Notes under the pieces: generated by a model | Told to the model about the DNA's origin: nothing | Database searches by the model: none | Seen by the model: only the letters and a program-made list of their open reading frames with translations | Program-made: the position numbers and the translations under genes | Virus record (IMG/VR): IMGVR_UViG_3300032282_004151 | Location: 1-64,000 of that record | Length of the DNA stretch: 64,000 nucleotides | Origin: a virus | Reading direction: 5' to 3' (one strand) | Shown: positions 1 through 64,000 of the stretch, piece after piece | Position numbering within the stretch: the stretch's first letter is position 1 | Layout: every line of letters begins with the position of its first letter

Positions 1-33
1 AAATGATGCATTGAATAAAAGCAAAAAACAACT

Positions 34-207
34 ATGAATAACATAGAATATTTGACCAATGGAGACTTTGAGAACGCCGTTGAACGAGGATACAAAGGTG
101 TTGGATATTATTTTTGGGATGAAGCGGATGGACAATATTGTTATGGACCATATGCAACAAAAGAGCTTGCTATTATGAAGCTGAATGAGTATGGTGAAAC
201 TTTATGA
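34..207 (+). CDS. small hypothetical protein
   Basis: 57-aa ORF read manually; ATGA overlap with next ORF. Confidence 0.5.
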   Translation: MNNIEYLTNGDFENAVERGYKGVGYYFWDEADGQYCYGPYATKELAIMKLNEYGETL

Positions 208-383
208 ATAACGACCCTCAATTTCCTATTACATTCGTTGATTATAACATCATCGTTCCTTCCGAGGGAGTTATTATATTTGATGCTGAACTTAATCCAA
301 ACAATATGCACGTAAAGAACGGAGATATGTTTGAGGCAGTAGTAAAGGACAACAGATTGACGTTTATGCGTGTATCAAAATGA
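204..383 (+). CDS. small hypothetical protein
   Basis: 59-aa ORF read manually; ATGA overlaps on both sides. Confidence 0.5.
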   Translation: MNNDPQFPITFVDYNIIVPSEGVIIFDAELNPNNMHVKNGDMFEAVVKDNRLTFMRVSK

Positions 384-616
384 GCAAGGAATTTATTCCA
401 GTTTATAAAATCCCATTTGGTAAGAGCGCAGTTGTGCGTGAGCTAAAGGGTGATATCTCATTCATAGCAAAGCTGCGTGAGCTTGGATTTGGAGAAAGTG
501 CAACTATCACCAAGTTCAGCGAAGATGCCAGCAGAACAATCATTGTATCTGTAAAAAACCAAAAAATTTACTTGTCAGCACCAGCCGCAGAGTGTATATT
601 TGTTGAACTGGTATGA
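380..616 (+). CDS. feoA: FeoA family SH3-like protein
   Basis: 78 aa; G-x-x-A-V-V...KLRELGF...IIVSVKNQKIYLS...AECIFVE matches the FeoA pattern. Confidence 0.8.
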   Translation: MSKEFIPVYKIPFGKSAVVRELKGDISFIAKLRELGFGESATITKFSEDASRTIIVSVKNQKIYLSAPAAECIFVELV

Positions 617-1293
617 CAAGAATAATTGCGATCAGTGATAGCCACGGATCTCATTGGGACATTAAAGTTCCAGATGGAGACATTATTGTTCATTGCGGCG
701 ACTTTTGTTCTCACGGAACAATGCGCGATGCTCTGGATTTTTTGCGTTGGTTCAATACTCATCCACATTCTACTAAAATTTTCATAGCGGGAAATCATGA
801 TTGGATTTGCGAAAAAGATCCGTCGTTGTTTCGAGGATTATTGAAAGAATTTCCAGATTTGATTTATTTGGAAGAAACTTCGCACACAGTACATGGATTA
901 AAATTTTTCGGATCTCCATATCAGCCGTTTTTCTATAATTGGGCTTTCAATCGTCATAGAGGCGAAGATATCAAGAAACATTGGGATAAAATTCCCAATG
1001 ATACTGATGTGCTTATTACACACGGTCCTCCGTATGGTATTTGCGACGAAGTATATCGTGTTGGATTTGACATCACAGAGCATGTTGGATGCAAAGATTT
1101 GCTTGATGCCACGCTGCGTATTGCCCCGAAGCTTTGTATTTTTGGACATATCCATCTATCCAGTCAAACTCAATATATCGCACCCAAGACAACATACGCC
1201 AATGTATCTATGCTCAACGAGGCATATCTTGTTTGGGGAAAACCTACAATATTTGATATTGACAATAATGGAATTGTCAGTATATTGCAATGA
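613..1293 (+). CDS. calcineurin-like metallophosphoesterase
   Basis: SDSHG, HCGDF, AGNHD, THGPP, FGHIH motifs. Confidence 0.9.
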   Translation: MTRIIAISDSHGSHWDIKVPDGDIIVHCGDFCSHGTMRDALDFLRWFNTHPHSTKIFIAGNHDWICEKDPSLFRGLLKEFPDLIYLEETSHTVHGLKFFGSPYQPFFYNWAFNRHRGEDIKKHWDKIPNDTDVLITHGPPYGICDEVYRVGFDITEHVGCKDLLDATLRIAPKLCIFGHIHLSSQTQYIAPKTTYANVSMLNEAYLVWGKPTIFDIDNNGIVSILQ

Positions 1294-1296
1294 TTT

Positions 1297-1518
1297 ATGA
1301 AAACACTATTGTTACTAGCATTATTTGGAATTTGGACACTTGTAGGTACTTCATTTTATATTCTGTTGTCCGACAAGGTAAAGCGAAAGCCGCAAAAGCT
1401 AACTTTGCTTTTCGTCGGTGGACCGCTTGTATGGATATGTGTCACTATCTTTGGTACACTTGACTATATCTCTGACAAATACTGCGCACCAATCTATAAT
1501 TGGCTCACAAAGGAATAA
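1297..1518 (+). CDS. small membrane protein
   Basis: two hydrophobic segments; packed in operon. Confidence 0.6.
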   Translation: MKTLLLLALFGIWTLVGTSFYILLSDKVKRKPQKLTLLFVGGPLVWICVTIFGTLDYISDKYCAPIYNWLTKE

Positions 1519-1522
1519 TTTT

Positions 1523-1840
1523 ATGAAGAAATCAACATTATCAATGTTTAGTCTAATCTGCGGAATTACTGCCACGACTCTTGGCGTTATTCTCTTTCCG
1601 TTTACTTTGGTCTTTGCTAAGACACCGAGCGGCGTCACTTTTGTTGGAATGATTGTATTATTTACAATCTTTGCTGGAATAACTGGTACAATCTGTGCCA
1701 TTGTGAAACGACTTTCAACCCCCGATGATACAGAAGAAAATAAGAATGACCGTGCGCTTGCCCACAAAGGATTTTGGTTTTCCATCATTCCCACAATTGC
1801 TTGGATCTTCATTATGATCATTGGTTCAACTATCAAATAA
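1523..1840 (+). CDS. membrane protein (3 TM)
   Basis: three hydrophobic segments; start taken at MKKSTL after upstream stop. Confidence 0.6.
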   Translation: MKKSTLSMFSLICGITATTLGVILFPFTLVFAKTPSGVTFVGMIVLFTIFAGITGTICAIVKRLSTPDDTEENKNDRALAHKGFWFSIIPTIAWIFIMIIGSTIK

Positions 1841-1841
1841 T

Positions 1842-2387
1842 ATGAGTACACTAAGAGAACTTACAGCGGAAAGCCACGCCAAGGCTGAAAACACAATCTT
1901 TATGCGTTTGCTTATGGCAAAGGCGCTGAAAGAAGAAGAGTATATGGAATATCTTACTCAACTTTCTATCATCTATACTGCGTTGGAAGGTGCAGCCGAA
2001 CGAGTTGGCATTCTAAAGGAACTACAGGGCATCGAGCGATTGGAGAAGGTGAGAGCAGATATGCTTGAACTAAATCAAAAACTGGGTAAGCAGTCTGCAA
2101 TCAGTTGGCAAACTATGGCGTATCATAACGATATAGTTGCTATGAAAGACCGAAATCAGATCCTTGCTCATTTTTATGTTCGTTATGCTGGTGATATGTA
2201 TGGCGGTCAGATGCTAAAGCCTCTTGTTCACGGTAGTGGAAAAATGTATGAGTTTGGAGAAACGCTTCCTATGCTTCGTCAAAAGATGCGAGAACTCGCC
2301 ACGGCAGATCTTGCTGATGATGCCAACCTCGCATTTGAGAGAACAATCGGCATTCTTGACTGTATAACAGGAACCAACGAATTCTGA
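1842..2387 (+). CDS. biliverdin-producing heme oxygenase (HemO/Ho1-like)
   Basis: LRELTAESHAKAE (heme-ligand His); AHFYVRYAGDMYGGQML distal helix; adjacent to bilin reductase. Confidence 0.92.
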   Translation: MSTLRELTAESHAKAENTIFMRLLMAKALKEEEYMEYLTQLSIIYTALEGAAERVGILKELQGIERLEKVRADMLELNQKLGKQSAISWQTMAYHNDIVAMKDRNQILAHFYVRYAGDMYGGQMLKPLVHGSGKMYEFGETLPMLRQKMRELATADLADDANLAFERTIGILDCITGTNEF

Positions 2388-2388
2388 C

Positions 2389-3063
2389 ATGAGTGTCATC
2401 TTTGACAAGATGAAAGCATTGTCTAGCGAACTTTATATTGAGATCGCTAGACATAACCGTGAGATTGAAACTAAAGAACTGGATAAATATCCTTGGACAA
2501 ATAGGATATTTAGAGGCGATAGATTTCGTCGCGGTCATCTTGAAGTATTGGATGTTATTGAACAGAAGAAGATGTGGATAATGCATATCTGTATCTTCCC
2601 TCATCTTGACGATAGTTCTCCTATCTTTGGCTTTGATGTAATATGCGGAGCCAACAAGATCACAGGTGTATTTCTTGATTTCAGTATGGCTGATGAAAAT
2701 CATCCTATGAACAAATGGTTCAGAAACAGAACTGCTGATCTTGTATGGAAGAAAGATCGTGAATTGCCAGATTGGGGCAAGCGTATCTTTAGTCCGAATA
2801 TGATTGCGGCGGGAATGGTCAATACTGACAATGAACTTGAACAGGTTATTGATGCAGCAAAAGACTGCATGATTTATTATCTGAACAATGTTGGTTGGAC
2901 GGTCGGTAATATGAACTATGCATCCAATCACAATACATATTGCATCAATCAAAAGCAGAATGTACATACATCACGTTTTCTGGTAAATTGTGGATATAAA
3001 GAAGAAGATATTAAAAACTTTATTGACAATCATCTGTTTCCTGAAGTAAGATTACAAACATAA
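2389..3063 (+). CDS. pcyX: ferredoxin-dependent bilin reductase, PcyX/PcyA-like
   Basis: FRRGHLEV, MHICIFP, PIFGFDV, DFS, RELPDWGKRIFS, YCINQKQNVHT motifs; HO-FDBR pairing. Confidence 0.8.
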   Translation: MSVIFDKMKALSSELYIEIARHNREIETKELDKYPWTNRIFRGDRFRRGHLEVLDVIEQKKMWIMHICIFPHLDDSSPIFGFDVICGANKITGVFLDFSMADENHPMNKWFRNRTADLVWKKDRELPDWGKRIFSPNMIAAGMVNTDNELEQVIDAAKDCMIYYLNNVGWTVGNMNYASNHNTYCINQKQNVHTSRFLVNCGYKEEDIKNFIDNHLFPEVRLQT

Positions 3064-3066
3064 ATT

Positions 3067-3660
3067 ATGAGTCCCGATCTTGATAAACAACTTTGCGAAA
3101 AATATCCCAAGATATTTGCCGATAGATATAAATCTCCGCAAGAGTCCTGCATTGCTTTTGGTATAGAATGCGGCGATGGATGGTATGATGTCATTGACTC
3201 TCTTTGTTGTGCCCTATCTCGTATATGGACAACATCCATTGAAATAGACAAAGAAGATGCGACCAAACTCGCTATAAAGAAAAGTTCCGTAGGTTCATAT
3301 TTTCTCGAAATTCCTGTTCCACAAGTGATCGCAACTCAAGTAAAAGAGAAGTTTGGTGCTTTGAGATTTTATTATAATCTTGAGGTTGACCCAAACATCA
3401 AAGACTTGGTCAAAAGCAACAAATACCCAGCATTGAATACAATAATGGATAGGTACTATTCATATTTCGATGGTATAATTCATATGGCAGAGTCAATATC
3501 TGCAAGAACTTGCGAACTAAGTGGACGAAAGGGAGAGCTGCACGTATCTGGTGGAAATAGAGATGGATGGTATAAGACACTCAATGTAGAACTTGCAAAA
3601 ACTCGCCAAGATTTGGTTGACAGAGAGTATATTCCTGTTAGTATGTTGCCTGAAGAATAA
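3067..3660 (+). CDS. conserved phage hypothetical protein
   Basis: ECGDGW...QVKEKFGALRFY...SARTCELSG pattern typical of large phages. Confidence 0.7.
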   Translation: MSPDLDKQLCEKYPKIFADRYKSPQESCIAFGIECGDGWYDVIDSLCCALSRIWTTSIEIDKEDATKLAIKKSSVGSYFLEIPVPQVIATQVKEKFGALRFYYNLEVDPNIKDLVKSNKYPALNTIMDRYYSYFDGIIHMAESISARTCELSGRKGELHVSGGNRDGWYKTLNVELAKTRQDLVDREYIPVSMLPEE

Positions 3661-3664
3661 AACT

Positions 3665-3802
3665 ATGAACCAGAACGGAAAAGGAAGCAAGCCACGCCCT
3701 TTGAGTGTGTCATACAAGACATATTCAGAGAACTATGATAATATCTTCGGAAAGAAGAAGCCAGAAGAACCTAAGCCTAAGAAAAATGAAAAACAAAGTT
3801 AA
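3665..3802 (+). CDS. small conserved phage protein
   Basis: GKGSKPRP...YSENYDNIF pattern. Confidence 0.6.
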   Translation: MNQNGKGSKPRPLSVSYKTYSENYDNIFGKKKPEEPKPKKNEKQS

Positions 3803-4148
3803 TTATTTGTGGGCGCTTACATTTGCATTGGTAATTACAGCTGTTGCGATTGAATTTGCTCACGCCAATGCATCCGACGTAGATAATTCGGAGTTATATA
3901 CAGCATCCAGCAAGAATACAATGCGTCAAATTGATGCAGAGAGTGTATTGGCGGTAATCCACGCCGAAACATTTGATAGTGCGTTCTCTCACTATTCTAC
4001 ATATAGAGATATTCAGGATATGAAGTTCCACGAGCTTCGCAAGGCGTATATAAATGCAAGGAAGGAATTGTTTGACTATGTGTCAGAAGCCGCTCATAAT
4101 ACATCGGAAAAACCTTATTACATGGCAACATATGAAAATGCACGTTGA
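3786..4148 (+). CDS. hypothetical protein with signal peptide/TM
   Basis: N-terminal hydrophobic stretch; operon packing. Confidence 0.55.
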   Translation: MKNKVNYLWALTFALVITAVAIEFAHANASDVDNSELYTASSKNTMRQIDAESVLAVIHAETFDSAFSHYSTYRDIQDMKFHELRKAYINARKELFDYVSEAAHNTSEKPYYMATYENAR

Positions 4149-4353
4149 AATTGACGATGAATACTTGGATCTTGCCTTCAGAGAAAATCTAAAGTGGCAT
4201 TTGGACAATAGCAGTAAAAGATTAAAAGAGCTAAATAAAATTAAAAATCCAATGAAACATGAACGTGATGAGCTTGAATATCAAAAGAAGCTTTTACCCG
4301 CGTTAAAAATCGTTGGAGAATATTACGGAGTGGATATCAAAATTAAAATTTAG
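4138..4353 (+). CDS. hypothetical protein
   Basis: ORF MHVEIDDEY...; overlaps upstream stop. Confidence 0.55.
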   Translation: MHVEIDDEYLDLAFRENLKWHLDNSSKRLKELNKIKNPMKHERDELEYQKKLLPALKIVGEYYGVDIKIKI

Positions 4354-4362
4354 GTACCCCCT

Positions 4363-4767
4363 ATGGACTCACCACTGCTACCAATCAACGAGAAGGTAAA
4401 CTCCGCTGTAAAAGAATATACAGATGCTATCATCAGCTATATCACCACCATAGATCCAGACATTGACTATGATGTGGATTATGACGAGGCAACTGATGAA
4501 ACTGACACACAAAAGGCTGCTATTGTTGATATACAATCAGAGCACGGCTTTGTAACAATATTTCCAGACTTTGCTAAACAACGCGCGATGGCCGCTTTGC
4601 TTAATCGCGGAATGATTGGAGCTATGGAGCTTGAGGGGTTTGATGATGACACAATCAACAATGCTCCTGTTTATGGTGCTTTGATGCCTTTTAATGTTGA
4701 AAATGCAGAAATGTTTGCCATAATGCTTACTCACGATCTTGGACTACAGCATCAGAAAAATTTATAA
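4363..4767 (+). CDS. acidic hypothetical protein
   Basis: 134-aa ORF abutting thyX. Confidence 0.6.
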   Translation: MDSPLLPINEKVNSAVKEYTDAIISYITTIDPDIDYDVDYDEATDETDTQKAAIVDIQSEHGFVTIFPDFAKQRAMAALLNRGMIGAMELEGFDDDTINNAPVYGALMPFNVENAEMFAIMLTHDLGLQHQKNL

Positions 4768-5393
4768 TGAATAACAACACAGTAGAACTTATTGGACATT
4801 ACGGAAATGATGAAATTCATGCTTGCTCTGCCTGGACATCAACGAGCAGAGAAATCACAGAAGAAAAGCGAAACCGCATTCCAGCGTTGCTGAAAATGCT
4901 CGCTGACCACGGGCATCATACTCCTTTTGAAAAGAGCAGCCTTCATTTTCTTGTTGATACGGATATCGCCAGTCATATTCATATCCTAAAGCATAGAATT
5001 GGAGTAAGTGTCAATGGAGAAAGCGCACGCTACAAGGAAATCAAGCAGGATAAGTTTCTTATTCCAAATGATTGGCCCGACGAGTGGAAGGAATTACTAG
5101 AAGCATATACTGAAAAAGGAAATGAATTGTATCACAAGTGCGTTGCTGATCTATTGAACAGAGGTTATGATAAGAAGCGCATCAAGGAAAGCGCACGCTT
5201 CTTCAAGACATACAACAGCCAAATCTGTGCAGATGTTATGTTTAACTGGCGTTCCTTCTATCATTTCCTACAACTACGCAACAAGCCAGATGCCCAAAAG
5301 GAAATCCGAGAAGTTGCTGCCGAAATGCTAAATCTTGTAAAGAACATTGAGGGCAACCCATTCCAGCATACCATTGCTGCATTCAAGTTGTAA
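4767..5393 (+). CDS. thyX: FAD-dependent thymidylate synthase
   Basis: HHTPFE, KHR-x7-S-ARY motif variant, NWRSFYHFLQLR...AQKEIR. Confidence 0.93.
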   Translation: MNNNTVELIGHYGNDEIHACSAWTSTSREITEEKRNRIPALLKMLADHGHHTPFEKSSLHFLVDTDIASHIHILKHRIGVSVNGESARYKEIKQDKFLIPNDWPDEWKELLEAYTEKGNELYHKCVADLLNRGYDKKRIKESARFFKTYNSQICADVMFNWRSFYHFLQLRNKPDAQKEIREVAAEMLNLVKNIEGNPFQHTIAAFKL

Positions 5394-5398
5394 TTCAA

Positions 5399-5950
5399 AT
5401 GGACTTCGCATTAAAATCACTCGACTGTAATACTACCAAAGGTAGGATTTACATAGGAACGCAATTATCATGCCATGAAAAATTGGAAGAGGCGCTGAAG
5501 TGCGAAGTCATTGCAACCGATACTACAAGCTCGTCCGACATAGATGCACTTATAGTGAAAGATAAAAAGTTGATTTCTTTAGCTGAGATAAAGTCTAGAG
5601 AAATGAGTTTGATCAATTTTGAAAATAAATCAAACCGCAGATTGGTATACAAGGGAAAAGAGTATGACTCATATCTCATAACATACGAAAAATTGGAGAA
5701 GTTGAGAACTTTATGCAAAATGTTGTGCGTATCTGGTTTTCTGTTTGTATCTCTGCTTGAGAGTGATCAGGTTGTCTTTTGGAAAATATGCGATGGCGAT
5801 GGCAATTATACATCCGATATAAAAAGAGAACACACCAGAACCCAAGCAACTTGCAATGGTGGATCAATCATCAGAGAAAATGCATATATTTCATTAAAAG
5901 ATATGAAATTGCTTGCAAAGCCAAAGAATTCTGGTATAACCTTTGAATAA
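5399..5950 (+). CDS. PD-(D/E)XK nuclease-like protein
   Basis: DIDAL...AEIKSR catalytic-type motif. Confidence 0.55.
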   Translation: MDFALKSLDCNTTKGRIYIGTQLSCHEKLEEALKCEVIATDTTSSSDIDALIVKDKKLISLAEIKSREMSLINFENKSNRRLVYKGKEYDSYLITYEKLEKLRTLCKMLCVSGFLFVSLLESDQVVFWKICDGDGNYTSDIKREHTRTQATCNGGSIIRENAYISLKDMKLLAKPKNSGITFE

Positions 5951-5960
5951 AATAAAACTT

Positions 5961-6521
5961 ATGGGAATGTTCGATTATATTTCTGTAGCAGACAAGCTAC
6001 CAACCAACGCCGAGATTGATGCTGCTGGCATTGATCTTTATAAAGATCCATTTCAGACGAAAGATTTGGATAACATCATGGCCACCTATTATATTCAAGG
6101 TGGAAGATTATTTGTTGATCAATATAAAGTTACAGAATGGGTTGAAGACTCTGAAGCATTTGCTGGTGGATATATTGACCACAAAGAGCCATTTAAAGAA
6201 GAAGTGCATGATTACCACGGCAAAATCAACTTTTATCATATCATGGATAAAGATGGATATGATCATTGGGTAGAATATCAGGCGACTTTCACTCGTGGAA
6301 AACTTGAAAACATCAAGTTGTTAGAGTACAAAAAGACAGACAATAGACAAAGCAAAGAAGATATGAAACGTTTGTTCGAGAAACTATCCAAAGTTCACAA
6401 TAGATGGTATAACAAATATATCTTTAACACAAAATGTTGGGGCAAGATCAGAAAATTTATTACGAAAATTTTATTTGCCATTGAGCGTGCTATCGGCTAC
6501 ATCAGAATTAGACTTCCTTAA
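5961..6521 (+). CDS. conserved phage hypothetical protein
   Basis: MGMFDYI...FQTKDLD...EYQATFTRGKL pattern. Confidence 0.7.
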   Translation: MGMFDYISVADKLPTNAEIDAAGIDLYKDPFQTKDLDNIMATYYIQGGRLFVDQYKVTEWVEDSEAFAGGYIDHKEPFKEEVHDYHGKINFYHIMDKDGYDHWVEYQATFTRGKLENIKLLEYKKTDNRQSKEDMKRLFEKLSKVHNRWYNKYIFNTKCWGKIRKFITKILFAIERAIGYIRIRLP

Positions 6522-6533
6522 AACTTATACATT

Positions 6534-6656
6534 ATGAGTATAATATATTGGTTAGTCGGAGCAGCAGTCGCGGTTGGGTTGGTGATACTTGTTATTTCGA
6601 TTATCAATGCGCCGAAAGGTTATGAAGACGACGATGGTTTTCATTACGACGAATAA
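6534..6656 (+). CDS. small membrane peptide
   Basis: 40 aa; TM helix then APKGYEDDDGFHY. Confidence 0.5.
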   Translation: MSIIYWLVGAAVAVGLVILVISIINAPKGYEDDDGFHYDE

Positions 6657-6674
6657 AATTTAGGTACCCCATGT

Positions 6675-6715
6675 AAAAGAAAACCGCCCCAAGTTCCGTT
6701 GGGGCGGTTTTGTTT
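6675..6715. terminator. bidirectional intrinsic terminator
   Basis: AAACCGCCCCAA-gttccg-TTGGGGCGGTTT flanked by A- and T-runs. Confidence 0.8.
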
Positions 6716-6758
6716 AGCCGCACGTGACCAGTGCGATCACCCCGTGAAGGGTAAAGTG
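6675..6758 (-). ncRNA. candidate late small RNA (~80 nt)
   Basis: TATTTATA motif on - strand (6763-6770), two short hairpins, then terminator; no ORF. Confidence 0.35.
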
Positions 6759-6828
6759 TAGATATAAATATAAACAACATAGTGTTTAAGTGTTTGACAA
6801 TAGAGAAATATATGCTATTGTATTGAAA

Positions 6829-7878
6829 ATGAGCGACAAATTAACCATAACAGTAGAAGTTGATCAGACTTTGCTGAATGCTCTTGAGCCATTCGACTAT
6901 AAGTTTGATGGCACAAGTACATTTGATCTTCCAAACTTTGATGCGCCCAAGCGAGATGGATCTTGGGCAATTGGATTGATTGTTGGTCCTTCTGGAACGG
7001 GCAAGAGCCAACTGCTCAAGAAGCATTATGGCATCACGCCAGACCCGACTTGGGATGGCAAGAAGGGAATCGCCAGCCAAGTGCCGTATCAAAAGTTAGG
7101 TGCCGTGGGTCTTAATAGTGTACCGTCTTGGTGCCGCCCATATCATGTATTGAGTAATGGAGAACAATTTCGAGCAAGAATGGCAGCAATGCTCGATACC
7201 AATACATCATTTGATGAGTTCACCTCTGTGGTTGATCGCACAATTGCCAAGAGTTGTTCTCATGCTCTACAGCGTCAAATCCGTAACGATAAACTGACTG
7301 GTGTTGTATTTGCAACCTGTCACTATGACATCACAGAATGGCTTCAGCCAGATTGGGTGTTTGATACTCTTACATCGTCTTTGACGGTGGGGAGGTCGCT
7401 TTGGCGACGCCCCGATGTTCATCTTTCCATCGAACGATGTGACAAAGGATGGTGGTCAGTTTTTAAGAAGCATCATTATCTAAGTGATGACCTTAACAAG
7501 TCCTCTCGCTGTTATCTTGCAAAGTGGAATGGCAATCCAGTTGGCTTTGTGTCTGTGTTGCCTATGCCAAGTGGTACTCTGAAGAATGCTTGGCGTGAGC
7601 ATCGTGTAGTTGTATTCCCAGACTATCAAGGCGTAGGCATTGGAGTGCGTTTGAGTGACGCAATTGCTCAAATGTATGTTGATGAAGGCAAGCGTTACTA
7701 TAGCAAAACTGCACATCCACGCATGGGTGAATATAGAAACAGATCAAAACTGTGGAAGCCTACCGTTAAGAATATGAAAACTCGGCAGGACTATAAGGCA
7801 GGACATGATAGAAAATATAGTAGCATGGCACACGCTGACAGACTTTGCTACAGCCACGAATATATCAATAAATCTTGA
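6829..7878 (+). CDS. ABC-type ATPase fused to GNAT acetyltransferase
   Basis: Walker A GPSGTGKS, LSNGE signature, DEFTS; C-terminal VFPDYQGVGIG acetyl-CoA motif; TTGACA promoter at 6794. Confidence 0.85.
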   Translation: MSDKLTITVEVDQTLLNALEPFDYKFDGTSTFDLPNFDAPKRDGSWAIGLIVGPSGTGKSQLLKKHYGITPDPTWDGKKGIASQVPYQKLGAVGLNSVPSWCRPYHVLSNGEQFRARMAAMLDTNTSFDEFTSVVDRTIAKSCSHALQRQIRNDKLTGVVFATCHYDITEWLQPDWVFDTLTSSLTVGRSLWRRPDVHLSIERCDKGWWSVFKKHHYLSDDLNKSSRCYLAKWNGNPVGFVSVLPMPSGTLKNAWREHRVVVFPDYQGVGIGVRLSDAIAQMYVDEGKRYYSKTAHPRMGEYRNRSKLWKPTVKNMKTRQDYKAGHDRKYSSMAHADRLCYSHEYINKS

Positions 7879-7910
7879 CAGTTGCGCCAAACTATGGAAG
7901 CATATCATCT

Positions 7911-8117
7911 ATGAATAAAGATATTCCAACGTCTCCATTCTCATCGGAAGATGATGAGACAGAACCAAATCAACTTATTAGCACAGGAATGTCGCTAAAG
8001 GATTATTATGCAGGCCAAGCATTGAATGGTTTTCTATCAAACGGCGCATCTATTGATAATGCCGTGCATTGGAGCTGGCTTACCGCAGAAAAGATGATGA
8101 ACAAACGACAATATTAA
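7911..8117 (+). CDS. conserved small phage protein
   Basis: GMSLKDYYAGQALNG motif; TTGACA at 7876. Confidence 0.65.
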   Translation: MNKDIPTSPFSSEDDETEPNQLISTGMSLKDYYAGQALNGFLSNGASIDNAVHWSWLTAEKMMNKRQY

Positions 8118-8529
8118 ATATAATAACTTTATGAACAAGTATAAAATGATAGCTCATGTAACAATATTCAGCATAGCCCTTATGTCGGTCATATTTGGCA
8201 CCGTAACATCCAATACATGGCAGGTTATTGCAGGCTTTTGGATGATGATGTATGTGGTAGAAAAGACAGAGCGAACCCTCTGAATATGATAGCACTATGC
8301 ATCGAAGTTATAATCATGCTGACAGCATTTGCTACAGCATTTTTTTCATTTTTCAAGGACTATGATGTTTTATTTTATATATCATGCTTTGTTGTATTGT
8401 TCATCGCGTTCTATCGACATCATCAAACGATGAAAATCATAGAGCGCGAACAATATAAAAACAATATATACGACGACAACAAAAAGTAAGATTATATATA
8501 TTATAGAACAATATAAACATTAACATATT

Positions 8530-8937
8530 ATGAGTACAAAGAAAACAACAAGTAAGAAGGCAGTCAAGAAGAACACCGCCGCTAAAAAGAATACAAAAAA
8601 GGCTAAAGCAAAGAAAGTTGAAAATGTAGTAGTAGATCAACCTATTGCAGTAGAACCCGCCGCTACATCTACAGAGAATAGTAACAATACTACGTTAACA
8701 TATCCTCAGAACGATGCTACAGAAACAACCGTATCTTCATACACAACAAATGAAGATGTTAATGTATATAACAATGTTCAAGCAGATAACGTTAATACTA
8801 ACGTCAACAATGAAGTTGTACGTGAAAACGCATCATATGATGATGTAAACTTGAACAATCAAAAAGACAATACTCTTATGTATATAGGCATTGGAATTGG
8901 AATAGCCGCGTTTCTTTGGGTGCTATTCTTTCTATAA
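8530..8937 (+). CDS. protein with histone-like Lys/Ala N-terminus and C-terminal TM anchor
   Basis: KKAVKKNTAAKK repeats; hydrophobic C-terminus. Confidence 0.6.
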   Translation: MSTKKTTSKKAVKKNTAAKKNTKKAKAKKVENVVVDQPIAVEPAATSTENSNNTTLTYPQNDATETTVSSYTTNEDVNVYNNVQADNVNTNVNNEVVRENASYDDVNLNNQKDNTLMYIGIGIGIAAFLWVLFFL

Positions 8938-8971
8938 GAATATATATAGTATATATTAAAGGGTTATATAT

Positions 8972-9190
8972 ATGAAAGGTAAAGCTAAAAAAGCCGTTGT
9001 TGATAATGAAGCAACGGCTATTTTTTATGGTAAAGAAAAAGATGCAGATATAGAGCAGCCATCATCTATTGTATCAAGCAACGCATCAATTCTTAATAAA
9101 AATACAATATACATATATAAGGATGGATCATCTGCACGAGTATGTTATGACGGCAAAGATCCTAATTATGTGACAATAAGAATAAGCTGA
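8972..9190 (+). CDS. hypothetical protein
   Basis: 72-aa ORF. Confidence 0.45.
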   Translation: MKGKAKKAVVDNEATAIFYGKEKDADIEQPSSIVSSNASILNKNTIYIYKDGSSARVCYDGKDPNYVTIRIS

Positions 9191-9235
9191 TATATATGCC
9201 TATTATTAAATAAAAGTAATATAAAACTTAAACGT

Positions 9236-9424
9236 ATGAGAAACGACGAAATGATATATAGAGAAGTTAATGCTAATAACAACAATAACTTTGTTATGCT
9301 GTATCAAATGATGAATGAATATAACTCGTTAAATAATGAGCAAAAAAAGAAGTATATGAATTTACTGACAGGTTGGCTTATGAAAGAAAAAGATATACTA
9401 AATCTGAATATCAATAAACAATAA
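9236..9424 (+). CDS. hypothetical protein
   Basis: 62-aa ORF. Confidence 0.4.
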   Translation: MRNDEMIYREVNANNNNNFVMLYQMMNEYNSLNNEQKKKYMNLLTGWLMKEKDILNLNINKQ

Positions 9425-9770
9425 AGAAGGGTGGGTGTATACCCCCATATATATGTAAATCATATATATACAAAAATGTGGTATGATATGGGGCATAATG
9501 GAGTAAGATGGTAGAGAAGAGATAATAACATAGGATATAGTAGGATACTATAAAATATAAATCATATATAACATAATAAGTAAAGCTTAGATAGTATCTA
9601 GGTAGAATAGATAGATAAACCCACGCCGCCTCTGTCAATCAAAAAATTTCTTATCCAATTTTTATATATATTGACAACGAATTTTAGGTACCCCCATAGT
9701 ATATTTGTCAAGCAAAAAATAGTATCACAAAGTTCTTGACCATCTGATATATCTATGTACTATGTACGTC

Positions 9771-10136
9771 ATGGCTACTATCAATAAGACCAATAACGCT
9801 AAGAAGAACACTAACAAATCTCCTGTAGGCACTATGCCGAAGGACAAGATCACGCGCTATAAGCTGCATGGTAATTTTAGTGCAGAGCGAGGTAAGTTTG
9901 TGTCTAGAAACACAAAGAAGGTGGCGCAAAGCATTCGTATGATTAGTACATATAGAATGTTTGCTCATGGTGTAACAACTAATGTTGTACCATCTCAGTT
10001 AAAGCAGGTTGCTCATTACTTTCTGACTCCTATGAGTCGTGCAGATAGTGACAATGCCAAGGATCGTAAGGGTCTTGAAGTTGCCGCAGTAGATAATACT
10101 GCTGCTATTGATAACACATCTGACGCTGCTGAATAA
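9771..10136 (+). CDS. basic hypothetical protein
   Basis: ORF downstream of a TTGACC promoter-like element. Confidence 0.6.
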   Translation: MATINKTNNAKKNTNKSPVGTMPKDKITRYKLHGNFSAERGKFVSRNTKKVAQSIRMISTYRMFAHGVTTNVVPSQLKQVAHYFLTPMSRADSDNAKDRKGLEVAAVDNTAAIDNTSDAAE

Positions 10137-10143
10137 GATATAT

Positions 10144-10317
10144 ATGATTATTATCATTACTGTATTAGCAATTCTATTGGCGGCAATTGTTATTGTTGCT
10201 GTTAAAGAAGCATCTAAAGATAAGATTATTCAGACCAAGTGTGGGTGTGGCAAGTCAGTTAGTGGATATTGTGATGGTAGTCATAATAACACAGCTGAAA
10301 AAACTGAAGAAAACTAG
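10144..10317 (+). CDS. membrane-anchored CDGSH [2Fe-2S] protein (mitoNEET-like)
   Basis: N-terminal TM helix + C-x-C-x2-S-x4-CDGSH (KCGCGKSVSGYCDGSH). Confidence 0.75.
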   Translation: MIIIITVLAILLAAIVIVAVKEASKDKIIQTKCGCGKSVSGYCDGSHNNTAEKTEEN

Positions 10318-10355
10318 CTATAACTAAAAATATAAATTTAGGTACTAGGGTATGA

Positions 10356-10385
10356 AAGCACGCTGATACATAGCGTGCTTTTTTG
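10356..10385 (+). terminator. intrinsic terminator
   Basis: AAGCACGCT-gatacat-AGCGTGCTT followed by T-run. Confidence 0.75.
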
Positions 10386-10454
10386 TTATATAAATATTTA
10401 GGTAGTTGTGCCCAACCCACCTAAAAATTATACATTTCATATACTTATTGGTAT

Positions 10455-11066
10455 ATGAAACTAATAATGGAAAATAATAAACTTGACATAATTGGCGCAA
10501 ATGCCTGTGGAATATATGGGTTCCTATTTCCAGATAATAAATGGTTGGTGGGATATAGCAGTAAAATGTCTGTAAGACTCGGTAGATACTTCTCAGAGGA
10601 AAGACTTAATTCCAAATTTAAAGATGGATTGTCTAAATACGGATGGGCGCAAATAAAGATATTTGTATTGGAAGAATGTGAAGACAATAAATCAATATTA
10701 CTTGAAAGAGAAAAGTATTGGTCTGAAAAATTGAATTCATTCAATGACGGATATAATGTAGTGGCGTGCGGCTGTGACAGTTTCATAACAGGACGCGAAG
10801 GAGGTAAATTACAAACTACTGTATATAATGAAGAGTTCAAAGACAGAGTAAGTGAAGGGATGAGAAAGCATCACGCCAACAAAAAGGCCAATGGACCTAA
10901 AAAATATAAAAATTGGAAGAAACTTTATATTTCCGCCAAACAAATAAATCCTAGTATATACCTACCAGAAAATTTAGGTACCCTACCTACTGATACAGAG
11001 TTTGGTATTGAATGGAACAAGTTAAGTAAGTGGAATAGAAAAAGAGTAGCCAAAAAAATAATTTAG
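10455..11066 (+). CDS. GIY-YIG homing-endonuclease-like protein
   Basis: GIY...LVG-x-S...R, VLEEC, LEREKYW, GYN motifs. Confidence 0.75.
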   Translation: MKLIMENNKLDIIGANACGIYGFLFPDNKWLVGYSSKMSVRLGRYFSEERLNSKFKDGLSKYGWAQIKIFVLEECEDNKSILLEREKYWSEKLNSFNDGYNVVACGCDSFITGREGGKLQTTVYNEEFKDRVSEGMRKHHANKKANGPKKYKNWKKLYISAKQINPSIYLPENLGTLPTDTEFGIEWNKLSKWNRKRVAKKII

Positions 11067-11170
11067 GTACCCCCCTACCCCCACTTCTTATATATTGACA
11101 AACTAGCTATATAGTGTATGTTGGTACCTGACAAAGCTAATAAAGGCTAAAGTCTATAACAATAAACAAT

Positions 11171-11557
11171 ATGCTAAACGTAGTAACAATGGTAGGTAAT
11201 GTGGTTTCGGACCCCACAAATAGATCAACAGGCACAGGCAAGAATGTAAGTACACTTCGCCTTGCTGTTAATAATCCACTCAATGATAAGGAAGTTCTCT
11301 TTATCAATGTGGATACATGGGAAAAGCAAGCTGAGTTTGTCAGCAAGTATGTTAAGAAGGGCAACATGGTAAGTGTTGTTGGCCGTCTTAAGCAGGATGA
11401 ATGGGAGAAGGATGGTGTTAAGCGCACCTCATATGCCATCATCGCAGAGCGTGTCAACTTTGTTGGCAGCAAGAAGAAGGAAGATAAAGCGCCTGATGCT
11501 CAAAGTGATGAGTTTGATGACGCCGCCTTCGCCGCCGCCGCTGGCATAAAGAGTTGA
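11171..11557 (+). CDS. ssb: single-stranded DNA-binding protein (bacterial type)
   Basis: NVVTMVGNVVSDP, LRLAVN, KKGNMVSVVGRL OB-fold; acidic tail. Confidence 0.93.
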   Translation: MLNVVTMVGNVVSDPTNRSTGTGKNVSTLRLAVNNPLNDKEVLFINVDTWEKQAEFVSKYVKKGNMVSVVGRLKQDEWEKDGVKRTSYAIIAERVNFVGSKKKEDKAPDAQSDEFDDAAFAAAAGIKS

Positions 11558-11580
11558 TAATCAAGTAGTTACAAAAGCAC

Positions 11581-11609
11581 AAAAACCCCCAATTTCTTGG
11601 GGGTTTTTT
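11581..11609 (+). terminator. intrinsic terminator after ssb
   Basis: AAAAACCCCCAA-tttc-TTGGGGGTTTTT. Confidence 0.85.
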
Positions 11610-11657
11610 ACAACTTTTTTACATTTACAATTTTTTTACATTTACAACTTTTTTACA
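11607..11657. repeat. 3 tandem 17-bp repeats TTTACAAYTTTTTTACA
   Basis: units at 11607, 11624, 11641. Confidence 0.85.
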
Positions 11658-11859
11658 ATTTACTTTTCTTTATTGAGCATATGCGCATACACGCATATTC
11701 TAAACTGTTGAATATCAAGCACTTACAAAAGTTGCAAGTTGTTGAGCTTCAAGCACTTGCGTAATTGTAAAAATTTGCCTAGCAGCATTTTTAAGCTTGA
11801 TTTTTTTAATAAAATGTGCTATACTATTTGAGTCAGGGGGAGTCAAATTTTTGGGGGCA

Positions 11860-11959
11860 CTTGAAGCAATCTGCCCAGGCGTCGGTCCCCTACCCATCGG
11901 CCACCCTCGCGGGACTCACCGTAGTTCGGTTTTTCGGATCTCTGTCCTACTTCCACCGT
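11860..11959 (-). ncRNA. candidate early small RNA, copy 1
   Basis: extended -10 TGCTAGAAT then GGTGGAAGTA...; homologous to 12650-12737; 3' end uncertain. Confidence 0.4.
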
Positions 11960-12045
11960 GCAATCATTCTAGCAGAATGAGTTTAAAATGAAAGCTCAAC
12001 GAATTTTGTAACTCGTTGAGCTTGAACTACGGACCAAAAAACCCC

Positions 12046-12579
12046 TTAGTAGGGGTTGTTTCGGGCGATCTCGCGCTCAACTTCGGCGTCCGTCGGAAGG
12101 ACGACGTTGACCTTCGCCACGTTCTCCAGCGCCGTGTAGACGCGGGAACCGTCGGCCAAACGCAGCCCGATGCGGTAGGCACCGTGCCGAAAGCCGTCCG
12201 CCCCAAACCAAAAGACCTCGCCAACCGTGCCCTTGGCGATCTTGCGACCCTTCACAACCTTGACCTCGTCGTTGATGCGAACGGCGGCGGCGAGACGGTT
12301 CAGGCGATTGCGCGCAGCCTCGCGCACGTTGGCGTTGTTGGCGTACCAAGCCCGAGCCTTGGCTCGAACCTCGTCCGTAGCGTCGGCGCGGTGATACTTG
12401 CTGGGCGCGTAGGCGCGGGTCGTGCCGTCGTTGATCTCGCGCACGCAGCCCTGCTCCTCGTCCCATACGATGGCGTAGAAGTCGGAGTCGTCGTGATAGT
12501 TCGCCTCGCGAAGGCCGAGGACGCAGCCGTAGAAGTCGCGTTCGTGGTCGAGTTTCTTGGTGATGGTGGTGGTTTCCAT
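12046..12579 (-). CDS. early hypothetical protein with KOW/SH3-like segment
   Basis: ATG follows TCGACA...CAATCT promoter; DEVKVVKGRK..KGTVG motif; very GC-rich codons. Confidence 0.7.
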   Translation of the reverse strand: METTTITKKLDHERDFYGCVLGLREANYHDDSDFYAIVWDEEQGCVREINDGTTRAYAPSKYHRADATDEVRAKARAWYANNANVREAARNRLNRLAAAVRINDEVKVVKGRKIAKGTVGEVFWFGADGFRHGAYRIGLRLADGSRVYTALENVAKVNVVLPTDAEVEREIARNNPY

Positions 12580-12649
12580 AGTGCTGATAGATTGAACACT
12601 TTTTATTGAAATGTCGAGAAAAATCGTGTTGAGATTTAATCTCGGTACT

Positions 12650-12737
12650 TTTTTAAATCCGCGTAGGAGTCGGTGCCCGACTCTAGGAGGCTGATCTCCG
12701 CATCTCGGCTTTTCGGGTTCTCCCGTACTTCCACCGT
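12650..12737 (-). ncRNA. candidate early small RNA, copy 2
   Basis: extended -10 TGCTAGACT then GGTGGAAGTA...; homologous to copy 1. Confidence 0.4.
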
Positions 12738-12851
12738 ACAATCAGTCTAGCATATCCTCATAGAAATACCAGCAAAATCGTTAGAAAAAGTGCAGGCCAA
12801 ATCATCTTTTTTCTGGACTTTCTTTAATTCTTCAACCATAATGTTCGAACA

Positions 12852-13109
12852 ATGAAGATCATTCCTATCTACTGCTCCTATTCCTTTGAGTGGAAAGGCA
12901 ATCATGGCAGCACCGAAGAAAGCCGCCTGATGAAGGTTGGCACCACCGATGTTCCCAAGGATTGGCACGGCATTGCCATTAAAAGCCACAATACTGGCAA
13001 AGTTCTGCTTTTCGACCCTGTGGAAGATCCCGGTGAAAATGGTTATGATGGTGAGTTTATGATTTATTCCCACAACGACAAATACTTTGTGCAAATCTGG
13101 AACTACTAA
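12852..13109 (+). CDS. early hypothetical protein
   Basis: ORF with own promoter. Confidence 0.65.
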   Translation: MKIIPIYCSYSFEWKGNHGSTEESRLMKVGTTDVPKDWHGIAIKSHNTGKVLLFDPVEDPGENGYDGEFMIYSHNDKYFVQIWNY

Positions 13110-13115
13110 TAACTT

Positions 13116-13274
13116 ATGAAAAAGTACAAGGTTACGTTCATTGATGAAATTGATGCAGAGAATGAAGATGATGCTTATGCCATCATTCTCAATTATCTTA
13201 CCAAATGCGTTCAGTATGAAGATGTTACGGCATTCGAATTCAAGGAGATCAAGAAAAAGAAGAAGCGCGCTTGA
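13116..13274 (+). CDS. small hypothetical protein
   Basis: MKKYKVTF..EIDAENEDDA pattern. Confidence 0.55.
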   Translation: MKKYKVTFIDEIDAENEDDAYAIILNYLTKCVQYEDVTAFEFKEIKKKKKRA

Positions 13275-13305
13275 CATTCTAATAAAAGTCTAGCACGATA
13301 CACGT

Positions 13306-14697
13306 ATGCAAATTGATACCACCGGTTTGCTTGAACCGCAATTCAAGCACGTGCAAACGCTCGTCGATAGCTTGTACCTCAACGGCCATGCCGTGGACAT
13401 GAGTGAGACTGGCACTGGCAAGACATATGCAGCTGCTGCGGTCATTCGCGAGATGAACCGTCCGTTTGTTATCATCTGCCCCAAGAGTGTCATTCATCAG
13501 TGGGAGAAGGTTCTGAATGCTTTCAAGCTGAAGGCGGTCACTGTGATCAACTATGAACTGATTGGTCGCGGCAATACCAAGTATATGAAGTGGAAGAAGC
13601 TTCCCGATCCTGTGCAGCCTTATCAGGAGAATGCTACTCGTGAACTTCCGCAGTTCAAGTTTGACCCCAACACTCTTGTGGTCGTTGACGAGGGTCACAA
13701 GTGCAAAGGCACTGACACCAGCAACAGTTGGATGCTTGTTGCCCTTAAGCTTCAAGGCTACAAGGTGCTGGTCTCGTCCGCCACCGTTGCGACTTCTCCG
13801 CTTGAGATGAAGGCGTTTGGCTTCATGACGAACCTTCATGCCTTGTACAACTTCCGCGACTTTTGCCGAGTGCACGGCGCGGAACTGCTTGCGCGTTATG
13901 GTGCCATGACTTTCAACTTGAGCAACCCTCAAGCCAAGGAGTCTATGCTGCGACTCAATGAGTATCTGTTCGAAACTACCAAGTGCGCAAGCCGCATGAA
14001 GGTGGAGGATTTTGGCAAGCAGTTTCCCGAGAGCCACATTGTGGCGGAGGCTTATGACCTTGGCAGCAACGAGAGCAAGATCCAAGCCGTCTATGACGAC
14101 ATGGAGACTGAACTGGCCAAGCTTGAGGAGAAGGCGGAGAACTACAGTGAGCACATCTTTGCCGTCATGATGGAGGCTCGTCGCAAGGCGGAGCTTTGCA
14201 AGGTTCCCTTGTTCGTTGACATGGTCGAAGATCTGTTTGACGAGGGCAAGAGCGTTGTGCTGTTCCTCAACTTCACTGACAGCGTTGAGGCTGTTGTGAA
14301 GCGATTGGACAAGATGGCCAAGTTCAAGGACCAGATTGGCTACATTGTGGGCGGTCAGGCTGACAAGCAGCGCATTGCAGATATCGAAGCATTCCAAGCT
14401 GACAAGAAGCGAGTGATGGTCGTCAATATTGCGGCGGGCGGCACTGGCGTCAGCCTTCACGATTTGAACGGCAACTTTCCTCGCGCCAGCATCGTCAGCC
14501 CCAATTGGAGTGCCTTCAATATGCGCCAAGCCTTGGGCCGTGTTTGGCGTCTTGAGGGCAAGACGAAGAGCTACCAGCACATCGTCTACGCTGCCAAGTG
14601 CATCGAGGAGAATATCTGTCACCGCGTGCAGCACAAGCTGGCATGCCTTGACACGCTCAACGACGGTGACCTTGCCGAGAGTTTGACCCTCGTCTAA
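13306..14697 (+). CDS. SF2 (SNF2/DEAD-like) helicase
   Basis: TGTGKT, DEGH, SAT, GTGVSL, QALGRVWR motifs. Confidence 0.92.
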   Translation: MQIDTTGLLEPQFKHVQTLVDSLYLNGHAVDMSETGTGKTYAAAAVIREMNRPFVIICPKSVIHQWEKVLNAFKLKAVTVINYELIGRGNTKYMKWKKLPDPVQPYQENATRELPQFKFDPNTLVVVDEGHKCKGTDTSNSWMLVALKLQGYKVLVSSATVATSPLEMKAFGFMTNLHALYNFRDFCRVHGAELLARYGAMTFNLSNPQAKESMLRLNEYLFETTKCASRMKVEDFGKQFPESHIVAEAYDLGSNESKIQAVYDDMETELAKLEEKAENYSEHIFAVMMEARRKAELCKVPLFVDMVEDLFDEGKSVVLFLNFTDSVEAVVKRLDKMAKFKDQIGYIVGGQADKQRIADIEAFQADKKRVMVVNIAAGGTGVSLHDLNGNFPRASIVSPNWSAFNMRQALGRVWRLEGKTKSYQHIVYAAKCIEENICHRVQHKLACLDTLNDGDLAESLTLV

Positions 14698-14708
14698 CGA
14701 GGGTTGGG

Positions 14709-14752
14709 GAGGTGGTGGAATGAGTGGTATCTTCCACCACCTCTCTTTTTTT
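14709..14752 (+). terminator. intrinsic terminator
   Basis: GAGGTGGTGGAA...TTCCACCACCTC + T-run. Confidence 0.8.
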
Positions 14753-14788
14753 CTCGACTTTCTTTAATCTGCTGTCATGCTTCTGGGT

Positions 14789-15007
14789 ATGACGCTTCAA
14801 GAAATCAAGGACGCCATCGACGACGGCAAGACGGTCTATTGGTCCAATGAGCGCTACGTGGTCATCAAAGACCCGCTCCGCGACGGCACGTTCCAATACC
14901 TCATCGGCTGCGACCACGGTTCGCCTCGTGCGAACTACATCGGGCTGGTTTGGGCGGATGGCGTGACGGTCAATGGTCGCCCCGAGCAGTTCTTCGTCGG
15001 CAAGTGA
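14789..15007 (+). CDS. early hypothetical protein
   Basis: MTLQEIKDAIDDGKTVYW; own promoter. Confidence 0.65.
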   Translation: MTLQEIKDAIDDGKTVYWSNERYVVIKDPLRDGTFQYLIGCDHGSPRANYIGLVWADGVTVNGRPEQFFVGK

Positions 15008-15053
15008 GTTTTTGCTCGACTTTCTTTAATTTATCCACCATACTGATTGCACG

Positions 15054-15230
15054 ATGAAAACCTATCGCATCTACACTCCTTGGAACAGCATTGTGATTGA
15101 GGCCAAGAACGAGAAGCAGGCCAAGATTGACGCAGTTAAGCAACTGCTGTATGAGATTGAAAGTGACGCCGGAGCCAGTTTGGACGTTGAAGAAATCGAG
15201 AAAGACAGTTTGACCGACTCTTTGGTCTAG
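15054..15230 (+). CDS. small early hypothetical protein
   Basis: 58-aa ORF after promoter. Confidence 0.55.
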   Translation: MKTYRIYTPWNSIVIEAKNEKQAKIDAVKQLLYEIESDAGASLDVEEIEKDSLTDSLV

Positions 15231-15239
15231 TCTTGACTT

Positions 15240-15629
15240 ATGCAATTCAACACGATCAAAATACGGTACAACGACGGTACTTTTAAGACAGAGTACAATA
15301 ACGTCGAGTCTAAACTCAAGGCGGTTAGCGAGGTTTTGGAAATTGTCTTTGCCAATTGGAACAATGGTTCTGGCAGCGAGTGCCCTGAGTTTCTTGCCAG
15401 CAAGGTTCGCAGCCTATCCGTAGGCGATTATGTGGCAGTGGATGGTCAATGGCATCGCTGCGAGGGCATTGGTTGGAGCGAGGTGAGCAAGGACGATGTG
15501 GCGAAGTGGTTCTTCACCTTGTCAGAGGTTCGCAGCAAGCGGTCCTCTGGAGCCACTGAGGAGGAGGAGATCATGGCGCGATGGCGCGACCGTCGTCGTA
15601 CCGAAGAACTTCTCGGAATTTTTTCTTGA
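15240..15629 (+). CDS. hypothetical protein with YodL-like motif
   Basis: RSLSVGDYVAV...C..IGW. Confidence 0.6.
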   Translation: MQFNTIKIRYNDGTFKTEYNNVESKLKAVSEVLEIVFANWNNGSGSECPEFLASKVRSLSVGDYVAVDGQWHRCEGIGWSEVSKDDVAKWFFTLSEVRSKRSSGATEEEEIMARWRDRRRTEELLGIFS

Positions 15630-15670
15630 GGCTTGACTTTCTTTAATCCATCATCATACTTTCATTCATT

Positions 15671-15838
15671 ATGGATCACATCGACTTCATCATCGGCGTT
15701 GAAAACGGCACTCTGAGCAACGAGGAGTTTCATGACAATGTGCAGGCGTTCGTTGACTCTGGTGTGTGGCGGAACCTTCAGGGTTCTTGGCAGAGGGCGG
15801 TGCAGATTTGGGTTGAGGCTGGCTACGCCACTCTTTGA
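15671..15838 (+). CDS. small early hypothetical protein
   Basis: 55 aa, VDSG.W.LQGSW.R; own promoter. Confidence 0.6.
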   Translation: MDHIDFIIGVENGTLSNEEFHDNVQAFVDSGVWRNLQGSWQRAVQIWVEAGYATL

Positions 15839-15884
15839 TCAGGAGGCTTGACTTTTTTTATTCCTCTGCCATACTGATACCACG

Positions 15885-16133
15885 ATGAAAAACCAGCACG
15901 CTATCACCCTCAAGAAGTCTGCTGACAAGTACATTGCTTGGCACAGCAACGCCTTCAAGGACGACCCCGAAATGACTGAAGGAGGCAAGAAGGACTACGA
16001 CGATCTCATCAGCATCGCTGGTATGATCGAGAATGGTGAGGACAAGAAGAAGATTGGAATGACTATGTGGAAGCTTGACACGGCTGTTCGCGACATTATT
16101 CCTGACAATGTCTATTACGCCTTCACTCGCTAA
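15885..16133 (+). CDS. early hypothetical protein
   Basis: own promoter; LDTAVRDII. Confidence 0.65.
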   Translation: MKNQHAITLKKSADKYIAWHSNAFKDDPEMTEGGKKDYDDLISIAGMIENGEDKKKIGMTMWKLDTAVRDIIPDNVYYAFTR

Positions 16134-16172
16134 TAGCTTGACTTTTTATTAACCATCATCATTCTATCTTAC

Positions 16173-16550
16173 ATGGGCGTTTACATCTACGGAATCAAGT
16201 CTCCCAAGCACGTTGCCACGGTTGAATTGGACAACGGCAACGTCTGCACGGTGGCGAAGTATGCTTACGCTTACAAGCCGCTGTATTCCTTTTTCAACAA
16301 GGAGCCGAAGTGGCAGACGCTCGCCAAGGCTCGCCTTACTCGAATGGACAATATCTGGAAGAAGTTCATCTCCGATGGTGGCAAGTATCCGCAGGGCGGC
16401 GTCATGGTTCATGGCGAAGGCAACGACAAGATCGAGATCGGTTCCAACGTGATGACTTGGCCACAGATTTCTTCTGTGCCGATTGCCATCGAAGATTGCA
16501 CTTGCAACAAGGCATCGTTCATCGGCAAGATTGTGCGAGTGATTTCTTGA
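16173..16550 (+). CDS. early hypothetical protein
   Basis: own promoter, leaderless. Confidence 0.65.
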   Translation: MGVYIYGIKSPKHVATVELDNGNVCTVAKYAYAYKPLYSFFNKEPKWQTLAKARLTRMDNIWKKFISDGGKYPQGGVMVHGEGNDKIEIGSNVMTWPQISSVPIAIEDCTCNKASFIGKIVRVIS

Positions 16551-16584
16551 CTTTCATAAAAAAACTGCTACTCTTCTAAACACT

Positions 16585-17097
16585 ATGGGATACCACACTG
16601 ATTTCCGAGGCAAGTTCGATCTGAACAAGCCCCTTTCTCCTGCTCACAAGGCTTATCTCCTGAAGTTCAGCGAGACGCGCCGCATGAAGCGCAAGCAGAC
16701 CGTTGCGGCGAAGAAGCTAGACCCTATCCGAGTTGCGGCGGGACTTCCTATTGGCAAGCAAGGTGCTTATTTCGTCAATGGCGCTGGCTTTTGCGGTCAG
16801 GACAGCGATGATAGCGTCGTCAACAGCAACACCCCTCCCGAGGGTCAGCCGAGCCTATGGTGCCAATGGGTACCGAACGAGGACGGCACTGCCATTGAAT
16901 GGGACGGTGGCGAGAAGTTCTATGAGTATGTGGATTGGATTGAGTATCTCATCAAGAACTTCCTAGAGCCGTGGGGTTATGTTCTCAATGGCGAAGTGGA
17001 ATGGAATGGAGAAGATCGTGATGACATTGGTATGATTGCCATTGACAGCAACGAAGTGAAGGTCAAGAATGGTCGAGTTGTTTACGAGGAGGTTTAA
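16585..17097 (+). CDS. conserved phage hypothetical protein
   Basis: MGYHTDFRG...WCQWVP...WDGGEKFYEYVDW...LNGEVEW.GE. Confidence 0.75.
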   Translation: MGYHTDFRGKFDLNKPLSPAHKAYLLKFSETRRMKRKQTVAAKKLDPIRVAAGLPIGKQGAYFVNGAGFCGQDSDDSVVNSNTPPEGQPSLWCQWVPNEDGTAIEWDGGEKFYEYVDWIEYLIKNFLEPWGYVLNGEVEWNGEDRDDIGMIAIDSNEVKVKNGRVVYEEV

Positions 17098-17100
17098 TAA

Positions 17101-17373
17101 ATGGAAAACTCAGACATTGTAAAAATCCTTATCATTGACAGCGCTCAGATGCCTATTCATACTGAGAAGTATGAGTTTGCTTCAAGTGAGGCTGATAAGA
17201 TCAAGGACACCATCCTATCTTCACTGAACCGACTTGGTAAGGCAACGCATGCGCTCATCAGGTTCAAGAACGAGTATTGGGTTGCTGACCATACTGCACA
17301 AGGCAAGCTTCAGTCTGAAACATATTATCGGCACAAGGTCAAGTATCATCCCTACATGAAAGAATTGGTTTGA
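17101..17373 (+). CDS. hypothetical protein
   Basis: 90-aa ORF. Confidence 0.55.
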   Translation: MENSDIVKILIIDSAQMPIHTEKYEFASSEADKIKDTILSSLNRLGKATHALIRFKNEYWVADHTAQGKLQSETYYRHKVKYHPYMKELV

Positions 17374-17407
17374 CATTTTAAAAAAAGTAGTCCAAGATAC
17401 TAGAACG

Positions 17408-17638
17408 ATGAAAATCTATCACCTACACATCAAGGACAATGACGCTGCGGAATATGATACCCACTTTCATTTCACGCACGCTACCAAGGATGGTTCAGAT
17501 TTGTGGGGAGATTACAACAGCGCGTATGCTTTTGTGATTGACAATCTGAACGATTGGGATATAAATGATGTCATTACAAAGCTGAAAGAGAGTGGTTGGA
17601 CCGAAGTTGAAGTTGAGAAAGTGGAAGTGGAGTATTAA
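17408..17638 (+). CDS. early hypothetical protein
   Basis: own promoter. Confidence 0.6.
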   Translation: MKIYHLHIKDNDAAEYDTHFHFTHATKDGSDLWGDYNSAYAFVIDNLNDWDINDVITKLKESGWTEVEVEKVEVEY

Positions 17639-17921
17639 AAAAAGTTAAGAAAGTTGAAGTTTTTCGTTGACATTTGGATATATATCAGTAAGATGATGGG
17701 CGTTCTTTAAATAACATAGTTGGAAAGCATCCCTTCGATGAACCTGTGGTGCGCTCTTCGCGCCGCCAGAATAATACAAGCGACGATAAAAAAACAGAAG
17801 CAAGTAAAGTAATGGTGGATAGGATAGGGTGAGGAAACAAAGCAGACAAAAGAAATACCGCTTGAATAAATCACAGGCTGTGGATGAATGGAAAATCAAT
17901 CATATTGACAAATAATTTTAC

Positions 17922-17996
17922 GGCAGGCTAGAGTATGTGGTAACTCGTCACGCTCATAATGTGAAGCATCGGATTCAAACGCCGGGCCTGCTCCCA
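17922..17996 (+). tRNA. tRNA-Met(CAT), atypical T arm
   Basis: GGCAGGC/GCCTGCT acceptor, TCACG-CTCATAA-TGTGA anticodon arm, encoded CCA. Confidence 0.65.
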
Positions 17997-18159
17997 ATTT
18001 CTTTTTATGTCACAAGAAATACAAAAGTCAGAATTGGTAGTTTTGGTGGATAAAGCGATACAAAGCAACAAGGAGATCAGAGAGCTTCTTGTTCAATTGA
18101 TGGACGAGATCAAGAAACAACCTTGACATTTAAAAAAAGTCTGCTAGACTGATTGCACG

Positions 18160-18543
18160 ATGAAGAAAGACACGTTCTACGTCAACGAATACAATCTGCC
18201 CAGCATCATCCGCCACAATGTGCGGATTGATTGGGTTAATCTGAACGAGGGTTATGATGGGGACTATGACCCCGAGAACCCCGAGGATGTGAACCTACTG
18301 CGGTTCGATGTGTTTCGCCACGAGGGTCCAGATTGGGCTGCTATCGAGGATGGCAGCTACTGCACGCAGGTTCCTTCCAAGACTGACCATGCCACTCTCA
18401 GTCGTATTCTGAGCAGCTTCATGGATTATATCTATGACGATGTGTCCTCTCACGGCAAGGCCAAGCGTCTGTGCGAAAGTTTGAGTTGGACCAGCCCAGA
18501 TGGCAACATTATGATCAATTCGATGGACAACATTTTTTCCTAA
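18160..18543 (+). CDS. early hypothetical protein
   Basis: EGYDGDYDPENPED..LLRFDV...SYCT; own promoter. Confidence 0.7.
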   Translation: MKKDTFYVNEYNLPSIIRHNVRIDWVNLNEGYDGDYDPENPEDVNLLRFDVFRHEGPDWAAIEDGSYCTQVPSKTDHATLSRILSSFMDYIYDDVSSHGKAKRLCESLSWTSPDGNIMINSMDNIFS

Positions 18544-18546
18544 ACT

Positions 18547-18870
18547 ATGAGCAACAACACGACATATTCGGATAACTTCGTTGGCTTTGTTGCCAATGAC
18601 ATTGATGGCAATGATTTCATTGGCTTCTGCCGCGCCATGCTGCGCGGTACAGGCTTGGTTGTGCGTCCTTATGCACGCAATAGGAACCGCAAGCAGTTTT
18701 ACAAGAATGTCAAGACCAGTGCATTTTCCAAGCACAAGTATGCCTGTAATCTGCCGCTGAAGTATGCCACGCATTATGCCCTTTACATCCACAAGAGCAA
18801 GAACTTCAATGGGGACTATCTGTCCAAGCTTGAGCTTGCCAAGAGGGCTATCAGCAACATCGCTGTCTGA
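18547..18870 (+). CDS. hypothetical protein
   Basis: 107-aa basic ORF. Confidence 0.6.
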   Translation: MSNNTTYSDNFVGFVANDIDGNDFIGFCRAMLRGTGLVVRPYARNRNRKQFYKNVKTSAFSKHKYACNLPLKYATHYALYIHKSKNFNGDYLSKLELAKRAISNIAV

Positions 18871-18916
18871 TTTTGGTCCTTGACTTTTTATATCTTGGTG
18901 TCATGATGGTGGCACG

Positions 18917-19636
18917 ATGAACGAACAACTGCTCAACAAGCTCAAGAAGCTGCTGAACCTCTCAAAGTCTGCCAACGAGCATGAGGCTGATCTCGCCCTT
19001 CAGAAGGCGACGGCCCTTGCCACGGAGGCGGGTATTGACCTTGCCATTGTGCAGGCTCGTGGTGAGACGGAGGCGGAGAAGTTGGAGATGGTCGAGGAGA
19101 CTGCCTTTTCTGGCAAACGCCTTCCCTCCCTCCAAAAGTATGCCAGTTGGCTGCTCAACAAGCACTTCAATGTGACGGTCATCTATTCGGGTGGCCGTTA
19201 CTTTGGGCGCAGCGTCAACATCCTTGGCGACAAGAAGGACGTTGAGTTTGCCAAGTTCGTCAACGAGTTTGTGCAGGATGACTTTCAGCGCCGTTGGGAT
19301 TACTACAAGAAGACCAACAACCTCTCGGTGCGGATGAAGGCTACCTTCATGTACAACCTTTGGAGGGGCTTGGACACCAAGCTGGCTGACGCCAAGAAGG
19401 CGGCGGAAACTGCCAAGTTCGAGACTCTGCCCGTTGAGCAGCGCAAGGAGACGGAGGTGCGGTATGGGCTCGTGGTGTCGGACAAGAAGGCGGCGGTAAA
19501 GACTTTCGTCAACCAAAAGTATCCTCGCCTGTCAAACACAAAAACCACCATCACGAACTTTTCCAACTCGACAGTCGCCAAGGATGGGTATTCAATTGGG
19601 CAGTCGATCAACATCAGCCGCCCCATCTCGTGCTAA
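18917..19636 (+). CDS. DUF2786-domain protein
   Basis: LNKLKKLLNLSKSANEHEADLALQKA N-terminus. Confidence 0.75.
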   Translation: MNEQLLNKLKKLLNLSKSANEHEADLALQKATALATEAGIDLAIVQARGETEAEKLEMVEETAFSGKRLPSLQKYASWLLNKHFNVTVIYSGGRYFGRSVNILGDKKDVEFAKFVNEFVQDDFQRRWDYYKKTNNLSVRMKATFMYNLWRGLDTKLADAKKAAETAKFETLPVEQRKETEVRYGLVVSDKKAAVKTFVNQKYPRLSNTKTTITNFSNSTVAKDGYSIGQSINISRPISC

Positions 19637-20115
19637 CCTATCGCCAATCCATCCGCCACTACCATCAACTGGGCGCATACAACTGTGGCCCAGTTGCCCT
19701 TTCCTGCCTCTTTGACGCCTCTTTGGAGACCCTTGAGACCCTCGTTGAGTGCCACAAGGACAAGGGAACCTACACCAGCAAGGTGGTTGAGGCAATGAAG
19801 GAGGAGGGGGTAGAGTGCAGCCACGTGAGCCTACAGGGCGACGGCAGCAACCATCTGTGGTGGCTTGAGCTTAACTCCTACCGCTTCCCCATCTACCTTG
19901 GTTGCCACTTCGTGGTGCAGGGCAAGAGGGGTCGCCCTAGCCATCGCCATCACGCTGTGCTGCTCGCCAATGGAATGATCTATGACGGCAACAGTCATCG
20001 CGAGGAGCCCATTGCCGCCATTGCTGAGAAGTTCAACAAGCAATTTGTGATCAAGGATGCAATCATCTTTCATCACGAACTGAAGAATTGGAAAGCTAAT
20101 TTGGAAGCCGCGTAG
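19630..20115 (+). CDS. C39-like (papain-fold) peptidase
   Basis: Q...NCGPVAL nucleophile, HHAVL His, YDG; GTG start. Confidence 0.55.
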   Translation: MLTYRQSIRHYHQLGAYNCGPVALSCLFDASLETLETLVECHKDKGTYTSKVVEAMKEEGVECSHVSLQGDGSNHLWWLELNSYRFPIYLGCHFVVQGKRGRPSHRHHAVLLANGMIYDGNSHREEPIAAIAEKFNKQFVIKDAIIFHHELKNWKANLEAA

Positions 20116-20425
20116 AAAAATCAAAAATTATTTAAAAATTTATTGACTTCATTGGGGGAAAGAATATTTATGAATGATTCCTTTCCTCCAATGAAACTTC
20201 TCTCTTTTAACGGCAAAGTTTTCAAGGTAAATCACCCAAATCTTCCTGTCCCACTTCCGACGCAACCATTGTTGCCACCGAAGTTGATCACAGAGAAAAA
20301 GGTGAAAAAGCCTTGACTTTATTTTACAAAAAATGTCGAGTCCCATATATTTCTAGTTGACTTTCATAAAAAGTCGGGTAGGATGTACGGGTAATCAACC
20401 AGAAAACCTCTAACTAAAAAATAAA

Positions 20426-20893
20426 ATGGGTTTGGATATGTATCTCACCGCCGAGCGGCTTGTCTCTGGCTACGACTACAACAAGGACGAGAACTTTGAT
20501 AAGCTTCTTGAACTTATGAACCTTAGCAAGGACGACGTTGGAGAGAGTGCCAGCGTAAGCCTTGAGGTTGGCTACTGGCGCAAGGCAAACGCCATTCACT
20601 CTTGGTTCGTCCAAAATGTGCAGGATGGCGTGGACCAGTGCCAACGCTCGTATGTGACGAGGGAGCAGCTTGAGGAACTGCGTGACGAGTGCGTGGCTGC
20701 TTTGGCCGCGTACAATGCTGGCGAAAAGATCGAGGCAGAGAACGTCCTTGCGCCCACAACCGGCTTCTTCTTTGGTTCTACGGAGATTGATGATTGGTAC
20801 AAGAAGGACTTGGAAAAAACCATCAAGATCGTGGAGAAGTGCTTGAGTGACAAGTTCAAGGCTTATTCCTTTTTCTACCAAGCAAGCTGGTAA
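20426..20893 (+). CDS. conserved phage hypothetical protein
   Basis: MGLDMYL...YWRKANAIHSWFV...GFFFGSTE...YQASW. Confidence 0.8.
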   Translation: MGLDMYLTAERLVSGYDYNKDENFDKLLELMNLSKDDVGESASVSLEVGYWRKANAIHSWFVQNVQDGVDQCQRSYVTREQLEELRDECVAALAAYNAGEKIEAENVLAPTTGFFFGSTEIDDWYKKDLEKTIKIVEKCLSDKFKAYSFFYQASW

Positions 20894-20932
20894 GGCTTGA
20901 CTTTTCATTTTCATCGAGTATCATTCCTCATT

Positions 20933-21088
20933 ATGAATGAAGCAAATGAAAATGGAGTTTTGTCTAGCATCCTTGAAGGTATTCTAAGTGTCACAGTTGG
21001 AATAATCAAGGTGCTGTTTATCTTGGTTGTTGGCGTTTTGTTCTTGGCACTTGGTGGTTGGATACTTGCCATGTTCAAGAATGATTAA
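20933..21088 (+). CDS. small membrane protein
   Basis: own promoter, hydrophobic. Confidence 0.5.
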   Translation: MNEANENGVLSSILEGILSVTVGIIKVLFILVVGVLFLALGGWILAMFKND

Positions 21089-21133
21089 AATAAGTCTGGA
21101 CTTTCCATTATTATCTGCTAGAGTATTAGGACT

Positions 21134-21436
21134 ATGAACGCTACGAAAATTGAGCCGTCCATCTGCCATTACATCACCGCCAACACGCTTCACGAGATGA
21201 GCAAGCCTGCTGCCGAGGCCATCGACGCCCTATTCAATTCTGATCTGGATGTGTCCTTTGGCGATGCCAACCGCACGCTGATCGACATTCCTCACTTCAT
21301 TCAGATGCTTGAGGATGCCTTGGATCAGCAGGGCATCTTCTACGATGAAAATGACATCATTCACGGTGGGTTCATTGAAATCAAGGATGCGCTTGACGAA
21401 GTTGATCGTAACGTCTACATTGATCTGGAGAATTGA
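21134..21436 (+). CDS. early hypothetical protein
   Basis: own promoter. Confidence 0.65.
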   Translation: MNATKIEPSICHYITANTLHEMSKPAAEAIDALFNSDLDVSFGDANRTLIDIPHFIQMLEDALDQQGIFYDENDIIHGGFIEIKDALDEVDRNVYIDLEN

Positions 21437-21456
21437 TTAATATTTATTGACATTAC

Positions 21457-21535
21457 GCTCTTGTATTGGCTCTGTCTTCTAAACAGATCGCGCATAACTG
21501 GATTAATGTGGGTTCGAGTCCCACCAAGAGCGCCA
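21457..21535 (+). ncRNA. non-canonical tRNA-Arg(TCT)-like RNA (no D arm at normal position; D-like arm after the anticodon arm)
   Basis: GCTCTTG/CAAGAGC-G-CCA acceptor; TCTGT-CTTCTAA-ACAGA; GTGGG-TTCGAGT-CCCAC. Confidence 0.7.
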
Positions 21536-21579
21536 CTTTCTTCTTGATTTTTTAAAAAAAGTCTCCATACTATACCACA

Positions 21580-21759
21580 ATGAAACTCAAAGACTACATC
21601 AAGGAATTGCAAACTCTCGCCAAGAATTCTCGGCCTGACATTGAGGTTGCTTATGCTGCCGATGATGAAGGCAATCGTTTTGATTATGTGCGCTTTCGCC
21701 CAGCCGTCAATACTGTTGAGATCGACGGTGAAGAAGTTGAGGTTGTGACGGTCAATTAA
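21580..21759 (+). CDS. small early hypothetical protein
   Basis: DDEGN motif; own promoter. Confidence 0.6.
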   Translation: MKLKDYIKELQTLAKNSRPDIEVAYAADDEGNRFDYVRFRPAVNTVEIDGEEVEVVTVN

Positions 21760-21925
21760 AAAATGAAAAAATACGGCTATGTTCTTGTTGATGGAAACAA
21801 GATTTCCGTCAAGAAAATCAAGTTCATTGACATTGAAGAAGATAGATTTGGCGTTGATCTTATGACCTTTGAATACAAAGGTAGGGTTCTTAAGTCATAC
21901 ATTTTTGCTGGATAATAATTTCAAT

Positions 21926-22001
21926 GGGCGGTTAGCTTAATGGTTAAAGCAGAGAACTCATAATTCTTTGAGTGGGGGTTCGAATCCCTCACCGCCCACC
22001 A
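21926..22001 (+). tRNA. tRNA(CAT), Ile2 or Met
   Basis: full cloverleaf, GAGAA-CTCATAA-TTCTT, CCA. Confidence 0.9.
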
Positions 22002-22225
22002 ATTTTTAAACTATGAAAGACAAAACCATCAAGTTCATCAAGTACGATCTCCCGTGTATTTTTGCGGCGCTGATCATTCCCATTGGCATTTACAACGGCG
22101 TTGTGGGCATTTACAGCAACAATGTATGGCAGTCTTCAACTGGCTTGTTCCAACTTCTTTTTGCTGCCGAGGTTTTTCGAACCAAGCCTTGACATTTAAA
22201 AAAAGTCTGTTAGAGTATCCTAACA

Positions 22226-22444
22226 ATGAGAACTGGATTTGTCATCGAGTTTAATGTTCGGGGGCAAGATGGGCGGATCTATCCGTCGTCTGTGATATCT
22301 TCCAAGCAATTTGGAGAGGCTGAGTTCAATGATCTAACAGGCAACAATTGCCCTCATGTTTCTGTTGACAATGATATCGAAGGTCACAATTATGAATACG
22401 ATGTGCCTGTGAAGTATGATAGGTGCTTCGTTGTATTGCCTTGA
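22226..22444 (+). CDS. early hypothetical protein
   Basis: own promoter. Confidence 0.55.
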   Translation: MRTGFVIEFNVRGQDGRIYPSSVISSKQFGEAEFNDLTGNNCPHVSVDNDIEGHNYEYDVPVKYDRCFVVLP

Positions 22445-22488
22445 CTTTAGATAAAAAGTAGTCATTCTAGTTCTTGTTCTTTTAGAAT

Positions 22489-22563
22489 GGGTTCGTAGCT
22501 TAACGGTGAAGCAGCATCCTTTTAAGTTGTTGATTGTGGGTTCGAATCCCACCGAACCCACCA
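22489..22563 (+). tRNA. tRNA-Lys(TTT)
   Basis: cloverleaf, loop CTTTTAA, CCA. Confidence 0.9.
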
Positions 22564-22565
22564 AT

Positions 22566-22994
22566 TTATTCCACTCGCAAAGATTGGCCTTTGTAGGGTG
22601 ACTCTGGAAGGTCGGAGTGAAGCCCATCGTGGATTTCACAATGACAATTCTTGCAGACAAGAATGACCTTCTTAAGTTCAGTTTCCAATCTGGAAATGTG
22701 GCCCTCGTTAAGTATCTTTGCTATCAAATGTTCTTTGTCATCTTTATCTTTATGATGAAAATCTAAAGCGGACAATGATTTGTTGTAATCACACAGGCAG
22801 CATTTCCCTCCGAAAATGATGGATTTCACTTTGTGTTTTATTTCCCCACGACGTTTTCTTTTGTTAGCCAGAATGCTTTGTTTTGATTTTTCCGATGTGT
22901 GCCAATAGACTGTTCCAATAGAGCAATCCATAATTTCGGATATTTCTTTTGCCGATTTTCCTTGGTCGTGTAATTTAAGTATGTTTTCTTTCAT
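22566..22994 (-). CDS. HNH endonuclease with N-terminal HTH
   Basis: GKSAKEISE..CSIGTVY; C-x2-C...LDFHH...C-x2-CH..IH; TATTTAT 5 nt before ATG. Confidence 0.85.
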   Translation of the reverse strand: MKENILKLHDQGKSAKEISEIMDCSIGTVYWHTSEKSKQSILANKRKRRGEIKHKVKSIIFGGKCCLCDYNKSLSALDFHHKDKDDKEHLIAKILNEGHISRLETELKKVILVCKNCHCEIHDGLHSDLPESPYKGQSLRVE

Positions 22995-23093
22995 ACAGAT
23001 AAATATCGTCATTAAGTCTAAAACAGCGACTTAAATGCTATTTTGTTTGACAAATGATAGAAACTTTCCATACTTATTGTTGTTCTTTTCAAT

Positions 23094-23169
23094 GCCTTCT
23101 TAGCTCAATTGGCAGAGCACCTCATTTGTAATGAGGATGTTGTCGGTTCAAGTCCGACAGAAGGCTCCA
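23094..23169 (+). tRNA. tRNA-Thr(TGT)
   Basis: cloverleaf, CCTCA-TTTGTAA-TGAGG, CCA. Confidence 0.93.
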
Positions 23170-23174
23170 TTTTT

Positions 23175-23249
23175 GCCCTCATCGTATAACGGTTAGTACA
23201 CCGCCCTTTCACGGCGTAGATCGGAGTTCGATTCTCCGTGGGGGTACCA
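23175..23249 (+). tRNA. tRNA-Glu(TTC)
   Basis: cloverleaf, loop CTTTCAC, CCA. Confidence 0.92.
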
Positions 23250-23254
23250 ATTTC

Positions 23255-23327
23255 GCAATGAACCCAAAGATGATGGAGGGGATGGCCTCGTGCCATAATA
23301 GCGCGTGAAAGCTCGCGCCTTGCACTA
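23255..23327 (+). ncRNA. degenerate tRNA-like element
   Basis: tRNA-sized, third in the run; ATGGC-ctcgt-GCCAT and GCGCG-tgaaagct-CGCGC hairpins. Confidence 0.35.
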
Positions 23328-23366
23328 TTTCCTTGACTTTCTGATAAAAAAAGTCATACTCGTTTT

Positions 23367-23424
23367 TGTTGGTTGAGATAGAATAGTCTATTAAAGATGG
23401 TTCAATGCCATTGCTTGACCAACA
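23367..23424 (+). ncRNA. small three-way-junction RNA with T-loop
   Basis: own promoter (23333); TGTTGGTTGAG/CTTGACCAACA closing stem; ATGG-TTCAATG-CCAT. Confidence 0.4.
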
Positions 23425-23452
23425 GTTATATTTTTAGTTCAATCTTATTTAC

Positions 23453-23662
23453 ATGAACACACCAACTCTAAATGAAATTGCTGGTTACAAAGAGCCAACT
23501 CATTTGATATCTACTATGAATGATCTTGAAGAAAAAAATGCAGAACTTCGCAAGGAGTTTCTTCGGTTTGTTGAACATTTCAAATGCTTTGAAAAAACAT
23601 CATCTGATCCTTCTGACGCTGTTGCGTTCAAACGAGCCAGAGAAATTTTGAATAATTCTTGA
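23453..23662 (+). CDS. hypothetical protein
   Basis: 69-aa ORF. Confidence 0.5.
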   Translation: MNTPTLNEIAGYKEPTHLISTMNDLEEKNAELRKEFLRFVEHFKCFEKTSSDPSDAVAFKRAREILNNS

Positions 23663-23695
23663 CTTTTTATAAATAGGTGTTAGGCTATTATCATA

Positions 23696-23980
23696 ATGAA
23701 AATCAAACTCCAAGAAGCCCTTGACCTTATTCATGCTGCTGATGTGGTCAAGCTCAATGGATACATCACTCCTAGCATTTCCATTGAAGAGATCAATGGC
23801 GATTCTAATAACGAGGTGATGTACGTCAATTGGGAAGATGACGGCCTTCAGTTTAACTTGTGGGTCATTGAAGAGAACAACGTTGAGGTTGAGCGTGATG
23901 GTCACAAGCTGACTCTCATTGACGACGAAGGCGATCCTTTTGAGCTTCATCTTTTTCGCCAAGTGCCTATCTTGGCTTGA
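23696..23980 (+). CDS. early hypothetical protein
   Basis: own promoter. Confidence 0.65.
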   Translation: MKIKLQEALDLIHAADVVKLNGYITPSISIEEINGDSNNEVMYVNWEDDGLQFNLWVIEENNVEVERDGHKLTLIDDEGDPFELHLFRQVPILA

Positions 23981-24013
23981 CTTTTTTTAATTAACCACCA
24001 TACTATCACGACT

Positions 24014-24421
24014 ATGGCCAACTACTACGAAAATGCTCGCACCAATTATTTCCGAGTCAAGGATGATGAAAAGTTCAAGGAGTTCATCAGTTCGTTTGAC
24101 GGTTTGACAACTTATGAGGACGATGAGAACCGCCATACTATCCTCTTTGATTATGAGTCTGGTGTTCCCTTCAGCAAGTACAATGATGAGACCCAAGACT
24201 ATGACGATGTTGATTTCTTGGGTGAACTGTCAAACCATCTTGCTGACAACAGCGTTGCTGTTCTGATTGGTGCTGGTGCTGAAAAGCTGCGCTACATCAA
24301 TGGCTATGCTGAAGCCATTGACAATACTGGTGAGCGCGTGAGCATCAACCTCAATGCCATTTACAACCGTGCATTGGAAAAGTTTGGCAGCGAAAAAGAA
24401 ATTACGATGGCAGAGTACTGA
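24014..24421 (+). CDS. conserved phage hypothetical protein
   Basis: MANYYENARTNYFRVKD...GAEKLRY. Confidence 0.7.
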   Translation: MANYYENARTNYFRVKDDEKFKEFISSFDGLTTYEDDENRHTILFDYESGVPFSKYNDETQDYDDVDFLGELSNHLADNSVAVLIGAGAEKLRYINGYAEAIDNTGERVSINLNAIYNRALEKFGSEKEITMAEY

Positions 24422-24462
24422 GAGCTTGACTTATTTTAATTTTTAGGTACTGTACCACCATC

Positions 24463-24678
24463 ATGAAACAAGAATTCCGCAACCTCCTCATCAACCTGCT
24501 TGACTCTCCTGACGGCATCCCCGAGCATACCTATCGGCAGTTGGTAACATTTACTGACAAGCATTTTTCAAACAGCTGTGAGGATGTTTGGAGCGCCACC
24601 GAAGGTGGTGAAGGAAGCAATGGCTATTGCATCTTTCTTGACGAGGATGTTGCCAACAAGCTTCGCACCAACTCTTGA
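24463..24678 (+). CDS. early hypothetical protein
   Basis: own promoter. Confidence 0.6.
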   Translation: MKQEFRNLLINLLDSPDGIPEHTYRQLVTFTDKHFSNSCEDVWSATEGGEGSNGYCIFLDEDVANKLRTNS

Positions 24679-24753
24679 CACTTAACACATAGGCGCGATA
24701 ATTGACAGCCTATCAACGTGGGGCCAACCAAGCACAACTCCACTTATTTTTTT

Positions 24754-24841
24754 GGCCGTATGGTGGAACTGGCGATACACTTTGGACTTAAAATCCAACG
24801 CCCGTAAGGGATTGAGGGTTCGAATCCCTCTGCGGCTACCA
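24754..24841 (+). tRNA. tRNA-Leu(TAA)
   Basis: cloverleaf with long variable arm, TTGGA-CTTAAAA-TCCAA, CCA. Confidence 0.93.
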
Positions 24842-24888
24842 AGATATTCTTGACATTTCTATAAAAAGTATCCATTATCCTACACGTA

Positions 24889-25194
24889 ATGAGCACTATT
24901 ACATTCGCTACCATCAACACAGCTATCATCACCGGTGATCTTGACGAGTCTCTTGACTTCATCAAGCACGCCATCAAGACCCGCGAGGAAATGCTGCAAG
25001 GTCAACTCAAGCGTTCCTTGAGCATCGGTGACAAGGTGAAGTTCAATGACCAAACCACGCCCATCTATATGCGCGGTATGGTCGCCACCATCATCAAGAT
25101 CAATCGTGAGCGGGTTGTGGTCAATATGGACAATCCCACTGGCCGATTCCGCAACAACGTAACCGTGCCGTTCTCCCTCTTGGAGAAGGTTTAA
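24889..25194 (+). CDS. early protein with SH3/KOW-like C-terminus
   Basis: LSIGDKVKF...IIKINRERVVV. Confidence 0.65.
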   Translation: MSTITFATINTAIITGDLDESLDFIKHAIKTREEMLQGQLKRSLSIGDKVKFNDQTTPIYMRGMVATIIKINRERVVVNMDNPTGRFRNNVTVPFSLLEKV

Positions 25195-25268
25195 AATAGG
25201 CGGGTGGGTCGCGCATACCGTAAAACACGCGAATTTTCTTGCCTTTCTATAAATTTTAGGTCTTACTC

Positions 25269-25487
25269 ATGCACATGAAGCTTACCAAAACCCATCCACT
25301 GTTTATGCAGTTTCTTTCATTGTCATATGCATTAAGTCCAGAAAATTTAACCTGCGATGGCGAGTGCAGTCGTGCAGAAGTAAATTCTCGCTACAACAAG
25401 ATTGCAAAACAGTGGGCCGAACTTGAAAAAAAGTTTGGCGGTCGCGTATCAGAAAACGATGTTTGGGATGCTGAATTCAGCAAATAA
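25269..25487 (+). CDS. conserved phage hypothetical protein
   Basis: LSPENLTCDGE motif. Confidence 0.7.
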   Translation: MHMKLTKTHPLFMQFLSLSYALSPENLTCDGECSRAEVNSRYNKIAKQWAELEKKFGGRVSENDVWDAEFSK

Positions 25488-25492
25488 AAAAT

Positions 25493-26092
25493 ATGCCACG
25501 TAAAGCCCAACCTCGTATTGTTCGACCATCTGGCATTGAGCAAAGTGCCAATGGCAGCTACTATTATTGGAAGTGCAATGTATCTGGCAAGGAAACATTT
25601 GCGCCGGAAGCTCGCTTCAATGATGTAGTCAAGAATTATGGTGGCGAAGAAAAGCTGTTCAATGAGTATGTGCTGCGATCTGTGCAAAAGTATGTGTCTG
25701 AAGGATTTGATGCAGAAACCATCAAGAGCATCATGGATGCAAATGATGGCACTTTGCCAAACCTAGACAAGAAGCCCATCAAGGAAAAGAAAGATAAGCG
25801 GCGCACAATCAATGCTTTGTCAGTTGGCGAGATTGAAGTTGCAAGCGAACCCAAGGTGCAGATTTTTCCTTGGAGCGGCAACCCAGACTATTTTAGGTCG
25901 CCCCCTTCAGTTTTTAGCGTGGAAGATGAAAGCAGAAATGCTTGCATCTACCCCAACAGAAATCTTGATGATCAATGTCTTGGATGCTCAATTTATGATC
26001 GCTGCCATTCATCTGCCAAGTTCAGCAAAGATGACATGAACAAGCCCAAGCATCAGATCAAAATCAAGAAGGTAAACTCGTTTTCAGTTTGA
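25493..26092 (+). CDS. Cys-containing hypothetical protein
   Basis: 199-aa ORF. Confidence 0.65.
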   Translation: MPRKAQPRIVRPSGIEQSANGSYYYWKCNVSGKETFAPEARFNDVVKNYGGEEKLFNEYVLRSVQKYVSEGFDAETIKSIMDANDGTLPNLDKKPIKEKKDKRRTINALSVGEIEVASEPKVQIFPWSGNPDYFRSPPSVFSVEDESRNACIYPNRNLDDQCLGCSIYDRCHSSAKFSKDDMNKPKHQIKIKKVNSFSV

Positions 26093-26124
26093 CATTCTAA
26101 AAAAAGTAGTCAGTCTAGTTAAAG

Positions 26125-26631
26125 ATGAACACCGAAGTGAATGCCAAGGCATTGCTTGCTTTGCTCAACCGAAGGGAACTTCCTGAGTTCAAGACCCTAC
26201 CACAAGTCTGTGAGGTTGTCACAGATTTCCTTGTAAAGAAATATGAATTGAATGCACCAAGTGACATCAATCATGGCTATTGCTTCATTTGGGCATATCT
26301 TGTTTGGGCGCTTTGGAAGAAGCCATTGAAGTTTGTCAGCAGCGATGGTCACATCGTAATTGAGCATAATGGACTGTTTTACGACAGCATCAGTCACGAA
26401 GGCTGTGATGATCTGGAACTTATGGAAGTTAATTTGGATGAGGCTGCGGACCTTGGTATCAAGGGAATGGCGTGGTATTGGGCTCGCTGCGGCACATACA
26501 AGGTTGAGTTTCGTAAGATCTTGCGTGCCACTCACATGAAGCTTTACAAGGCGATATCCAAGGGTGGGCTGAACGCACATGACTCTGAAACGCTGTTCAT
26601 CGACGACGTTCCTTTTCCCTCATACGTCTGA
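26125..26631 (+). CDS. early hypothetical protein
   Basis: INHGYC...H...YD possible Cys-His-Asp fold; own promoter. Confidence 0.6.
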   Translation: MNTEVNAKALLALLNRRELPEFKTLPQVCEVVTDFLVKKYELNAPSDINHGYCFIWAYLVWALWKKPLKFVSSDGHIVIEHNGLFYDSISHEGCDDLELMEVNLDEAADLGIKGMAWYWARCGTYKVEFRKILRATHMKLYKAISKGGLNAHDSETLFIDDVPFPSYV

Positions 26632-26698
26632 GTTTTTTTATCTTTTTCCTTGATTTTTTTAAATGGTCTGCTACAGTATTCCCATACTGATCACCACC

Positions 26699-27043
26699 AT
26701 GAAGAACAACAAGAAGAACACCGTCGCCTTCGTCAAGCAGATGCTCGCCACCAACAAGGTCTGGGCTCTCAAGGCTCTGGTCCGCATCTATCAGGAGAAC
26801 CAAACCCCCGACGAGCAGGCTGCGAAGCTGACCAGCCACGACAACGGCATCGGCTTCACGGGCGTGGATGCCAATTTCGCCAGCAGTCTGGCAGAGCAGT
26901 ATCTGCGCCGTGGTGATCTGTCTGAGAAGCAGATGAGCTTCGTCTTCAGGATCATGCCCAAGTATGCTGGGCAGGTCATCAAGATGAGCGACTCTGCCAA
27001 GCTGGAGTCTATGGTTTCCGCCGCCCCTGAGACGGTGGTCTGA
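26699..27043 (+). CDS. conserved phage hypothetical protein
   Basis: QTPDEQ...NGIGFTGVDA..SSLAEQ...LSEKQ. Confidence 0.75.
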   Translation: MKNNKKNTVAFVKQMLATNKVWALKALVRIYQENQTPDEQAAKLTSHDNGIGFTGVDANFASSLAEQYLRRGDLSEKQMSFVFRIMPKYAGQVIKMSDSAKLESMVSAAPETVV

Positions 27044-27136
27044 GTTTCCACGGTGGGGAGCGCACACCAACTCACGCTCACTTTTTTTGATTTTTCCCTC
27101 GACTTTCTTTAATTCTTCAGCGATACTATCTGCCTA

Positions 27137-27367
27137 ATGACAACCTACGGAAACATCAGCAACGTGATTGTGTTCGCCACCGACGAGATCTACAACAAGG
27201 CGGTCAAGCTCCTCACGGACAACGGCAATGGCTTTGAGACCAGCGGCTATCCTCTCGCGCTGAACTTCTACGTCAATGACCGCCACTACAGCTTCCCCTA
27301 CGCGATGGCTGACCTTGCCTTCGCTGGCATTGAGGAAGGTGTGGATTTCAAGGTGATCTACCGCTGA
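27137..27367 (+). CDS. early hypothetical protein
   Basis: own promoter. Confidence 0.6.
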   Translation: MTTYGNISNVIVFATDEIYNKAVKLLTDNGNGFETSGYPLALNFYVNDRHYSFPYAMADLAFAGIEEGVDFKVIYR

Positions 27368-27409
27368 AAGCTTGACTTTCTTTATTTTATCCATCAACAT
27401 TCTACCATC

Positions 27410-27613
27410 ATGAACAACACCACTCCCAATTATGCTTATCTCGCTGGCGCTCTGCGCAGTTCGCTTGAGTTTCTCGCCTTTGACCAAACATTCTTCAAGA
27501 TAGAGAGCGTCGAGAAGCGCATGGAGTATCTCAAGAAGATCTCTGAGAGCGCCAATCAAAGCGCCATCAACTACGAGAACGAGTTCAATCAGAGGTTGAA
27601 CAAAGTTTCTTAA
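27410..27613 (+). CDS. early hypothetical protein
   Basis: own promoter. Confidence 0.6.
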   Translation: MNNTTPNYAYLAGALRSSLEFLAFDQTFFKIESVEKRMEYLKKISESANQSAINYENEFNQRLNKVS

Positions 27614-27691
27614 AATAAATCTGGACATCTTAGAATAACCTGCTACAGTACTTTTCGTAAATACAACCAAAACATAAACACAAATACCAAC

Positions 27692-27982
27692 ATGACTGAT
27701 ACTGCTACCGAAACCAAGAAGAATAACCGCGCTCCGTATGGCTTCAAGCTGGAGTTCCCCGAGTCTTTCACTCTGCGTGACCTACGCAAGCAGAAGGCTC
27801 ACAAGGTGAAATACATCACGCTCTACATGCGCGTCAAGAAGGCGCTGGCGAATGGCGAGATCGTGGTGTCTGGTGAGAAGACCCCCAAGAACAAGCGCCG
27901 TGGCGCACGCGAGATCATCTATTCTCGTGCCAATGTCGCCACAGCGGTGGTCAGCACAGAAGCGGCGGCTGCAACCGTCTAA
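27692..27982 (+). CDS. winged-helix-like basic protein
   Basis: FTLRDL...TLYMRVKKALANGEI...RGAREIIY. Confidence 0.55.
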   Translation: MTDTATETKKNNRAPYGFKLEFPESFTLRDLRKQKAHKVKYITLYMRVKKALANGEIVVSGEKTPKNKRRGAREIIYSRANVATAVVSTEAAAATV

Positions 27983-28031
27983 CATACTCGCCCCACCGTC
28001 AATCTGGGCGGTGGGGCTCAACTTTCTTGGA

Positions 28032-28397
28032 ATGATCAAGCAAATCAGACTTCTGAACGACGCCACCCTTCTCTTGGAAAAGGGAGTCAAGGTTCTTGGG
28101 TTCGTTCAAGTCAAAAGCAGTTTCCGAGATCTGGACGCCTACTATCACCGTGAGCTTGGCATCATTCTGAAGCGTCCTGCGCTGATCCTAGAACCCCAAA
28201 CGCCGCCAATCCTATGCGTTCCTACGGTCAAATTGGCGCGGGGGTGGGTGGTTCAGCCCATCGTCAAGAAGACCCGTTTAAAAGAGGCTGTAGAGCGTTT
28301 AAGGAGGCAGCTGAAAAAGTATCCCAACATTTATCCTGATTTACATACTCAGAATGTGGGGTGGTACAAAAATAAGCCTTTGATGTTTGATTGGTGA
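28032..28397 (+). CDS. minimal protein-kinase-like protein
   Basis: IILK, VVQP, DLHTQNVG, PLMFDW. Confidence 0.5.
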   Translation: MIKQIRLLNDATLLLEKGVKVLGFVQVKSSFRDLDAYYHRELGIILKRPALILEPQTPPILCVPTVKLARGWVVQPIVKKTRLKEAVERLRRQLKKYPNIYPDLHTQNVGWYKNKPLMFDW

Positions 28398-28442
28398 TTT
28401 ACGCCTTGCTTTTTTTAATTAAATTGTCAGACTGGTTGCACG

Positions 28443-28808
28443 ATGAACAAGACCGACGCTATCGAGGCTCTGAAGAATGATATGCCGCTGACGGATTTCA
28501 TCCGTGGCGTGAACAAGAAGATCAATGACTATTGGGTGCGCAACAACTTCACCTTCAATGAGCCGCCGCTCGTGATGGTGGACAACGTTGGCAAGCGTTA
28601 CGCCAAGCTGGCGGTCTGCAAGAAGAATCCCCCGTTCACTGGTCCGCTCGTGGCTGAGAGCGTCTACTGCTTCTACGACATTGCCAATGGCGACCTTCTG
28701 AAGGGCACGTGGAAGGCTCCTGTGGCCAATGGCGTTCGTGGCAACGTGAAGGAGAGCAACGTGCTGGACAAGTTCACAGAGCATGGTCCCAAGTATCTGC
28801 GGGGCTGA
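28443..28808 (+). CDS. conserved phage hypothetical protein
   Basis: GKRYAKL...VYCF.D..NGDLLK..WKAP...VRGN. Confidence 0.75.
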   Translation: MNKTDAIEALKNDMPLTDFIRGVNKKINDYWVRNNFTFNEPPLVMVDNVGKRYAKLAVCKKNPPFTGPLVAESVYCFYDIANGDLLKGTWKAPVANGVRGNVKESNVLDKFTEHGPKYLRG

Positions 28809-28856
28809 TGCTCTTTGGTCTTGCTTTTTTTTAAAAAAAAGTACATGCTTCAGAGT

Positions 28857-29081
28857 ATGAACTTCAACGAATCTTGGGAAGAGTGCTTCAGCCAGTTCAA
28901 CCTTCTGGGCAGTCTCACGCAGAACCTCCTTCGCAATTGGGCGGCTGACTTTCTGATCAGCCGTGGTTTTGATGAGATCGGTTCGTCTGATATCAACCAC
29001 TCTCTTTATGGGATGTGGGAGGCAGCGAACGGCGATTGGCAGAAGGCGATCCTTCGCGAAGTTGATGCGCGGGTTCGCTAA
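28857..29081 (+). CDS. early hypothetical protein
   Basis: IGSSDIN motif; own promoter. Confidence 0.6.
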   Translation: MNFNESWEECFSQFNLLGSLTQNLLRNWAADFLISRGFDEIGSSDINHSLYGMWEAANGDWQKAILREVDARVR

Positions 29082-29126
29082 AATCGCCTTGACTTTTTAT
29101 TCAAAACAAAACAACATCAGCATCCT

Positions 29127-29423
29127 ATGATTAATCCTCCTAACAACACCATTTTTCAATACGTCCGCAATCGGCGGCGGCAGAAGGTCGGCGTCGTTGC
29201 CGCTGTGAAGCGTGATGACGGTCTCGTTGGCCTTGGCTACAGCCTGTGTGCTGTGAACAAGGGCGACACGTTCAACGCTGTGCGTGCGCTTGAGATCGCC
29301 ATTGGTCGGGCCGAGGCGTTCCCGCATTTCGAGTGCGAGTCTATTCCGCAGAGCGTGGAAAAGGACTGGTCCGAAATCTATGACCGCGCTACCCGCTATT
29401 TCAAGGGTGCGGACATTGCGTAA
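29127..29423 (+). CDS. conserved phage hypothetical protein
   Basis: GYSLC...DTFN...EIAIGRA. Confidence 0.7.
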   Translation: MINPPNNTIFQYVRNRRRQKVGVVAAVKRDDGLVGLGYSLCAVNKGDTFNAVRALEIAIGRAEAFPHFECESIPQSVEKDWSEIYDRATRYFKGADIA

Positions 29424-29503
29424 CTAGTTTCAATGATGGGGTGCGCATATCAACTCACGCACAATTTTCTTGCATTTTTTAAAATAACTGTCAGTCTTTC
29501 AGC

Positions 29504-29764
29504 ATGAACTCCTACACCGAAACCCTTGGTCAGTCTATCGAAAAGATCCAAAACGATCTGATTGAGCGTGGTATCGTGCTGGCGGATAACAGCAAAGATT
29601 GGCTTGACAGTTTCACTTTTGGTGGTCTTAATTATGGACAAGATAAAGAAGTTCACGCTGAAATTGAAACAGTCAAGGGCAAGAAGACTGGCAAGTATGC
29701 TCATGCTCATATTTGGCGTCACGACATTTCTGGTCGTTATGAGTGGCTCGTTTATGTCCTCTGA
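29504..29764 (+). CDS. early hypothetical protein
   Basis: C-terminal SGRYE..Y; own promoter. Confidence 0.65.
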   Translation: MNSYTETLGQSIEKIQNDLIERGIVLADNSKDWLDSFTFGGLNYGQDKEVHAEIETVKGKKTGKYAHAHIWRHDISGRYEWLVYVL

Positions 29765-29933
29765 TTCTATGAAAGACTTTTATTTATTTGCTGGCGAGCA
29801 TCCTGTCGTCGTATGTTTTCTTGCTATGATTGCTGCGGGAATCATCTGCTCTGTTTTTGAGTCATTCTGCAAAATCTTTAGGAAGTGATCGAAAGTTCTT
29901 GCTTTTCTTAAAATAACTGCCATAGTACTAAGC

Positions 29934-30236
29934 ATGAACTCGATTACCTTCACCACCAAGGATCTGTTTGCGGCGGCGGTCAATACCCTCGCCCTTGACG
30001 AGTCCCCCTCCTACGAGGTCGATACCGCGTACCTCACGATCCGCAGCGACGATCTCCCCGTGATCGTGAACATCCTTCACGACAACGGCATCTTCAACTT
30101 CGTCGGCAACGTCAGCGACGAGCCGTTTGACGGCTTTCGCACGGACGCGGAGGCTGACGCTGATGCCCTTGCCTCTGCGGGGTTCGGCACGGACGAGGAC
30201 TACGGCGGCTGCAATGACTACGGCTACGATGAGTAA
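29934..30236 (+). CDS. acidic early hypothetical protein
   Basis: ALASAGFGTDEDYG motif; own promoter. Confidence 0.7.
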   Translation: MNSITFTTKDLFAAAVNTLALDESPSYEVDTAYLTIRSDDLPVIVNILHDNGIFNFVGNVSDEPFDGFRTDAEADADALASAGFGTDEDYGGCNDYGYDE

Positions 30237-30463
30237 GGTGGTGCCTGCGGTCAGCCTATCCGACATTCTCAATGGGCCTCGCCCCAAGCTTGTCGGTAGG
30301 CTTGTCTTTGACCACAAGACAGCCCCTAGCCTCATGCTTCTCACAGAAGATCAGGCTAGGGCACACGACAAGGCAACACGCCGCCCCGGTTACGGAACCT
30401 GCCTTAAACGGATTTCGCCACACCGCTCTTGACTTTCTTAAAAAAACATTCAACATCATCAAC

Positions 30464-30766
30464 ATGATCATCTCACAAGCTACCGTTTTGTCTGAAAACA
30501 TTCTGTCGCCAAGTCGTGCCATCAATGGCAAGGCGATTGTGAATTATTTCCTCAACAAGGACGAACCTTCCAATTTCAACAAATATGTCAAGGTCAGCAA
30601 CGTCTCTGTCAATTATGCCAATGGTGGCGTTGACCTTTTTGCCGCAAATGAGCTTTCTGTTGAGACGCTTCGCACCATTGCCAACGCTCTGAATGACCTT
30701 GCGAACAAGGCTGATGCTGCTGCGGTAAAGTTGCGTGAGATTAACAAAAGCATTGACACGAACTAA
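30464..30766 (+). CDS. early hypothetical protein
   Basis: ATG after promoter at 30429. Confidence 0.6.
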   Translation: MIISQATVLSENILSPSRAINGKAIVNYFLNKDEPSNFNKYVKVSNVSVNYANGGVDLFAANELSVETLRTIANALNDLANKADAAAVKLREINKSIDTN

Positions 30767-30789
30767 AAAAACCCTCAATCTACTACCCT

Positions 30790-31374
30790 ATGCCTAACTG
30801 GTGCTCAAACAACGTCGTCGTTTCTGGTAAGAACCTCAGTGCCTTCAAGGAGTGGCTTGGCGATGGCAAGGCTCTGCTGACCAAGATCGCCCCTACGCCC
30901 CAGCCTCTTGTCGAAACGACTGCTGGTTGGAGTGGCGACCCCGAGGCTCAGAAGCTGAACGATGAACGCGAGAAGGCCAACCTCAAGGAGTTTGGCTACA
31001 AGAACTGGTATGATTGGAACATCGGTGCGTGGGGCACCAAGTGGGACGTTGATGCCGAGATCGACGAAAGCAGCAGCACTGAGAATGAGATCATTTTCAG
31101 CTTTGAGAGTGCGTGGAGCCCTCCGCAGGCTGCGTTTGCTCGTCTTGCCGAGAAGTTCCCTGACCTTAGCATCCGTCATGCCTACATGGAAGAGGGTATG
31201 TGCTTTGTCGGCGTGGACACGTATGAGGACGGGGTTGTTGCTGACGAGGTCTACAGCGAAGAGCCCGATACGGACGAGTGGAAGGAGCTTGCCCGCGACG
31301 AGTTTGGTTGGGAGCCGTGGGAGGATGATGAGGACGCGGAGGATATGGAAGAGGAAAAGCCCGCGAAGAATTGA
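30790..31374 (+). CDS. DUF1281/YubB ferredoxin-like fold protein
   Basis: MPNWCSN...WYDWNI..WGTKWD...FESAWSPP. Confidence 0.8.
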   Translation: MPNWCSNNVVVSGKNLSAFKEWLGDGKALLTKIAPTPQPLVETTAGWSGDPEAQKLNDEREKANLKEFGYKNWYDWNIGAWGTKWDVDAEIDESSSTENEIIFSFESAWSPPQAAFARLAEKFPDLSIRHAYMEEGMCFVGVDTYEDGVVADEVYSEEPDTDEWKELARDEFGWEPWEDDEDAEDMEEEKPAKN

Positions 31375-31384
31375 TTTGGGTAGG

Positions 31385-31438
31385 TAGGTGTTCATGGTGT
31401 GGGGAGAGCGTGGTGGCTCTCCCCACTTTATTTTTTTA
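31385..31438 (+). terminator. conserved 3' element + terminator, copy 1
   Basis: TAGGTGTTCATGGTGTG + 11-bp stem with GTGGTG loop + T-run. Confidence 0.75.
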
Positions 31439-31461
31439 AGGTTGACAAATGCAATAAAACA

Positions 31462-31716
31462 ATGTCTAATCGTTTCATCGTGGAAAACAGCAAGCAACTT
31501 AATCGAGATCAACTCAAGAAATGCTTCATTGATCTTGCTCAACGTGCTGGTGAATTGAATGAGCCATACATTCAGAGCGTATGTCTTGTGCTTGCTGGCA
31601 GCATTGTTGAAGAAAGTGATAACTTGCTTGCCATGTGGGTAAGTCAGTATGCGCAACTTAGAATTGATGATATCACAGAAGATTATCTGAAAGATGAAAA
31701 TGAAGAAACTATTTAA
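31462..31716 (+). CDS. hypothetical protein
   Basis: 84-aa ORF MSNRFIVE. Confidence 0.55.
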   Translation: MSNRFIVENSKQLNRDQLKKCFIDLAQRAGELNEPYIQSVCLVLAGSIVEESDNLLAMWVSQYAQLRIDDITEDYLKDENEETI

Positions 31717-32281
31717 TTTATTTATTTTTACAACTCTTGCGCCATTTTTATTTGGTGGCGTAGATGTACGTATTGAAGGAGCATTTGGTGTTAGGCTTGG
31801 TGATACTTACCAAGTGAATGACAAGTTAATTCAGCGAACAAGAGAATTTGAGTTTACTCCAGTTAGCTCATCTGACATTTTTCAGACATATCATGTTAAA
31901 TTAACTCCAAAAAGCCGCAAGATTTATTCCATCTCTGCTGAAGGATATGTGCAGAATGAAATTGTTTATGAAAAGATGGACAGTCTTAGGTATGAGTTGG
32001 CAAAGAAATACCTAGTGCCCAATCTTAGGTTGGACACCATCACTTCTATCATGAACAGAACCAATAGGTTGTATGTTGAAGAAGCAATTTTAACTGACGG
32101 TGGCTCAATTACATTGTCTTACCCACATTCGCCCACTCGCGGCATTTTAAATGAACCTCGCGCTCATCTAACAGCATATTCTGAAGGCAATAAGTGCGTG
32201 ATGGAAGTTGTTGATGTTGCGCTGTTTAAGCTAAGTATCCAAGAAGACGAAGAATTAAGAAAATTGCAGAATGACTCTTGA
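31694..32281 (+). CDS. secreted/periplasmic hypothetical protein
   Basis: signal-peptide-like N-terminus, GAFGVRLG. Confidence 0.6.
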   Translation: MKMKKLFNLFIFTTLAPFLFGGVDVRIEGAFGVRLGDTYQVNDKLIQRTREFEFTPVSSSDIFQTYHVKLTPKSRKIYSISAEGYVQNEIVYEKMDSLRYELAKKYLVPNLRLDTITSIMNRTNRLYVEEAILTDGGSITLSYPHSPTRGILNEPRAHLTAYSEGNKCVMEVVDVALFKLSIQEDEELRKLQNDS

Positions 32282-32314
32282 CTTTTAAAATAAGTCGTGT
32301 AGGATGTACGCACG

Positions 32315-32521
32315 ATGAAAGTCCCACTCCAAGACCTACTCACCATCATTCACGCCGACAAAAAGAGCTATATCGCCCAAGTGGGTGCTCGTGAGTATGA
32401 GTGCCTTGAGGCATTGGTGAAGGATGGCACGATCAACACCATCAAAAGTCTGATCGAGCATGGTGTGGCCATTGGCGACGATGTTTACCCCATCGCCAAG
32501 AAATACAGCAATCTGGCTTGA
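32315..32521 (+). CDS. early hypothetical protein
   Basis: own promoter. Confidence 0.6.
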   Translation: MKVPLQDLLTIIHADKKSYIAQVGAREYECLEALVKDGTINTIKSLIEHGVAIGDDVYPIAKKYSNLA

Positions 32522-32555
32522 TTTTTAAAATAAATAGGTCATACTTGTTCTCATC

Positions 32556-32837
32556 ATGAACATTGCCCAAACCATCCTTTCTCAGATCAAGGCTCTGGAT
32601 CCGATGGCTCTGTTTGCTTGGGGTGCCAAGGATCTGATCAACATGGAAAATGGTCTGAAGTTCAAGACCACTGGCATTACTCCTTACAAAGGTTATGTTT
32701 ACATCAAGCTGAATGGCAAGGACTTGTATGACATTCAGTTCTTTAAGGTTCGCAATCTTGAAGTCAAGACTGACAAGGTTGTGGAAGATGTTTATGCTGA
32801 AGATCTTGTGCGAGTCATTGATGGAGTTGTTGGTTGA
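32556..32837 (+). CDS. conserved phage hypothetical protein
   Basis: IAQTILSQI...GAK...DLYDIQF...DVY.E.L. Confidence 0.75.
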   Translation: MNIAQTILSQIKALDPMALFAWGAKDLINMENGLKFKTTGITPYKGYVYIKLNGKDLYDIQFFKVRNLEVKTDKVVEDVYAEDLVRVIDGVVG

Positions 32838-32878
32838 GCCTTGACAAATTAAAAAAAGTCGTTCAAGATATCTGCATC

Positions 32879-33013
32879 ATGAAGATCAACTCCACCATCA
32901 AGACCCGCAGCGTGTTCACCTCTGGCGTCAACCTCGGCGGTGTGGCGCACAAGACCAAGAAGGGCAAAGGCAGCTATCAACGCAAAAACAAGTATGGCAA
33001 TCGTTGGGAGTGA
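32879..33013 (+). CDS. ArfA-like (alternative ribosome rescue factor A) small protein
   Basis: 44 aa ending AHKTKKGKGSYQRKNKYGNRWE (ArfA KKGKGSY-x-RK motif); own promoter; below ORF-track cutoff. Confidence 0.65.
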   Translation: MKINSTIKTRSVFTSGVNLGGVAHKTKKGKGSYQRKNKYGNRWE

Positions 33014-33057
33014 TTGCTGTCTTGACAAATTAAAAAAAGTCCTTCATCGTCTAACCC

Positions 33058-33285
33058 ATGAAGCCAATTCGTTATAACCCTGATGGGACTGAAATCCCCC
33101 TGACTTCCGGTCAACGTCGGCGTAACGAACGTGCAAGAGTTTGCAACCGAAAAAGAGAATCGGGATGGAGCGGGGATAGACGACCATGTGATTTGGGTTG
33201 TGGTGGAGAAATGTCTTGGTGCTCTTGTTGTGAAACATACACAAGCACTTGTTGCGTAGATTACGGAACTTGTATGTGTTCGTAA
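33058..33285 (+). CDS. Cys-rich small protein
   Basis: WCSCCETY..TCCVDYGTC.CS; own promoter. Confidence 0.6.
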   Translation: MKPIRYNPDGTEIPLTSGQRRRNERARVCNRKRESGWSGDRRPCDLGCGGEMSWCSCCETYTSTCCVDYGTCMCS

Positions 33286-33292
33286 CAATTTC

Positions 33293-33352
33293 GGGCCGGT
33301 AGCTCAGTGGTAGAGCGTTTCGTCGTTGGTTCGAATCCAACCCGGTCCATCA
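33293..33352 (+). ncRNA. anticodon-arm-less tRNA-like RNA with Ala identity (G3:U70, A73)
   Basis: GGGCCGG/CCGGTCC-A; intact D arm GCTC-AGTGGTA-GAGC and T arm GTTGG-TTCGAAT-CCAAC joined by only GTTTCGTC. Confidence 0.75.
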
Positions 33353-33394
33353 ATTTTTGTTGACAAATTAAAAAAAGTAGCCATAGTTAGCACC

Positions 33395-33748
33395 ATGAAC
33401 TCCATTATCTCACCGTCTCTCGAAAACAAGCCTGTTGTGGTCAATGGACCCAAGGTGGGCGACATTCTGGTCAGCATCAGTGGCTATGAAGCCAGCATTG
33501 CTAGTTGGGCCAAGGTTGTGGGTGTGACTGGCAAGAGCGTCAAGATTGTGCGCTTGCCCGCCGACAACAAGTATACTGGCGGCGGTGGCATGGAATGGAT
33601 CAGCACGCCCGCCACTGATCGCATCAAAGGTGATACTGAGACCAAGCGTTTTACTGCTGATGGCGACGGCTATAGGGTCAAGAACAACAGCTACAGCAAC
33701 TATTATGTTTGGAGTGGCAAGCCAATTCAGTGCTACAACCATCACTAA
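33395..33748 (+). CDS. early hypothetical protein
   Basis: KVGDILVS..GYE...KVVGVTGKSVKI; own promoter. Confidence 0.7.
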   Translation: MNSIISPSLENKPVVVNGPKVGDILVSISGYEASIASWAKVVGVTGKSVKIVRLPADNKYTGGGGMEWISTPATDRIKGDTETKRFTADGDGYRVKNNSYSNYYVWSGKPIQCYNHH

Positions 33749-33758
33749 GATTTTGGGT

Positions 33759-33810
33759 TAGGTGTTCATGGTGTGAGGGGCTCGCGTGGTGGCGAGCCCC
33801 TCTTTTTTTT
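33759..33810 (+). terminator. conserved 3' element + terminator, copy 2
   Basis: same 17-mer and GTGGTG loop as 31385 with a compensated stem. Confidence 0.75.
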
Positions 33811-33855
33811 ATCTAGGTGCTTGACATTTAAAAAAAATAGGTCATAGTACTTTAC

Positions 33856-34146
33856 ATGAACCTCACCCAACCCGAAACCAACCTCGTCGCCAAGCTGACC
33901 ACCGAGTATGGTCTTTACGTCAATGACAGCCTCACGACCGCCGTGAACCGCCTGTCTGGCGCTCGCGTTCAGACAACCCCTCTTGCGGCTGCTCTGATCC
34001 GTTTCGCCCAGATCGCCTACGGCAACTATGAGTTGTTTGGCAAGATGAGCGTCAAGAACAAGCCTGTGAGCATCAGCATGTATGACCGCGTGCGGTATCT
34101 TGTGCTCAAGCTGGACCGCAATGCTTATGCCGAAGTGCTTGACTAA
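33856..34146 (+). CDS. early hypothetical protein
   Basis: own promoter. Confidence 0.65.
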   Translation: MNLTQPETNLVAKLTTEYGLYVNDSLTTAVNRLSGARVQTTPLAAALIRFAQIAYGNYELFGKMSVKNKPVSISMYDRVRYLVLKLDRNAYAEVLD

Positions 34147-34223
34147 CAACAAGAGGAGCAAAGGCTCCTCTTTTTTTTAACTTGGTACTTGCACTTTTAA
34201 AATAAATAGATCATAGTATTCCC

Positions 34224-34412
34224 ATGATGAACACCACCGCCAACTACGCCAGCTATCGCCTCCTCTCCAATGGTCGCTGCATTGGGGAGATCAGCTTCCC
34301 CAACAACACCGTCAACGCCAACTTTGGTGGGGTCTGCTTCTATGACCCTGTTACGGGCACCTTCCTTGGCACCACCAACGTCAACGGCTTTGTCCTTGAG
34401 CGGGTCGAGTGA
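34224..34412 (+). CDS. early hypothetical protein
   Basis: own promoter; last gene of array. Confidence 0.55.
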   Translation: MMNTTANYASYRLLSNGRCIGEISFPNNTVNANFGGVCFYDPVTGTFLGTTNVNGFVLERVE

Positions 34413-34786
34413 CCCCACCCCCATACGGGTGGGGCGGGGGTGTAGGGCTTTAACCCCCCACCCCTCCCCCCTCTAGGTGGGGGTTTAGGTGACTTCTAGG
34501 TGGGGTAAACCCCCCTCCCCCCTACCGGGCCATATACACTTTATTGTTAAGGTCAATTTTTCTATCAACTTTTCATATATACGGTTATTCAAGTTTAAGA
34601 TATTACCTTCTATCCTTTATACTTTTTCATATACCATCTTTTTACCTTATGTTAGTCTATTTTTAGATTTTAAATTTTTGAAATTTTGTATATAGGATTT
34701 TTGTATATACGATCTCTATTTTTAAAATTTACACAGGTCAATTTTTTCTTATGGAAATTTTGTATATACAGTTTTTGTATATACAG
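34411..34786. repeat. G/C-tract block followed by AT-rich repeats
   Basis: GGGTGGGGCGGGGGTGTAGGG; CTAGGTGGGG x2; TTTTGTATATA x4; AGGTCAATTTTT x2. Confidence 0.75.
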
Positions 34787-34788
34787 TT

Positions 34789-35296
34789 TCACTTTATACC
34801 CATATTCATCATAAGGCGTATTATAGCTTTACGATGTGCTAATGGCAGTTTAAAGAATTCTTCTATGCCCGTTGCCCATAGTTCATCATTATTGCTCATA
34901 CCATAATCATTTACCCAATTATGTATGTTCTTGAGATATTTTCTATGAAATTCAAAATCCTTGCCGCCTATGCCAGATGAAAATTCATCTTTTACTTTCT
35001 TTATTGCTGCTGGTGATTTTAGGTTTTGAAATGTACCCATTATAGAAAAATCTGATGGTTTAAGATCATTACTTACCCATAGATAATCGTATATATCTGA
35101 TACAGAGTTAGATATATTGTTGTATAGCTCTGGATTTTTAGCTAGTTCAATTAGCACCTCTTTTTATATTGTACATATCTTTTTTAGATACAGAGGTGTC
35201 GATATATACAGAAAACATTGGCGCATCAAACAAATGAATTTGATTTTTTCTGTTTTTGAATTTGCCTTCAATCAAAGATATAAGCTTTATGTGCAT
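34789..35296 (-). pseudogene. late gene split by a 1-nt frameshift (head-internal-type protein)
   Basis: TATTTATA then MHIKLISLIEGK...; frame breaks in A-run near 35161-35165, continues as EVLIELAKNPE. Confidence 0.5.
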
Positions 35297-35342
35297 TTAT
35301 TATTATAAATATATATCATCTTGAAGTATATTTATATGCTAT

Positions 35343-36530
35343 ATGGCAACATACAGTGCTTCATTGTACAACTGGTGGGACGCGACGACGGGCTCGGCGT
35401 TTCAAGGTGGCATACCATCTGACGGTGCGCAGATTACACAATGGTTTGATGCTGGTGTTGGTGGCATTACATTGAACAATGTTGCCGGTGGTAATAAAGT
35501 ATCATATACTGCGAGTGTGCAGAACGGTCAGGGCGCTGTGTTCTTTGCTAATAGCCAAGATAAATTTCTTGATGCTGCATATACTGCATTTAACAACAAG
35601 ACAGAAGCTACAGTTATATTTGCTGGTCGTACACTAACAGCAAGTTTATACCAGCAAGTATTCAGTACAGATAGCAATCAGCTATTTTTAAGAGTATCTG
35701 GCTCACATTGGTGCGTTGGTGCGGCTGGTGCATTTTTCACATCATCCATTGTACCTGATCCAAGTATATCACACGTTTTTACAGTTGTATACAGCGGATC
35801 TGGTGCAACTACTGCGGATAAAATAAAATTTAGAAGAGACGGCGCAGATGTTCCTCTGCATCTTGTATCTGGTAGCATAAGTTCAAGTTTCAATAATACC
35901 GGCACCAGATTTTTGGTTGGTGACAATTCGTCACTCAACTTGGACTTTTATGGATATATTCATGAACTATATGTTTACACAAGTTCATTGACTTCGGCGC
36001 AACTGTCTCAAACTGAAAATTATATCGGTTCAAAATATGCGCTGAATTTGGCTACGCCGACACCAACTCCGACTCCCACAACAACACCTACGCCGACACC
36101 AACTCCGACTCCCACAACAACACCTACGCCGACACCAACTCCAACTCCAACATCAACCAACGCGCCAACACCCACGCCATCATCAACTCCAGAGCCTTCT
36201 CCTACACCAACACCATTGCCATCGGTATGTGCGATTGTATTGTTGGACCGCAAATATACAACAATTCCACTTGGTCAAGAATACGCATATGCAACTCCAG
36301 TAAATGACTCAACGTTTGGATTGTATTATCAATTGTCTTGTACACAGAAAAAGACCAGCTTTGACTATTATGCAATATATCCACCTCTTACGGTGTTTAG
36401 CAGTTATTATAGTTATGTAACATATCTTGGCTTTACGGCGTCATATGATGCAAACACAAAGATTTACTTGAACAAAACTGGCGGATTAGACTGCAGTGAA
36501 AATTTGTTACAAGCAATCTACAGACCTTGA
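35343..36530 (+). CDS. LamG/ConA-like virion protein with Thr-Pro repeat
   Basis: WWDA...[13 protein letters not shown]...SAQ; long (TP)n; late motif at 35329. Confidence 0.75.
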
Positions 36531-36547
36531 TATACTTATATGTACGT

Positions 36548-36742
36548 ATGAACCCAAATATAAAAGAAATTGGAAATGTAATCAAGCAAATGCAAGTTGT
36601 CGGCGCAGTAAGTAATTCGCCAACCTTTAACCAAGCAGCAGCGGACATTGTAAAGCAGGGTATAGTAGATAAAACTAATGCCAGAATGAACTATACTCCC
36701 CAGCTATCAAGACCAATAACAACGCCTAAAAAGCCGCTATAA
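36548..36742 (+). CDS. small late hypothetical protein
   Basis: TACTTATA 7 nt before ATG. Confidence 0.5.
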   Translation: MNPNIKEIGNVIKQMQVVGAVSNSPTFNQAAADIVKQGIVDKTNARMNYTPQLSRPITTPKKPL

Positions 36743-36775
36743 TACGGGTCTTTCATATATTTATATATTAAATAT

Positions 36776-38455
36776 ATGAGCAGAGTACCGTTTGATATCC
36801 AGTTTTTATTAGAAAGCATATTGTCTGAAGACCCAGACAGAGTGTATCTTACTAAAAACTCGGTGGCGAAGTTGCGCAAAGATGGCTCGGATGTGTTCGA
36901 GGATACACTTGATTGGGACACAACCCCTGACGCTATTCCTTTTTATATAGATCAGGAAGAGAACGTGGTTATTTTTTGCAAAATGAATACTCACGGTAGA
37001 ATGGAGAGGGCATTAAGCCACGCCGCTAATGTATCCATAGATAACATAATGTATGAAAGAGATTGTGTTGAAAAAACATACATGAATTGTCATGGCATTT
37101 ATGTAAAATCAGGCATTGATGTTGCAGTTTATTTTTATGGCCTTCCTAAAAGCAATATGGAAGGCATCAAGGAATATTTGAAGGAAAACCGTACACGATT
37201 AAAGCGTTTGAAAATACGCGGTACTGGTGATGAAAGCGAGGCAATCGAGTTGTGCGGAAGAATGTGGTATCAGCACAGCGCAATAAGTTTTTGGAATGAA
37301 AAAGCAAATGTAAGTGGACTATTTAATCTTGTCTTTAGTTTCATGAAGCAATGCGGAATGAACCCAAGCAAATGTGCATATGAGTTTATTGACAGCAAGC
37401 AGATGTTTTCTTACAAGGAACTTAGAGGCAACGTCGATGACAAAGAAAAATTAAGTCCTGAAGAAATCAAAGCATTACAATCAAAGCAGCATTTGGATCC
37501 AAAGGCAAAAGCCAAATTGTTTGGACCAGAATATAAACAAAAGCACAAGGAAAAAGCTGCGAAAAGATTTGATTATCCTGCAAAGGCCGACGCATCAATG
37601 CCTGCACTTGAAGGTAGAATAAAACTGAAGGATCTTATCAAGGAAAGTCCAGATGTAATAATATCGGTTGATGGAAAAACTAATTTGGCGCATTATACTT
37701 CTGGGGATGCAATTGCATTTTTTGCATATCCAAACTTTTCAGCATTAAATCCCGGCGGAGTTCATACCGACATAATGCAGGAGTTTCAAACCGTATATGA
37801 TAATCTTGATCAGATAAACAGCGACCCCTCCGAAAAAAAATATTACGCGAATAGAATATATAAACATGGTGTAATTATTTCAAACGTTGATGATATGTTT
37901 GATGCATTATCTTCTGGTCCATTGCATGATTATATTAAAAGTGAAACTTGGAGAAGTGACGATGAGGATCCGGGCGCGTTTAGGGTAAAGTCCAGTGGAT
38001 TGGGCGGAAGATTGTGGAAAAATAGAAAGCTAATTTCATTTTGGAACAGCAAGGAAGATGTATTAAAAGATTGGAGTTATGTGGAGAAAATGTTCAGAGA
38101 TAATCAATTTGAAATCGGTAATCTCGAAGATTATAATGTAGATTGGATTGAAAGAGATGTTCGTGGTGGCGGAGAACTAACTCCCGCAAGTTCAATATCA
38201 AGCTATCGCAGTGAAAAGAAAGATGATCCCAGCCAACTGAGTTTCCTAGACAAACTTGCTGATGAAAAGCCAATAAGCAAAGAAGAAATCAAGAAGATAC
38301 AGCAAAGATTGCACACTATGTCTGCCCAAGAAAAGAAAAGTGCATTGATGAAACTTGGAGCAACTAACACAAAGGCAGCAGACATTGCAGATAAACTTGG
38401 TATGACCGTGGCAGAATTCAATCACATAATGAATGTGAACGAAGGAGAAGAATAA
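36776..38455 (+). CDS. internally duplicated putative head-internal protein
   Basis: two halves starting LLESILSEDPD / LKDLIKESPD, each with GR.W....ISFWN and PEEIK/KEEIK..Q...H. Confidence 0.7.
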   Translation: MSRVPFDIQFLLESILSEDPDRVYLTKNSVAKLRKDGSDVFEDTLDWDTTPDAIPFYIDQEENVVIFCKMNTHGRMERALSHAANVSIDNIMYERDCVEKTYMNCHGIYVKSGIDVAVYFYGLPKSNMEGIKEYLKENRTRLKRLKIRGTGDESEAIELCGRMWYQHSAISFWNEKANVSGLFNLVFSFMKQCGMNPSKCAYEFIDSKQMFSYKELRGNVDDKEKLSPEEIKALQSKQHLDPKAKAKLFGPEYKQKHKEKAAKRFDYPAKADASMPALEGRIKLKDLIKESPDVIISVDGKTNLAHYTSGDAIAFFAYPNFSALNPGGVHTDIMQEFQTVYDNLDQINSDPSEKKYYANRIYKHGVIISNVDDMFDALSSGPLHDYIKSETWRSDDEDPGAFRVKSSGLGGRLWKNRKLISFWNSKEDVLKDWSYVEKMFRDNQFEIGNLEDYNVDWIERDVRGGGELTPASSISSYRSEKKDDPSQLSFLDKLADEKPISKEEIKKIQQRLHTMSAQEKKSALMKLGATNTKAADIADKLGMTVAEFNHIMNVNEGEE

Positions 38456-38458
38456 TTT

Positions 38459-38992
38459 ATGGCACGTACAATACCTTTACACGGAAATCCAGAAGGAAAT
38501 GTTTTTGGAATGGTTGGAGAAATAATATTATCCGATGATGGAAACTATTATATCAAAGTTTCAAATGACTCAAAGAATACTGGATGGCAAGCAATAGTTT
38601 ATGCCGAAAGTAGTACTCCAACCCCTACACCAACAATAACTCCTACGATAACGCCAACGATAACGTCAACACCAAACCAAGAATCGCCTACGCCAACAAG
38701 TACTTCCACTCCAACCGTTACACCAACAGTTACACCAACGGTGACCGTTACTCCAAGTGAAACTCCTCCAGAACCGTCACCATCTACTGTATATCAATGC
38801 CATAATTATGATTTCTATTATGATCCCGCTGGAGTTTTGTATGGAACATACCATAACTGCGCAGGAACTCTAATATATGCCAATCAGACTGGAACTCCTT
38901 CGACATATGCATATTCAGATTGCGTGGACGATCTTAATTACACAGTTGACATAACTGATGGTACGTCTCAACAACAATCACCTTGCTATTAA
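38459..38992 (+). CDS. virion protein with Thr-Pro repeat
   Basis: HGNPE N-domain + (TP)n + Cys-containing tip. Confidence 0.7.
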   Translation: MARTIPLHGNPEGNVFGMVGEIILSDDGNYYIKVSNDSKNTGWQAIVYAESSTPTPTPTITPTITPTITSTPNQESPTPTSTSTPTVTPTVTPTVTVTPSETPPEPSPSTVYQCHNYDFYYDPAGVLYGTYHNCAGTLIYANQTGTPSTYAYSDCVDDLNYTVDITDGTSQQQSPCY

Positions 38993-38993
38993 A

Positions 38994-39251
38994 ATGAACG
39001 ACGTACTTATTACCAAAACAATACAAGCTTTGTCCGCGTCATTCTCTGACACTAGACCAAGCGTGAATAGCACAAATTTTTATATACAATCAAATGGATC
39101 AAAAATTCCAATTTGGGGATATCGGGTTTATTCAACATACCCAACTAACGGTTTATTCGTTGTACTTACCAGAACAAAAAGCGGAGACAGTTATATCAAT
39201 GCCAATTTAACGGACGATGTATATTATTCGTCAACACCTTTCACAATTTGA
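38994..39251 (+). CDS. hypothetical late protein
   Basis: MNDVLITK ORF between the paralogues. Confidence 0.5.
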   Translation: MNDVLITKTIQALSASFSDTRPSVNSTNFYIQSNGSKIPIWGYRVYSTYPTNGLFVVLTRTKSGDSYINANLTDDVYYSSTPFTI

Positions 39252-39256
39252 TCGTT

Positions 39257-40138
39257 ATGAATAAAGGAATACCAACTCACGGAAATCCAGAATATAGTGT
39301 ATTTGGCATCATAGGTACGACGATTGGTACCGATGAAGGCAAATCGTATTACAAAGAAACTGATGATACAAAGAACATCGGGTGGGTGCAATCATATCCA
39401 ATAACCACTGTAACACCAACTATATCACTTACTCCAACCGAAAATGGAACTCCTACTGTAACACCAACTCCGACGGTTACACCAACGATTACGCCGACTA
39501 TCACTCCTTCAAATCAAGAAACGCAAACGCCTACACCAACAGTCACCGAAACTCCCACGGTTACTCCATCTTTAACTCCAGATTTGACGCCAACAACCAC
39601 CCCAACTCCGACTTCTACACAGGGATTGAGCCCAACACCAACACCAACAGAAACTGTTACTCCAACAACAACCCCGACCCCAACGGTGACACCAAGTACT
39701 CAAATATATTCGTTAACAGTATCTTCCGATGGAAATGGCAGTACCTCGCCGTTTGGAACAAATAGTTATCTTAGTGGAACTTCTGTTATACTATTAGCCA
39801 GTCCAAATGTTGGTTATTTTTTTAATACTTGGGTATTTACAGGAACTCCAGATCCAAGTGATGGCCCTGAGTATGCCAATAGTACAAATATTATAATGAA
39901 TGGAGATAGAACCGCTACTGCATATTTCACCGCTATACCGCAGTCGTATCAAATATACATTACGCGAGATACAATAGGAAATTATGGATTTACGTATAGA
40001 GATAAATTTGGAAACATTCAAAGTACAGGTAGTATAGGCGGAGTTCCAAATTCAACAGAATTCAATGTGGCATGTGGCTATGAGATAATCAGTTACAACA
40101 CTGGTTCGTTTGCAGGGTTGTCAGCAGTTACTTGCTAA
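39257..40138 (+). CDS. virion protein with Thr-Pro repeat and InlB-B-repeat-like domain
   Basis: HGNPE N-domain, ~100-aa T/P tract, YSLTV...GT.V.L.ASP..GY.F..W...TATAYF. Confidence 0.75.
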   Translation: MNKGIPTHGNPEYSVFGIIGTTIGTDEGKSYYKETDDTKNIGWVQSYPITTVTPTISLTPTENGTPTVTPTPTVTPTITPTITPSNQETQTPTPTVTETPTVTPSLTPDLTPTTTPTPTSTQGLSPTPTPTETVTPTTTPTPTVTPSTQIYSLTVSSDGNGSTSPFGTNSYLSGTSVILLASPNVGYFFNTWVFTGTPDPSDGPEYANSTNIIMNGDRTATAYFTAIPQSYQIYITRDTIGNYGFTYRDKFGNIQSTGSIGGVPNSTEFNVACGYEIISYNTGSFAGLSAVTC

Positions 40139-40193
40139 TAAGATATTTCACAAAGACCTTGACTTTGTATATAATGTGTGCATTATTGTACGC

Positions 40194-40391
40194 ATGATGA
40201 ATAACACATCTAATACAAACACAGTCAAACGCGGTCGCGGTCGTCCTCGTAAGGATACCGTTGCCAATATTACCAATAAGAATAAGCCTATTGATAATTC
40301 TATTCCTGCTCTATTAGAACCCAACATTCATGATATCCACGACGAGCTTGTGCGTATGGATAGCTTTGCGTATTCCCGTTATAACGAATAA
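40194..40391 (+). CDS. AT-hook small protein
   Basis: KRGRGRPRK; sigma70-like promoter at 40159. Confidence 0.55.
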   Translation: MMNNTSNTNTVKRGRGRPRKDTVANITNKNKPIDNSIPALLEPNIHDIHDELVRMDSFAYSRYNE

Positions 40392-40413
40392 CACAACAAA
40401 AAACAAAACAAGT

Positions 40414-40605
40414 ATGACAAACACAATCAGTAACACAACTGAGACCAAAATGTATGCCATTTTTCGAAATGGCTTCCGCGTCAGCGATTCGGAGTATGAC
40501 TCCAAGTTGGACGCCCAGCGAGAACTGGACTATTGGGAAAATATCATCAAGCGCCATCCCGATGGTAGCAAGCTTGAGATCCGTCAACTCAACTATCGTC
40601 GTTAA
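40414..40605 (+). CDS. small hypothetical protein
   Basis: RNGFRVSDSEY...YW..II...PDGSK. Confidence 0.55.
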   Translation: MTNTISNTTETKMYAIFRNGFRVSDSEYDSKLDAQRELDYWENIIKRHPDGSKLEIRQLNYRR

Positions 40606-40608
40606 TTT

Positions 40609-40818
40609 ATGACAGGACTACGTCAAAAAATCCTATCGGCTACTTCTGAGGCGGAAGTGAGCAAGCTGATGGAAGAAGGTAAAACATATGAATTTGCGAG
40701 CGTGAAGACTCGGAATTCATGGAAGAGCGCTGCGGCACGCAGGCTGCGGGGAGATGTTTACGCCCCCAAGGTTGTAGATGCTCCTGCAAAGAAGAAAAAG
40801 GTGCGCCGTAGTCGGTAA
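40609..40818 (+). CDS. small basic hypothetical protein
   Basis: 69 aa; followed by terminator GGGGAGG-gaaa-CCTCCCC. Confidence 0.55.
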   Translation: MTGLRQKILSATSEAEVSKLMEEGKTYEFASVKTRNSWKSAAARRLRGDVYAPKVVDAPAKKKKVRRSR

Positions 40819-40852
40819 CAAAAAGGGGAGGGAAACCTCCCCTTATTTTTTT

Positions 40853-41317
40853 ATGAAAAAACTTCCGAAACATGAATGGAAATGGGTTGAATGTGAACTG
40901 GGATACATCAATCCTTTATTTAAGGAAATGTGGCTGCGGTTTGAGCCTATGGTATTTGACAAAGATACCGAAACCGCCGAACTTGAATTGCACAATAATA
41001 ACTTTAGAATTGTGGCAAATCCAAAATTTTGGAAATCATGTGATAGATATAAACAAATATTTATCATCTGCCATGAAATGTGCCATGTGATGTTTGGTCA
41101 TTGGTTAATCGACCCTAAGATGAACAGAGAATGGTGCAACATTGCTCAAGATATTCAGGTCAACGAATTCTTGCTTCATCTGCACTTTAATAAAATGCGT
41201 TTGGTTGGCGACGACTTTGTTACACTTGAACTTGTGTTCAAAGACAAAGCAAATCTTGTAAAGAATAGCCAAGATTATAGGTACTATTATGAACTTTTGA
41301 TGCAGTGTGCATCATAG
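40853..41317 (+). CDS. HExxH metallopeptidase-like (DUF2201-N-like)
   Basis: NPKFW...CHEMCH...NIAQDIQVNE. Confidence 0.7.
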   Translation: MKKLPKHEWKWVECELGYINPLFKEMWLRFEPMVFDKDTETAELELHNNNFRIVANPKFWKSCDRYKQIFIICHEMCHVMFGHWLIDPKMNREWCNIAQDIQVNEFLLHLHFNKMRLVGDDFVTLELVFKDKANLVKNSQDYRYYYELLMQCAS

Positions 41318-41326
41318 TTATAATAG

Positions 41327-41536
41327 ATGAAAGTTGAAATAACAGAGGCAGAGTTAAAAACACGGCAATATAAAGGTGCCGTGTTTATCTGCCGTTCTTG
41401 CAAGGATAACAGTAACAAAATAATGATGTTACGTTATGATGAAAGTAAAGATACTCCAAGGGGAGTATACTACCAATTTTGCAGCGATTGCGTAAAGATG
41501 CTAAAAGACTGTATTCCTTGCAGACTTAGGAAATAG
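41327..41536 (+). CDS. small Zn-ribbon-like protein
   Basis: two CxxC pairs. Confidence 0.5.
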   Translation: MKVEITEAELKTRQYKGAVFICRSCKDNSNKIMMLRYDESKDTPRGVYYQFCSDCVKMLKDCIPCRLRK

Positions 41537-41855
41537 ACGGTGGTAAACTTAATGGAGTTGGGGTAGGCGTTGGATGTTGTTGATTTATTTGAATACTTTC
41601 CCATCTCGGAGGATTGTCTGGGCACCTTGAATGTGGAAGATATAATTTTCCAACCGAACATCCACATTTTCCACACGCACCAAAGTTATTATATGCCTCG
41701 GGTTTCCAATGTGGGCATGCTATGCATATAGTTTTGCGTTGTTGAAATATTTCATCGGATACTCGCTGAAATTTATCGTTGACTGCCCAATTTACGGCGG
41801 CTTGACCTAGACTTTTTGCTTTGTCAATTAAATTTGGTTCTTTGTTCTCTTCCAT
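41526..41855 (-). CDS. DUF6171-like Cys-rich protein with short TP tail
   Basis: RKTICIACP...CGKCGC...CP...W. Confidence 0.65.
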   Translation of the reverse strand: MEENKEPNLIDKAKSLGQAAVNWAVNDKFQRVSDEIFQQRKTICIACPHWKPEAYNNFGACGKCGCSVGKLYLPHSRCPDNPPRWESIQINQQHPTPTPTPLSLPPSIS

Positions 41856-41869
41856 GATATTTATATGTA

Positions 41870-42247
41870 GTGTTCAACACTGATAAAAAATTACAGATAC
41901 CTAAAGAATTTACCCTTTTTGGGCATAAATACAGTGTTGTTATAAAAAAAGATCTGTTTGAAACTGAGGATTGTTATGGTCACGCGGATGATGATTTAAA
42001 ACAAATCGTCCTACAAGATGTCGGTGAAGTCAAGAAGATATATGAAGAGGATGGCAAGACGATTGAAGCAAATATGATCATAACGGAAGAAACAATGATC
42101 GAAACATTTTTTCATGAGGTTGTGCATATCATACTTGATGCGTCTGGAGAAATAGAATTATCCGAAAATGAAAAGTTTGTGAATATAATGGGCAAAGCTT
42201 GGTTAGAAATATATTTATCTTCAACATATGAAAAAGACTCCAAATAA
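41870..42247 (+). CDS. HExxH phage protein
   Basis: ETFFHEVVH...NEKFV; TATTTATA at 41858. Confidence 0.7.
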   Translation: MFNTDKKLQIPKEFTLFGHKYSVVIKKDLFETEDCYGHADDDLKQIVLQDVGEVKKIYEEDGKTIEANMIITEETMIETFFHEVVHIILDASGEIELSENEKFVNIMGKAWLEIYLSSTYEKDSK

Positions 42248-42593
42248 GAAGTCTGGTTCAAAGAAAAAAGAAGTTTATGAAACAATAGAACTTCCGTGTA
42301 ACAACGAAGACATGGAAAGTTATATCAAAGAGCATAGGGTGGAAATAAATAGAAAAATCGTTAACACCATAAATTATGCACTGCGCAATCATTTGGGCGC
42401 TGTTGAAGTATTTTCATTCAAGAACTCAAACTTTGTGGTTGTGTTGAACCGAAAGTATTTCAAGGAAAGCTTGGAGAACATACTTGAATTCAGTCTTGGT
42501 ACAGAAGATTTTGATACCTGCGTCAAGGCTAAGAGTATCATAAAAAAGATAGATAAGTTGGACTATATGATTTTGTATAAAAAAATAAAATAA
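42228..42593 (+). CDS. hypothetical protein
   Basis: 121-aa ORF before phoH. Confidence 0.6.
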   Translation: MKKTPNKKSGSKKKEVYETIELPCNNEDMESYIKEHRVEINRKIVNTINYALRNHLGAVEVFSFKNSNFVVVLNRKYFKESLENILEFSLGTEDFDTCVKAKSIIKKIDKLDYMILYKKIK

Positions 42594-42596
42594 ACT

Positions 42597-43364
42597 ATGT
42601 CAAAGAAAAAAAGACTACAGAACAAGAAGATAAAACTTGAAGAACAAATTCACCCACAAGTAGTAAAAGACAAAAGTCCAGTAGTCTACCAACGAAACAA
42701 GATAGAACATTTCTTAACAATATTTCAGAGAGAGTTAACAGAGAAGCAAAAGAAATTTATTGAACTAGCACTTGATAAGAAAGTCAAGTTGCTATTGGTG
42801 TCTGGCCCTGCTGGATCCACAAAAACGTATCTGTCTGTCCTCGCGTCACTGATGCTTATGAATGAAAAAAAGATCAGTGACATTCTTTATGTGCGCAGCA
42901 TTGTTGAAAGCGCAGATGTTAAAATGGGAACATTGCCGGGCGAAGCTGATGATAAGCTAAGTCCATACAAGCGACCACTCATTGATAAACTTGACGAGCT
43001 TCTGCCGAAGGATGATATTCAATTTCTTATCAAAGATAATCGCATCGAAGGATTGCCAGTTGGCTATCTTCGTGGTTTGAATTGGAACGCCAAGGCAGTC
43101 ATTGGAGATGAAATGCAGAACTGTACAAAGAAAGAATTGGTCACTCTTATGACCAGAACTGGTGAATTCAGCAAAGTATTCTTGTGCGGCGATCCTCAAC
43201 AAAGTGATATTGGAGTACGCTCTGGCTTCAGAGATATATTCAATTTATTCAATGATGATGACAGCAAGGCAAACGGTATATATACGTTTGAATTCACAGA
43301 AGATGATATCTTACGCAGCGCTTTGGTGAAGTTTATTGTACAAAAGATCAAAAATTTGGGTTAA
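42597..43364 (+). CDS. phoH: PhoH-like ATPase
   Basis: GPAGSTKT, GTLPG, YLRG, DEMQN, TRTG, GDPQQSD, DILRS. Confidence 0.92.
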   Translation: MSKKKRLQNKKIKLEEQIHPQVVKDKSPVVYQRNKIEHFLTIFQRELTEKQKKFIELALDKKVKLLLVSGPAGSTKTYLSVLASLMLMNEKKISDILYVRSIVESADVKMGTLPGEADDKLSPYKRPLIDKLDELLPKDDIQFLIKDNRIEGLPVGYLRGLNWNAKAVIGDEMQNCTKKELVTLMTRTGEFSKVFLCGDPQQSDIGVRSGFRDIFNLFNDDDSKANGIYTFEFTEDDILRSALVKFIVQKIKNLG

Positions 43365-43451
43365 TTTTTGTATAAAAACTTCTTTATTATAAAACCTCGT
43401 CAAATGGTATATATTTTTCCATTTGATTGATATTTATAGTGAAAAGATATC

Positions 43452-45977
43452 ATGTCAAATCAGAAAACAACCGAACTTAGGCGCTTAGTATTGGGTGATT
43501 TGGTGCCCGGTGATCTAATACCAATAGTAGACGTAAGTGCCAGCACGAGTCCAACTGGAGAAACCAAGGCGGTTACTGCGGCTACGTTTGCGCAATACAT
43601 AATTTCGGGTGGATTTCTTGAAATGTATTCTCCGGTGTTTCCACACCAAACGGCAAATGGATTGGCATTCGACGAGTCCATCACTCCAGCCGATGCTCCA
43701 TATGAACAAGAAAATTGGAGATGCTATACAGAGTTTCCTTCAATCGGAACCGAATTCAGTTTGGCAGTCAGAGCATTTGTACCATCTTCATTCAATGCAG
43801 CGCCAACAGAGAAAGTATTGATCGGTGTTGGTACGGATTTGAATGACATTACTGGATCTGCACAGTGTGCATATATTGGTGTCCAATCATATGATTTGAT
43901 TGGATTTACCAACGATGGTACAAACACAAAATTGATTGTGTTTCCAGATTATTTTTTGGATTTTCCAAATAGGGCATTTGAAACAATAATGACAAGAGAT
44001 GCGGCTGGAACATTGACACTGTTCTTGAATAGCACCGCAGTTGGTACACTAAGCGGTCCAATCACAGCAATTACCAGTTCATATTTGGTATTGGGAAATG
44101 GAAGTGCATATTACAACAATCTTGCATGCACTATTTATGAGGCACATGTTTATACAGCATCTCTGAGCGAAGCTCAAGTTAATCAAATATTCTACGGAGG
44201 TACAAAAAATTCAGGAGATGGATTATTTGCTTCATATAAATCCATTAATCTAAATCCCGGCCCAACACAGTGGCTAGACTCGGTTGGAAATCATCATTTG
44301 TTGCTTCCTATCACTGGAGCATATGCTACAAATCCAGACAAGGAATTCAGTTTAAGATTTCATAGCGATGGATCGTCATCGTACCTTGGAAATGGAACCA
44401 AGAGAGATGTTCTACCAGAAAATTATGTATTGACCGATGCATTTGTATATTCGACTGGCTCTCCATTGCTTTCTATTGGATCCTCTGCATCGGTAGCAGG
44501 ACCGGGAGAAAGTGCAATAGACTCTTGGAACAATAACAGAGTTCCATTGACATACGCACAATACAGCAGAAACAATCTTCCGTTAATTGACTTAGGTGTG
44601 GCACACAAAGACAGAAGTATTTATGTGTTTTATAGCGCAAGTGCAGCACCATGCACATTTAGCTTTGAAGGGTATGTATCGGAATATGGTCCAGTGTATT
44701 ATATCCCACCATCCCAAACACCTACACCTACTCCAACGCCAACGATTACACCTTCGACGACTATAACTCCAACTCCATCAATTACGCCGACGAATACATC
44801 GACTCCAACGGTGACACCAACGATAACTCAGACTCCTACCGTAACTCCTACACCGGGTCTAAGTCCTACGGCGACACCAACAATAACACCAACGAGAACA
44901 CCAACGGTAACTCCTACTCGCACGACTGGTCTACCTCCAGTTAGCCCATCCGTAACTCCAACACGTACAGCAACTCCTACACCTACATCTCCTACATATA
45001 CAGTGCAGGCTAACAACAATACTGGAGGAAGTTCTGTATGCTTTAATGGTAACTGCAGTGGAACTCCAATCGCCGGAGTATTGGCGGGAACATATTCATT
45101 GGTGGCAACTCCTCTTAGCGGATATGGATTTACGAGTTGGACAATAAACAGCGGAACTCCAACAATTGCCAATATCGATAGTGCAAATACAACAATAACA
45201 ATAAATGGATCGACGACTGTAACTGCTAACTTCACAAACACAACATATTCAGTAACATTGAATGTTGGGGCCGGAGGATCCGCGCTTACCGTCAGTGGAA
45301 TAGGGTCTGCACCGGGAACATATACGGGCATATTGCCGGGATCATATAACTTGGGATCAACAGCTGCGCCGGGATATGAATTTGTAAGCTATAATGTCAC
45401 CGGTGGGTCAACAAATACTCCAATACAAGCTACGGTGCTCAATGTAACTGGTAATTGCACAGTAACAGGCGTGTGGAGTCTAATACCTTCTCCGTCTCCT
45501 ACGCAAACACCTACAGTAACACCTACAGTAACACCGACACCAACAACTCCAACATATAAGATCAATGTAATCAATGGCGATGGTGGTTCGAGCGCATGTT
45601 TTGATTTGCACTGCGATCCGAGCGATTATTACGCAACGGCAGGAACTCATACGCTATCCGCAACTCCGCTTTCCGGATTTACATTTAGCAGTTGGTCTGG
45701 ACCGGGAGTGCAAAATCCATCAAGCGCAACATCAAATGTGTCGGTGACTGGTACTGCAACATATACAGCGAACTTTGATCCAATATGCTATAGTGTAAGT
45801 ATTTACTATGATGTAAACGGCCAAGCCGCATTGTCGGGTGAAAATTGCGCTGGAAGTGATGTATCATTTGATACCGGAACGGGTGCGGGCATCGAAGGTG
45901 AATTGCATGGCACCTACTGTCTAAGGGATGGATTTAATATCATTCACGGAACATTCAGCAACTTAGGCAGTTGCTAA
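43452..45977 (+). CDS. fibre/decoration virion protein: LamG-like + Thr-Pro tracts + InlB-B-repeat-like domains
   Basis: KTTEL...DLIPIVD...ETK N-terminus typical of fibres; two TP tracts; repeated ATP.SG..F.SW. Confidence 0.75.
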
Positions 45978-45993
45978 AAGGTTCCTACATATT

Positions 45994-46269
45994 ATGATTA
46001 ACAACCAAATAATATTTTCTGGCTCAAAGGCAGATACAATTCAGTATCTTAATACCAATTTTTCGTTATTAACCAATAAACCAAACAATCCAAACGTCGG
46101 AGATAGATGGATATTGGAAAACGAAAAAGGTCAGCCCGGCGCATTTTCTTGGTCTGAGCAATTGAATAGTCTCAATTTGTCCGGATCAATAAGAAATTTA
46201 GTTTATAAAGAGTGCATAGCTCCAAATGTGTCGTCATCACTTTGGATTAAAGTAAAACTCACAGAATAA
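45994..46269 (+). CDS. hypothetical late protein
   Basis: 91-aa ORF. Confidence 0.5.
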   Translation: MINNQIIFSGSKADTIQYLNTNFSLLTNKPNNPNVGDRWILENEKGQPGAFSWSEQLNSLNLSGSIRNLVYKECIAPNVSSSLWIKVKLTE

Positions 46270-46331
46270 TATAATTAAAATATTTATTATAACTTGTATA
46301 TATATGATATAAATCTATAATACAAAGTTAT

Positions 46332-47636
46332 ATGAATAATAATGGTTATATCTTCATTCAAATTGCGGCATACCGCGATCCTCAATTGGTGCCAACAGTC
46401 AAGGACTGTATAGCTAAGGCAAAAAATCCAGATAAGTTGGTATTTTGCATTGCATGGCAACACTCGCCAGACGAAAACATCGACGAGATCAAAAGTTTGC
46501 CAAACGTGAAGATAATTGACATTCCATATTTGGAAAGCAAAGGCGCATGTTGGGCGCGCAATCAAATTCAGCAAAGATATGATGGTGAAGAATATACTCT
46601 TCAACTAGACTCACATCATAGATTTGTTGAAAATTGGGATGAGCTTGTGATTGGAATGTATAAGCAGCTGCAAGATATGGGACACAAGAAACCATTGCTG
46701 ACTGGTTACATTCCATCATTTGATCCAGACAATGACCCTGCTGGCAGAACACAATCGCCGTGGAGAATGGACTTTGATAGATTTATTCCAGAAGGTGCTG
46801 TATTTTTCTTACCCGCTACGATTGATGATTGGAAACAAAGAGATTGCCCAGTAACTTCTCGTTTTTATTCCGCGCATTTCTGTTTTACTTCTGGCCAATT
46901 CTGTTTGGAAGTTCCACACGATCCTGAATATTATTTTCACGGCGAGGAAATCAGCATCGCGGTTCGCGCATATACACATGGGTATGATCTATTTCATCCA
47001 CACCGTATTATTGCATGGCATGAATATACACGCAAAGGCAGAACCAAGCATTGGGATGATCACAGTGGATCAAACAAAGACAAGATTTCGGACAAAAAGG
47101 ATTGGGGAGAGAGAAATTCTCAATGTCATAAGAGGAATAGAATATTGTTCTCTATGGACGGAGAGGATTATAACACAATAGAGTGGGGCAAATATGGATT
47201 TGGCAAAGAGAGAACGTTGAGAGATTATGAGAAATATGCAGGACTTCATTTCAAGAAGCGTGCAGTGCAACAAGAAACATTAGACAAGAAATACCCACCG
47301 AACAACTTTGTTAAATATGAGACAGAAGAAGAGTGGGAAAAATCATTCACTTCGGTTTTCAAGCATTGCATTGATTTGCAACTATCTCAATTCCCGCACG
47401 ATGATTATACTTTTTGGTGTGTTGCATTTGAACGTCAAGATGGCAGCTTAATGCACCGCAAGGACGCGGATAAAAATGAAATACAAAGAATTTTGGGAGA
47501 AGCTCGCAATCCGAACGGAGACAAATATATCAAGCTGTGGAGAGAGTTCAATTGTGAAGGCAAACCGCATCATTGGGTCGTATGGCCACACAGCGAGTCC
47601 AAAGGTTGGTGTGAAAGAATTACTGGAAATTTATAA
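46332..47636 (+). CDS. GT60-like polypeptide/hydroxyproline alpha-GlcNAc transferase
   Basis: IFIQIAAYRDP, GACWAR, QLDSHHRF..WD (DxH), YFHGEE, RAYTHGYDLFHP. Confidence 0.85.
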   Translation: MNNNGYIFIQIAAYRDPQLVPTVKDCIAKAKNPDKLVFCIAWQHSPDENIDEIKSLPNVKIIDIPYLESKGACWARNQIQQRYDGEEYTLQLDSHHRFVENWDELVIGMYKQLQDMGHKKPLLTGYIPSFDPDNDPAGRTQSPWRMDFDRFIPEGAVFFLPATIDDWKQRDCPVTSRFYSAHFCFTSGQFCLEVPHDPEYYFHGEEISIAVRAYTHGYDLFHPHRIIAWHEYTRKGRTKHWDDHSGSNKDKISDKKDWGERNSQCHKRNRILFSMDGEDYNTIEWGKYGFGKERTLRDYEKYAGLHFKKRAVQQETLDKKYPPNNFVKYETEEEWEKSFTSVFKHCIDLQLSQFPHDDYTFWCVAFERQDGSLMHRKDADKNEIQRILGEARNPNGDKYIKLWREFNCEGKPHHWVVWPHSESKGWCERITGNL

Positions 47637-48500
47637 ATGAATATCAAGGTATCTTTTCAAAAAGAAAATAGCGATTGGAGTCAACCGCATGTATATTGGA
47701 AATTTTTCCAATGGTTTGAGCGCGAATATTCCAAATTTAATATTCAATTTGAAGATACCTCAAATGCATCAAACAAGGATCCCGGGGGACCAAACTCTCC
47801 GCACATAATAACAATCAGAAATTTAGATACAAAAAAATATATCGTGGTTTCGTATTGGGATAGATGTTTTGATTTTGTAAACCCGCCGTGGGATCATGAA
47901 AATCTAGTTGAAATCATAACGTCGATGTCGATAGACAAGTCTAAAAACATAGAAAAAAAGGTGTCACCTTTTTCGTATCTAATGTGGTTAAAAAGCGGAG
48001 AGATGCGGGCATTCATACGCCACAAGGAATTTGTAAGTAAGCAAAATAATGATTTGTTCTTTAGGGGACTTGTGTATGGATTTAGAAAAGAATTGATGGC
48101 GATTGCCAAGAACAATATCACCGAAGAAAAAATTGATATTGATGATTACTTCAAAGAATTATCAAACAACAAAATATGTTTGAGCTTGAATGGTGCGGGA
48201 GAAATATGCCACAGAGACATGGAAATATTGGCTGTGGGATCCGTTCTTTTTCGCCCAATATTAGAACCATGTTTTCACTCTCCATTGATAGAAGGTGTGC
48301 ATTATATTGGATTTGAAAAATCAAATGATCCAAAGACTCAGTGGGAAATAATCACTAGAAAATTCAATCAAATTAAACATAATGATGATTATTTGAAATT
48401 CATTGCGAATAATGGATATAAATGGTATCTGGAAAATGGCACAATAGAAAACAATGTCGAGATATTGAAAAAAATTGTAAATCCAAGTGTGTTGTTATAA
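47637..48500 (+). CDS. putative glycosyltransferase (exostosin/CgeB-like C-terminus)
   Basis: FFRG, KICLSLNGAGEICHRDMEI, HYI, IANNGYKWY. Confidence 0.65.
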   Translation: MNIKVSFQKENSDWSQPHVYWKFFQWFEREYSKFNIQFEDTSNASNKDPGGPNSPHIITIRNLDTKKYIVVSYWDRCFDFVNPPWDHENLVEIITSMSIDKSKNIEKKVSPFSYLMWLKSGEMRAFIRHKEFVSKQNNDLFFRGLVYGFRKELMAIAKNNITEEKIDIDDYFKELSNNKICLSLNGAGEICHRDMEILAVGSVLFRPILEPCFHSPLIEGVHYIGFEKSNDPKTQWEIITRKFNQIKHNDDYLKFIANNGYKWYLENGTIENNVEILKKIVNPSVLL

Positions 48501-49438
48501 TGACCAAAATAAGAGTACATAACCCATGCAATGCTCATACCAGATATTACAGGTGTTATAATCTGTTTTGGGACAAGTTTACGGACCATCTTAAAACGGT
48601 ATTTGATGTAGATGAAAACAGATACTTCGAGTATGCGCACATGCACAGGTTTCCAGTGAAGTTGCAAAAAGGCACAACTGATAATTTTTTGCTGATGGAG
48701 TGTGAGTATGTTGTTGAAAATTTGGACACTGGTGAGTTTGTGGTTTTGTCGGTATCTGACGATTTGAGTCACGCCACTATAAATGAAAAACACAATCCAT
48801 ACCTCAAAAAGGTATTAATTTCTCAATTTTTGCCAAAAAAGATATCCGATCACGTCGGTGATTTTTTGTACAAATATTCTCCTTGGACATATTTCCAATC
48901 ATCCATTGAAGATTTGGAGCCTTATTACAAAAAAAGATTGGAAATGGATCCATCAATTGATACTATATATTTCAGAGGCACTTCCTTGGAAGATAGAAAG
49001 ATAATTCATTATATAGATAAAAACATCATCACTAATTTCAACCCAATCGTACCAGACCAATATTTCAATGAGATGATAAACCACAAGGTTGCATTATCTG
49101 TGGATGGCAGGGGAGAATTTTGTTATAGGGATATCGAATGTCTGGCAATCGGAATTCCCATGCTAAGATTTGAGTATGCCAGCAAATTTTATAATGAACT
49201 TGTTCCAAACTATCATTATATATCAATACCAAGACCGTCAGATATGGGCTTATATAGACTTGGAAATGAAAGGCACGCGAAAATTTTGGAAAACCGATAC
49301 GGAGAAGTAATAAACGACAAAGAATTTTTGAAGTTTATTGCGAAGAATGGTAGAAAATACTACGAGGAAAACTGCGAGATGAACCAAGTCATAAAGAATA
49401 CTTTTAAACTTTTAAACCTAGATTTTTGGATAAAATAA
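48500..49438 (+). CDS. putative glycosyltransferase, paralogue of upstream gene
   Basis: YFRG, KVALSVDGRGEFCYRDIEC, HYI, IAKNGRKYY. Confidence 0.65.
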   Translation: MTKIRVHNPCNAHTRYYRCYNLFWDKFTDHLKTVFDVDENRYFEYAHMHRFPVKLQKGTTDNFLLMECEYVVENLDTGEFVVLSVSDDLSHATINEKHNPYLKKVLISQFLPKKISDHVGDFLYKYSPWTYFQSSIEDLEPYYKKRLEMDPSIDTIYFRGTSLEDRKIIHYIDKNIITNFNPIVPDQYFNEMINHKVALSVDGRGEFCYRDIECLAIGIPMLRFEYASKFYNELVPNYHYISIPRPSDMGLYRLGNERHAKILENRYGEVINDKEFLKFIAKNGRKYYEENCEMNQVIKNTFKLLNLDFWIK

Positions 49439-49439
49439 T

Positions 49440-50591
49440 ATGAAAATGTCAATTGGAGATGTGGTGGATAGATATTCAATTTGCAGACTAAAGCGAGAAC
49501 GCCTCGGTTTGGATAATGAAAAAGAAATCAATGAATTGAAAAATGAGATGGGCAAATATCAGGGCATTGACTCATATGTAGAAAAGTTGTATACAGTTAA
49601 TGGTAATATATGGGATTTGGAATCCGACATTAGAAAAGAAAAAGAGGCTACTTTAGGACTGGAAGAAGTTGGAAGACGTGCCATAAAAATAAGGGAATTG
49701 AATAATATAAGAGTTGGATATAAGAACGAAATCAATTCAATATATAAAGAAGGATTTATAGAAATAAAATTAAATCACGGCAGCGCAAAAGATCCTTCGT
49801 TGGTCATTTCATTGACTACGGTACCAGAGCGATTGGCGAACCCAAATCAAGATGGGCTTTTTAAAGTCATAGAAAGACTATGTGAACAAAACGACCAAGA
49901 CTATGAAGTACATTTTAATATACCATATGTGTATAGTGTAACAAAAGAGCCGTATATTATTCCAGATTGGTTGGAAAATTTTAAATTGAAGTATCGCCAC
50001 TTGAAAGTTTTTAGAACAGAAGATTTTGGTCCACCAACAAAGTTTGTCCCAACTCTCAAGAGATTATCAAACCCAGAAACAATAATGCTCGTCGTTGATG
50101 ACGACATGATTTATTACAAAGAAATGGTTTCTGAACACAGGAAGTATCAGGCTCAGTTTACAGACTCGGTGATATGTTACGAAGGCAGAGGATGCAAAAA
50201 AATGCTACACGAGGGAGACATACGAGATCATTGGATAATTTGTGTCACTCAAGTCAGAGAAGTGTCGGCACTGCAGCATTATAAATCCGCATCATACAAA
50301 AAGAAATTATTTACTCCTACATTTGATGAATTGTATTTGGGAAAAACCTTTTCCGACGACGTATTGGTTAGCAGATATTTTTCAGACAACGGAATAAAAT
50401 TATATGTTGTTCCGTATGAACCTCACATTCATCTGTTTGATACCAGAGAAAACTGGGATAAAAATCAGGGAGTTACCACCTTTCCAATAGAAAAATACTC
50501 ACACAGTATTGAAGGAACTGGATGCCAAAAGCCAGAAATGTTAAAGATACAACCCCGTTTCTATGAAGCCCCCGATCTTGGAAAAAAATAA
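49440..50591 (+). CDS. DUF6165-like domain fused to GT-A glycosyltransferase
   Basis: SIGDVVDRYSI...IWDLE.DIR; VISLTTVPER, DFGPPTK, VDDD, SDDV. Confidence 0.7.
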   Translation: MKMSIGDVVDRYSICRLKRERLGLDNEKEINELKNEMGKYQGIDSYVEKLYTVNGNIWDLESDIRKEKEATLGLEEVGRRAIKIRELNNIRVGYKNEINSIYKEGFIEIKLNHGSAKDPSLVISLTTVPERLANPNQDGLFKVIERLCEQNDQDYEVHFNIPYVYSVTKEPYIIPDWLENFKLKYRHLKVFRTEDFGPPTKFVPTLKRLSNPETIMLVVDDDMIYYKEMVSEHRKYQAQFTDSVICYEGRGCKKMLHEGDIRDHWIICVTQVREVSALQHYKSASYKKKLFTPTFDELYLGKTFSDDVLVSRYFSDNGIKLYVVPYEPHIHLFDTRENWDKNQGVTTFPIEKYSHSIEGTGCQKPEMLKIQPRFYEAPDLGKK

Positions 50592-50592
50592 T

Positions 50593-51282
50593 ATGAATTA
50601 TATACAATATTGGGATGAGAACATAGTGCAGGGGCATGTAAATTCGGAAATAGCTGTCGTTTTAGATTATCTGCACAAAAACAAAAAGTTAAAAATAAAT
50701 TACATTGATATTGGAGCGAATGTTGGCAAATATTATGATGTAATTTCCCAGTCTGGAATATCCGTTGAAAAGTGTATTATGGTTGAAGCTTCCGTGGAGC
50801 TATACAGTTACATGAAAAATAAGTTTAAAAATATACAAGGATGTAAGATAATCAATCACGCCGTGTCAGATAAAGATGGTACTATTAGATTTGAGTCGAA
50901 TATAAATCAAATATATGCAAACAAGGAGCTTAACCGTTCTATAAATCTAGGAGTGCAGAAAATAACCAATTCAGATAGTGGTGTGGATACTAACATGATT
51001 TCGGGAGAAAGTTTACTTACAAAGTTTGTAGATTTTATAAATGAAATTGATTTAATTAAAATTGACACGGAAAATAGAGATTATAACATACTAGACTCTA
51101 TGACAAATGTCATACAAAATTTAAATACAAAACCATTCATTGTATTGGAGCACAATTATCATAATGATATGAGCGAAGAGAATGCACGAAGAATATACGA
51201 GACATTCATCCATAAATGCAAATATACAGGACTTCCGTTTGACCAATTGCATGGAGTGGTATACTTGACTCCCCAAATTTAA
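50593..51282 (+). CDS. FkbM family methyltransferase
   Basis: IDIGANVG, VEAS, AVSD, LIKIDTE. Confidence 0.85.
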   Translation: MNYIQYWDENIVQGHVNSEIAVVLDYLHKNKKLKINYIDIGANVGKYYDVISQSGISVEKCIMVEASVELYSYMKNKFKNIQGCKIINHAVSDKDGTIRFESNINQIYANKELNRSINLGVQKITNSDSGVDTNMISGESLLTKFVDFINEIDLIKIDTENRDYNILDSMTNVIQNLNTKPFIVLEHNYHNDMSEENARRIYETFIHKCKYTGLPFDQLHGVVYLTPQI

Positions 51283-51289
51283 AAATTAT

Positions 51290-52984
51290 ATGCATAATAC
51301 AACATTGGTTACTGGCCTTTTTGATTTGAAGCGAGGTGAGATGGATACGTCATTTAAGCGTCCATTTTCACAGTATTTGGTGCATTTTGAGAAATTGCTC
51401 AAGGCTTGCAAAGACACTCCGATGATCGTGTTTATTGACAAAGAACATGAAGCTTTTGTTCAAAAAGCAAGAGAAGGATCTGTTGGAACAGATATACGCT
51501 TCAAGTCCGCGAATGATTTCAGAACATGGTTCTCATTCTTTGACAAAGTAAACAATATCAGACAGAATTCAGAATGGTATAATCAAGTTGGGTGGTTATC
51601 AGAGTCTACACAAGCAAAGTTGGAGCTATATAATCCGTTGGTCATGAGCAAGATGTTCATGCTCAATGATGCGTGCATATTCAATCCATTTGACACAGAT
51701 CATTTTTGTTGGATAGATGCAGGACTTACCCAAACTGTGCATTCTGGTTACTTTAGCCATGATAATGTAATCGAAAAGATGGAACCTTTGCTTAAGAAGT
51801 TTCTATTCGTGTGCTATCCATATGAAACCAATTCCGAAATACATGGGTTCAAGATAGAAGGTATGAACAAATATGCCAATGCAAAAGTCAATAGGGTTGC
51901 AAGAGGTGGATTTTTCGGAGGACATAAGAACGTCATATCTCAAATAAATTCAGCATATTATTCACTGTTGGATCAGACATTAAACGAGGGATATATGGGA
52001 ACGGAGGAGAGCATATTTTCACTACTCACTTATCAAAAGCCAGAGTTGGTAAATATTGAAATGATAAATGGCGATGGGTTGATGGGAACATTCTTTGAGC
52101 GCATGAAAAACATGCCAGTTCCAAAGAAGGAAATTGCAATATCAAAATCGCAAGTTCCAGACTCTGTGGAATATTTTCAAAGTGAAGAAGAAGTTGAAAT
52201 GAACCGTTCTGGGAAAAAAACATATCTTTATATTGTCACGTTCAACTTTCCACAACAACTTCAACTGTTATTGGATACAATTCAATCTTCAAACCCAGAA
52301 TTGCTGAACGTTGAAAGAAAGATACTCATAGACAACAGTATCGATACATCAACAGTTCCACAATATGATGAAATTGCAAAAAAGTACAATTTTGAGATTG
52401 TTCGCAAAGGTAATCTCGGAGTGTGCGGTGCAAGACAATGGGCAGCTGAACATTTTCATGAAAATGGTGGAAAATATATGGTTTGGTTTGAGGACGACAT
52501 GCTTATGGTGGACAATGTATCACTGTGCAAAAATGGATTGAATATGCATATGGACAATTGGTTGAGCAAATGCAAAAAGATCATCGAGCATGAAAATTTG
52601 GACTTCATCAAAATCTCATTCAGCGAATTCTATGGGGACCACCACAAGCAATGGTCGTGGCATAATGTACCAGAGCATATCAGAAAGAAGTATTTTCCAG
52701 ACGGAACTCATCGCATGCGTTGGAAAGAGTCTGGCTGCATTGATGGGTTAAGTTATTTGATAGGAGAAGTGTATTATAGCAATTGGCCGTCGGTGATGAC
52801 AAGGGCAGGAAATTACAAGATATTCTTGGAAACAAAATATGCTTCCCCGTTTGAGCAGACAATAATGTCCCATTGCTATCAATTACAGAAGAACGGCAGA
52901 ATTCGTAGTGGTGTATTGATGGCCAGTTTGGTCAATCACAATCGAGTTCATCATTATTCAAGAGAAATAAGAAAAGAAGTTTAA
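51290..52984 (+). CDS. HtrL/YibB(WlaTC)-like glycosyltransferase fused to GT2-like domain
   Basis: TTLVTGLFDL, NPFDTDHFCWIDAG, GGFFGG, GTEE; IDNS...NLGV..AR...FEDD. Confidence 0.75.
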   Translation: MHNTTLVTGLFDLKRGEMDTSFKRPFSQYLVHFEKLLKACKDTPMIVFIDKEHEAFVQKAREGSVGTDIRFKSANDFRTWFSFFDKVNNIRQNSEWYNQVGWLSESTQAKLELYNPLVMSKMFMLNDACIFNPFDTDHFCWIDAGLTQTVHSGYFSHDNVIEKMEPLLKKFLFVCYPYETNSEIHGFKIEGMNKYANAKVNRVARGGFFGGHKNVISQINSAYYSLLDQTLNEGYMGTEESIFSLLTYQKPELVNIEMINGDGLMGTFFERMKNMPVPKKEIAISKSQVPDSVEYFQSEEEVEMNRSGKKTYLYIVTFNFPQQLQLLLDTIQSSNPELLNVERKILIDNSIDTSTVPQYDEIAKKYNFEIVRKGNLGVCGARQWAAEHFHENGGKYMVWFEDDMLMVDNVSLCKNGLNMHMDNWLSKCKKIIEHENLDFIKISFSEFYGDHHKQWSWHNVPEHIRKKYFPDGTHRMRWKESGCIDGLSYLIGEVYYSNWPSVMTRAGNYKIFLETKYASPFEQTIMSHCYQLQKNGRIRSGVLMASLVNHNRVHHYSREIRKEV

Positions 52985-53181
52985 ATATTATTTCTCATAG
53001 AGATAAAAAGACTCTCTATGAGCCAAGCGGACCCCCTGCGTGTGACAAATGGGCACCTTAATCGGTGCCCATTTCGTTTACCTCATAGGAGAAATACGGA
53101 AAATCGTACTGGCACGAAATGTGATATAGTGTATATGTCGGTGTCCATAATGGAGCCGATTTAAATAAAGGATACAAATAT

Positions 53182-53631
53182 ATGAGTACACTAACAAGAT
53201 ACACTCGGGATGAGTTTCTCACCCCATTCGATAAACTGTTCGATGAAGTTTTCAACAACTTCGGAGTAACACCGTATGGAGGCTCTTATGGTAAGTTGAG
53301 CTATCCAAAGGTAGATGTCATAGAATATGAAGATCGACTTGTATTAGAAGCAGACGTTGCTGGACTAGCCAAGGAAGATGTAAGCGTTGAACTGGAAGGT
53401 GATACTCTCACCATTCGTGGCGGAAAGAAGCCAGCTTCCACCGAAGCAGATAGCAAGGCGCGTTATGTTTACAGAGAAATCAAACGTTCAAGTTTTGTTC
53501 GCTCTTTTGCCATTGGCGAAGGAGTTGACAAGAGCAAGATCAAAGTCGATTTTATAAACGGAACAATCAAGATTGTTTTGCCTCGCGTGAAACCCGAAGA
53601 GCAAAAGCCACAAAAAGTCAAACTCCTATAA
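53182..53631 (+). CDS. small heat shock protein (Hsp20/alpha-crystallin)
   Basis: YPKVDVIE, VAGLAKEDV, F.RSF, NGTIKI.LP. Confidence 0.93.
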   Translation: MSTLTRYTRDEFLTPFDKLFDEVFNNFGVTPYGGSYGKLSYPKVDVIEYEDRLVLEADVAGLAKEDVSVELEGDTLTIRGGKKPASTEADSKARYVYREIKRSSFVRSFAIGEGVDKSKIKVDFINGTIKIVLPRVKPEEQKPQKVKLL

Positions 53632-53742
53632 GATAAAGTTTGACAATCAACGAACCTTCATACAGTATATTGATTGAAAAGGTTATATAAGTTGTCAATT
53701 TCTATAAATTGACTGGTGGAGGGTGGTTTCCGATCATCCCTG

Positions 53743-53774
53743 ACAGCCCCACAGAAATGTGGGGTTGTTTTTTT
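53743..53774 (+). terminator. intrinsic terminator
   Basis: ACAGCCCCAC-agaaat-GTGGGGTTGT + T-run. Confidence 0.8.
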
Positions 53775-53798
53775 AATATATACAGATATTTATATAAT

Positions 53799-55475
53799 AT
53801 GAAATTTTTAGCATATTTGGTATTGTTGAGCGCCATCGTAATATCTGCTTGTGGTGCTTATTTTAGCATAGTTGGTTTGAAACTATTGTTTGTTGGCGGC
53901 GGCTTATCTATTGTTGTGATGGGAACGGCACTTGAAGTTGGCAAACTTATCACCGCAACTTTCCTAAAGCAAAAATGGGAAGAAATAGGATTGCTCATGA
54001 AGACATATATGGTGCTTGCTACATTGGCTTTGATGGGCATAACATCCATTGGTATATACGGATATTTGAGCGCGGGGTATACAGCAACATCTATAACAGT
54101 TCAGGGCTATGAGCATCAAATAGAGTCAAATAACACAAAGATATCTGAGATAGAGAAGGAAATATCATCTCTCAAGCAATCAACTTATAACGAAGCCGAA
54201 ATCAAAGGCGTGGAAGAAAACAGAAAAAAGGTAATAGAACAACGCACACAGCTTGTTGATCAAAAGAACAAGCAAATAGAAAACATACGAAAGTCTGCAA
54301 ATACAAATCAAGATACTTCCGTAGATATAGCGGCGGCAAAACAAGCACTTGAACTTGCTAAATCCTCCACAGACAATGATATATCAAGAGAACTCGAGCA
54401 GATAAAGCTCTTCAACTCTCGTTTGGAAATATTGGACAAGGAAGTTCAGAAATGGATGGAAGAAGGAACGGGTGGATTATTCAAGAAGAATGGATTGGAT
54501 AAGGCAAGAACAGTCAAAGAAGGTCAATCAAAAGAGCGTGGAGACATTGATGCTCAAATCAAAGCATCACAGGATAGAATATCAAAGTTGCGCGAGCAAT
54601 ATGCTTCTCAAGTCAAAGAATATAATGATCGCGTCGCGGCGATTGAAAACCGCAGCAAATCTCAACGCACTGGCATAGACAACAGCATAAAGAGTTTGGA
54701 GAAGGAGATATCAGATATAACAGCATCCATAGCAGCATACAATACAGAGATTGATGAAAAAGTATCTTCATTGAATGGAAAAAAGAACGAGTTGTCTGAA
54801 CAAGGAAAGAAAAAGATAGCCGATCAACTCACGGATATTCAGAATATCAGAAAACAAAACACTGAACTGCAGGAGAAGATTGTTCATACGGATGTTGGCA
54901 CATTCAAGTTCATTGCCAATAGCTTAGGTATTCCTTTGGACAAGGCTGTCAACTATTTCATATGGACAATCATGGCTGTGTTTGATCCGTTGGCAATATG
55001 CTTGATATTGGCGTTCAATGTATTGATTGCTCAAAAGAAAAAAGAAGACACAGTCGTGGGTATATCTTCCGTAAAGAATGAGGTACCAATCGTTCCAACT
55101 GTTACTCCAACTGTTACTCCAACGGCAACATCAATAGAACCAACGAAAGTTCCAGAAAAAATGGAAAGTTTGCCAATCCTAACCCCAACACCAACTCTAT
55201 CGGTTGAACAAGTTTCACCTAGTCTAAGCACACCACCGCTCGAAGAACCAATCGAGTCTGTTAGTATTAAGCCTATAGTTGAAGAGGTGCAATTACCCAC
55301 TCCAACGATTGAAGCGGTTGAAGTAACCGAGACAGTTCCTTCAACACCAGAACCAACAATTATAAAAAATAATACAGTAGAACAAGCTGAAGCTCAGGTT
55401 GTTCATATTTCTGCACCACCTCCTCCGCCATTTGCTCCACACGGAATTTCCAGTGGTAAAGTTTCTCCAAGATAA
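53799..55475 (+). CDS. membrane-anchored coiled-coil protein with P/T-rich tail
   Basis: AYFSIVGL, ALEVGKL, GIYGYLS, FDPLA motifs; TATTTATA at 53787. Confidence 0.75.
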   Translation: MKFLAYLVLLSAIVISACGAYFSIVGLKLLFVGGGLSIVVMGTALEVGKLITATFLKQKWEEIGLLMKTYMVLATLALMGITSIGIYGYLSAGYTATSITVQGYEHQIESNNTKISEIEKEISSLKQSTYNEAEIKGVEENRKKVIEQRTQLVDQKNKQIENIRKSANTNQDTSVDIAAAKQALELAKSSTDNDISRELEQIKLFNSRLEILDKEVQKWMEEGTGGLFKKNGLDKARTVKEGQSKERGDIDAQIKASQDRISKLREQYASQVKEYNDRVAAIENRSKSQRTGIDNSIKSLEKEISDITASIAAYNTEIDEKVSSLNGKKNELSEQGKKKIADQLTDIQNIRKQNTELQEKIVHTDVGTFKFIANSLGIPLDKAVNYFIWTIMAVFDPLAICLILAFNVLIAQKKKEDTVVGISSVKNEVPIVPTVTPTVTPTATSIEPTKVPEKMESLPILTPTPTLSVEQVSPSLSTPPLEEPIESVSIKPIVEEVQLPTPTIEAVEVTETVPSTPEPTIIKNNTVEQAEAQVVHISAPPPPPFAPHGISSGKVSPR

Positions 55476-55548
55476 TTCTTTATATTTATTTATTATATAT
55501 TGACAATATAAACATTTAACATATATATGTGAATCGTAATAAACATAT

Positions 55549-56163
55549 ATGAGTTACAAAATAGTCAAAAACAAAGATTATCTGCATAAGAAAACAGAAC
55601 CAGTGGCAACGATTGAAGAAGGTGAAGCAATAGCAAAACAACTCATCGAAGCACTAGACGAACTATCAAACGGACTTGGATTATCCGCCAATCAAATTGG
55701 GATAAACAAGTCCGTTTCTGTTGTACGCGCAAGAAAAGATGCACAGCCAATCATTCTTATGAACCCAACCATTGTTGAGGCAAGTAAGGAAAAGCTGATA
55801 TTCACAGAGGGATGTTTGAGTTTGCCGGGCAAGCTAGTGAATACAATTCGCTCGCTCAAAGTAACCGTGTCTACACTAAATCACGCCAATCCATTACCAT
55901 TTGGTCCAGATACAACCCCAGTTACACAAGAGTCAGTTCGTTCAGACTATGGATTGCTTGAAGCCATCTGCGTTCAGCATGAAATTGATCATACAAATGG
56001 AATATTGATGACGGATGACGGCGTGAAATTTGTTCAAAAAGTAGAAAAAATGGTGAAGCATGGAAGAAATGATAAGGTTGTAGTGGAAAAAGATGGAGAA
56101 ACCCAATATATAAAATACAAGAAAGCTCTAGAACTAATAGAGCAAGGTTGGAAAATCATCTAA
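55549..56163 (+). CDS. def: peptide deformylase
   Basis: GLGLSANQIG, EGCLS, QHEIDH. Confidence 0.95.
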   Translation: MSYKIVKNKDYLHKKTEPVATIEEGEAIAKQLIEALDELSNGLGLSANQIGINKSVSVVRARKDAQPIILMNPTIVEASKEKLIFTEGCLSLPGKLVNTIRSLKVTVSTLNHANPLPFGPDTTPVTQESVRSDYGLLEAICVQHEIDHTNGILMTDDGVKFVQKVEKMVKHGRNDKVVVEKDGETQYIKYKKALELIEQGWKII

Positions 56164-56172
56164 ATCTACAAT

Positions 56173-56331
56173 ATGAACATCAACACTGATAATCTTGAAG
56201 AAATCAAAGAACTGCTTGAATATGCATTGGAAGCCCGTAGTTGGCCATCAGTAGAAGACGCATTGGCTATTCTCAAAGAAGAACTGGGATATGAAGCCGA
56301 GGAAATAGACGAAGAAGAAACCGAGGATTAA
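56173..56331 (+). CDS. small acidic hypothetical protein
   Basis: 52-aa ORF read manually. Confidence 0.5.
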   Translation: MNINTDNLEEIKELLEYALEARSWPSVEDALAILKEELGYEAEEIDEEETED

Positions 56332-56335
56332 ACTT

Positions 56336-56590
56336 ATGTGGATAATTGTTACATTAATGATCATATTCTTTTTGAGCACATGCGCTCTTGGATATGCATG
56401 CTACAACATGATCAATAAGATCGAAGTATATGAAGAATGGTTGGACTATTTCCGTACCGAAGTGGATGATGTATATAAGCAAATGAAAGCAGTAGATGAT
56501 CGCAATCTTTTTGAGAAAGATGATGATGTTGGGTTTGTTTTTAGTGAGCTTGTAAGAATATCAAAGGAATTCAGCGAACGTATCAAATAA
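56336..56590 (+). CDS. small membrane-anchored phage protein
   Basis: TM + FEKDDDVGFVF. Confidence 0.65.
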   Translation: MWIIVTLMIIFFLSTCALGYACYNMINKIEVYEEWLDYFRTEVDDVYKQMKAVDDRNLFEKDDDVGFVFSELVRISKEFSERIK

Positions 56591-56593
56591 TAT

Positions 56594-57484
56594 ATGAAGA
56601 AGCGCAAACGGATTGATAAATCCAAGAAGGCGACCAAAAAGGTCAAGAAGATCAAAAAAGTTTCTAAGGTAAATAAACCACGGAAAATTAAAAAACAAAT
56701 CATAAAGGTAAGCGAAGTTCATATACCAGAAAAGATTTCCAGACCTCGTGGTAGACCAAAGGGGAGCAAAACCAATAAGCTGCTTTCTGATGGAACTGAG
56801 AAGAAAGTTTCCAACGTATATTTCACGTTGGAAACAGAAGCGGCAATTGTAGCTTATAATGAAACAGAAGATCCTCGTGAAAAAGATCGTATATACAATG
56901 AGCAAATACAAGCCGCATTTGCCAAGATAGCAGAAAACGTATATAACACGTTTAAATTCAGTTACGCAGATGTATCTCCATTAGAGATCCAGAAACAAGC
57001 CATTTCACATATGGTGGCAAATATTGCCAAGTATGAGAAGGGAAAAGGTAAAGCATTCAGTTATTTCAGTATTGTGGCAAAGCATTGGTTTATTCTTGAT
57101 AACAACACTACCTATCGCCGCTTTAAGAAACATGTAGAAATCTGCGAACAAGTTGGAGAGTCTGGAGAGTTTGTTGTTGAGCCAGAACATGAAAAGCAGG
57201 AAAGCGAAACCCGCGAGTTTATCAAGCTTATGGTTGAATATTGGGACAAGAATGTTGGAAGACACTTTACCAAAGAACGCGATCTAAAGATTGCCAATGC
57301 AGTTATTGAAATATTCAGAAATGCAGACCGTATTGATGTGTTTAATAAAAAGGCATTGTATCTGTATATACGAGAAATCGCAGATTGCCAAACTCAACAT
57401 ATCACAAAGGTTATAAATAAGATGGCAGGTCCGCAGTCTCATATAAAAAGTGAATATCTCAATCGCGGATCTATTGCGCTTTGA
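56594..57484 (+). CDS. phage late sigma factor (T4 gp55-like) with basic/AT-hook N-extension
   Basis: YFT.ETE.AI..YN, F.KIAEN, KAFSYFSIVAK sigma region-2-like; RPRGRPKG. Confidence 0.65.
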   Translation: MKKRKRIDKSKKATKKVKKIKKVSKVNKPRKIKKQIIKVSEVHIPEKISRPRGRPKGSKTNKLLSDGTEKKVSNVYFTLETEAAIVAYNETEDPREKDRIYNEQIQAAFAKIAENVYNTFKFSYADVSPLEIQKQAISHMVANIAKYEKGKGKAFSYFSIVAKHWFILDNNTTYRRFKKHVEICEQVGESGEFVVEPEHEKQESETREFIKLMVEYWDKNVGRHFTKERDLKIANAVIEIFRNADRIDVFNKKALYLYIREIADCQTQHITKVINKMAGPQSHIKSEYLNRGSIAL

Positions 57485-57514
57485 AATATATATACATTAG
57501 ACTATTTATAGTGT

Positions 57515-57898
57515 ATGGAAACATCTGATTTTGAGCTATACAAAGGAAAGACCTTCGCTTCGCTGTGTAAGGACATTGTTGGCAATTCTGAAGAGAAGAA
57601 ACAACAGCTTGATATACTCATAACTGACCTCAGAGACATGATTAAGACGGTAAATGATGCTGTTACAATCGTTCCGTTGCTTAAAGAGTACTTTGACGTT
57701 GGAATTAGGAATGATGAGCAATTAATCAAATTAGCGGCTATTATACAACGGCTAATGTCTGGAAAATCTGGTGCAGACGGTGAAGGTGGTTCGATGCTTT
57801 TAACGGAAGAAGAAAGAAAGCAGCTTATGGCGGCGGTTGAAGAAACCGCCAAAGCTATCAGAGAACCAAATAACTCGGAAGAAAAACAAAGTAAATAA
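57515..57898 (+). CDS. conserved phage hypothetical protein
   Basis: IVPLLKEYFDVGIRNDEQLIKLA; TATTTATA at 57503. Confidence 0.7.
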   Translation: METSDFELYKGKTFASLCKDIVGNSEEKKQQLDILITDLRDMIKTVNDAVTIVPLLKEYFDVGIRNDEQLIKLAAIIQRLMSGKSGADGEGGSMLLTEEERKQLMAAVEETAKAIREPNNSEEKQSK

Positions 57899-57900
57899 TT

Positions 57901-59331
57901 ATGGCATTTTGGAATACAGAGCGTAGAAATGATTTAAATGTCAAGCAGGACAGTGTCATTCCATCTGTGCGCATGCTTTTCGAACGCAAGCCAGACTTCA
58001 ATTATTTTTATGAATTGGAAGAAGCGGTTGTATTGGATGTAATCTTGGACGAGACGCATCCAGAGTTTGCAAATTCGAAATTAGATCCAACCGATTGGCC
58101 ACCCAATTCAAATGGTAGTAGACCAAATCCAAATGATCCAAATTATGGAAATATTGGAAAAATAAGATTTAGATTTTTACAGAGTGAAAGAGGAACTCCA
58201 AAAGACTCTTTGCAGTGGGCATATCCCATTGAAAACACGGGGGTAATTGAATATCCACTGATGAATGAAATAGTAATCGTTGCAAAATATTTAAACAAAT
58301 ATTACTATTCAAAAAAGTTAAATTCAAAGTCAGTCATGAATACAAATGCTTCATTTGTGACTGAAAAGGTTGCAGGCCATAATTCTGGAAATGTTGATAC
58401 ATACCACACTCCTCCCGCACCATTCGTTGGTCCAAGATCAACATTGAGTGCGGCGGGTGGAGAAAATTATCAAGGAGTGTTGGGAAAATATTTCAAATTT
58501 AACCATCATATACGAACCTTGAAAAAATATGAAGGTGATACGATATTAGAGTCTAGATTTGGATCTTCTATACGATTTGGTGCATATGACAGTGTGCGCG
58601 CAAATGATAATGGATTGGGAGAATACTCGGATGGTGGTGGAAATCCAATGATACTTATCAGAAACCGCCAAGCTCCAATAACAAATCCACAGGGGCTTAC
58701 TGCCAAAGGATATACAATCGAAGATATAAACAAAGATGGAAGTTCCATTCATATTACGTCAGGAAAAACTGTATCCGGGTTTCGGCCTACAACAACAATT
58801 CCAGTAATAAATATAACAAAGGCTGTCACCATTCCTCGCTTGAATGGAGATCAGATCGTAATCAACAGTGATAGATTGATATTTTCTTCAAAGGTAAACG
58901 AAACTTTACTTTATTCAAAGAGTTTTGTTGGAATAACCAGTGATAAATTTGTATCAATTACCGCAAAAGGAAATACTACAATTACATCTTCCGATGGAGT
59001 AATTGTTTTTAATGCCAAGAAAACTTACGTCGGAGTTGATAAATTGGGTGCCAATGACCAACCGGCGCTGCTGGGCGGCGTGACTTGCTTATTTTTATAT
59101 GCATTGTGCGATTTTCAACTTTCATTGATAAATACACATATTCAAAGTCTTGCAACTACAATCGCTCACGTTCACGCATCACCAACGATCACAACATTCA
59201 TAGCAATGCCTCCGTTTATAGTTCTTTGGGCAGAGCAATTACAGAGCTTATATGCAGCACAGGCACAGCTATTGATATTAAGATCGCAAATACCAACATT
59301 ACAAAGCTCCAGATTGTTTTTGGGAGGATGA
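57901..59331 (+). CDS. baseplate hub/spike-like protein
   Basis: YPLMNEIV, EGDTILESRFGSSIRFG, GDQIVINSDRL, HVH tip; upstream of gp25/gp6. Confidence 0.6.
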   Translation: MAFWNTERRNDLNVKQDSVIPSVRMLFERKPDFNYFYELEEAVVLDVILDETHPEFANSKLDPTDWPPNSNGSRPNPNDPNYGNIGKIRFRFLQSERGTPKDSLQWAYPIENTGVIEYPLMNEIVIVAKYLNKYYYSKKLNSKSVMNTNASFVTEKVAGHNSGNVDTYHTPPAPFVGPRSTLSAAGGENYQGVLGKYFKFNHHIRTLKKYEGDTILESRFGSSIRFGAYDSVRANDNGLGEYSDGGGNPMILIRNRQAPITNPQGLTAKGYTIEDINKDGSSIHITSGKTVSGFRPTTTIPVINITKAVTIPRLNGDQIVINSDRLIFSSKVNETLLYSKSFVGITSDKFVSITAKGNTTITSSDGVIVFNAKKTYVGVDKLGANDQPALLGGVTCLFLYALCDFQLSLINTHIQSLATTIAHVHASPTITTFIAMPPFIVLWAEQLQSLYAAQAQLLILRSQIPTLQSSRLFLGG

Positions 59332-59332
59332 T

Positions 59333-60553
59333 ATGCCAGAACTGACCAATACAATACCATCTATAACCGCACCAACGACATTTTTGTCCAATACTCCCAC
59401 ATTTAGCACAGCGGCTACCGTGACGACGACGGCAAATGAAACGGTGGCGACTGCGACCGAGGTATTCAGTACAAGACCGACAAGTTTGGCAAATAATACT
59501 ACATCTATAGCCGGGGCTGTATCTACTGGGAATATTACCGTTGGGACGGGCACGGCTGCACAAACAACAACTGGATTATTATCAAATACGACAGCAACTC
59601 TATCTACAAGCGGAATAAATACATTATCTGCTCCAAATTTATCATTAAATCAAATTAGCCCAACCGTAAATATAAATGGTCCAATAAATGTTTCAAATTT
59701 AAGTAATGTAAGTGTTTCGTCAATCGCTAGCAACGCCGGTATACCTACAAGTATTGGTGCAGCTGCTTCTACAGTTGCTTCTAGATTAAATATTGCAACC
59801 GCATTACCTTCAACGGGTGCGGCACTAAGGACTTTGGGCTTAACTCCAACATTGTCTAATTTAGGAATTACTTTTCCAAAATTTCCAGAATTCCCTGGAT
59901 TGGATTTGCCAGCAGTATTGATTGGAAAAAGTCCAAAATTTATAGCAGAGTATGTTGTTAAATTTAAAACAATTGTTTTGCCATTTATTCCGGGGGTAAA
60001 ACTCAATATGGCAACTGCTCTTGCTGCGGCATCTATTCTAAGAACAATTGCATCTGGAAATGGAAAAGAAATAATAAAGCACTTGGTGTCTGGCTTGGTC
60101 AATGATATAGCAAATGAAACTTTGAAGGGGCTTCAAAAGTCCATAGACAGCACTGGTATCAAGAATGTGGGAACACAATTCAATCAAGCAATGGCTCAAG
60201 CGAAAAACGACGCCGAACAGAATTTTAAAAGAACCAATCCTCCTATAAAAACTACAGATCCCGATACTGGGGAGACTACAGAAGAAGAGCAGGAAATGCC
60301 GGAAATGGATTTTCCAGATTTGAATGGAATTGGTGAAATAGATCCAGAAGAAGAGTCTAGGTTGCAAGCCGAACTAGAAGAACAAGCTAGGTTGGAAATG
60401 GAGCAAAATAGAGCGGACGCCGAAGCAGAAGGCATAGAACCTTCGGAATCTTCTGCTCTTTCAGTTCCAAGTGTGGGTACAACCGAAATAAACAATGCCC
60501 AACCAACTGAACAGACAACACCGCAGCCAACTCCAACCAATCCAACGGGATGA
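59333..60553 (+). CDS. Thr/Ser-rich low-complexity structural protein
   Basis: 406-aa ORF in baseplate operon. Confidence 0.6.
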   Translation: MPELTNTIPSITAPTTFLSNTPTFSTAATVTTTANETVATATEVFSTRPTSLANNTTSIAGAVSTGNITVGTGTAAQTTTGLLSNTTATLSTSGINTLSAPNLSLNQISPTVNINGPINVSNLSNVSVSSIASNAGIPTSIGAAASTVASRLNIATALPSTGAALRTLGLTPTLSNLGITFPKFPEFPGLDLPAVLIGKSPKFIAEYVVKFKTIVLPFIPGVKLNMATALAAASILRTIASGNGKEIIKHLVSGLVNDIANETLKGLQKSIDSTGIKNVGTQFNQAMAQAKNDAEQNFKRTNPPIKTTDPDTGETTEEEQEMPEMDFPDLNGIGEIDPEEESRLQAELEEQARLEMEQNRADAEAEGIEPSESSALSVPSVGTTEINNAQPTEQTTPQPTPTNPTG

Positions 60554-60627
60554 TATAACCATTTGATATATCAAACTATTGAATTTAAATAAAAAAAGAC
60601 TAAACAACCATTATATTTATAGTATAT

Positions 60628-61083
60628 ATGAACAAGAAAGAACTAGTAGAAATTATAAGAACTGTTGTGCGTGAGGAAATCAACAATTCTCTACCACAGT
60701 ATCTCATGGAAGTGTTGGCTGAAAGAATAACTGCGCAACCAGTTATTTCTGAGTCCAATGACGAGTCTAAGGTCAACAATACGATGTTGCCAAGAAAGAA
60801 GCCAAATGTATCGTTTGATGCTCCTATCAAACAGCAGCCAGTACAGGCACCAAAGACATTTAGCTCAAATCCAATATTGAACCAAGTATTGAATGAAACG
60901 GTTGGTGGAATTCCGGATGAAAACTCCGTGGCTGCTCCATCCGCGATAGATACTCTAAAGAGTCTTCCGAGAGAAGTATTGGCCGAAAACAAGGAAGTTG
61001 CAGCCGTCGCCAATGCGATGACTAGAGATTACTCGAAACTTCTCAAAGCAATAGATCAAAAAGCAAAGTCAAGTCGTCCTTAA
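60628..61083 (+). CDS. conserved late hypothetical protein
   Basis: IIRTVVREEI...LNQVLNET...TRDYSKL; TATTTATA at 60614. Confidence 0.7.
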   Translation: MNKKELVEIIRTVVREEINNSLPQYLMEVLAERITAQPVISESNDESKVNNTMLPRKKPNVSFDAPIKQQPVQAPKTFSSNPILNQVLNETVGGIPDENSVAAPSAIDTLKSLPREVLAENKEVAAVANAMTRDYSKLLKAIDQKAKSSRP

Positions 61084-61089
61084 CTATAA

Positions 61090-61494
61090 ATGGCAGAAAA
61101 CACACAAGCTTATGGTATAACTTTGCCCATCACGCACGGGCCACAGGGTTATTTTAATCAAAGCTATAATGCAGTTGACCAAGTAAAATCAAACTTAAAT
61201 CTTTTGCTGAGAACAAGAAAAGGAGAAAGACGATTGAACCCCGAGTTTGGTTCTGGGCTGTGGTCGTTGCTGTTTGAAAACATCGGAGAAGACATAGCGT
61301 TTGTAATCAAAAGTGCAATTCAAAAAGATATAAATAGATGGATGAGCTATGTAAAGATACAATCAATTGACGTAACAAACACTGCGGAAAATAGTTATAA
61401 CAAAATACAAGTCTCTGTTATTTTTACTGTTCCATCAATTGGGGTCACATCCCCTCAAACGCTTGATGTTACAATGAACACCACCAATATATGA
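61090..61494 (+). CDS. baseplate wedge subunit (gp25/GPW-like)
   Basis: NLNLLLRTRKGERRLNPEFGSGL..LLFE. Confidence 0.9.
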   Translation: MAENTQAYGITLPITHGPQGYFNQSYNAVDQVKSNLNLLLRTRKGERRLNPEFGSGLWSLLFENIGEDIAFVIKSAIQKDINRWMSYVKIQSIDVTNTAENSYNKIQVSVIFTVPSIGVTSPQTLDVTMNTTNI

Positions 61495-63446
61495 TATTAG
61501 ATACTCCAAAGTCTTTTCAACCGGGCAAGAAAAATGTCAAATATCTAAACAAGGATTTTTCTCAGCTAAAAGCCAGCTTGGTTGAATTTGCCAAGACATA
61601 TTATCCAAATTCATACAAAGATTTCAGCGATGCGTCAACCGGCATGATGTTCATCGAAATGGCTGCGTATGTTGGAGATGTACTTTCATATTACATAGAC
61701 TATCAGTTTAAGGAGTCTATGTTGGTTAATTCTGAAGAAAGGCAGAATATCATAGACTCTGCACGTTCGTTGGGTTACAAGTCGAAGGTAACTGCACCAA
61801 GTGTGACAAAGTTGGACGTATATCAGTTGGTTCCCGCAAAAATGGATGGGTCTGGAAACATGATCCCAGATTTAAATTATTCTCAGATCATAAAACCGGG
61901 CATGACGACGACAAGTGATACAGGAGTAACTTTCATGACAAATTCTCCTGTGGATTTTACAGTAGATACAAAGAACGACCCTCTTGAAATTTCAGTATAC
62001 CAAAGAAATACCGCAGGACAGCCAGAATTTTTTGTTTTGAAAAAAACAACAGATGCATTTTCTGGTCAGCTTGTTACCAAACAATTTGCAATCGGAACAC
62101 CTTCTTCTTTTTACAAGATATATCTTACCGATACAAATATCATAGAAATATTTGATATATATGACTCTGATGGCAATCGTTGGTATGAGACAGACTATTT
62201 GGCACAAGACCTTGTTCCAATAGATTATGAGAACATATACAAAAATGACTCTTCACTTGCGGCTTATAGAGACACCGTTCCATTTTTGCTTAAATTCTTA
62301 AGAACATCCAGACGATTTGTTTCTGGTGTCGCGGCTGACGACACAACATTTTTGGAGTTTGGTTCCGGTACAAATATCAAGGACGATGAAGTAATCATTC
62401 CAAACATATATACGGTAGGAAAATCTTCAACATTCAGAAGAGAAAGCATATCATATGATCCAGCGAATTTCTTGTCTTCTAGAGCATTTGGACAAGCTCC
62501 TGCCAACACTACATTGACAATAAGATACATTGTAGGCGGAGGTGTTGCTAGTAACGTAAATGCAAATACAATCAAAACCATAAACGGTATAGAGTTTTTT
62601 GGAGACATAACCTCTCTTCCAAATCTAGAACAGAATTTAACCAGTTTAGTTCGCCGCTCTATAAAAGTAAACAATCCATTGCCTGCATCTGGTGGTAGAG
62701 GCACTGAAACAAATGATGAGATAAGAAACAATGCTTTGGCAAGTTTCTCTTCACAAGGAAGAGCAGTAACTCAAAAAGATTATGTCATCCGAACATATGC
62801 AATGCCATCCAAGTACGGTGCCATTGCCAAGGCGTATGCTGTAACAGACACTCAATTGGATCCATCAAACATTCAAGCCAATCCAAATCAATTGGCAACA
62901 AGCTCATTGTCTCCAGTAAATACGAATGTAAAGGCTATCCCACCAAACAATCCGTTCGCAGTAAACCTATATATTCTGTGCTACGATAGAAATCAAAGAC
63001 TGATTAACTCGAACGACGCAATTCGCCAAAATCTAAAAAACTATCTCAACCAATACAGAATGCTTACAGACAGCGTCAATTTGTTGGATGGATTTATAAT
63101 AAACATAGGAGTGGATTTCTCGATCTTAACATATAAGAATTATAATAAACGAGAAGTGTTGGCCAATTGCATAACCTTGGTTCAAAACTATTTCAATATC
63201 AACAATATTCAATTCTGCGAGCCAATAAATTTGAGCAGATTACAATTGGAAATAGCAAAGGTAGATGGAGTGCAGTCGGTTCCTTCGATCAAGATAAAGA
63301 ACTTAACATTGAAGGATGGCGACTATTCTCCATACGAGTATGACATAGAAAAGGCAACTATGGATAATGTTGTATATCCATCCATAGATCCTAGCATTTT
63401 TGAAGTAAGATTTCCAACCAAAGACATTGTGGGACGAGTAAATTGA
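61491..63446 (+). CDS. baseplate wedge subunit (gp6/J-like)
   Basis: YLNKDF, MAAYVGDVLSYYID, LGYK, FGSG, GGRG.E, RAVT.KDY. Confidence 0.9.
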   Translation: MILDTPKSFQPGKKNVKYLNKDFSQLKASLVEFAKTYYPNSYKDFSDASTGMMFIEMAAYVGDVLSYYIDYQFKESMLVNSEERQNIIDSARSLGYKSKVTAPSVTKLDVYQLVPAKMDGSGNMIPDLNYSQIIKPGMTTTSDTGVTFMTNSPVDFTVDTKNDPLEISVYQRNTAGQPEFFVLKKTTDAFSGQLVTKQFAIGTPSSFYKIYLTDTNIIEIFDIYDSDGNRWYETDYLAQDLVPIDYENIYKNDSSLAAYRDTVPFLLKFLRTSRRFVSGVAADDTTFLEFGSGTNIKDDEVIIPNIYTVGKSSTFRRESISYDPANFLSSRAFGQAPANTTLTIRYIVGGGVASNVNANTIKTINGIEFFGDITSLPNLEQNLTSLVRRSIKVNNPLPASGGRGTETNDEIRNNALASFSSQGRAVTQKDYVIRTYAMPSKYGAIAKAYAVTDTQLDPSNIQANPNQLATSSLSPVNTNVKAIPPNNPFAVNLYILCYDRNQRLINSNDAIRQNLKNYLNQYRMLTDSVNLLDGFIINIGVDFSILTYKNYNKREVLANCITLVQNYFNINNIQFCEPINLSRLQLEIAKVDGVQSVPSIKIKNLTLKDGDYSPYEYDIEKATMDNVVYPSIDPSIFEVRFPTKDIVGRVN

Positions 63447-63452
63447 TTTATT

Positions 63453-64000
63453 ATGCATTATTTTTTATACCCATCAAAAGATAGTACTATTACCGATAAC
63501 TCCACATTCATATACAAAAATATGGGGTTGGATGAAATTCTGGAAATAGAAAAAAGAATTTCGTTGAATAGCTGCAGAAGTGTTAGTGGTAGTGCGGCGG
63601 CAGTTTTGTCCAGAGCATTGTTACAGTTTGATATTGCCGAAATATCAAATGCAATCGCGGAAGGAAAAATAACAAATCCTTGCTTTTTCCTAACTTTGAA
63701 AACCTGTGATGTAACAGAAGTGCCAGTCAAATATACGATTGCAGCATATCCATTGTCAAAACCTTGGAACATGGGAACTGGATACAAGTATGATGGAAGT
63801 ACAGTTACAGACGGAGTTAGTTGGAAATTCACAGATGGTATTTCTAATTTTTGGTACAGCGGTTCTATAACAGATTGTTCTGGTGGTGGAACTTGGTGGG
63901 TATCTGCAAGTTTGGAAGGCTCTGGATCTGGATATGTTGCCCCTCCGTTTATAAGCCCAGATCCATACAATCCTTTCCCAGAATGTCCAAATTCGGGTTC
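63453..64000 (+). CDS. structural protein, truncated by window end
   Basis: MHYFLYPSKDSTI...NMGLDEILEI...SRALLQFD...W.MGTG open to window end. Confidence 0.7.
   Translation, partial: MHYFLYPSKDSTITDNSTFIYKNMGLDEILEIEKRISLNSCRSVSGSAAAVLSRALLQFDIAEISNAIAEGKITNPCFFLTLKTCDVTEVPVKYTIAAYPLSKPWNMGTGYKYDGSTVTDGVSWKFTDGISNFWYSGSITDCSGGGTWWVSASLEGSGSGYVAPPFISPDPYNPFPECPNSG

Follow-up and report, generated by a model that had tools for sequence, protein, structure and literature searches.

The 64,000 nt of viral DNA analyzed here (hereafter the window) encode, at positions 33293..33349 of the plus strand, a 57-nt tRNA(Ala)-like RNA made up of an acceptor stem, a D arm, an 8-nt linker, a T arm and the discriminator A73, with no anticodon arm. 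We consider it very probable that this is a functional RNA paired with a Cys-rich protein encoded directly upstream. The window is part of a 72,316-base IMG/VR virus record (CheckV completeness 23%) and is a fragment of a giant phage, whose nearest complete relative is a 297-kb phage carrying 34 tRNAs (G001). A named phage collection gave no match when searched by megablast with positions 32000-35000 or by tblastn with an 841-aa ORF.

The sequence of 33293-33352 is GGGCCGGTAGCTCAGTGGTAGAGCGTTTCGTCGTTGGTTCGAATCCAACCCGGTCCATCA. Its acceptor stem pairs 33293-33299 with 33342-33348 in seven pairs, the third of which is G:U, and is followed by U8 and A9 (33300-33301) and by a 4-bp D stem (33302-33305 with 33313-33316) closing a 7-nt loop that contains GG. 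Eight unpaired nucleotides (33317-33324) replace the anticodon arm, a 5-bp T stem (33325-33329 with 33337-33341) closes the loop TTCGAAT, and the discriminator A at 33349 is followed by a TCA trailer (33350..33352, plus strand) in place of CCA. Among the features of a canonical tRNA, the 7-bp acceptor, the D arm and the T arm with its TTCRA loop are therefore present, and the anticodon stem-loop is absent. The Rfam tRNA model scored the element at 49.3 bits (gathering score 29; E-value of 1.6e-7 for the whole window), with 3 nt standing for the 17 positions of the anticodon arm, and the minimum-energy fold was the expected three-way junction (ensemble frequency 0.76, z -2.84). Coordinates, model score and fold thus agree with an initial reading of the DNA made from its letters (the sequence-only reading), which had described perfect acceptor, D and T arms with the anticodon arm reduced to 8 nt; the G1-C72, G2-C71, G3:U70 and A73 followed by TCA that it listed are likewise all present, and together these four positions form the acceptor identity set of tRNA-Ala. 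ARAGORN called six ordinary tRNAs in the window and did not call the element at 33293. All seven Rfam-scored tRNAs in the window are followed by CCA, and the element by TCA. Because it has no anticodon arm, the element is unable to decode. It is not a conventional tmRNA: the Rfam tmRNA model had no match in the window at its gathering score, and only 8 nt separate the D and T arms, so that there is no tag frame and there are no pseudoknots. Nor does it resemble YrlA, for which Rfam gave no match at E<=1 within 33200-33450; the arms follow the normal order 5′-acceptor-D-T-acceptor-3′ and not the permuted T-hairpin-D order of YrlA.

When the element was aligned to the normal tRNA-Ala(UGC) of G001, a 15-column gap spanned the anticodon stem-loop. 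Since the two differ by this anticodon-arm gap, the alignment suggests that the element descends from a phage tRNA-Ala. The same resemblance, together with the absence of the element from the closest relatives of the window phage, might instead indicate a decayed tRNA-Ala gene or a deletion introduced during assembly, an explanation that we find hardly credible. The sequence-only reading had proposed that raw reads be checked for an assembly deletion. The element was found in a single run, X1, on a 499-nt unitig (32948-33446, depth 31) that is identical over it, but this run probably comes from the source sample itself; X4, X16 and X20, which comprise DNA and RNA data of independent origin, cover 33423-33769 only, the neighboring gene of relatives. 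The same deletion, which was to be sought in related phages, was in fact recovered in 21 distinct sequences on unrelated contigs: none has an anticodon arm, the linkers span 8-18 nt, and the stems are fully paired and show compensatory changes. In the alignment of these 21 sequences (A7), which was fitted to the model and whose members are related to one another, 99.1% of cells held standard pairs, compared with 74.5% after shuffling and 40-52% when partners were slid by one to three columns, and 13 of the 16 pairs had changed on both sides. An assembly artefact is excluded because 21 independent relatives share the architecture, and the covariation excludes the pseudogene and assembly-error readings alike. 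In none of the 21 members did we find a cryptic anticodon stem-loop of normal size; the linker measured 8-10 nt in 19 of them, the remaining two having linkers of 13 and 18 nt. The tRNA-model E-value and the existence of a 21-member family with covariation also indicate that the element is more than a chance match. Given that U8, A14, the D-loop GG and the T-loop TTCGA hardly vary within the family, the tRNA elbow should form. We also considered, and dropped, an attP or integration-site origin, as both tRNA halves are present, the element covaries, and the contigs are those of lytic-type jumbo phages.

AlaRS reads G3:U70 and A73 and not the anticodon. Among 20 relatives, G:U was found at 3:70 in 15, G-C at 2:71 in 19 and the discriminator A in 19, whereas there is free variation at acceptor pairs 4-7 and in the T stem. 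Because G3:U70 is a wobble pair that is one transition away from a stronger pair and is nevertheless kept amid this turnover, its conservation points to selection on the AlaRS identity element. The pair was seen in only 4 of the 36 other anticodon-less elements with a well-formed acceptor that are described below (Fisher p 2e-6, uncorrected for relatedness). This part of the earlier reading is upheld: the tRNA-like RNA is under selection, carries the alanine identity set and does not decode. Since the complete acceptor identity set of tRNA-Ala is kept in most members, AlaRS should recognize the element, which makes it a candidate substrate. Alanine identity is not obligatory, as the five members without G3:U70 have other acceptor stems, several of them starting with UGCG, and as two members (L022 and L039) have linker and arm in common but unlike acceptor types. 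The encoded 3′ ends of 20 members were CCA in 6, TCA in 5, CTT in 4 and others in 5. The small number of CCA ends, the five members without G3:U70 and the uniform CCA of the window tRNAs weigh against a strict need for charging.

On comparative grounds, the conserved partner of the tRNA-like RNA is a 75-aa protein with eight cysteines, encoded at 33058..33285 on the plus strand. It has a basic N-terminal arm (net charge +7), a predicted helix at residues 17-35, a CxxxC..CxxC arrangement resembling a zinc ribbon, and the C-terminus CCVDYGTCMCS. Viral contigs were first scanned for D and T arms in that order, 3-14 nt apart, and of the ten loci obtained two (L012 and L014) had G3:U70 and A73; at both of these, as in the window, the element starts 7 nt past the stop codon of a small ORF ending in CC(V/Q)D(Y/W)GTCMCS. 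A homology search with the 75-aa protein returned 34 homologues, none of them named, and an exhaustive profile search returned 144 representative clusters at E<=0.001, with the 8-Cys module at the C-terminus in nearly all. This C-terminal module is highly conserved in the family (CxxCGGxMxWCxxCxx(Y/W)TxTCCVDYGTCMCS), and the N-terminus is variable. Six longer homologues proved either to be of the acidic kind or to owe their length to an ORF that runs through a tRNA-like lying upstream, and there was no informative fusion among them, a DnaJ-type zinc-finger hint reaching 17.6 bits against a cut-off of 32.7. We found no relatives of the protein in 185,579 prokaryote genomes and no match to it in Pfam, PHROGs, a PDB sequence search or Foldseek; by these searches the family is phage-only and unannotated. 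AF2 modeled the 75-aa protein with a pLDDT of 76, placing a helix at 17-35 and short zinc-ribbon-like strands; the last ten residues were poorly modeled, the most conserved part having a pLDDT below 50.

To analyze the association of protein and RNA, we combined 9 viral and 37 metagenome loci from protein-anchored scans with the window (47 loci) and searched them with a covariance model built from seven elements (R1), with which the window element scores 79.3 bits. Of the 47 loci, 31, the window included, have a short tRNA-like (45-67 nt) on the strand of the Cys-protein gene. One locus (L059) instead has a normal tRNA-Asp 5 nt downstream of the Cys-protein gene, and 15 had neither a short element by R1 nor a tRNA beside the gene by ARAGORN. 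Because of these 15 tRNA-less loci and the tRNA-Asp of L059, the Cys-rich head would seem able to work without the RNA. Where the RNA is present, the two genes abut. Among 22 distinct RNA loci, the RNA begins 4-8 nt past the stop codon in 10 and the start codon lies 7-15 nt past the discriminator in 10, and the same adjacency was deduced from the start codon at L047, where the RNA is cut by the contig end; in all, 21 of the 22 place the RNA 4-8 nt after the stop codon or 7-15 nt before the ATG, the exception being L029, with its RNA 288 nt downstream. In five larger genomes the element beside the Cys-protein gene is the sole short tRNA-like of the genome, and no other neighboring protein family was common to more than four loci. 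At least one Ala-type element (L126) has no Cys-rich protein within 500 nt. The window itself carries the whole cassette, that is, an ORF ending in CCxDYGTCxCS, a basic arm, a 7-nt spacer and, on the same strand, the RNA at 33293.

The presence of the RNA divides the protein family by the charge of its N-terminal arm, taken as the net charge of all residues before the last 32. Arm charge ranged from +5 to +12 in all 22 non-redundant loci with the RNA and from 0 to -12 in all 14 loci without it (Mann-Whitney p 6e-7, phylogeny ignored; L060, whose N-terminus is cut by the contig end, was left out). The charge was also bimodal over 151 family members, with 51 at +4 or above and 75 at -4 or below, and the RNA-less forms often have an extra acidic CxxC..CxxC domain. 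In an RNA-anchored sample, four loci (L084, L108, L127 and L141) have non-Ala elements 4-7 nt past ORFs that combine a basic arm with the Cys-rich end ..PCNGDC, and the arm of L084 is 57% identical over 42 aa (E 4e-9) to that of the Cys-family member P0009. Since the same arm on a PCNGDC head also adjoins an anticodon-less tRNA-like, the basic arm appears to travel with the tRNA-like RNA whatever head is attached. Binding of the RNA by the arm, which we infer from charge and synteny, is supported chiefly by this comparison.

The sequence-only reading had assigned the role of partner to a different gene, an ArfA-like ORF of 44 aa (32879..33013, plus strand) that is indeed separated from the element by 280 nt, and had regarded the two as a candidate undescribed two-part system. 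The RNA is very probably one half of an RNA-protein pair, but the other half is not the ArfA-like protein. In the window the two lie in one predicted transcription unit. The Pfam ArfA profile (PF03889) matched the ORF with an E-value of 3.9e-5 and a score of 23.4 bits, just under its cut-off of 25.5, and over profile positions 28-43 only. The predicted linkage was not borne out in relatives. The 117-aa protein encoded downstream is present at 92-94% identity in six loci; in three of these (L015, L016 and L019) the ArfA-like gene is retained, but the ORF in the middle is another one and the tRNA-like is missing there, and the remaining three have other inserts. An ArfA-type motif was found in 1 of the 47 Cys-protein loci, the window, and PF03889 had no match in the three cassette genomes that are at least 90% complete; one weak ArfA-like hit (14.1 bits) lies about 9 kb from the cassette in G010. 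By this comparison the ArfA-like ORF is not a conserved partner of the tRNA-like, and a functional pair of the two is highly improbable. The same loci show that the cassette is accessory: it is absent from six close relatives of the window phage and is therefore dispensable. In G001 all 34 tRNA matches are of normal length (71-104 nt).

The cassette lies in a region (~13-34 kb) in which about 30 small ORFs each follow a TTGAC[AT] box separated by 16-18 nt from a weak -10, the ATG lying 4-10 nt beyond it. Because the ATG is this close to the -10, the arrangement suggests that early mRNAs of the window phage are leaderless or near-leaderless. The Cys-rich ORF has a promoter-like site of this kind at 33022..33057 (plus strand; TTGACA, 17 nt, weak -10), which ends 6-9 nt before the ATG and would yield a leaderless or near-leaderless mRNA. 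A 19-mer promoter core, TTGACAAATTAAAAAAAGT, occurs in three exact copies, at 32841, 33022 and 33360 (0.09 expected), the first being the ArfA-like ORF's own copy and the last belonging to the next promoter-like site (33360..33394, plus strand), before the 117-aa ORF (33395-33748). The first intrinsic-terminator-like hairpin past the three promoters is at 33775..33802 on the plus strand, and on this prediction the ArfA-like ORF, the 75-aa ORF, the tRNA-like and the 117-aa ORF are one terminator-bounded unit. The tRNA-like would therefore lie inside a polycistronic transcript and need excision at both ends; the 7-nt spacer between the stop codon and G1 (33286..33292, plus strand) is the expected RNase P cleavage site.

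Cleavage of this kind might also be the whole purpose of the element, which would then be a cis-acting processing or stability signal, with RNase P and RNase Z cuts setting the 3′ or 5′ end of the mini-protein mRNA and the excised RNA having no function. Such tRNA punctuation is consistent with the location of the element within 15 nt of the ORF on either side and with the lack of a terminator before 33775. After a cut at an upstream-type locus, the mRNA would begin with a leader of 7-15 nt that has no Shine-Dalgarno sequence, in keeping with the leaderless style of the phage. Other anticodon-less elements also lie near ORFs (of 35, 12 within 30 nt upstream and 18 within 30 nt downstream). However, punctuation leaves unexplained why G3:U70 is found in 15 of 20 relatives amid covarying neighbors, why arm charge splits with the RNA, and why one element per genome is linked to a single protein family. 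We consider it distinctly unlikely.

The reading that we put forward, tentatively and with slightly less than even confidence in the whole statement, is that of a tRNA-decoy ribonucleoprotein used for host takeover or counter-defence. The tRNA-like and the 8-Cys mini-protein gene would be transcribed together from an early promoter, and host enzymes would excise the RNA, RNase P acting at G1 and a 3′ endonuclease and the CCA-adding enzyme at A73. The product would fold as the upper half of a tRNA (acceptor, T and D), inert in decoding, and in most members it would be recognized by AlaRS. The basic N-terminal arm would bind it, probably on the side opened by the missing arm, in the way that SmpB binds the tRNA-like domain (TLD) of tmRNA, and the complex would offer a tRNA acceptor end that is unable to decode. 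It may then act as a decoy or competitive ligand of a host factor that holds (aminoacyl-)tRNA by its acceptor-T-elbow half; this factor would belong either to a defence or toxin directed at tRNA or to the ribosome-rescue machinery, and the Cys-rich head would supply the targeting. One cassette genome (G006) has a full tmRNA of its own 13 kb upstream of the cassette, which sits badly with a role as a plain SmpB sponge.

Alternatively, the cassette may be a minimal analogue of tmRNA-SmpB, in which the Ala-charged RNA, its missing anticodon arm replaced by the mini-protein, enters ribosomes with an empty A site independently of a codon. The RNA would there take the nascent chain, after which drop-off or a release factor would free the ribosome (rescue, Ala tailing), or host trans-translation would be blocked. 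The identity set is the same as in tmRNA, and the gene for a small basic protein adjoins the RNA just as smpB is adjacent to ssrA in E. coli; the window also has its ArfA-like ORF within the terminator-bounded unit of the cassette. Further points in favor are the tmRNA of G006 and an element beside a permuted tmRNA (L006), as well as the 32.3 bits that the L022 element obtains with the Rfam tmRNA model. That score is under the gathering score of 47, though, and a canonical D arm and the lack of a reading frame also count against the analogy. ArfA is linked in 1 of the 47 loci, SmpB was found in none of five cassette genomes, G3:U70 is missing in 5 of 20 members, CCA is mostly not encoded, and RNA-less acidic proteins exist. 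We therefore think this reading unlikely. A fuller version, in which a tRNA-Ala gene and a zinc-knot mini-protein gave rise to a phage counterpart of tmRNA-SmpB that frees or jams stalled ribosomes, the arm and the tRNA-like being portable among Cys-rich heads, appears a shade less probable still. If this ribosomal reading were true, the system would be close to categorically new.

Retention of alanine identity without decoding capacity would also be expected of an alanine donor that works off the ribosome, by alanylation or another tRNA-dependent change of the C-terminal peptide in the manner of a RiPP. In favor are the many Cys, Ser and Thr residues of the conserved C-terminus and its poor modeling as a fold. 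Against this, no enzyme gene is conserved beside the cassette, and the RNA-less forms carry the same C-terminus. A conserved "core" with a variable N-terminus is also the reverse of the layout of usual RiPP precursors, and we judge a donor role very unlikely.

Setting the tRNA-decoy reading beside known systems, tRNA mimics with a protein partner have precedents, while the architecture of the cassette and its protein are absent from the systems compared. The TLD of tmRNA and SmpB share with the cassette an acceptor stem, G3:U70, a T arm, the lack of an anticodon arm and an adjacent gene for a small basic protein, and SmpB is described as thought to fill the place of tmRNA's missing arm (PMC4131195). 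Unlike tmRNA, the cassette RNA has no mRNA-like frame and no pseudoknots and has a full canonical tRNA D arm, and the protein encoded with it is not similar to SmpB, having no Pfam hit. The phage-encoded ssrA of mycobacteriophage DS6A is described as "little more than the TLD", and a TLD-like molecule as strongly inhibiting tmRNA, perhaps by titrating SmpB (PMC4131195, citing Mao et al. 2009). The DS6A RNA derives from tmRNA, whereas the cassette RNA would derive from tRNA-Ala and has a protein dedicated to it; in G006 the cassette occurs together with a full tmRNA, unlike the TLD-only ssrA of DS6A. Like the element, the minihelix and microhelix substrates of AlaRS take their identity from G3:U70 and A73 and not from the anticodon, but these are laboratory constructs, whereas the element occurs in nature as a gene and has retained the D arm and elbow as well. 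YrlA, a partner of Rsr/Ro60, is presented as a tRNA mimic with D and T arms that is modified and processed by tRNA enzymes and also occurs in phages (PMC4201824). Its arms are permuted (T, a closed acceptor-like hairpin, D) on a Ro-binding helix, while the element has normal topology and open ends. AcrIIIA1 is reported as a small phage protein that forms an RNP with host t(m)RNA fragments and acts as an anti-CRISPR (PMC11662646); the cassette RNA differs in being phage-encoded, and the proteins are unrelated. A search limited to open-access papers, supplements apart, found no published description of an anticodon-less phage tRNA with such a protein.

The cassette is invisible in current phage annotation because tRNA gene finders skip the RNA and the protein matches no known family or fold and is unnamed. 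Should the RNA be charged, and should the protein bind it, it would be a natural, compact, aminoacylatable tRNA mimic kept out of decoding, of which tmRNA is, to our knowledge, the only well-known example. The finding would bear on how phages handle the tRNA machinery, including ribosome rescue, tRNA-directed immunity, AlaRS and EF-Tu.

The element of the window, on sequence criteria, belongs to an Ala-type, Cys-protein-linked subclass of a wider set of anticodon-less tRNA-likes. The pattern GGTAGAGC, followed after 8-17 nt by GTTCGANTC, matched in at least 121 viral stretches, 80 of which were examined. At the pattern site of these 80 viral loci, R1 gave 52 matches, representing 48 distinct sequences. 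A well-formed acceptor (at least 6 of 7 pairs) is present in 36 of the matches, the Cys-linked L128 not being counted, and the rest are partial or poorly paired. In prokaryote genomes the same pattern gave 1 full-length match among 80 loci, and its matches there are mostly chance. With dozens of elements of varied acceptor type in viruses and almost none in cells, this suggests a hidden non-decoding fraction in the "tRNA" content of phages. Three elements were seen in other settings or forms: one lies directly 3′ of a GOLLD RNA (L010), the L006 element is itself anticodon-less beside its permuted tmRNA, and one is a YrlA-like permuted form (L005).

The interval between the gene for the 44-aa ArfA-like protein (window 32879-33013) and that for the 117-aa protein, at window 33022-33360, differs in its ORF content among the close relatives L015-L020, and copies of the lineage's promoter repeat flank each of the ORFs that differ between the window and these relatives. 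This variability of repeat-flanked ORFs suggests that the slot undergoes cassette exchange at the promoter repeats. The ArfA-like ORF itself is kept in three relatives (L015, L016, and L019); of the Pfam model it matches only the KGKGSY-type C-terminal portion, with a score below the cut-off.

Promoter-like sites in which 16-18 nt separate TTGAC[AT] from a weak -10 element were observed upstream of approximately 30 ORFs in window 13000-34000, for example at 32841, 33022, 33360, and 33821. In these ORFs the ATG lies 4-10 nt past the weak -10 element, where a Shine-Dalgarno sequence would not fit. This layout gives window 13000-34000 the look of an early region with leaderless or near-leaderless mRNAs. 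An ORF with a DUF1281_C/Api92-like ferredoxin-like domain (E 8.7e-15) is located at window 30790-31374.

A second type of small protein (L084:240-476, L108, L127, and L141; also L089 and L085) carries a basic arm homologous to the arms of some members of the CCVDYGTCMCS family, the 8-Cys mini-proteins to which the window ORF at 33058-33285 belongs, and has a Cys-rich end (..PCNGDC) that differs from that family. Each gene of this second type is followed, 4-7 nt downstream, by an anticodon-less tRNA-like element that is not of the Ala type. When the sequences were read by eye, arms with a Y-x-A-E-x-x-R-R-like motif were accompanied only by non-Ala RNAs (6 of 6, vs 0 of 14 Ala-type). CCVDYGTCMCS-family members without an RNA have acidic N-termini (L048, L051, L057, L062, L064, and L065) and frequently an extra CxxC..CxxC domain; one such protein is present as two tandem copies (L048:862-1362). 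Speculatively, an acidic domain standing where other members have arm plus RNA could act as a protein mimic of that RNA.

The cassette of 8-Cys mini-protein gene and anticodon-less tRNA-like element is also present in G006 (L309:4079-4447; L308 and L309), a complete 210.7-kb phage with 25 tRNAs that encodes its own tmRNA (tag GNTLKLAA). Between 17 and 56.5 kb of this genome, ARAGORN found no tRNA of normal form for Ala, Met, or Thr; a normal tRNA-Ala(UGC) is present in the cassette-less relative G001. In the window, positions 21457-21532 match the Rfam tRNA model (38.1 bits) with CCA following, have an irregular D region, and received no tRNA call from ARAGORN.

Another anticodon-less tRNA-like element lies 3 nt downstream of a GOLLD RNA (263 bits; L010:1100-1550), and a further one adjoins a tRNA and a permuted tmRNA (L006:1490-2186). 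The sole full-length match among 80 cellular loci, L237, is in a Lacticaseibacillus genome and adjoins tRNAs. Anticodon-less elements of an ATCCC(C/T)T-acceptor type occur on the viral contigs L124 and L118, and 20-25 nt downstream of them start ORFs of at least 154 aa with the N-terminus MV(M/V)MPRKPDERI.

What the first reader, a model, noticed from the sequence alone, without database searches (positions are those of the whole stretch)
35343..52984. Candidate phage-encoded mucin-type O-glycosylation system: Thr-Pro virion proteins + GT60-led glycosyltransferase operon
Seen: at least four late structural-type proteins (35343, 38459, 39257, 43452) carry long (Thr-Pro)n tracts between folded domains, with shorter tracts in 41526, 53799 and 59333. 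Just after the largest comes a six-gene operon: GT60-like transferase, two paralogous GTs, DUF6165-GT-A, FkbM methyltransferase and HtrL-GT2. Known: GT60 enzymes (Dictyostelium Gnt1, trypanosome OGNT) add alpha-GlcNAc to hydroxyproline or to Thr in mucins and are related to polypeptide GalNAc transferases. Inference: the phage initiates, extends and methyl-caps glycans on its own TP stalks, building bottle-brush glycoprotein fibres for rigidity, protease shielding, adhesion or host-surface mimicry.
Basis: partly seen in the sequence, partly recalled or inferred. Interest (0 to 1): 0.85.

Follow-up and report, generated by a model that had tools for sequence, protein, structure and literature searches.

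The report
Phage sugar-coating kit for Thr-Pro fibres
A fragment of a very large phage carries a six-gene sugar-adding cluster, led by an enzyme shaped like the ones that start mucin glycosylation in animals, next to fibre-like proteins with long Thr-Pro stretches, so the phage probably sugar-coats its own fibres, though nobody has tested this at the bench.

Summary
Four ORFs (35343, 38459, 39257, 43452) carry 49-116 residues of Thr-Pro tract, and a tightly packed six-gene cluster (46332-52984) follows. It encodes a PF11397/GT60 enzyme (E 6e-73), two paralogous GTs, a weak DUF6165/GT-A-like protein, an FkbM methyltransferase and an HtrL-GT2 fusion.

The interpretation gains strong comparative support but no biochemistry.
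- **Fold:** the 29 closest solved entries are all polypeptide GalNAc-transferases (Z 17.5-21).
- **Neighbourhood:** in 82 related viral loci, Thr-Pro ORFs pile up in the 3 kb upstream of GT60. The adjacent upstream ORF has a tract in 37 of 76 loci.
- **Records:** 37 of 48 GT60-positive viral records hold TPTxTPT-coding DNA, against 1 of 40 random records.
- **Named jumbo phages:** 3 of 3 with GT60 hold it, against 0 of 5 without.
- **Bacteria:** the linkage recurs in bacterial genomes.
- **Precedent:** XacN1, a cultured phage with a 52%-identical GT60, has Schiff-stained virion glycoproteins.

GT60 and HtrL-GT2 are the conserved ends of the cluster. The genes between them vary widely.

Not shown: that the Thr-Pro proteins are virion parts, which sugar is added, and what the target is.

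Verdict: a likely phage-encoded, cytoplasmic, mucin-type O-glycosylation module (confidence 0.6), a new variant of virion glycosylation.

The parts
35343..36530 (+). Thr-Pro protein of 395 aa: LamG-like N-part, 67-aa TP tract (36036-36236), Cys-bearing C-domain
   Evidence: Tract. Laminin_G_3 E 0.0014, below the cut-off. Weak PHROG 'virion structural protein' hits at E 2e-4 and 5e-4. No TM segment.
38459..38992 (+). Thr-Pro protein of 177 aa: short N-domain, two TP tracts (38615-38677, 38711-38794), Cys-bearing C-domain
   Evidence: Relatives in 19 of 82 related loci, often directly upstream of GT60.
39257..40138 (+). Thr-Pro protein (293 aa from the ATG; the ORF opens at a TTG at 39248): same kind of N-domain as 38459, two TP tracts, one InlB B-repeat (Ig-like) domain
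   Evidence: Flg_new_2 E 5.4e-11. Tracts.
41526..41855 (-). 109-aa Cys-rich protein ending in a short TPTPTP run
   Evidence: phrog_13558, unknown function.
43452..45977 (+). Largest Thr-Pro protein, 841 aa: conserved 415-aa N-module with a LamG-like jellyroll, then three TP tracts separating InlB B-repeat domains, then a Cys-rich end
   Evidence: Tracts. Flg_new_2 E 1.3e-19. N-module conserved at 39-61% identity in 13 sequences from 12 related loci. Model pLDDT 66 with a LamG-like core; BFVD hits are LamG-like phage proteins. No match in 50,697 phage records.
45994..46269 (+). 91-aa ORF of unknown function between the TP gene and GT60
   Evidence: No family. No relative in the 82 loci.
46332..47636 (+). 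GT60-type (PF11397) glycosyltransferase of 434 aa: soluble GT-A catalytic domain (about 1-335) plus a small alpha/beta C-domain (about 340-434). Proposed initiating polypeptide O-HexNAc transferase.
   Evidence: PF11397 E 6.4e-73. phrog_24687 E 3.7e-176. Model pLDDT 82. The top 29 entries by VIA-align are all ppGalNAc-Ts, Z 17.5-21.0. D93-S94-H95-H96 are invariant in 17 sequences. No TM segment.
47637..48500 (+). Putative glycosyltransferase of 287 aa, paralogue of the next gene
   Evidence: 27% identity, E 8e-24 to 48422-49438. No Pfam family.
48500..49438 (+). Putative glycosyltransferase (ORF opens at 48422; likely start at 48500), GT90 / Glyco_trans_1_2-like
   Evidence: GT90 E 0.001, below the cut-off. 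Protein-atlas neighbours carry PF13524 and PF05686. No PDB relative by sequence.
49440..50591 (+). 383-aa protein: weak DUF6165-like N-part plus a probable GT-A-like part with a DDD motif
   Evidence: DUF6165 E 0.0097, below the cut-off. Atlas neighbours are viral clusters in which 15-28% of members carry GT2. Motif read in the translation.
50563..51282 (+). FkbM-family SAM methyltransferase; proposed sugar O-methylation
   Evidence: PF05050 E 5.1e-11. TIGR01444 E 7e-15.
51290..52984 (+). HtrL_YibB-like domain fused to a GT2 domain, 564 aa; the conserved far end of the cassette
   Evidence: PF09612 E 2.1e-20. PF00535 E 2.2e-5 on residues 271-564. Relative present in 72 of 82 GT60 loci and, among 50,697 phage records, full-length only in the same four named phages that have GT60.
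53799..55475 (+). Membrane and coiled-coil protein with short TP runs in its C-part; conserved neighbour, probably not a virion fibre
   Evidence: Translation. Hydrophobic segments with KD19 of 2.32. Relatives in G001, G002 and G003.

Best explanation
The window is a fragment of a jumbo phage, probably a cyanophage. It encodes a self-contained, cytoplasmic, mucin-type protein O-glycosylation module.

Proposed mechanism:
1. The soluble GT60-type enzyme (46332-47636) adds a first HexNAc, most likely GlcNAc from the host's UDP-GlcNAc pool, to threonines in the Thr-Pro tracts of the phage's own multi-domain, lectin- and Ig-like fibre proteins before assembly.
2. The following soluble transferases (two paralogues, a GT-A-like protein and the HtrL-GT2 fusion) extend the glycan.
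3. The FkbM enzyme methylates it.

GT60 and HtrL-GT2 are the fixed ends of a cassette whose inner genes are swapped freely between related phages, so the glycan differs from phage to phage.

Shown here: the families, the fold and the genomic linkage.

Inferred: the acceptor, the sugar, the order of steps, that the acceptors sit on the virion, and the benefit (stiff, protease-resistant, hydrated linkers, or a variable glycan surface).
For: 1. Family and fold.
- PF11397 E 6.4e-73.
- The AlphaFold model has pLDDT 82.
- Foldseek's best hits are ppGalNAc-T2, T1, T4, T7, T10 and T12, PGANT9 and TgGalNAc-T3.
- By VIA-align the first 29 entries are all polypeptide GalNAc-transferases (Z 17.5-21.0, rmsd 3.4-4.0 for most, 252-279 residues for most). 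Generic GT-A enzymes follow at Z 16.9 or less.
- Characterised GT60 enzymes act on polypeptides. The T. cruzi enzyme adds alpha-GlcNAc to Thr of a Thr/Pro peptide and needs Mn2+ (PMC3769586, passages).

2. Position in related viral loci. In 82 IMG/VR loci with a GT60 relative, 60 have a TP-tract ORF within 10 kb.
- The adjacent upstream same-strand ORF has a tract in 37 of 76 loci; the adjacent downstream one in 0 of 81.
- Per-kb occupancy is 34-46% in the 3 kb upstream against 4-16% in the other upstream bins and in those 3-10 kb downstream.
- After dereplication, 26 of 56 GT60 clusters keep the adjacency. The adjacent TP ORFs fall into 8 families once the tracts are masked.

3. Records.
- TPTxTPT-coding DNA occurs in 37 of 48 GT60-positive records (up to 129 hits each; the reversed-pattern control gave 1 hit in all) against 1 of 40 random records of like size (Fisher 1e-13).
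- In the other direction, 9 of 43 records picked by a (TP)5 pattern have PF11397 against 1 of 40 random ones (p 0.015).
- In 5 of those 9 the tract lies within about 5 kb of GT60.

4. Named jumbo phages.
- GT60-positive: XacN1 51 hits, Xoo-sp13 51, RAS14 22.
- GT60-negative: Mel-JY01, LR756508, immuto 3-5A, Atu_ph07 and PA5oct all have 0.

5. Bacterial genomes. Of 78 loci, 28 have a strict TP ORF and 15 have one within 1.5 kb of GT60. Occupied kb-bins are 30 of 412 near against 4 of 539 far.

6. Experiment elsewhere. XacN1 virions show at least two Schiff-positive bands, and its authors point to ORF334, which is the GT60 relative at 52% identity. In XacN1 a 3313-aa ORF with a TP tract follows the baseplate wedge genes and is separated from the GT60...HtrL cassette only by four genes, ORF326-329.

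7. Soluble pathway.
- No TM segment in any operon protein.
- No flippase, polymerase or lipid-carrier enzyme turned up among the 37 cassette families scanned, out of 60 found.
- No ThyA-type hydroxymethylase family in two complete relatives.
Against: - There is no biochemistry for this phage or for any prokaryotic PF11397 enzyme.
- The Thr-Pro proteins are not shown to be virion parts. PHROG 'virion structural protein' hits are weak (E 2e-4 and 5e-4; 2 of 26 related TP ORFs). The 415-aa N-module has no match in 50,697 phage records.
- 22 of 82 loci have no TP ORF within 10 kb. 11 of 48 GT60-positive records have no pattern hit, though all 11 are fragments 8-43% complete.
- In complete or near-complete relatives G002 and G003 the TP ORFs lie from 8 kb to over 120 kb from GT60.
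- Thr-Pro tracts exist without GT60. 34 of 43 pattern-positive records lack it, including 4 of the 5 that are at least 90% complete.
- One pattern hit was in fact a (Val-Gly)n tract read on the other strand.
- A membrane protein (53799) and a small Cys-rich protein (41526) also carry short TP runs, so TP may simply be this lineage's favoured linker.
- The loci are related to one another, so the p-values overstate independence.
- HtrL_YibB and GT25 are families annotated with LPS synthesis.
Confidence: 0.6

Rival explanations
1. The cluster glycosylates phage proteins, but not the Thr-Pro tracts. The targets would be capsid, tail or decoration proteins, as in mycobacteriophages. The Thr-Pro tracts are plain flexible linkers that happen to be common in the same phages.
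For: Virion glycosylation in mycobacteriophages is at the C-ends of capsid and tail-tube subunits (seen only as cited in PMC12619734). The identity of the XacN1 Schiff-positive bands is not given in the text or supplement that I could read. TP tracts occur without GT60 in 34 of 43 records.
Against: This does not explain why TP ORFs pile up right next to GT60 in phages (37 of 76 adjacent upstream) and again in unrelated bacterial contexts (15 of 78 within 1.5 kb). It also does not explain the clean split among named jumbo phages.
Confidence: 0.15
2. The transferases act on the host envelope (LPS core, capsule or another glycoconjugate) during infection, for example to block superinfection or to alter the cell surface. 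The Thr-Pro link is lineage inertia.
For: HtrL_YibB and GT25 are families annotated with LPS synthesis. Phage GTs that change host serotype are known (PMC12619734 passage). LPS-core transferases are also soluble or peripheral.
Against: The lead enzyme's nearest structures are all polypeptide transferases. No membrane, flippase or lipid-carrier component is in the cassette. The same GT60 + HtrL-GT2 pair serves phages of very different hosts, namely Xanthomonas, Stenotrophomonas and a probable cyanobacterium. The positional link to TP ORFs stands.
Confidence: 0.12
3. The cluster glycosylates phage DNA (hypermodified bases) to escape restriction.
For: DNA glycosylation is the classic role of phage GTs, and diverse GT families do it (PMC12619734 passage; PMC13326640, listing and abstract only).
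Against: No ThyA-like hydroxymethylase family (PF00303) is found in the window's record or in two complete GT60-positive relatives. The cluster sits between fibre-like genes and the baseplate module, not among nucleotide-metabolism genes. A PF11397 enzyme has no known DNA substrate (my own knowledge). Six enzymes with methylation would be a very elaborate DNA glycan.
Confidence: 0.03
4. There is no functional link. Thr-Pro tracts and GT60 are two independent hallmarks of certain aquatic and soil jumbo-phage lineages, and synteny is inherited.
For: The 82 loci are the best 80 of more than 593 hits plus 2 close relatives, and are related. Two TP-ORF families account for 32 of the 41 adjacent cases. 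In G002 and G003 the genes are far apart.
Against: GT60 stays 64% identical in phages whose baseplate protein is 26% identical or undetectable, and TP proteins are present in each. Several arrangements exist: upstream, downstream and opposite strand. The linkage recurs in bacteria from at least eight phyla by record title.
Confidence: 0.1

Closest known systems
Eukaryotic GT60 polypeptide alpha-GlcNAc transferases (T. cruzi OGNT; Dictyostelium Gnt2 and Gnt1)
   Same: Same Pfam family, PF11397. Those enzymes start mucin-type O-glycans on Thr in Thr/Pro-rich peptides and need Mn2+ (PMC3769586 passages). Gnt1 is cytoplasmic like this enzyme (recalled).
   Different: The phage enzyme is soluble with no membrane anchor and has an extra 95-residue C-domain. 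It is encoded by a phage and by many bacteria. Its activity, donor and acceptor are untested. No prolyl hydroxylase is present, so a Hyp route is unlikely.
Animal polypeptide GalNAc-transferases (GT27), initiators of mucin-type O-glycosylation
   Same: Closest solved structures: the top 29 entries, Z 17.5-21 over about 250-280 residues of the catalytic domain. An invariant D-S-H triplet sits where a GT-A metal motif is expected (the equivalence to the GT27 DxH motif is recalled, not aligned here).
   Different: 12-15% sequence identity. No sequence-level PDB hit. No ricin-type lectin domain was identified.
Mycobacteriophage virion glycosylation (Freeman et al. 2023)
   Same: Phage-encoded transferases that put glycans on the phage's own virion proteins in the bacterial cytoplasm.
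   Different: There the sites are the C-ends of capsid and tail-tube subunits. Here the candidates are long Thr-Pro tracts in fibre-like proteins, led by a GT60 enzyme. I saw that paper only as cited in PMC12619734; it is not held.
Xanthomonas phage XacN1 glycoproteins
   Same: Has the same GT60 (52% identity) and HtrL-GT2 (41% identity) pair with a tailoring gene between them, many TP tracts (51 pattern hits), and Schiff-positive virion bands.
   Different: A different phage lineage and host. Its tailoring enzyme is a carbamoyltransferase rather than FkbM. The authors linked neither GT60 nor TP tracts to the bands.
Giant-virus self-glycosylation (chlorovirus Vp54, mimivirus fibrils)
   Same: A virus-encoded, host-independent glycosylation machinery for capsid or fibril proteins (PMC9614988 and PMC5408694, abstracts only).
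   Different: Those are eukaryotic viruses with other GT families and other linkages.
'Moraphages', aquatic jumbo phages with four core glycosyltransferase groups
   Same: Aquatic jumbo phages with several conserved GTs of unassigned role (PMC12619734, abstract and passages).
   Different: I did not test whether this window belongs to that lineage. Its light-harvesting genes point to a cyanobacterial host, whereas moraphages are predicted to infect Bacteroidota.

Membership tests
GT60 / Pfam PF11397 (polypeptide alpha-GlcNAc transferases) | Sequence matches the family model above its curated cut-off | tested here: met
   246.7 bits against a cut-off of 21, E 6.4e-73, covering profile positions 98-351 plus 2-44. 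That PF11397 equals CAZy GT60 is recalled, not tested.
GT60 / Pfam PF11397 (polypeptide alpha-GlcNAc transferases) | GT-A fold with a conserved acidic/His metal motif | tested here: met
   The model has pLDDT 82 and a GT-A fold close to ppGalNAc-Ts. D93-S94-H95-H96 are invariant in 17 sequences. The motif's role is inferred.
GT60 / Pfam PF11397 (polypeptide alpha-GlcNAc transferases) | Transfers alpha-GlcNAc from UDP-GlcNAc to Thr, Ser or Hyp of a polypeptide | not testable with these tools
   Needs an enzyme assay.
Mucin-type O-glycosylation system | Acceptor proteins with dense Thr/Ser/Pro tracts | tested here: met
   Four ORFs with 49-116 tract residues each; 40% T, 30% P.
Mucin-type O-glycosylation system | Initiating polypeptide transferase linked to the acceptors | tested here: met
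   Genomic linkage only.
Mucin-type O-glycosylation system | Glycans actually attached to the tracts | not testable with these tools
   The only experimental hint is Schiff-positive virion bands of unknown identity in XacN1.
Phage virion glycosylation | The glycosylated proteins are parts of the virion | tested here: inconclusive
   LamG, Ig-like, SprB, beta-propeller and DUF285 domains. Weak 'virion structural protein' PHROG hits. A position next to the baseplate module here and in G001, G002 and XacN1. No proteomics.
Lipid-linked polysaccharide (O-antigen or capsule) locus | Priming transferase on a lipid carrier, flippase or ABC exporter, polymerase | tested here: not met
   No TM segments in the six products. 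No such family among the 37 cassette families scanned, out of 60 found.
Phage DNA glycosylation system | Enzyme that makes a hydroxymethylated or otherwise activated base | tested here: not met
   No PF00303 match in G000, or in G001 and G003, both rated complete. G002 has an ordinary-looking ThyA. The window has ThyX only. Other routes were not searched.

The most novel reading that the evidence does not exclude
PF11397/GT60 enzymes with Thr-Pro tracts form a widespread prokaryotic and phage mucin-type O-glycosylation system that works in the cytoplasm. It would decorate extended linkers of phage fibres and of bacterial surface or injection proteins, including T6SS VgrG spikes with (TP)n tails. 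A hypervariable inner cassette would write a phage-specific glycan coat under diversifying selection. It could also be the prokaryotic root of eukaryotic GT60/GT27 mucin initiation.
Probability: 0.3. Interest if true: 0.9.

Novelty: new variant of a known kind. Interest (0 to 1): 0.75.

Why it matters
Self-glycosylation of phage particles is known from very few cases, and its rules are unknown. This work points to a simple, testable rule: a GT60-type enzyme paired with Thr-Pro tracts.

- **Reach.** The rule appears to hold in more than 593 viral contigs, in four cultured jumbo phages and in at least 338 bacterial genome stretches.
- **If true,** it would give prokaryotes and phages a mucin-type pathway. 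It would explain why huge phages carry variable sets of transferases. It would mark which fibre segments are sugar-coated, which matters for phage stability, adhesion, host range and immune recognition. It would also supply a soluble enzyme set for glyco-engineering Thr-Pro linkers in bacteria.
- **Test.** The claim can be tested directly with two genes co-expressed in E. coli.

Tried and rejected
- **Complex prediction** of GT60 with residues 45-118 of the 177-aa Thr-Pro protein: no answer (score 0.01, mark 0.32; controls not run). This is not evidence either way.
- **PDB sequence searches:** the GT60 alignment gave no hit. The GT90-like paralogue gave only a chance-level TCTP hit at E 0.017. 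The DUF6165-like and HtrL-GT2 proteins gave none.
- **megablast** of 43452-53000 against 50,697 phage records: no match.
- **tblastn** of the 415-aa N-module of the largest TP protein: no match.
- **Prolyl 4-hydroxylase (PF13640)** as a route to Hyp-linked sugar: none in G000, G001 or G003, and one sub-threshold hit in G002. The Hyp route was dropped.
- **Exact (TP)4 pattern** was too strict to count tracts, so I replaced it with a protein-level scan and the TPTxTPT pattern.
- **The (TP)5 DNA pattern also finds (Val-Gly)n** on the other strand. This was seen in G030, where a (VG)n fibre-like protein lies directly upstream of a divergent GT60-like gene. The 43-record set is therefore not purely TP.
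- **Promoter and terminator scan:** promoter-like sites are at chance level (71 against 69.6). No strong + strand terminator lies between 43452 and 52984, but this is only a consensus scan.
- **Literature:** 'GT60' + 'phage' gave 6 papers (5 listed), none relevant by title or abstract. Searches on phage O-glycosylation and tail fibres, on TP/PT repeats with phage and on Pro-Thr linkers found no paper linking GT60 to phage Thr-Pro proteins.
- **Not available:** Freeman 2023 is not held. XacN1 Fig. 3 and Fig. S4 are images, so the identity of the glycoprotein bands could not be read.

Full report
**What the window is.** The window is 64,000 of the 72,316 bases of an IMG/VR viral record that CheckV rates 23% complete, so it is a piece of a jumbo phage. 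By the baseplate wedge protein (61491-63446), its nearest annotated relatives are:
- Microcystis phage Mel-JY01 (44% identity);
- an uncultured 484-kb phage;
- the Flavobacterium 'immuto' phages.

The left part of the window carries heme oxygenase and a ferredoxin-dependent bilin reductase side by side, plus ThyX, SSB, a helicase and six tRNAs. Together with PhoH, Hsp20 and peptide deformylase, this points to a cyanobacterial host. That host assignment is an inference.

**The observation.** A six-frame scan for Thr/Ser/Pro-rich windows finds tracts in exactly four ORFs, all between 35.3 and 46 kb, and none in the rest of the window.

| ORF | Tract residues |
|---|---|
| 35343-36530 | 67 |
| 38459-38992 | 49 |
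| 39257-40138 | 70 |
| 43452-45977 | 116, in three tracts |

The 302 tract residues are 40% Thr and 30% Pro, with Val, Ile and Ser in the x position of a T-P-T-x period. All Thr and Pro codons are used, so the repeat is kept at the protein level.

The folded parts are weakly LamG-like or InlB B-repeat, Ig-like (E 5e-11 and 1e-19). The first 415 residues of the largest protein form a conserved module, 39-61% identical in 13 sequences from 12 related loci. In some relatives this module stands alone as a gene without a Thr-Pro tail. Its model (pLDDT 66) has a confident jellyroll core, and its viral structural neighbours are LamG-like phage proteins, one of them named a tail fibre.

The second of these is a membrane and coiled-coil protein. 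The tract in 59333 is marginal.

**The operon.** Six genes lie head to tail between 46332 and 52984. A 91-aa ORF of unknown function separates them from the largest Thr-Pro gene.

| Gene | Assignment | Evidence |
|---|---|---|
| 46332-47636 | PF11397 (GT60) | E 6.4e-73 |
| 47637-48500 and 48500-49438 | paralogues, 27% identity, E 8e-24; the second is weakly GT90-like with Glyco_trans_1_2/GT90 atlas neighbours | |
| 49440-50591 | sub-threshold DUF6165 match, weak GT2-type atlas neighbours | |
| 50563-51282 | FkbM methyltransferase | |
| 51290-52984 | HtrL_YibB fused to a GT2 domain | |

None of the six products has a hydrophobic segment, whereas the neighbouring membrane protein scores clearly.

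**The lead enzyme.** A 17-sequence alignment gave a model with pLDDT 82: a GT-A domain followed by a small alpha/beta domain at residues 340-434.
- No solved structure is found by sequence.
- By fold, Foldseek's best hits are polypeptide GalNAc-transferases.
- On re-alignment the first 29 entries are all of that one family, from human, fly and Toxoplasma, at Z 17.5-21.0. Generic GT-A enzymes follow at Z 16.9 or less.
- D93-S94-H95-H96 are invariant.

The characterised GT60 enzymes are polypeptide transferases. The T. cruzi enzyme adds alpha-GlcNAc to Thr of a Thr/Pro-rich peptide, needs Mn2+, and is homologous to a Dictyostelium Golgi enzyme (PMC3769586, passages). So family and fold both say 'peptide O-glycosylation initiator'.

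The GT60 protein has over 7,599 relatives in the metagenome protein collection (the search scored only the 8,000 best candidates) and at least 593 coding stretches in IMG/VR.

*Position in related viral loci.* I analysed 82 viral loci, namely the 80 best and two close ones.
- 60 have a Thr-Pro ORF within 10 kb.
- The adjacent upstream same-strand ORF has a tract in 37 of 76 loci; the adjacent downstream one in 0 of 81.
- Tract occupancy per kb is 34-46% in the three kb upstream, against 4-16% in the other upstream bins and in those 3-10 kb downstream. The first 3 kb downstream, which hold the cassette, have none.
- After collapsing GT60 at 90% identity, 26 of 56 clusters keep the adjacency. 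With the tracts masked, the adjacent ORFs fall into eight families.

*Whole genomes.*
- In complete relative G001 (297 kb), four of six tract ORFs lie within 12 kb around GT60.
- In G002 (324 kb), three of four lie just downstream of the baseplate genes, about 120 kb from GT60.
- In G003 (226 kb), the four lie 8 to 150 kb away.

*Across records.*
- TPTxTPT-coding DNA occurs in 37 of 48 GT60-positive records, up to 129 times each, with one hit in all for the reversed-pattern control. It occurs in 1 of 40 random viral records of similar size.
- In the other direction, 9 of 43 records picked by a (TP)5 pattern have PF11397, against 1 of 40 random ones (p 0.015). In five of the nine the tract is within about 5 kb of the gene.

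*Named jumbo phages.* The split is clean.

| Phage | GT60 | Pattern hits |
|---|---|---|
| XacN1 | yes | 51 |
| Xoo-sp13 | yes | 51 |
| RAS14 | yes | 22 |
| Mel-JY01 | no | 0 |
| LR756508 | no | 0 |
| immuto 3-5A | no | 0 |
| Atu_ph07 | no | 0 |
| PA5oct | no | 0 |

*Bacterial genomes.* The gene also occurs in at least 338 stretches of bacterial genomes and MAGs.
- Of the 78 loci kept, 37 also have the HtrL relative.
- 28 have a strict Thr-Pro ORF, and 15 have one within 1.5 kb of GT60.
- Near bins are occupied 30 of 412 times against 4 of 539 for far bins.
- The bacterial neighbours are of many kinds: VgrG spikes with a (TP)n tail in Ralstonia, Paraburkholderia, Dyella and Paraherbaspirillum; a glycoside-hydrolase-like giant in Sphingomonas; a crAss muzzle-like protein in a Saprospiraceae contig; and BNR, LamG and fn3 proteins.

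All these counts treat related loci as independent, so the p-values are too small. The recurrence in different arrangements and lineages is the real argument.

**The cassette.** GT60 and the HtrL-GT2 fusion are the constant pair.
- The HtrL relative is present in 72 of 82 viral loci, always downstream on the same strand at 0.6-6.4 kb.
- Among 50,697 phage records, full-length relatives occur only in the same four phages that have GT60.
- Between the pair lie 60 gene families. I scanned the 37 families found in at least two loci (one two-locus family was left out).
- They include GT10, GT25, GT34, GT7C, PLOD-type GT, GT2, RXYLT1-like, carbamoyltransferase, FkbM and CmcI-type methyltransferases, and a HAD plus nucleotidyltransferase gene.
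- No flippase, polymerase or lipid-carrier enzyme was among them.

This is the look of a glycan that is started and finished the same way but varied in the middle.

**Experimental precedent.** The XacN1 paper reports at least two virion bands that stain with Schiff reagent, and proposes that its two annotated transferases make them. One of these is ORF334, the GT60 relative (PMC5852040, passages and supplement text). In that genome the baseplate wedge genes are followed by a 3313-aa ORF with a Thr-Pro tract, then four genes (ORF326-329, one of them the GT9), then the HtrL-like gene, two unknowns, a carbamoyltransferase and GT60. The identity of the stained bands is only in figures that I could not read.

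**Rivals.**
- *DNA glycosylation.* The ThyA-type hydroxymethylase family is absent from the window's record and from two complete relatives. The gene neighbourhood is fibre and baseplate, not nucleotide metabolism.
- *Host envelope modification.* This fits the family labels HtrL and GT25. It does not fit the peptide-transferase fold, the lack of any membrane step, or the link to Thr-Pro ORFs.
- *Glycosylation of other virion proteins.* This remains possible.
- *A Hyp-linked route.* No prolyl hydroxylase was found.

**What stays open.**
- No assay exists for any prokaryotic member of this family.
- The Thr-Pro proteins are not shown to be in the virion. The support is their domain types, weak PHROG 'virion structural protein' hits and their position next to baseplate genes.
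- Thr-Pro tracts clearly exist without GT60: 34 of 43 pattern-positive records lack it, and one of those 43 hits was really a Val-Gly tract on the other strand.
- Some GT60 records, all of them fragments, show no tract.

**Novelty.** Phage-encoded virion glycosylation is known, and GT60 enzymes are known in protists. In the held library I found no paper that links a GT60/PF11397 enzyme with Thr-Pro proteins in phages or bacteria. The moraphage paper notes four core transferase groups in aquatic jumbo phages and assigns them no target. I therefore rate this a new variant of a known kind, with confidence 0.6 in the mechanism and a simple decisive test: co-express two genes and weigh the product.

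Noticed in passing
window 1821-3063: Heme oxygenase (E 7e-18) directly followed by a ferredoxin-dependent bilin reductase (E 1.5e-14). This is a pigment-synthesis pair of the kind carried by cyanophages, and it points to a cyanobacterial host. ThyX lies at 4767-5393.
   Followed up: partly
window 12000-34000: A block with GC 0.45-0.52, against 0.32-0.41 on both sides. It holds six tRNA genes (Met x2, Lys, Thr-UGU, Glu, Leu) and mostly small ORFs without a family. Long ORFs overlap on both strands at 13279-14697. The tRNA-Thr reads ACA, the commonest Thr codon in the tracts (50 of 120).
   Followed up: no
L442, L439, L461, L421 (Ralstonia, Paraburkholderia, Dyella and Paraherbaspirillum genomes): T6SS VgrG spike proteins (Phage_GPD + Phage_base_V + Gp5_trimer_C) with long (TP)n tails lie 1-6 kb from a GT60 relative that lacks the C-domain, the match ending at residue 339-385. 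Possible glycosylation of a secretion spike.
   Followed up: partly
L376 (G030, a complete 108-kb viral genome), 9304-12540: A divergent GT60-like gene (339 aa, E 1e-21) sits directly downstream of a 735-aa fibre-like protein. That protein has (Val-Gly)n tracts instead of Thr-Pro and what reads like a Hint/intein-type C-end.
   Followed up: no
L003-L084, between GT60 and the HtrL relative: The inner cassette is hypervariable: 60 families in 72 loci, including fucosyltransferase-like GT10, collagen-type PLOD GT, carbamoyltransferase and a sugar-nucleotide synthesis gene. GT60 itself stays 64% identical in phages whose baseplate protein is 26% identical or less, which suggests the module moves between lineages.
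   Followed up: partly
window 53799-55475: A conserved membrane protein with a long coiled coil and a Thr-Pro/Glu-Pro-rich C-part lies between Hsp20 and peptide deformylase. Relatives are present in G001, G002 and G003. Its role is unknown.
   Followed up: no
window 40778-41317: A DUF2201_N/SprT-like metallopeptidase (E 5e-8) sits among the Thr-Pro genes. Its PHROG label 'HNH endonuclease' looks wrong for it.
   Followed up: no
L101 7004-9679(-) (G002) and L045, L069, L126: Thr-Pro giants of related phages carry a SprB repeat (a Flavobacterium gliding adhesin motif), a DUF5122 beta-propeller, DUF285 and up to three LamG domains. One ORF has 3304 aa and another 3337 aa.
   Followed up: no
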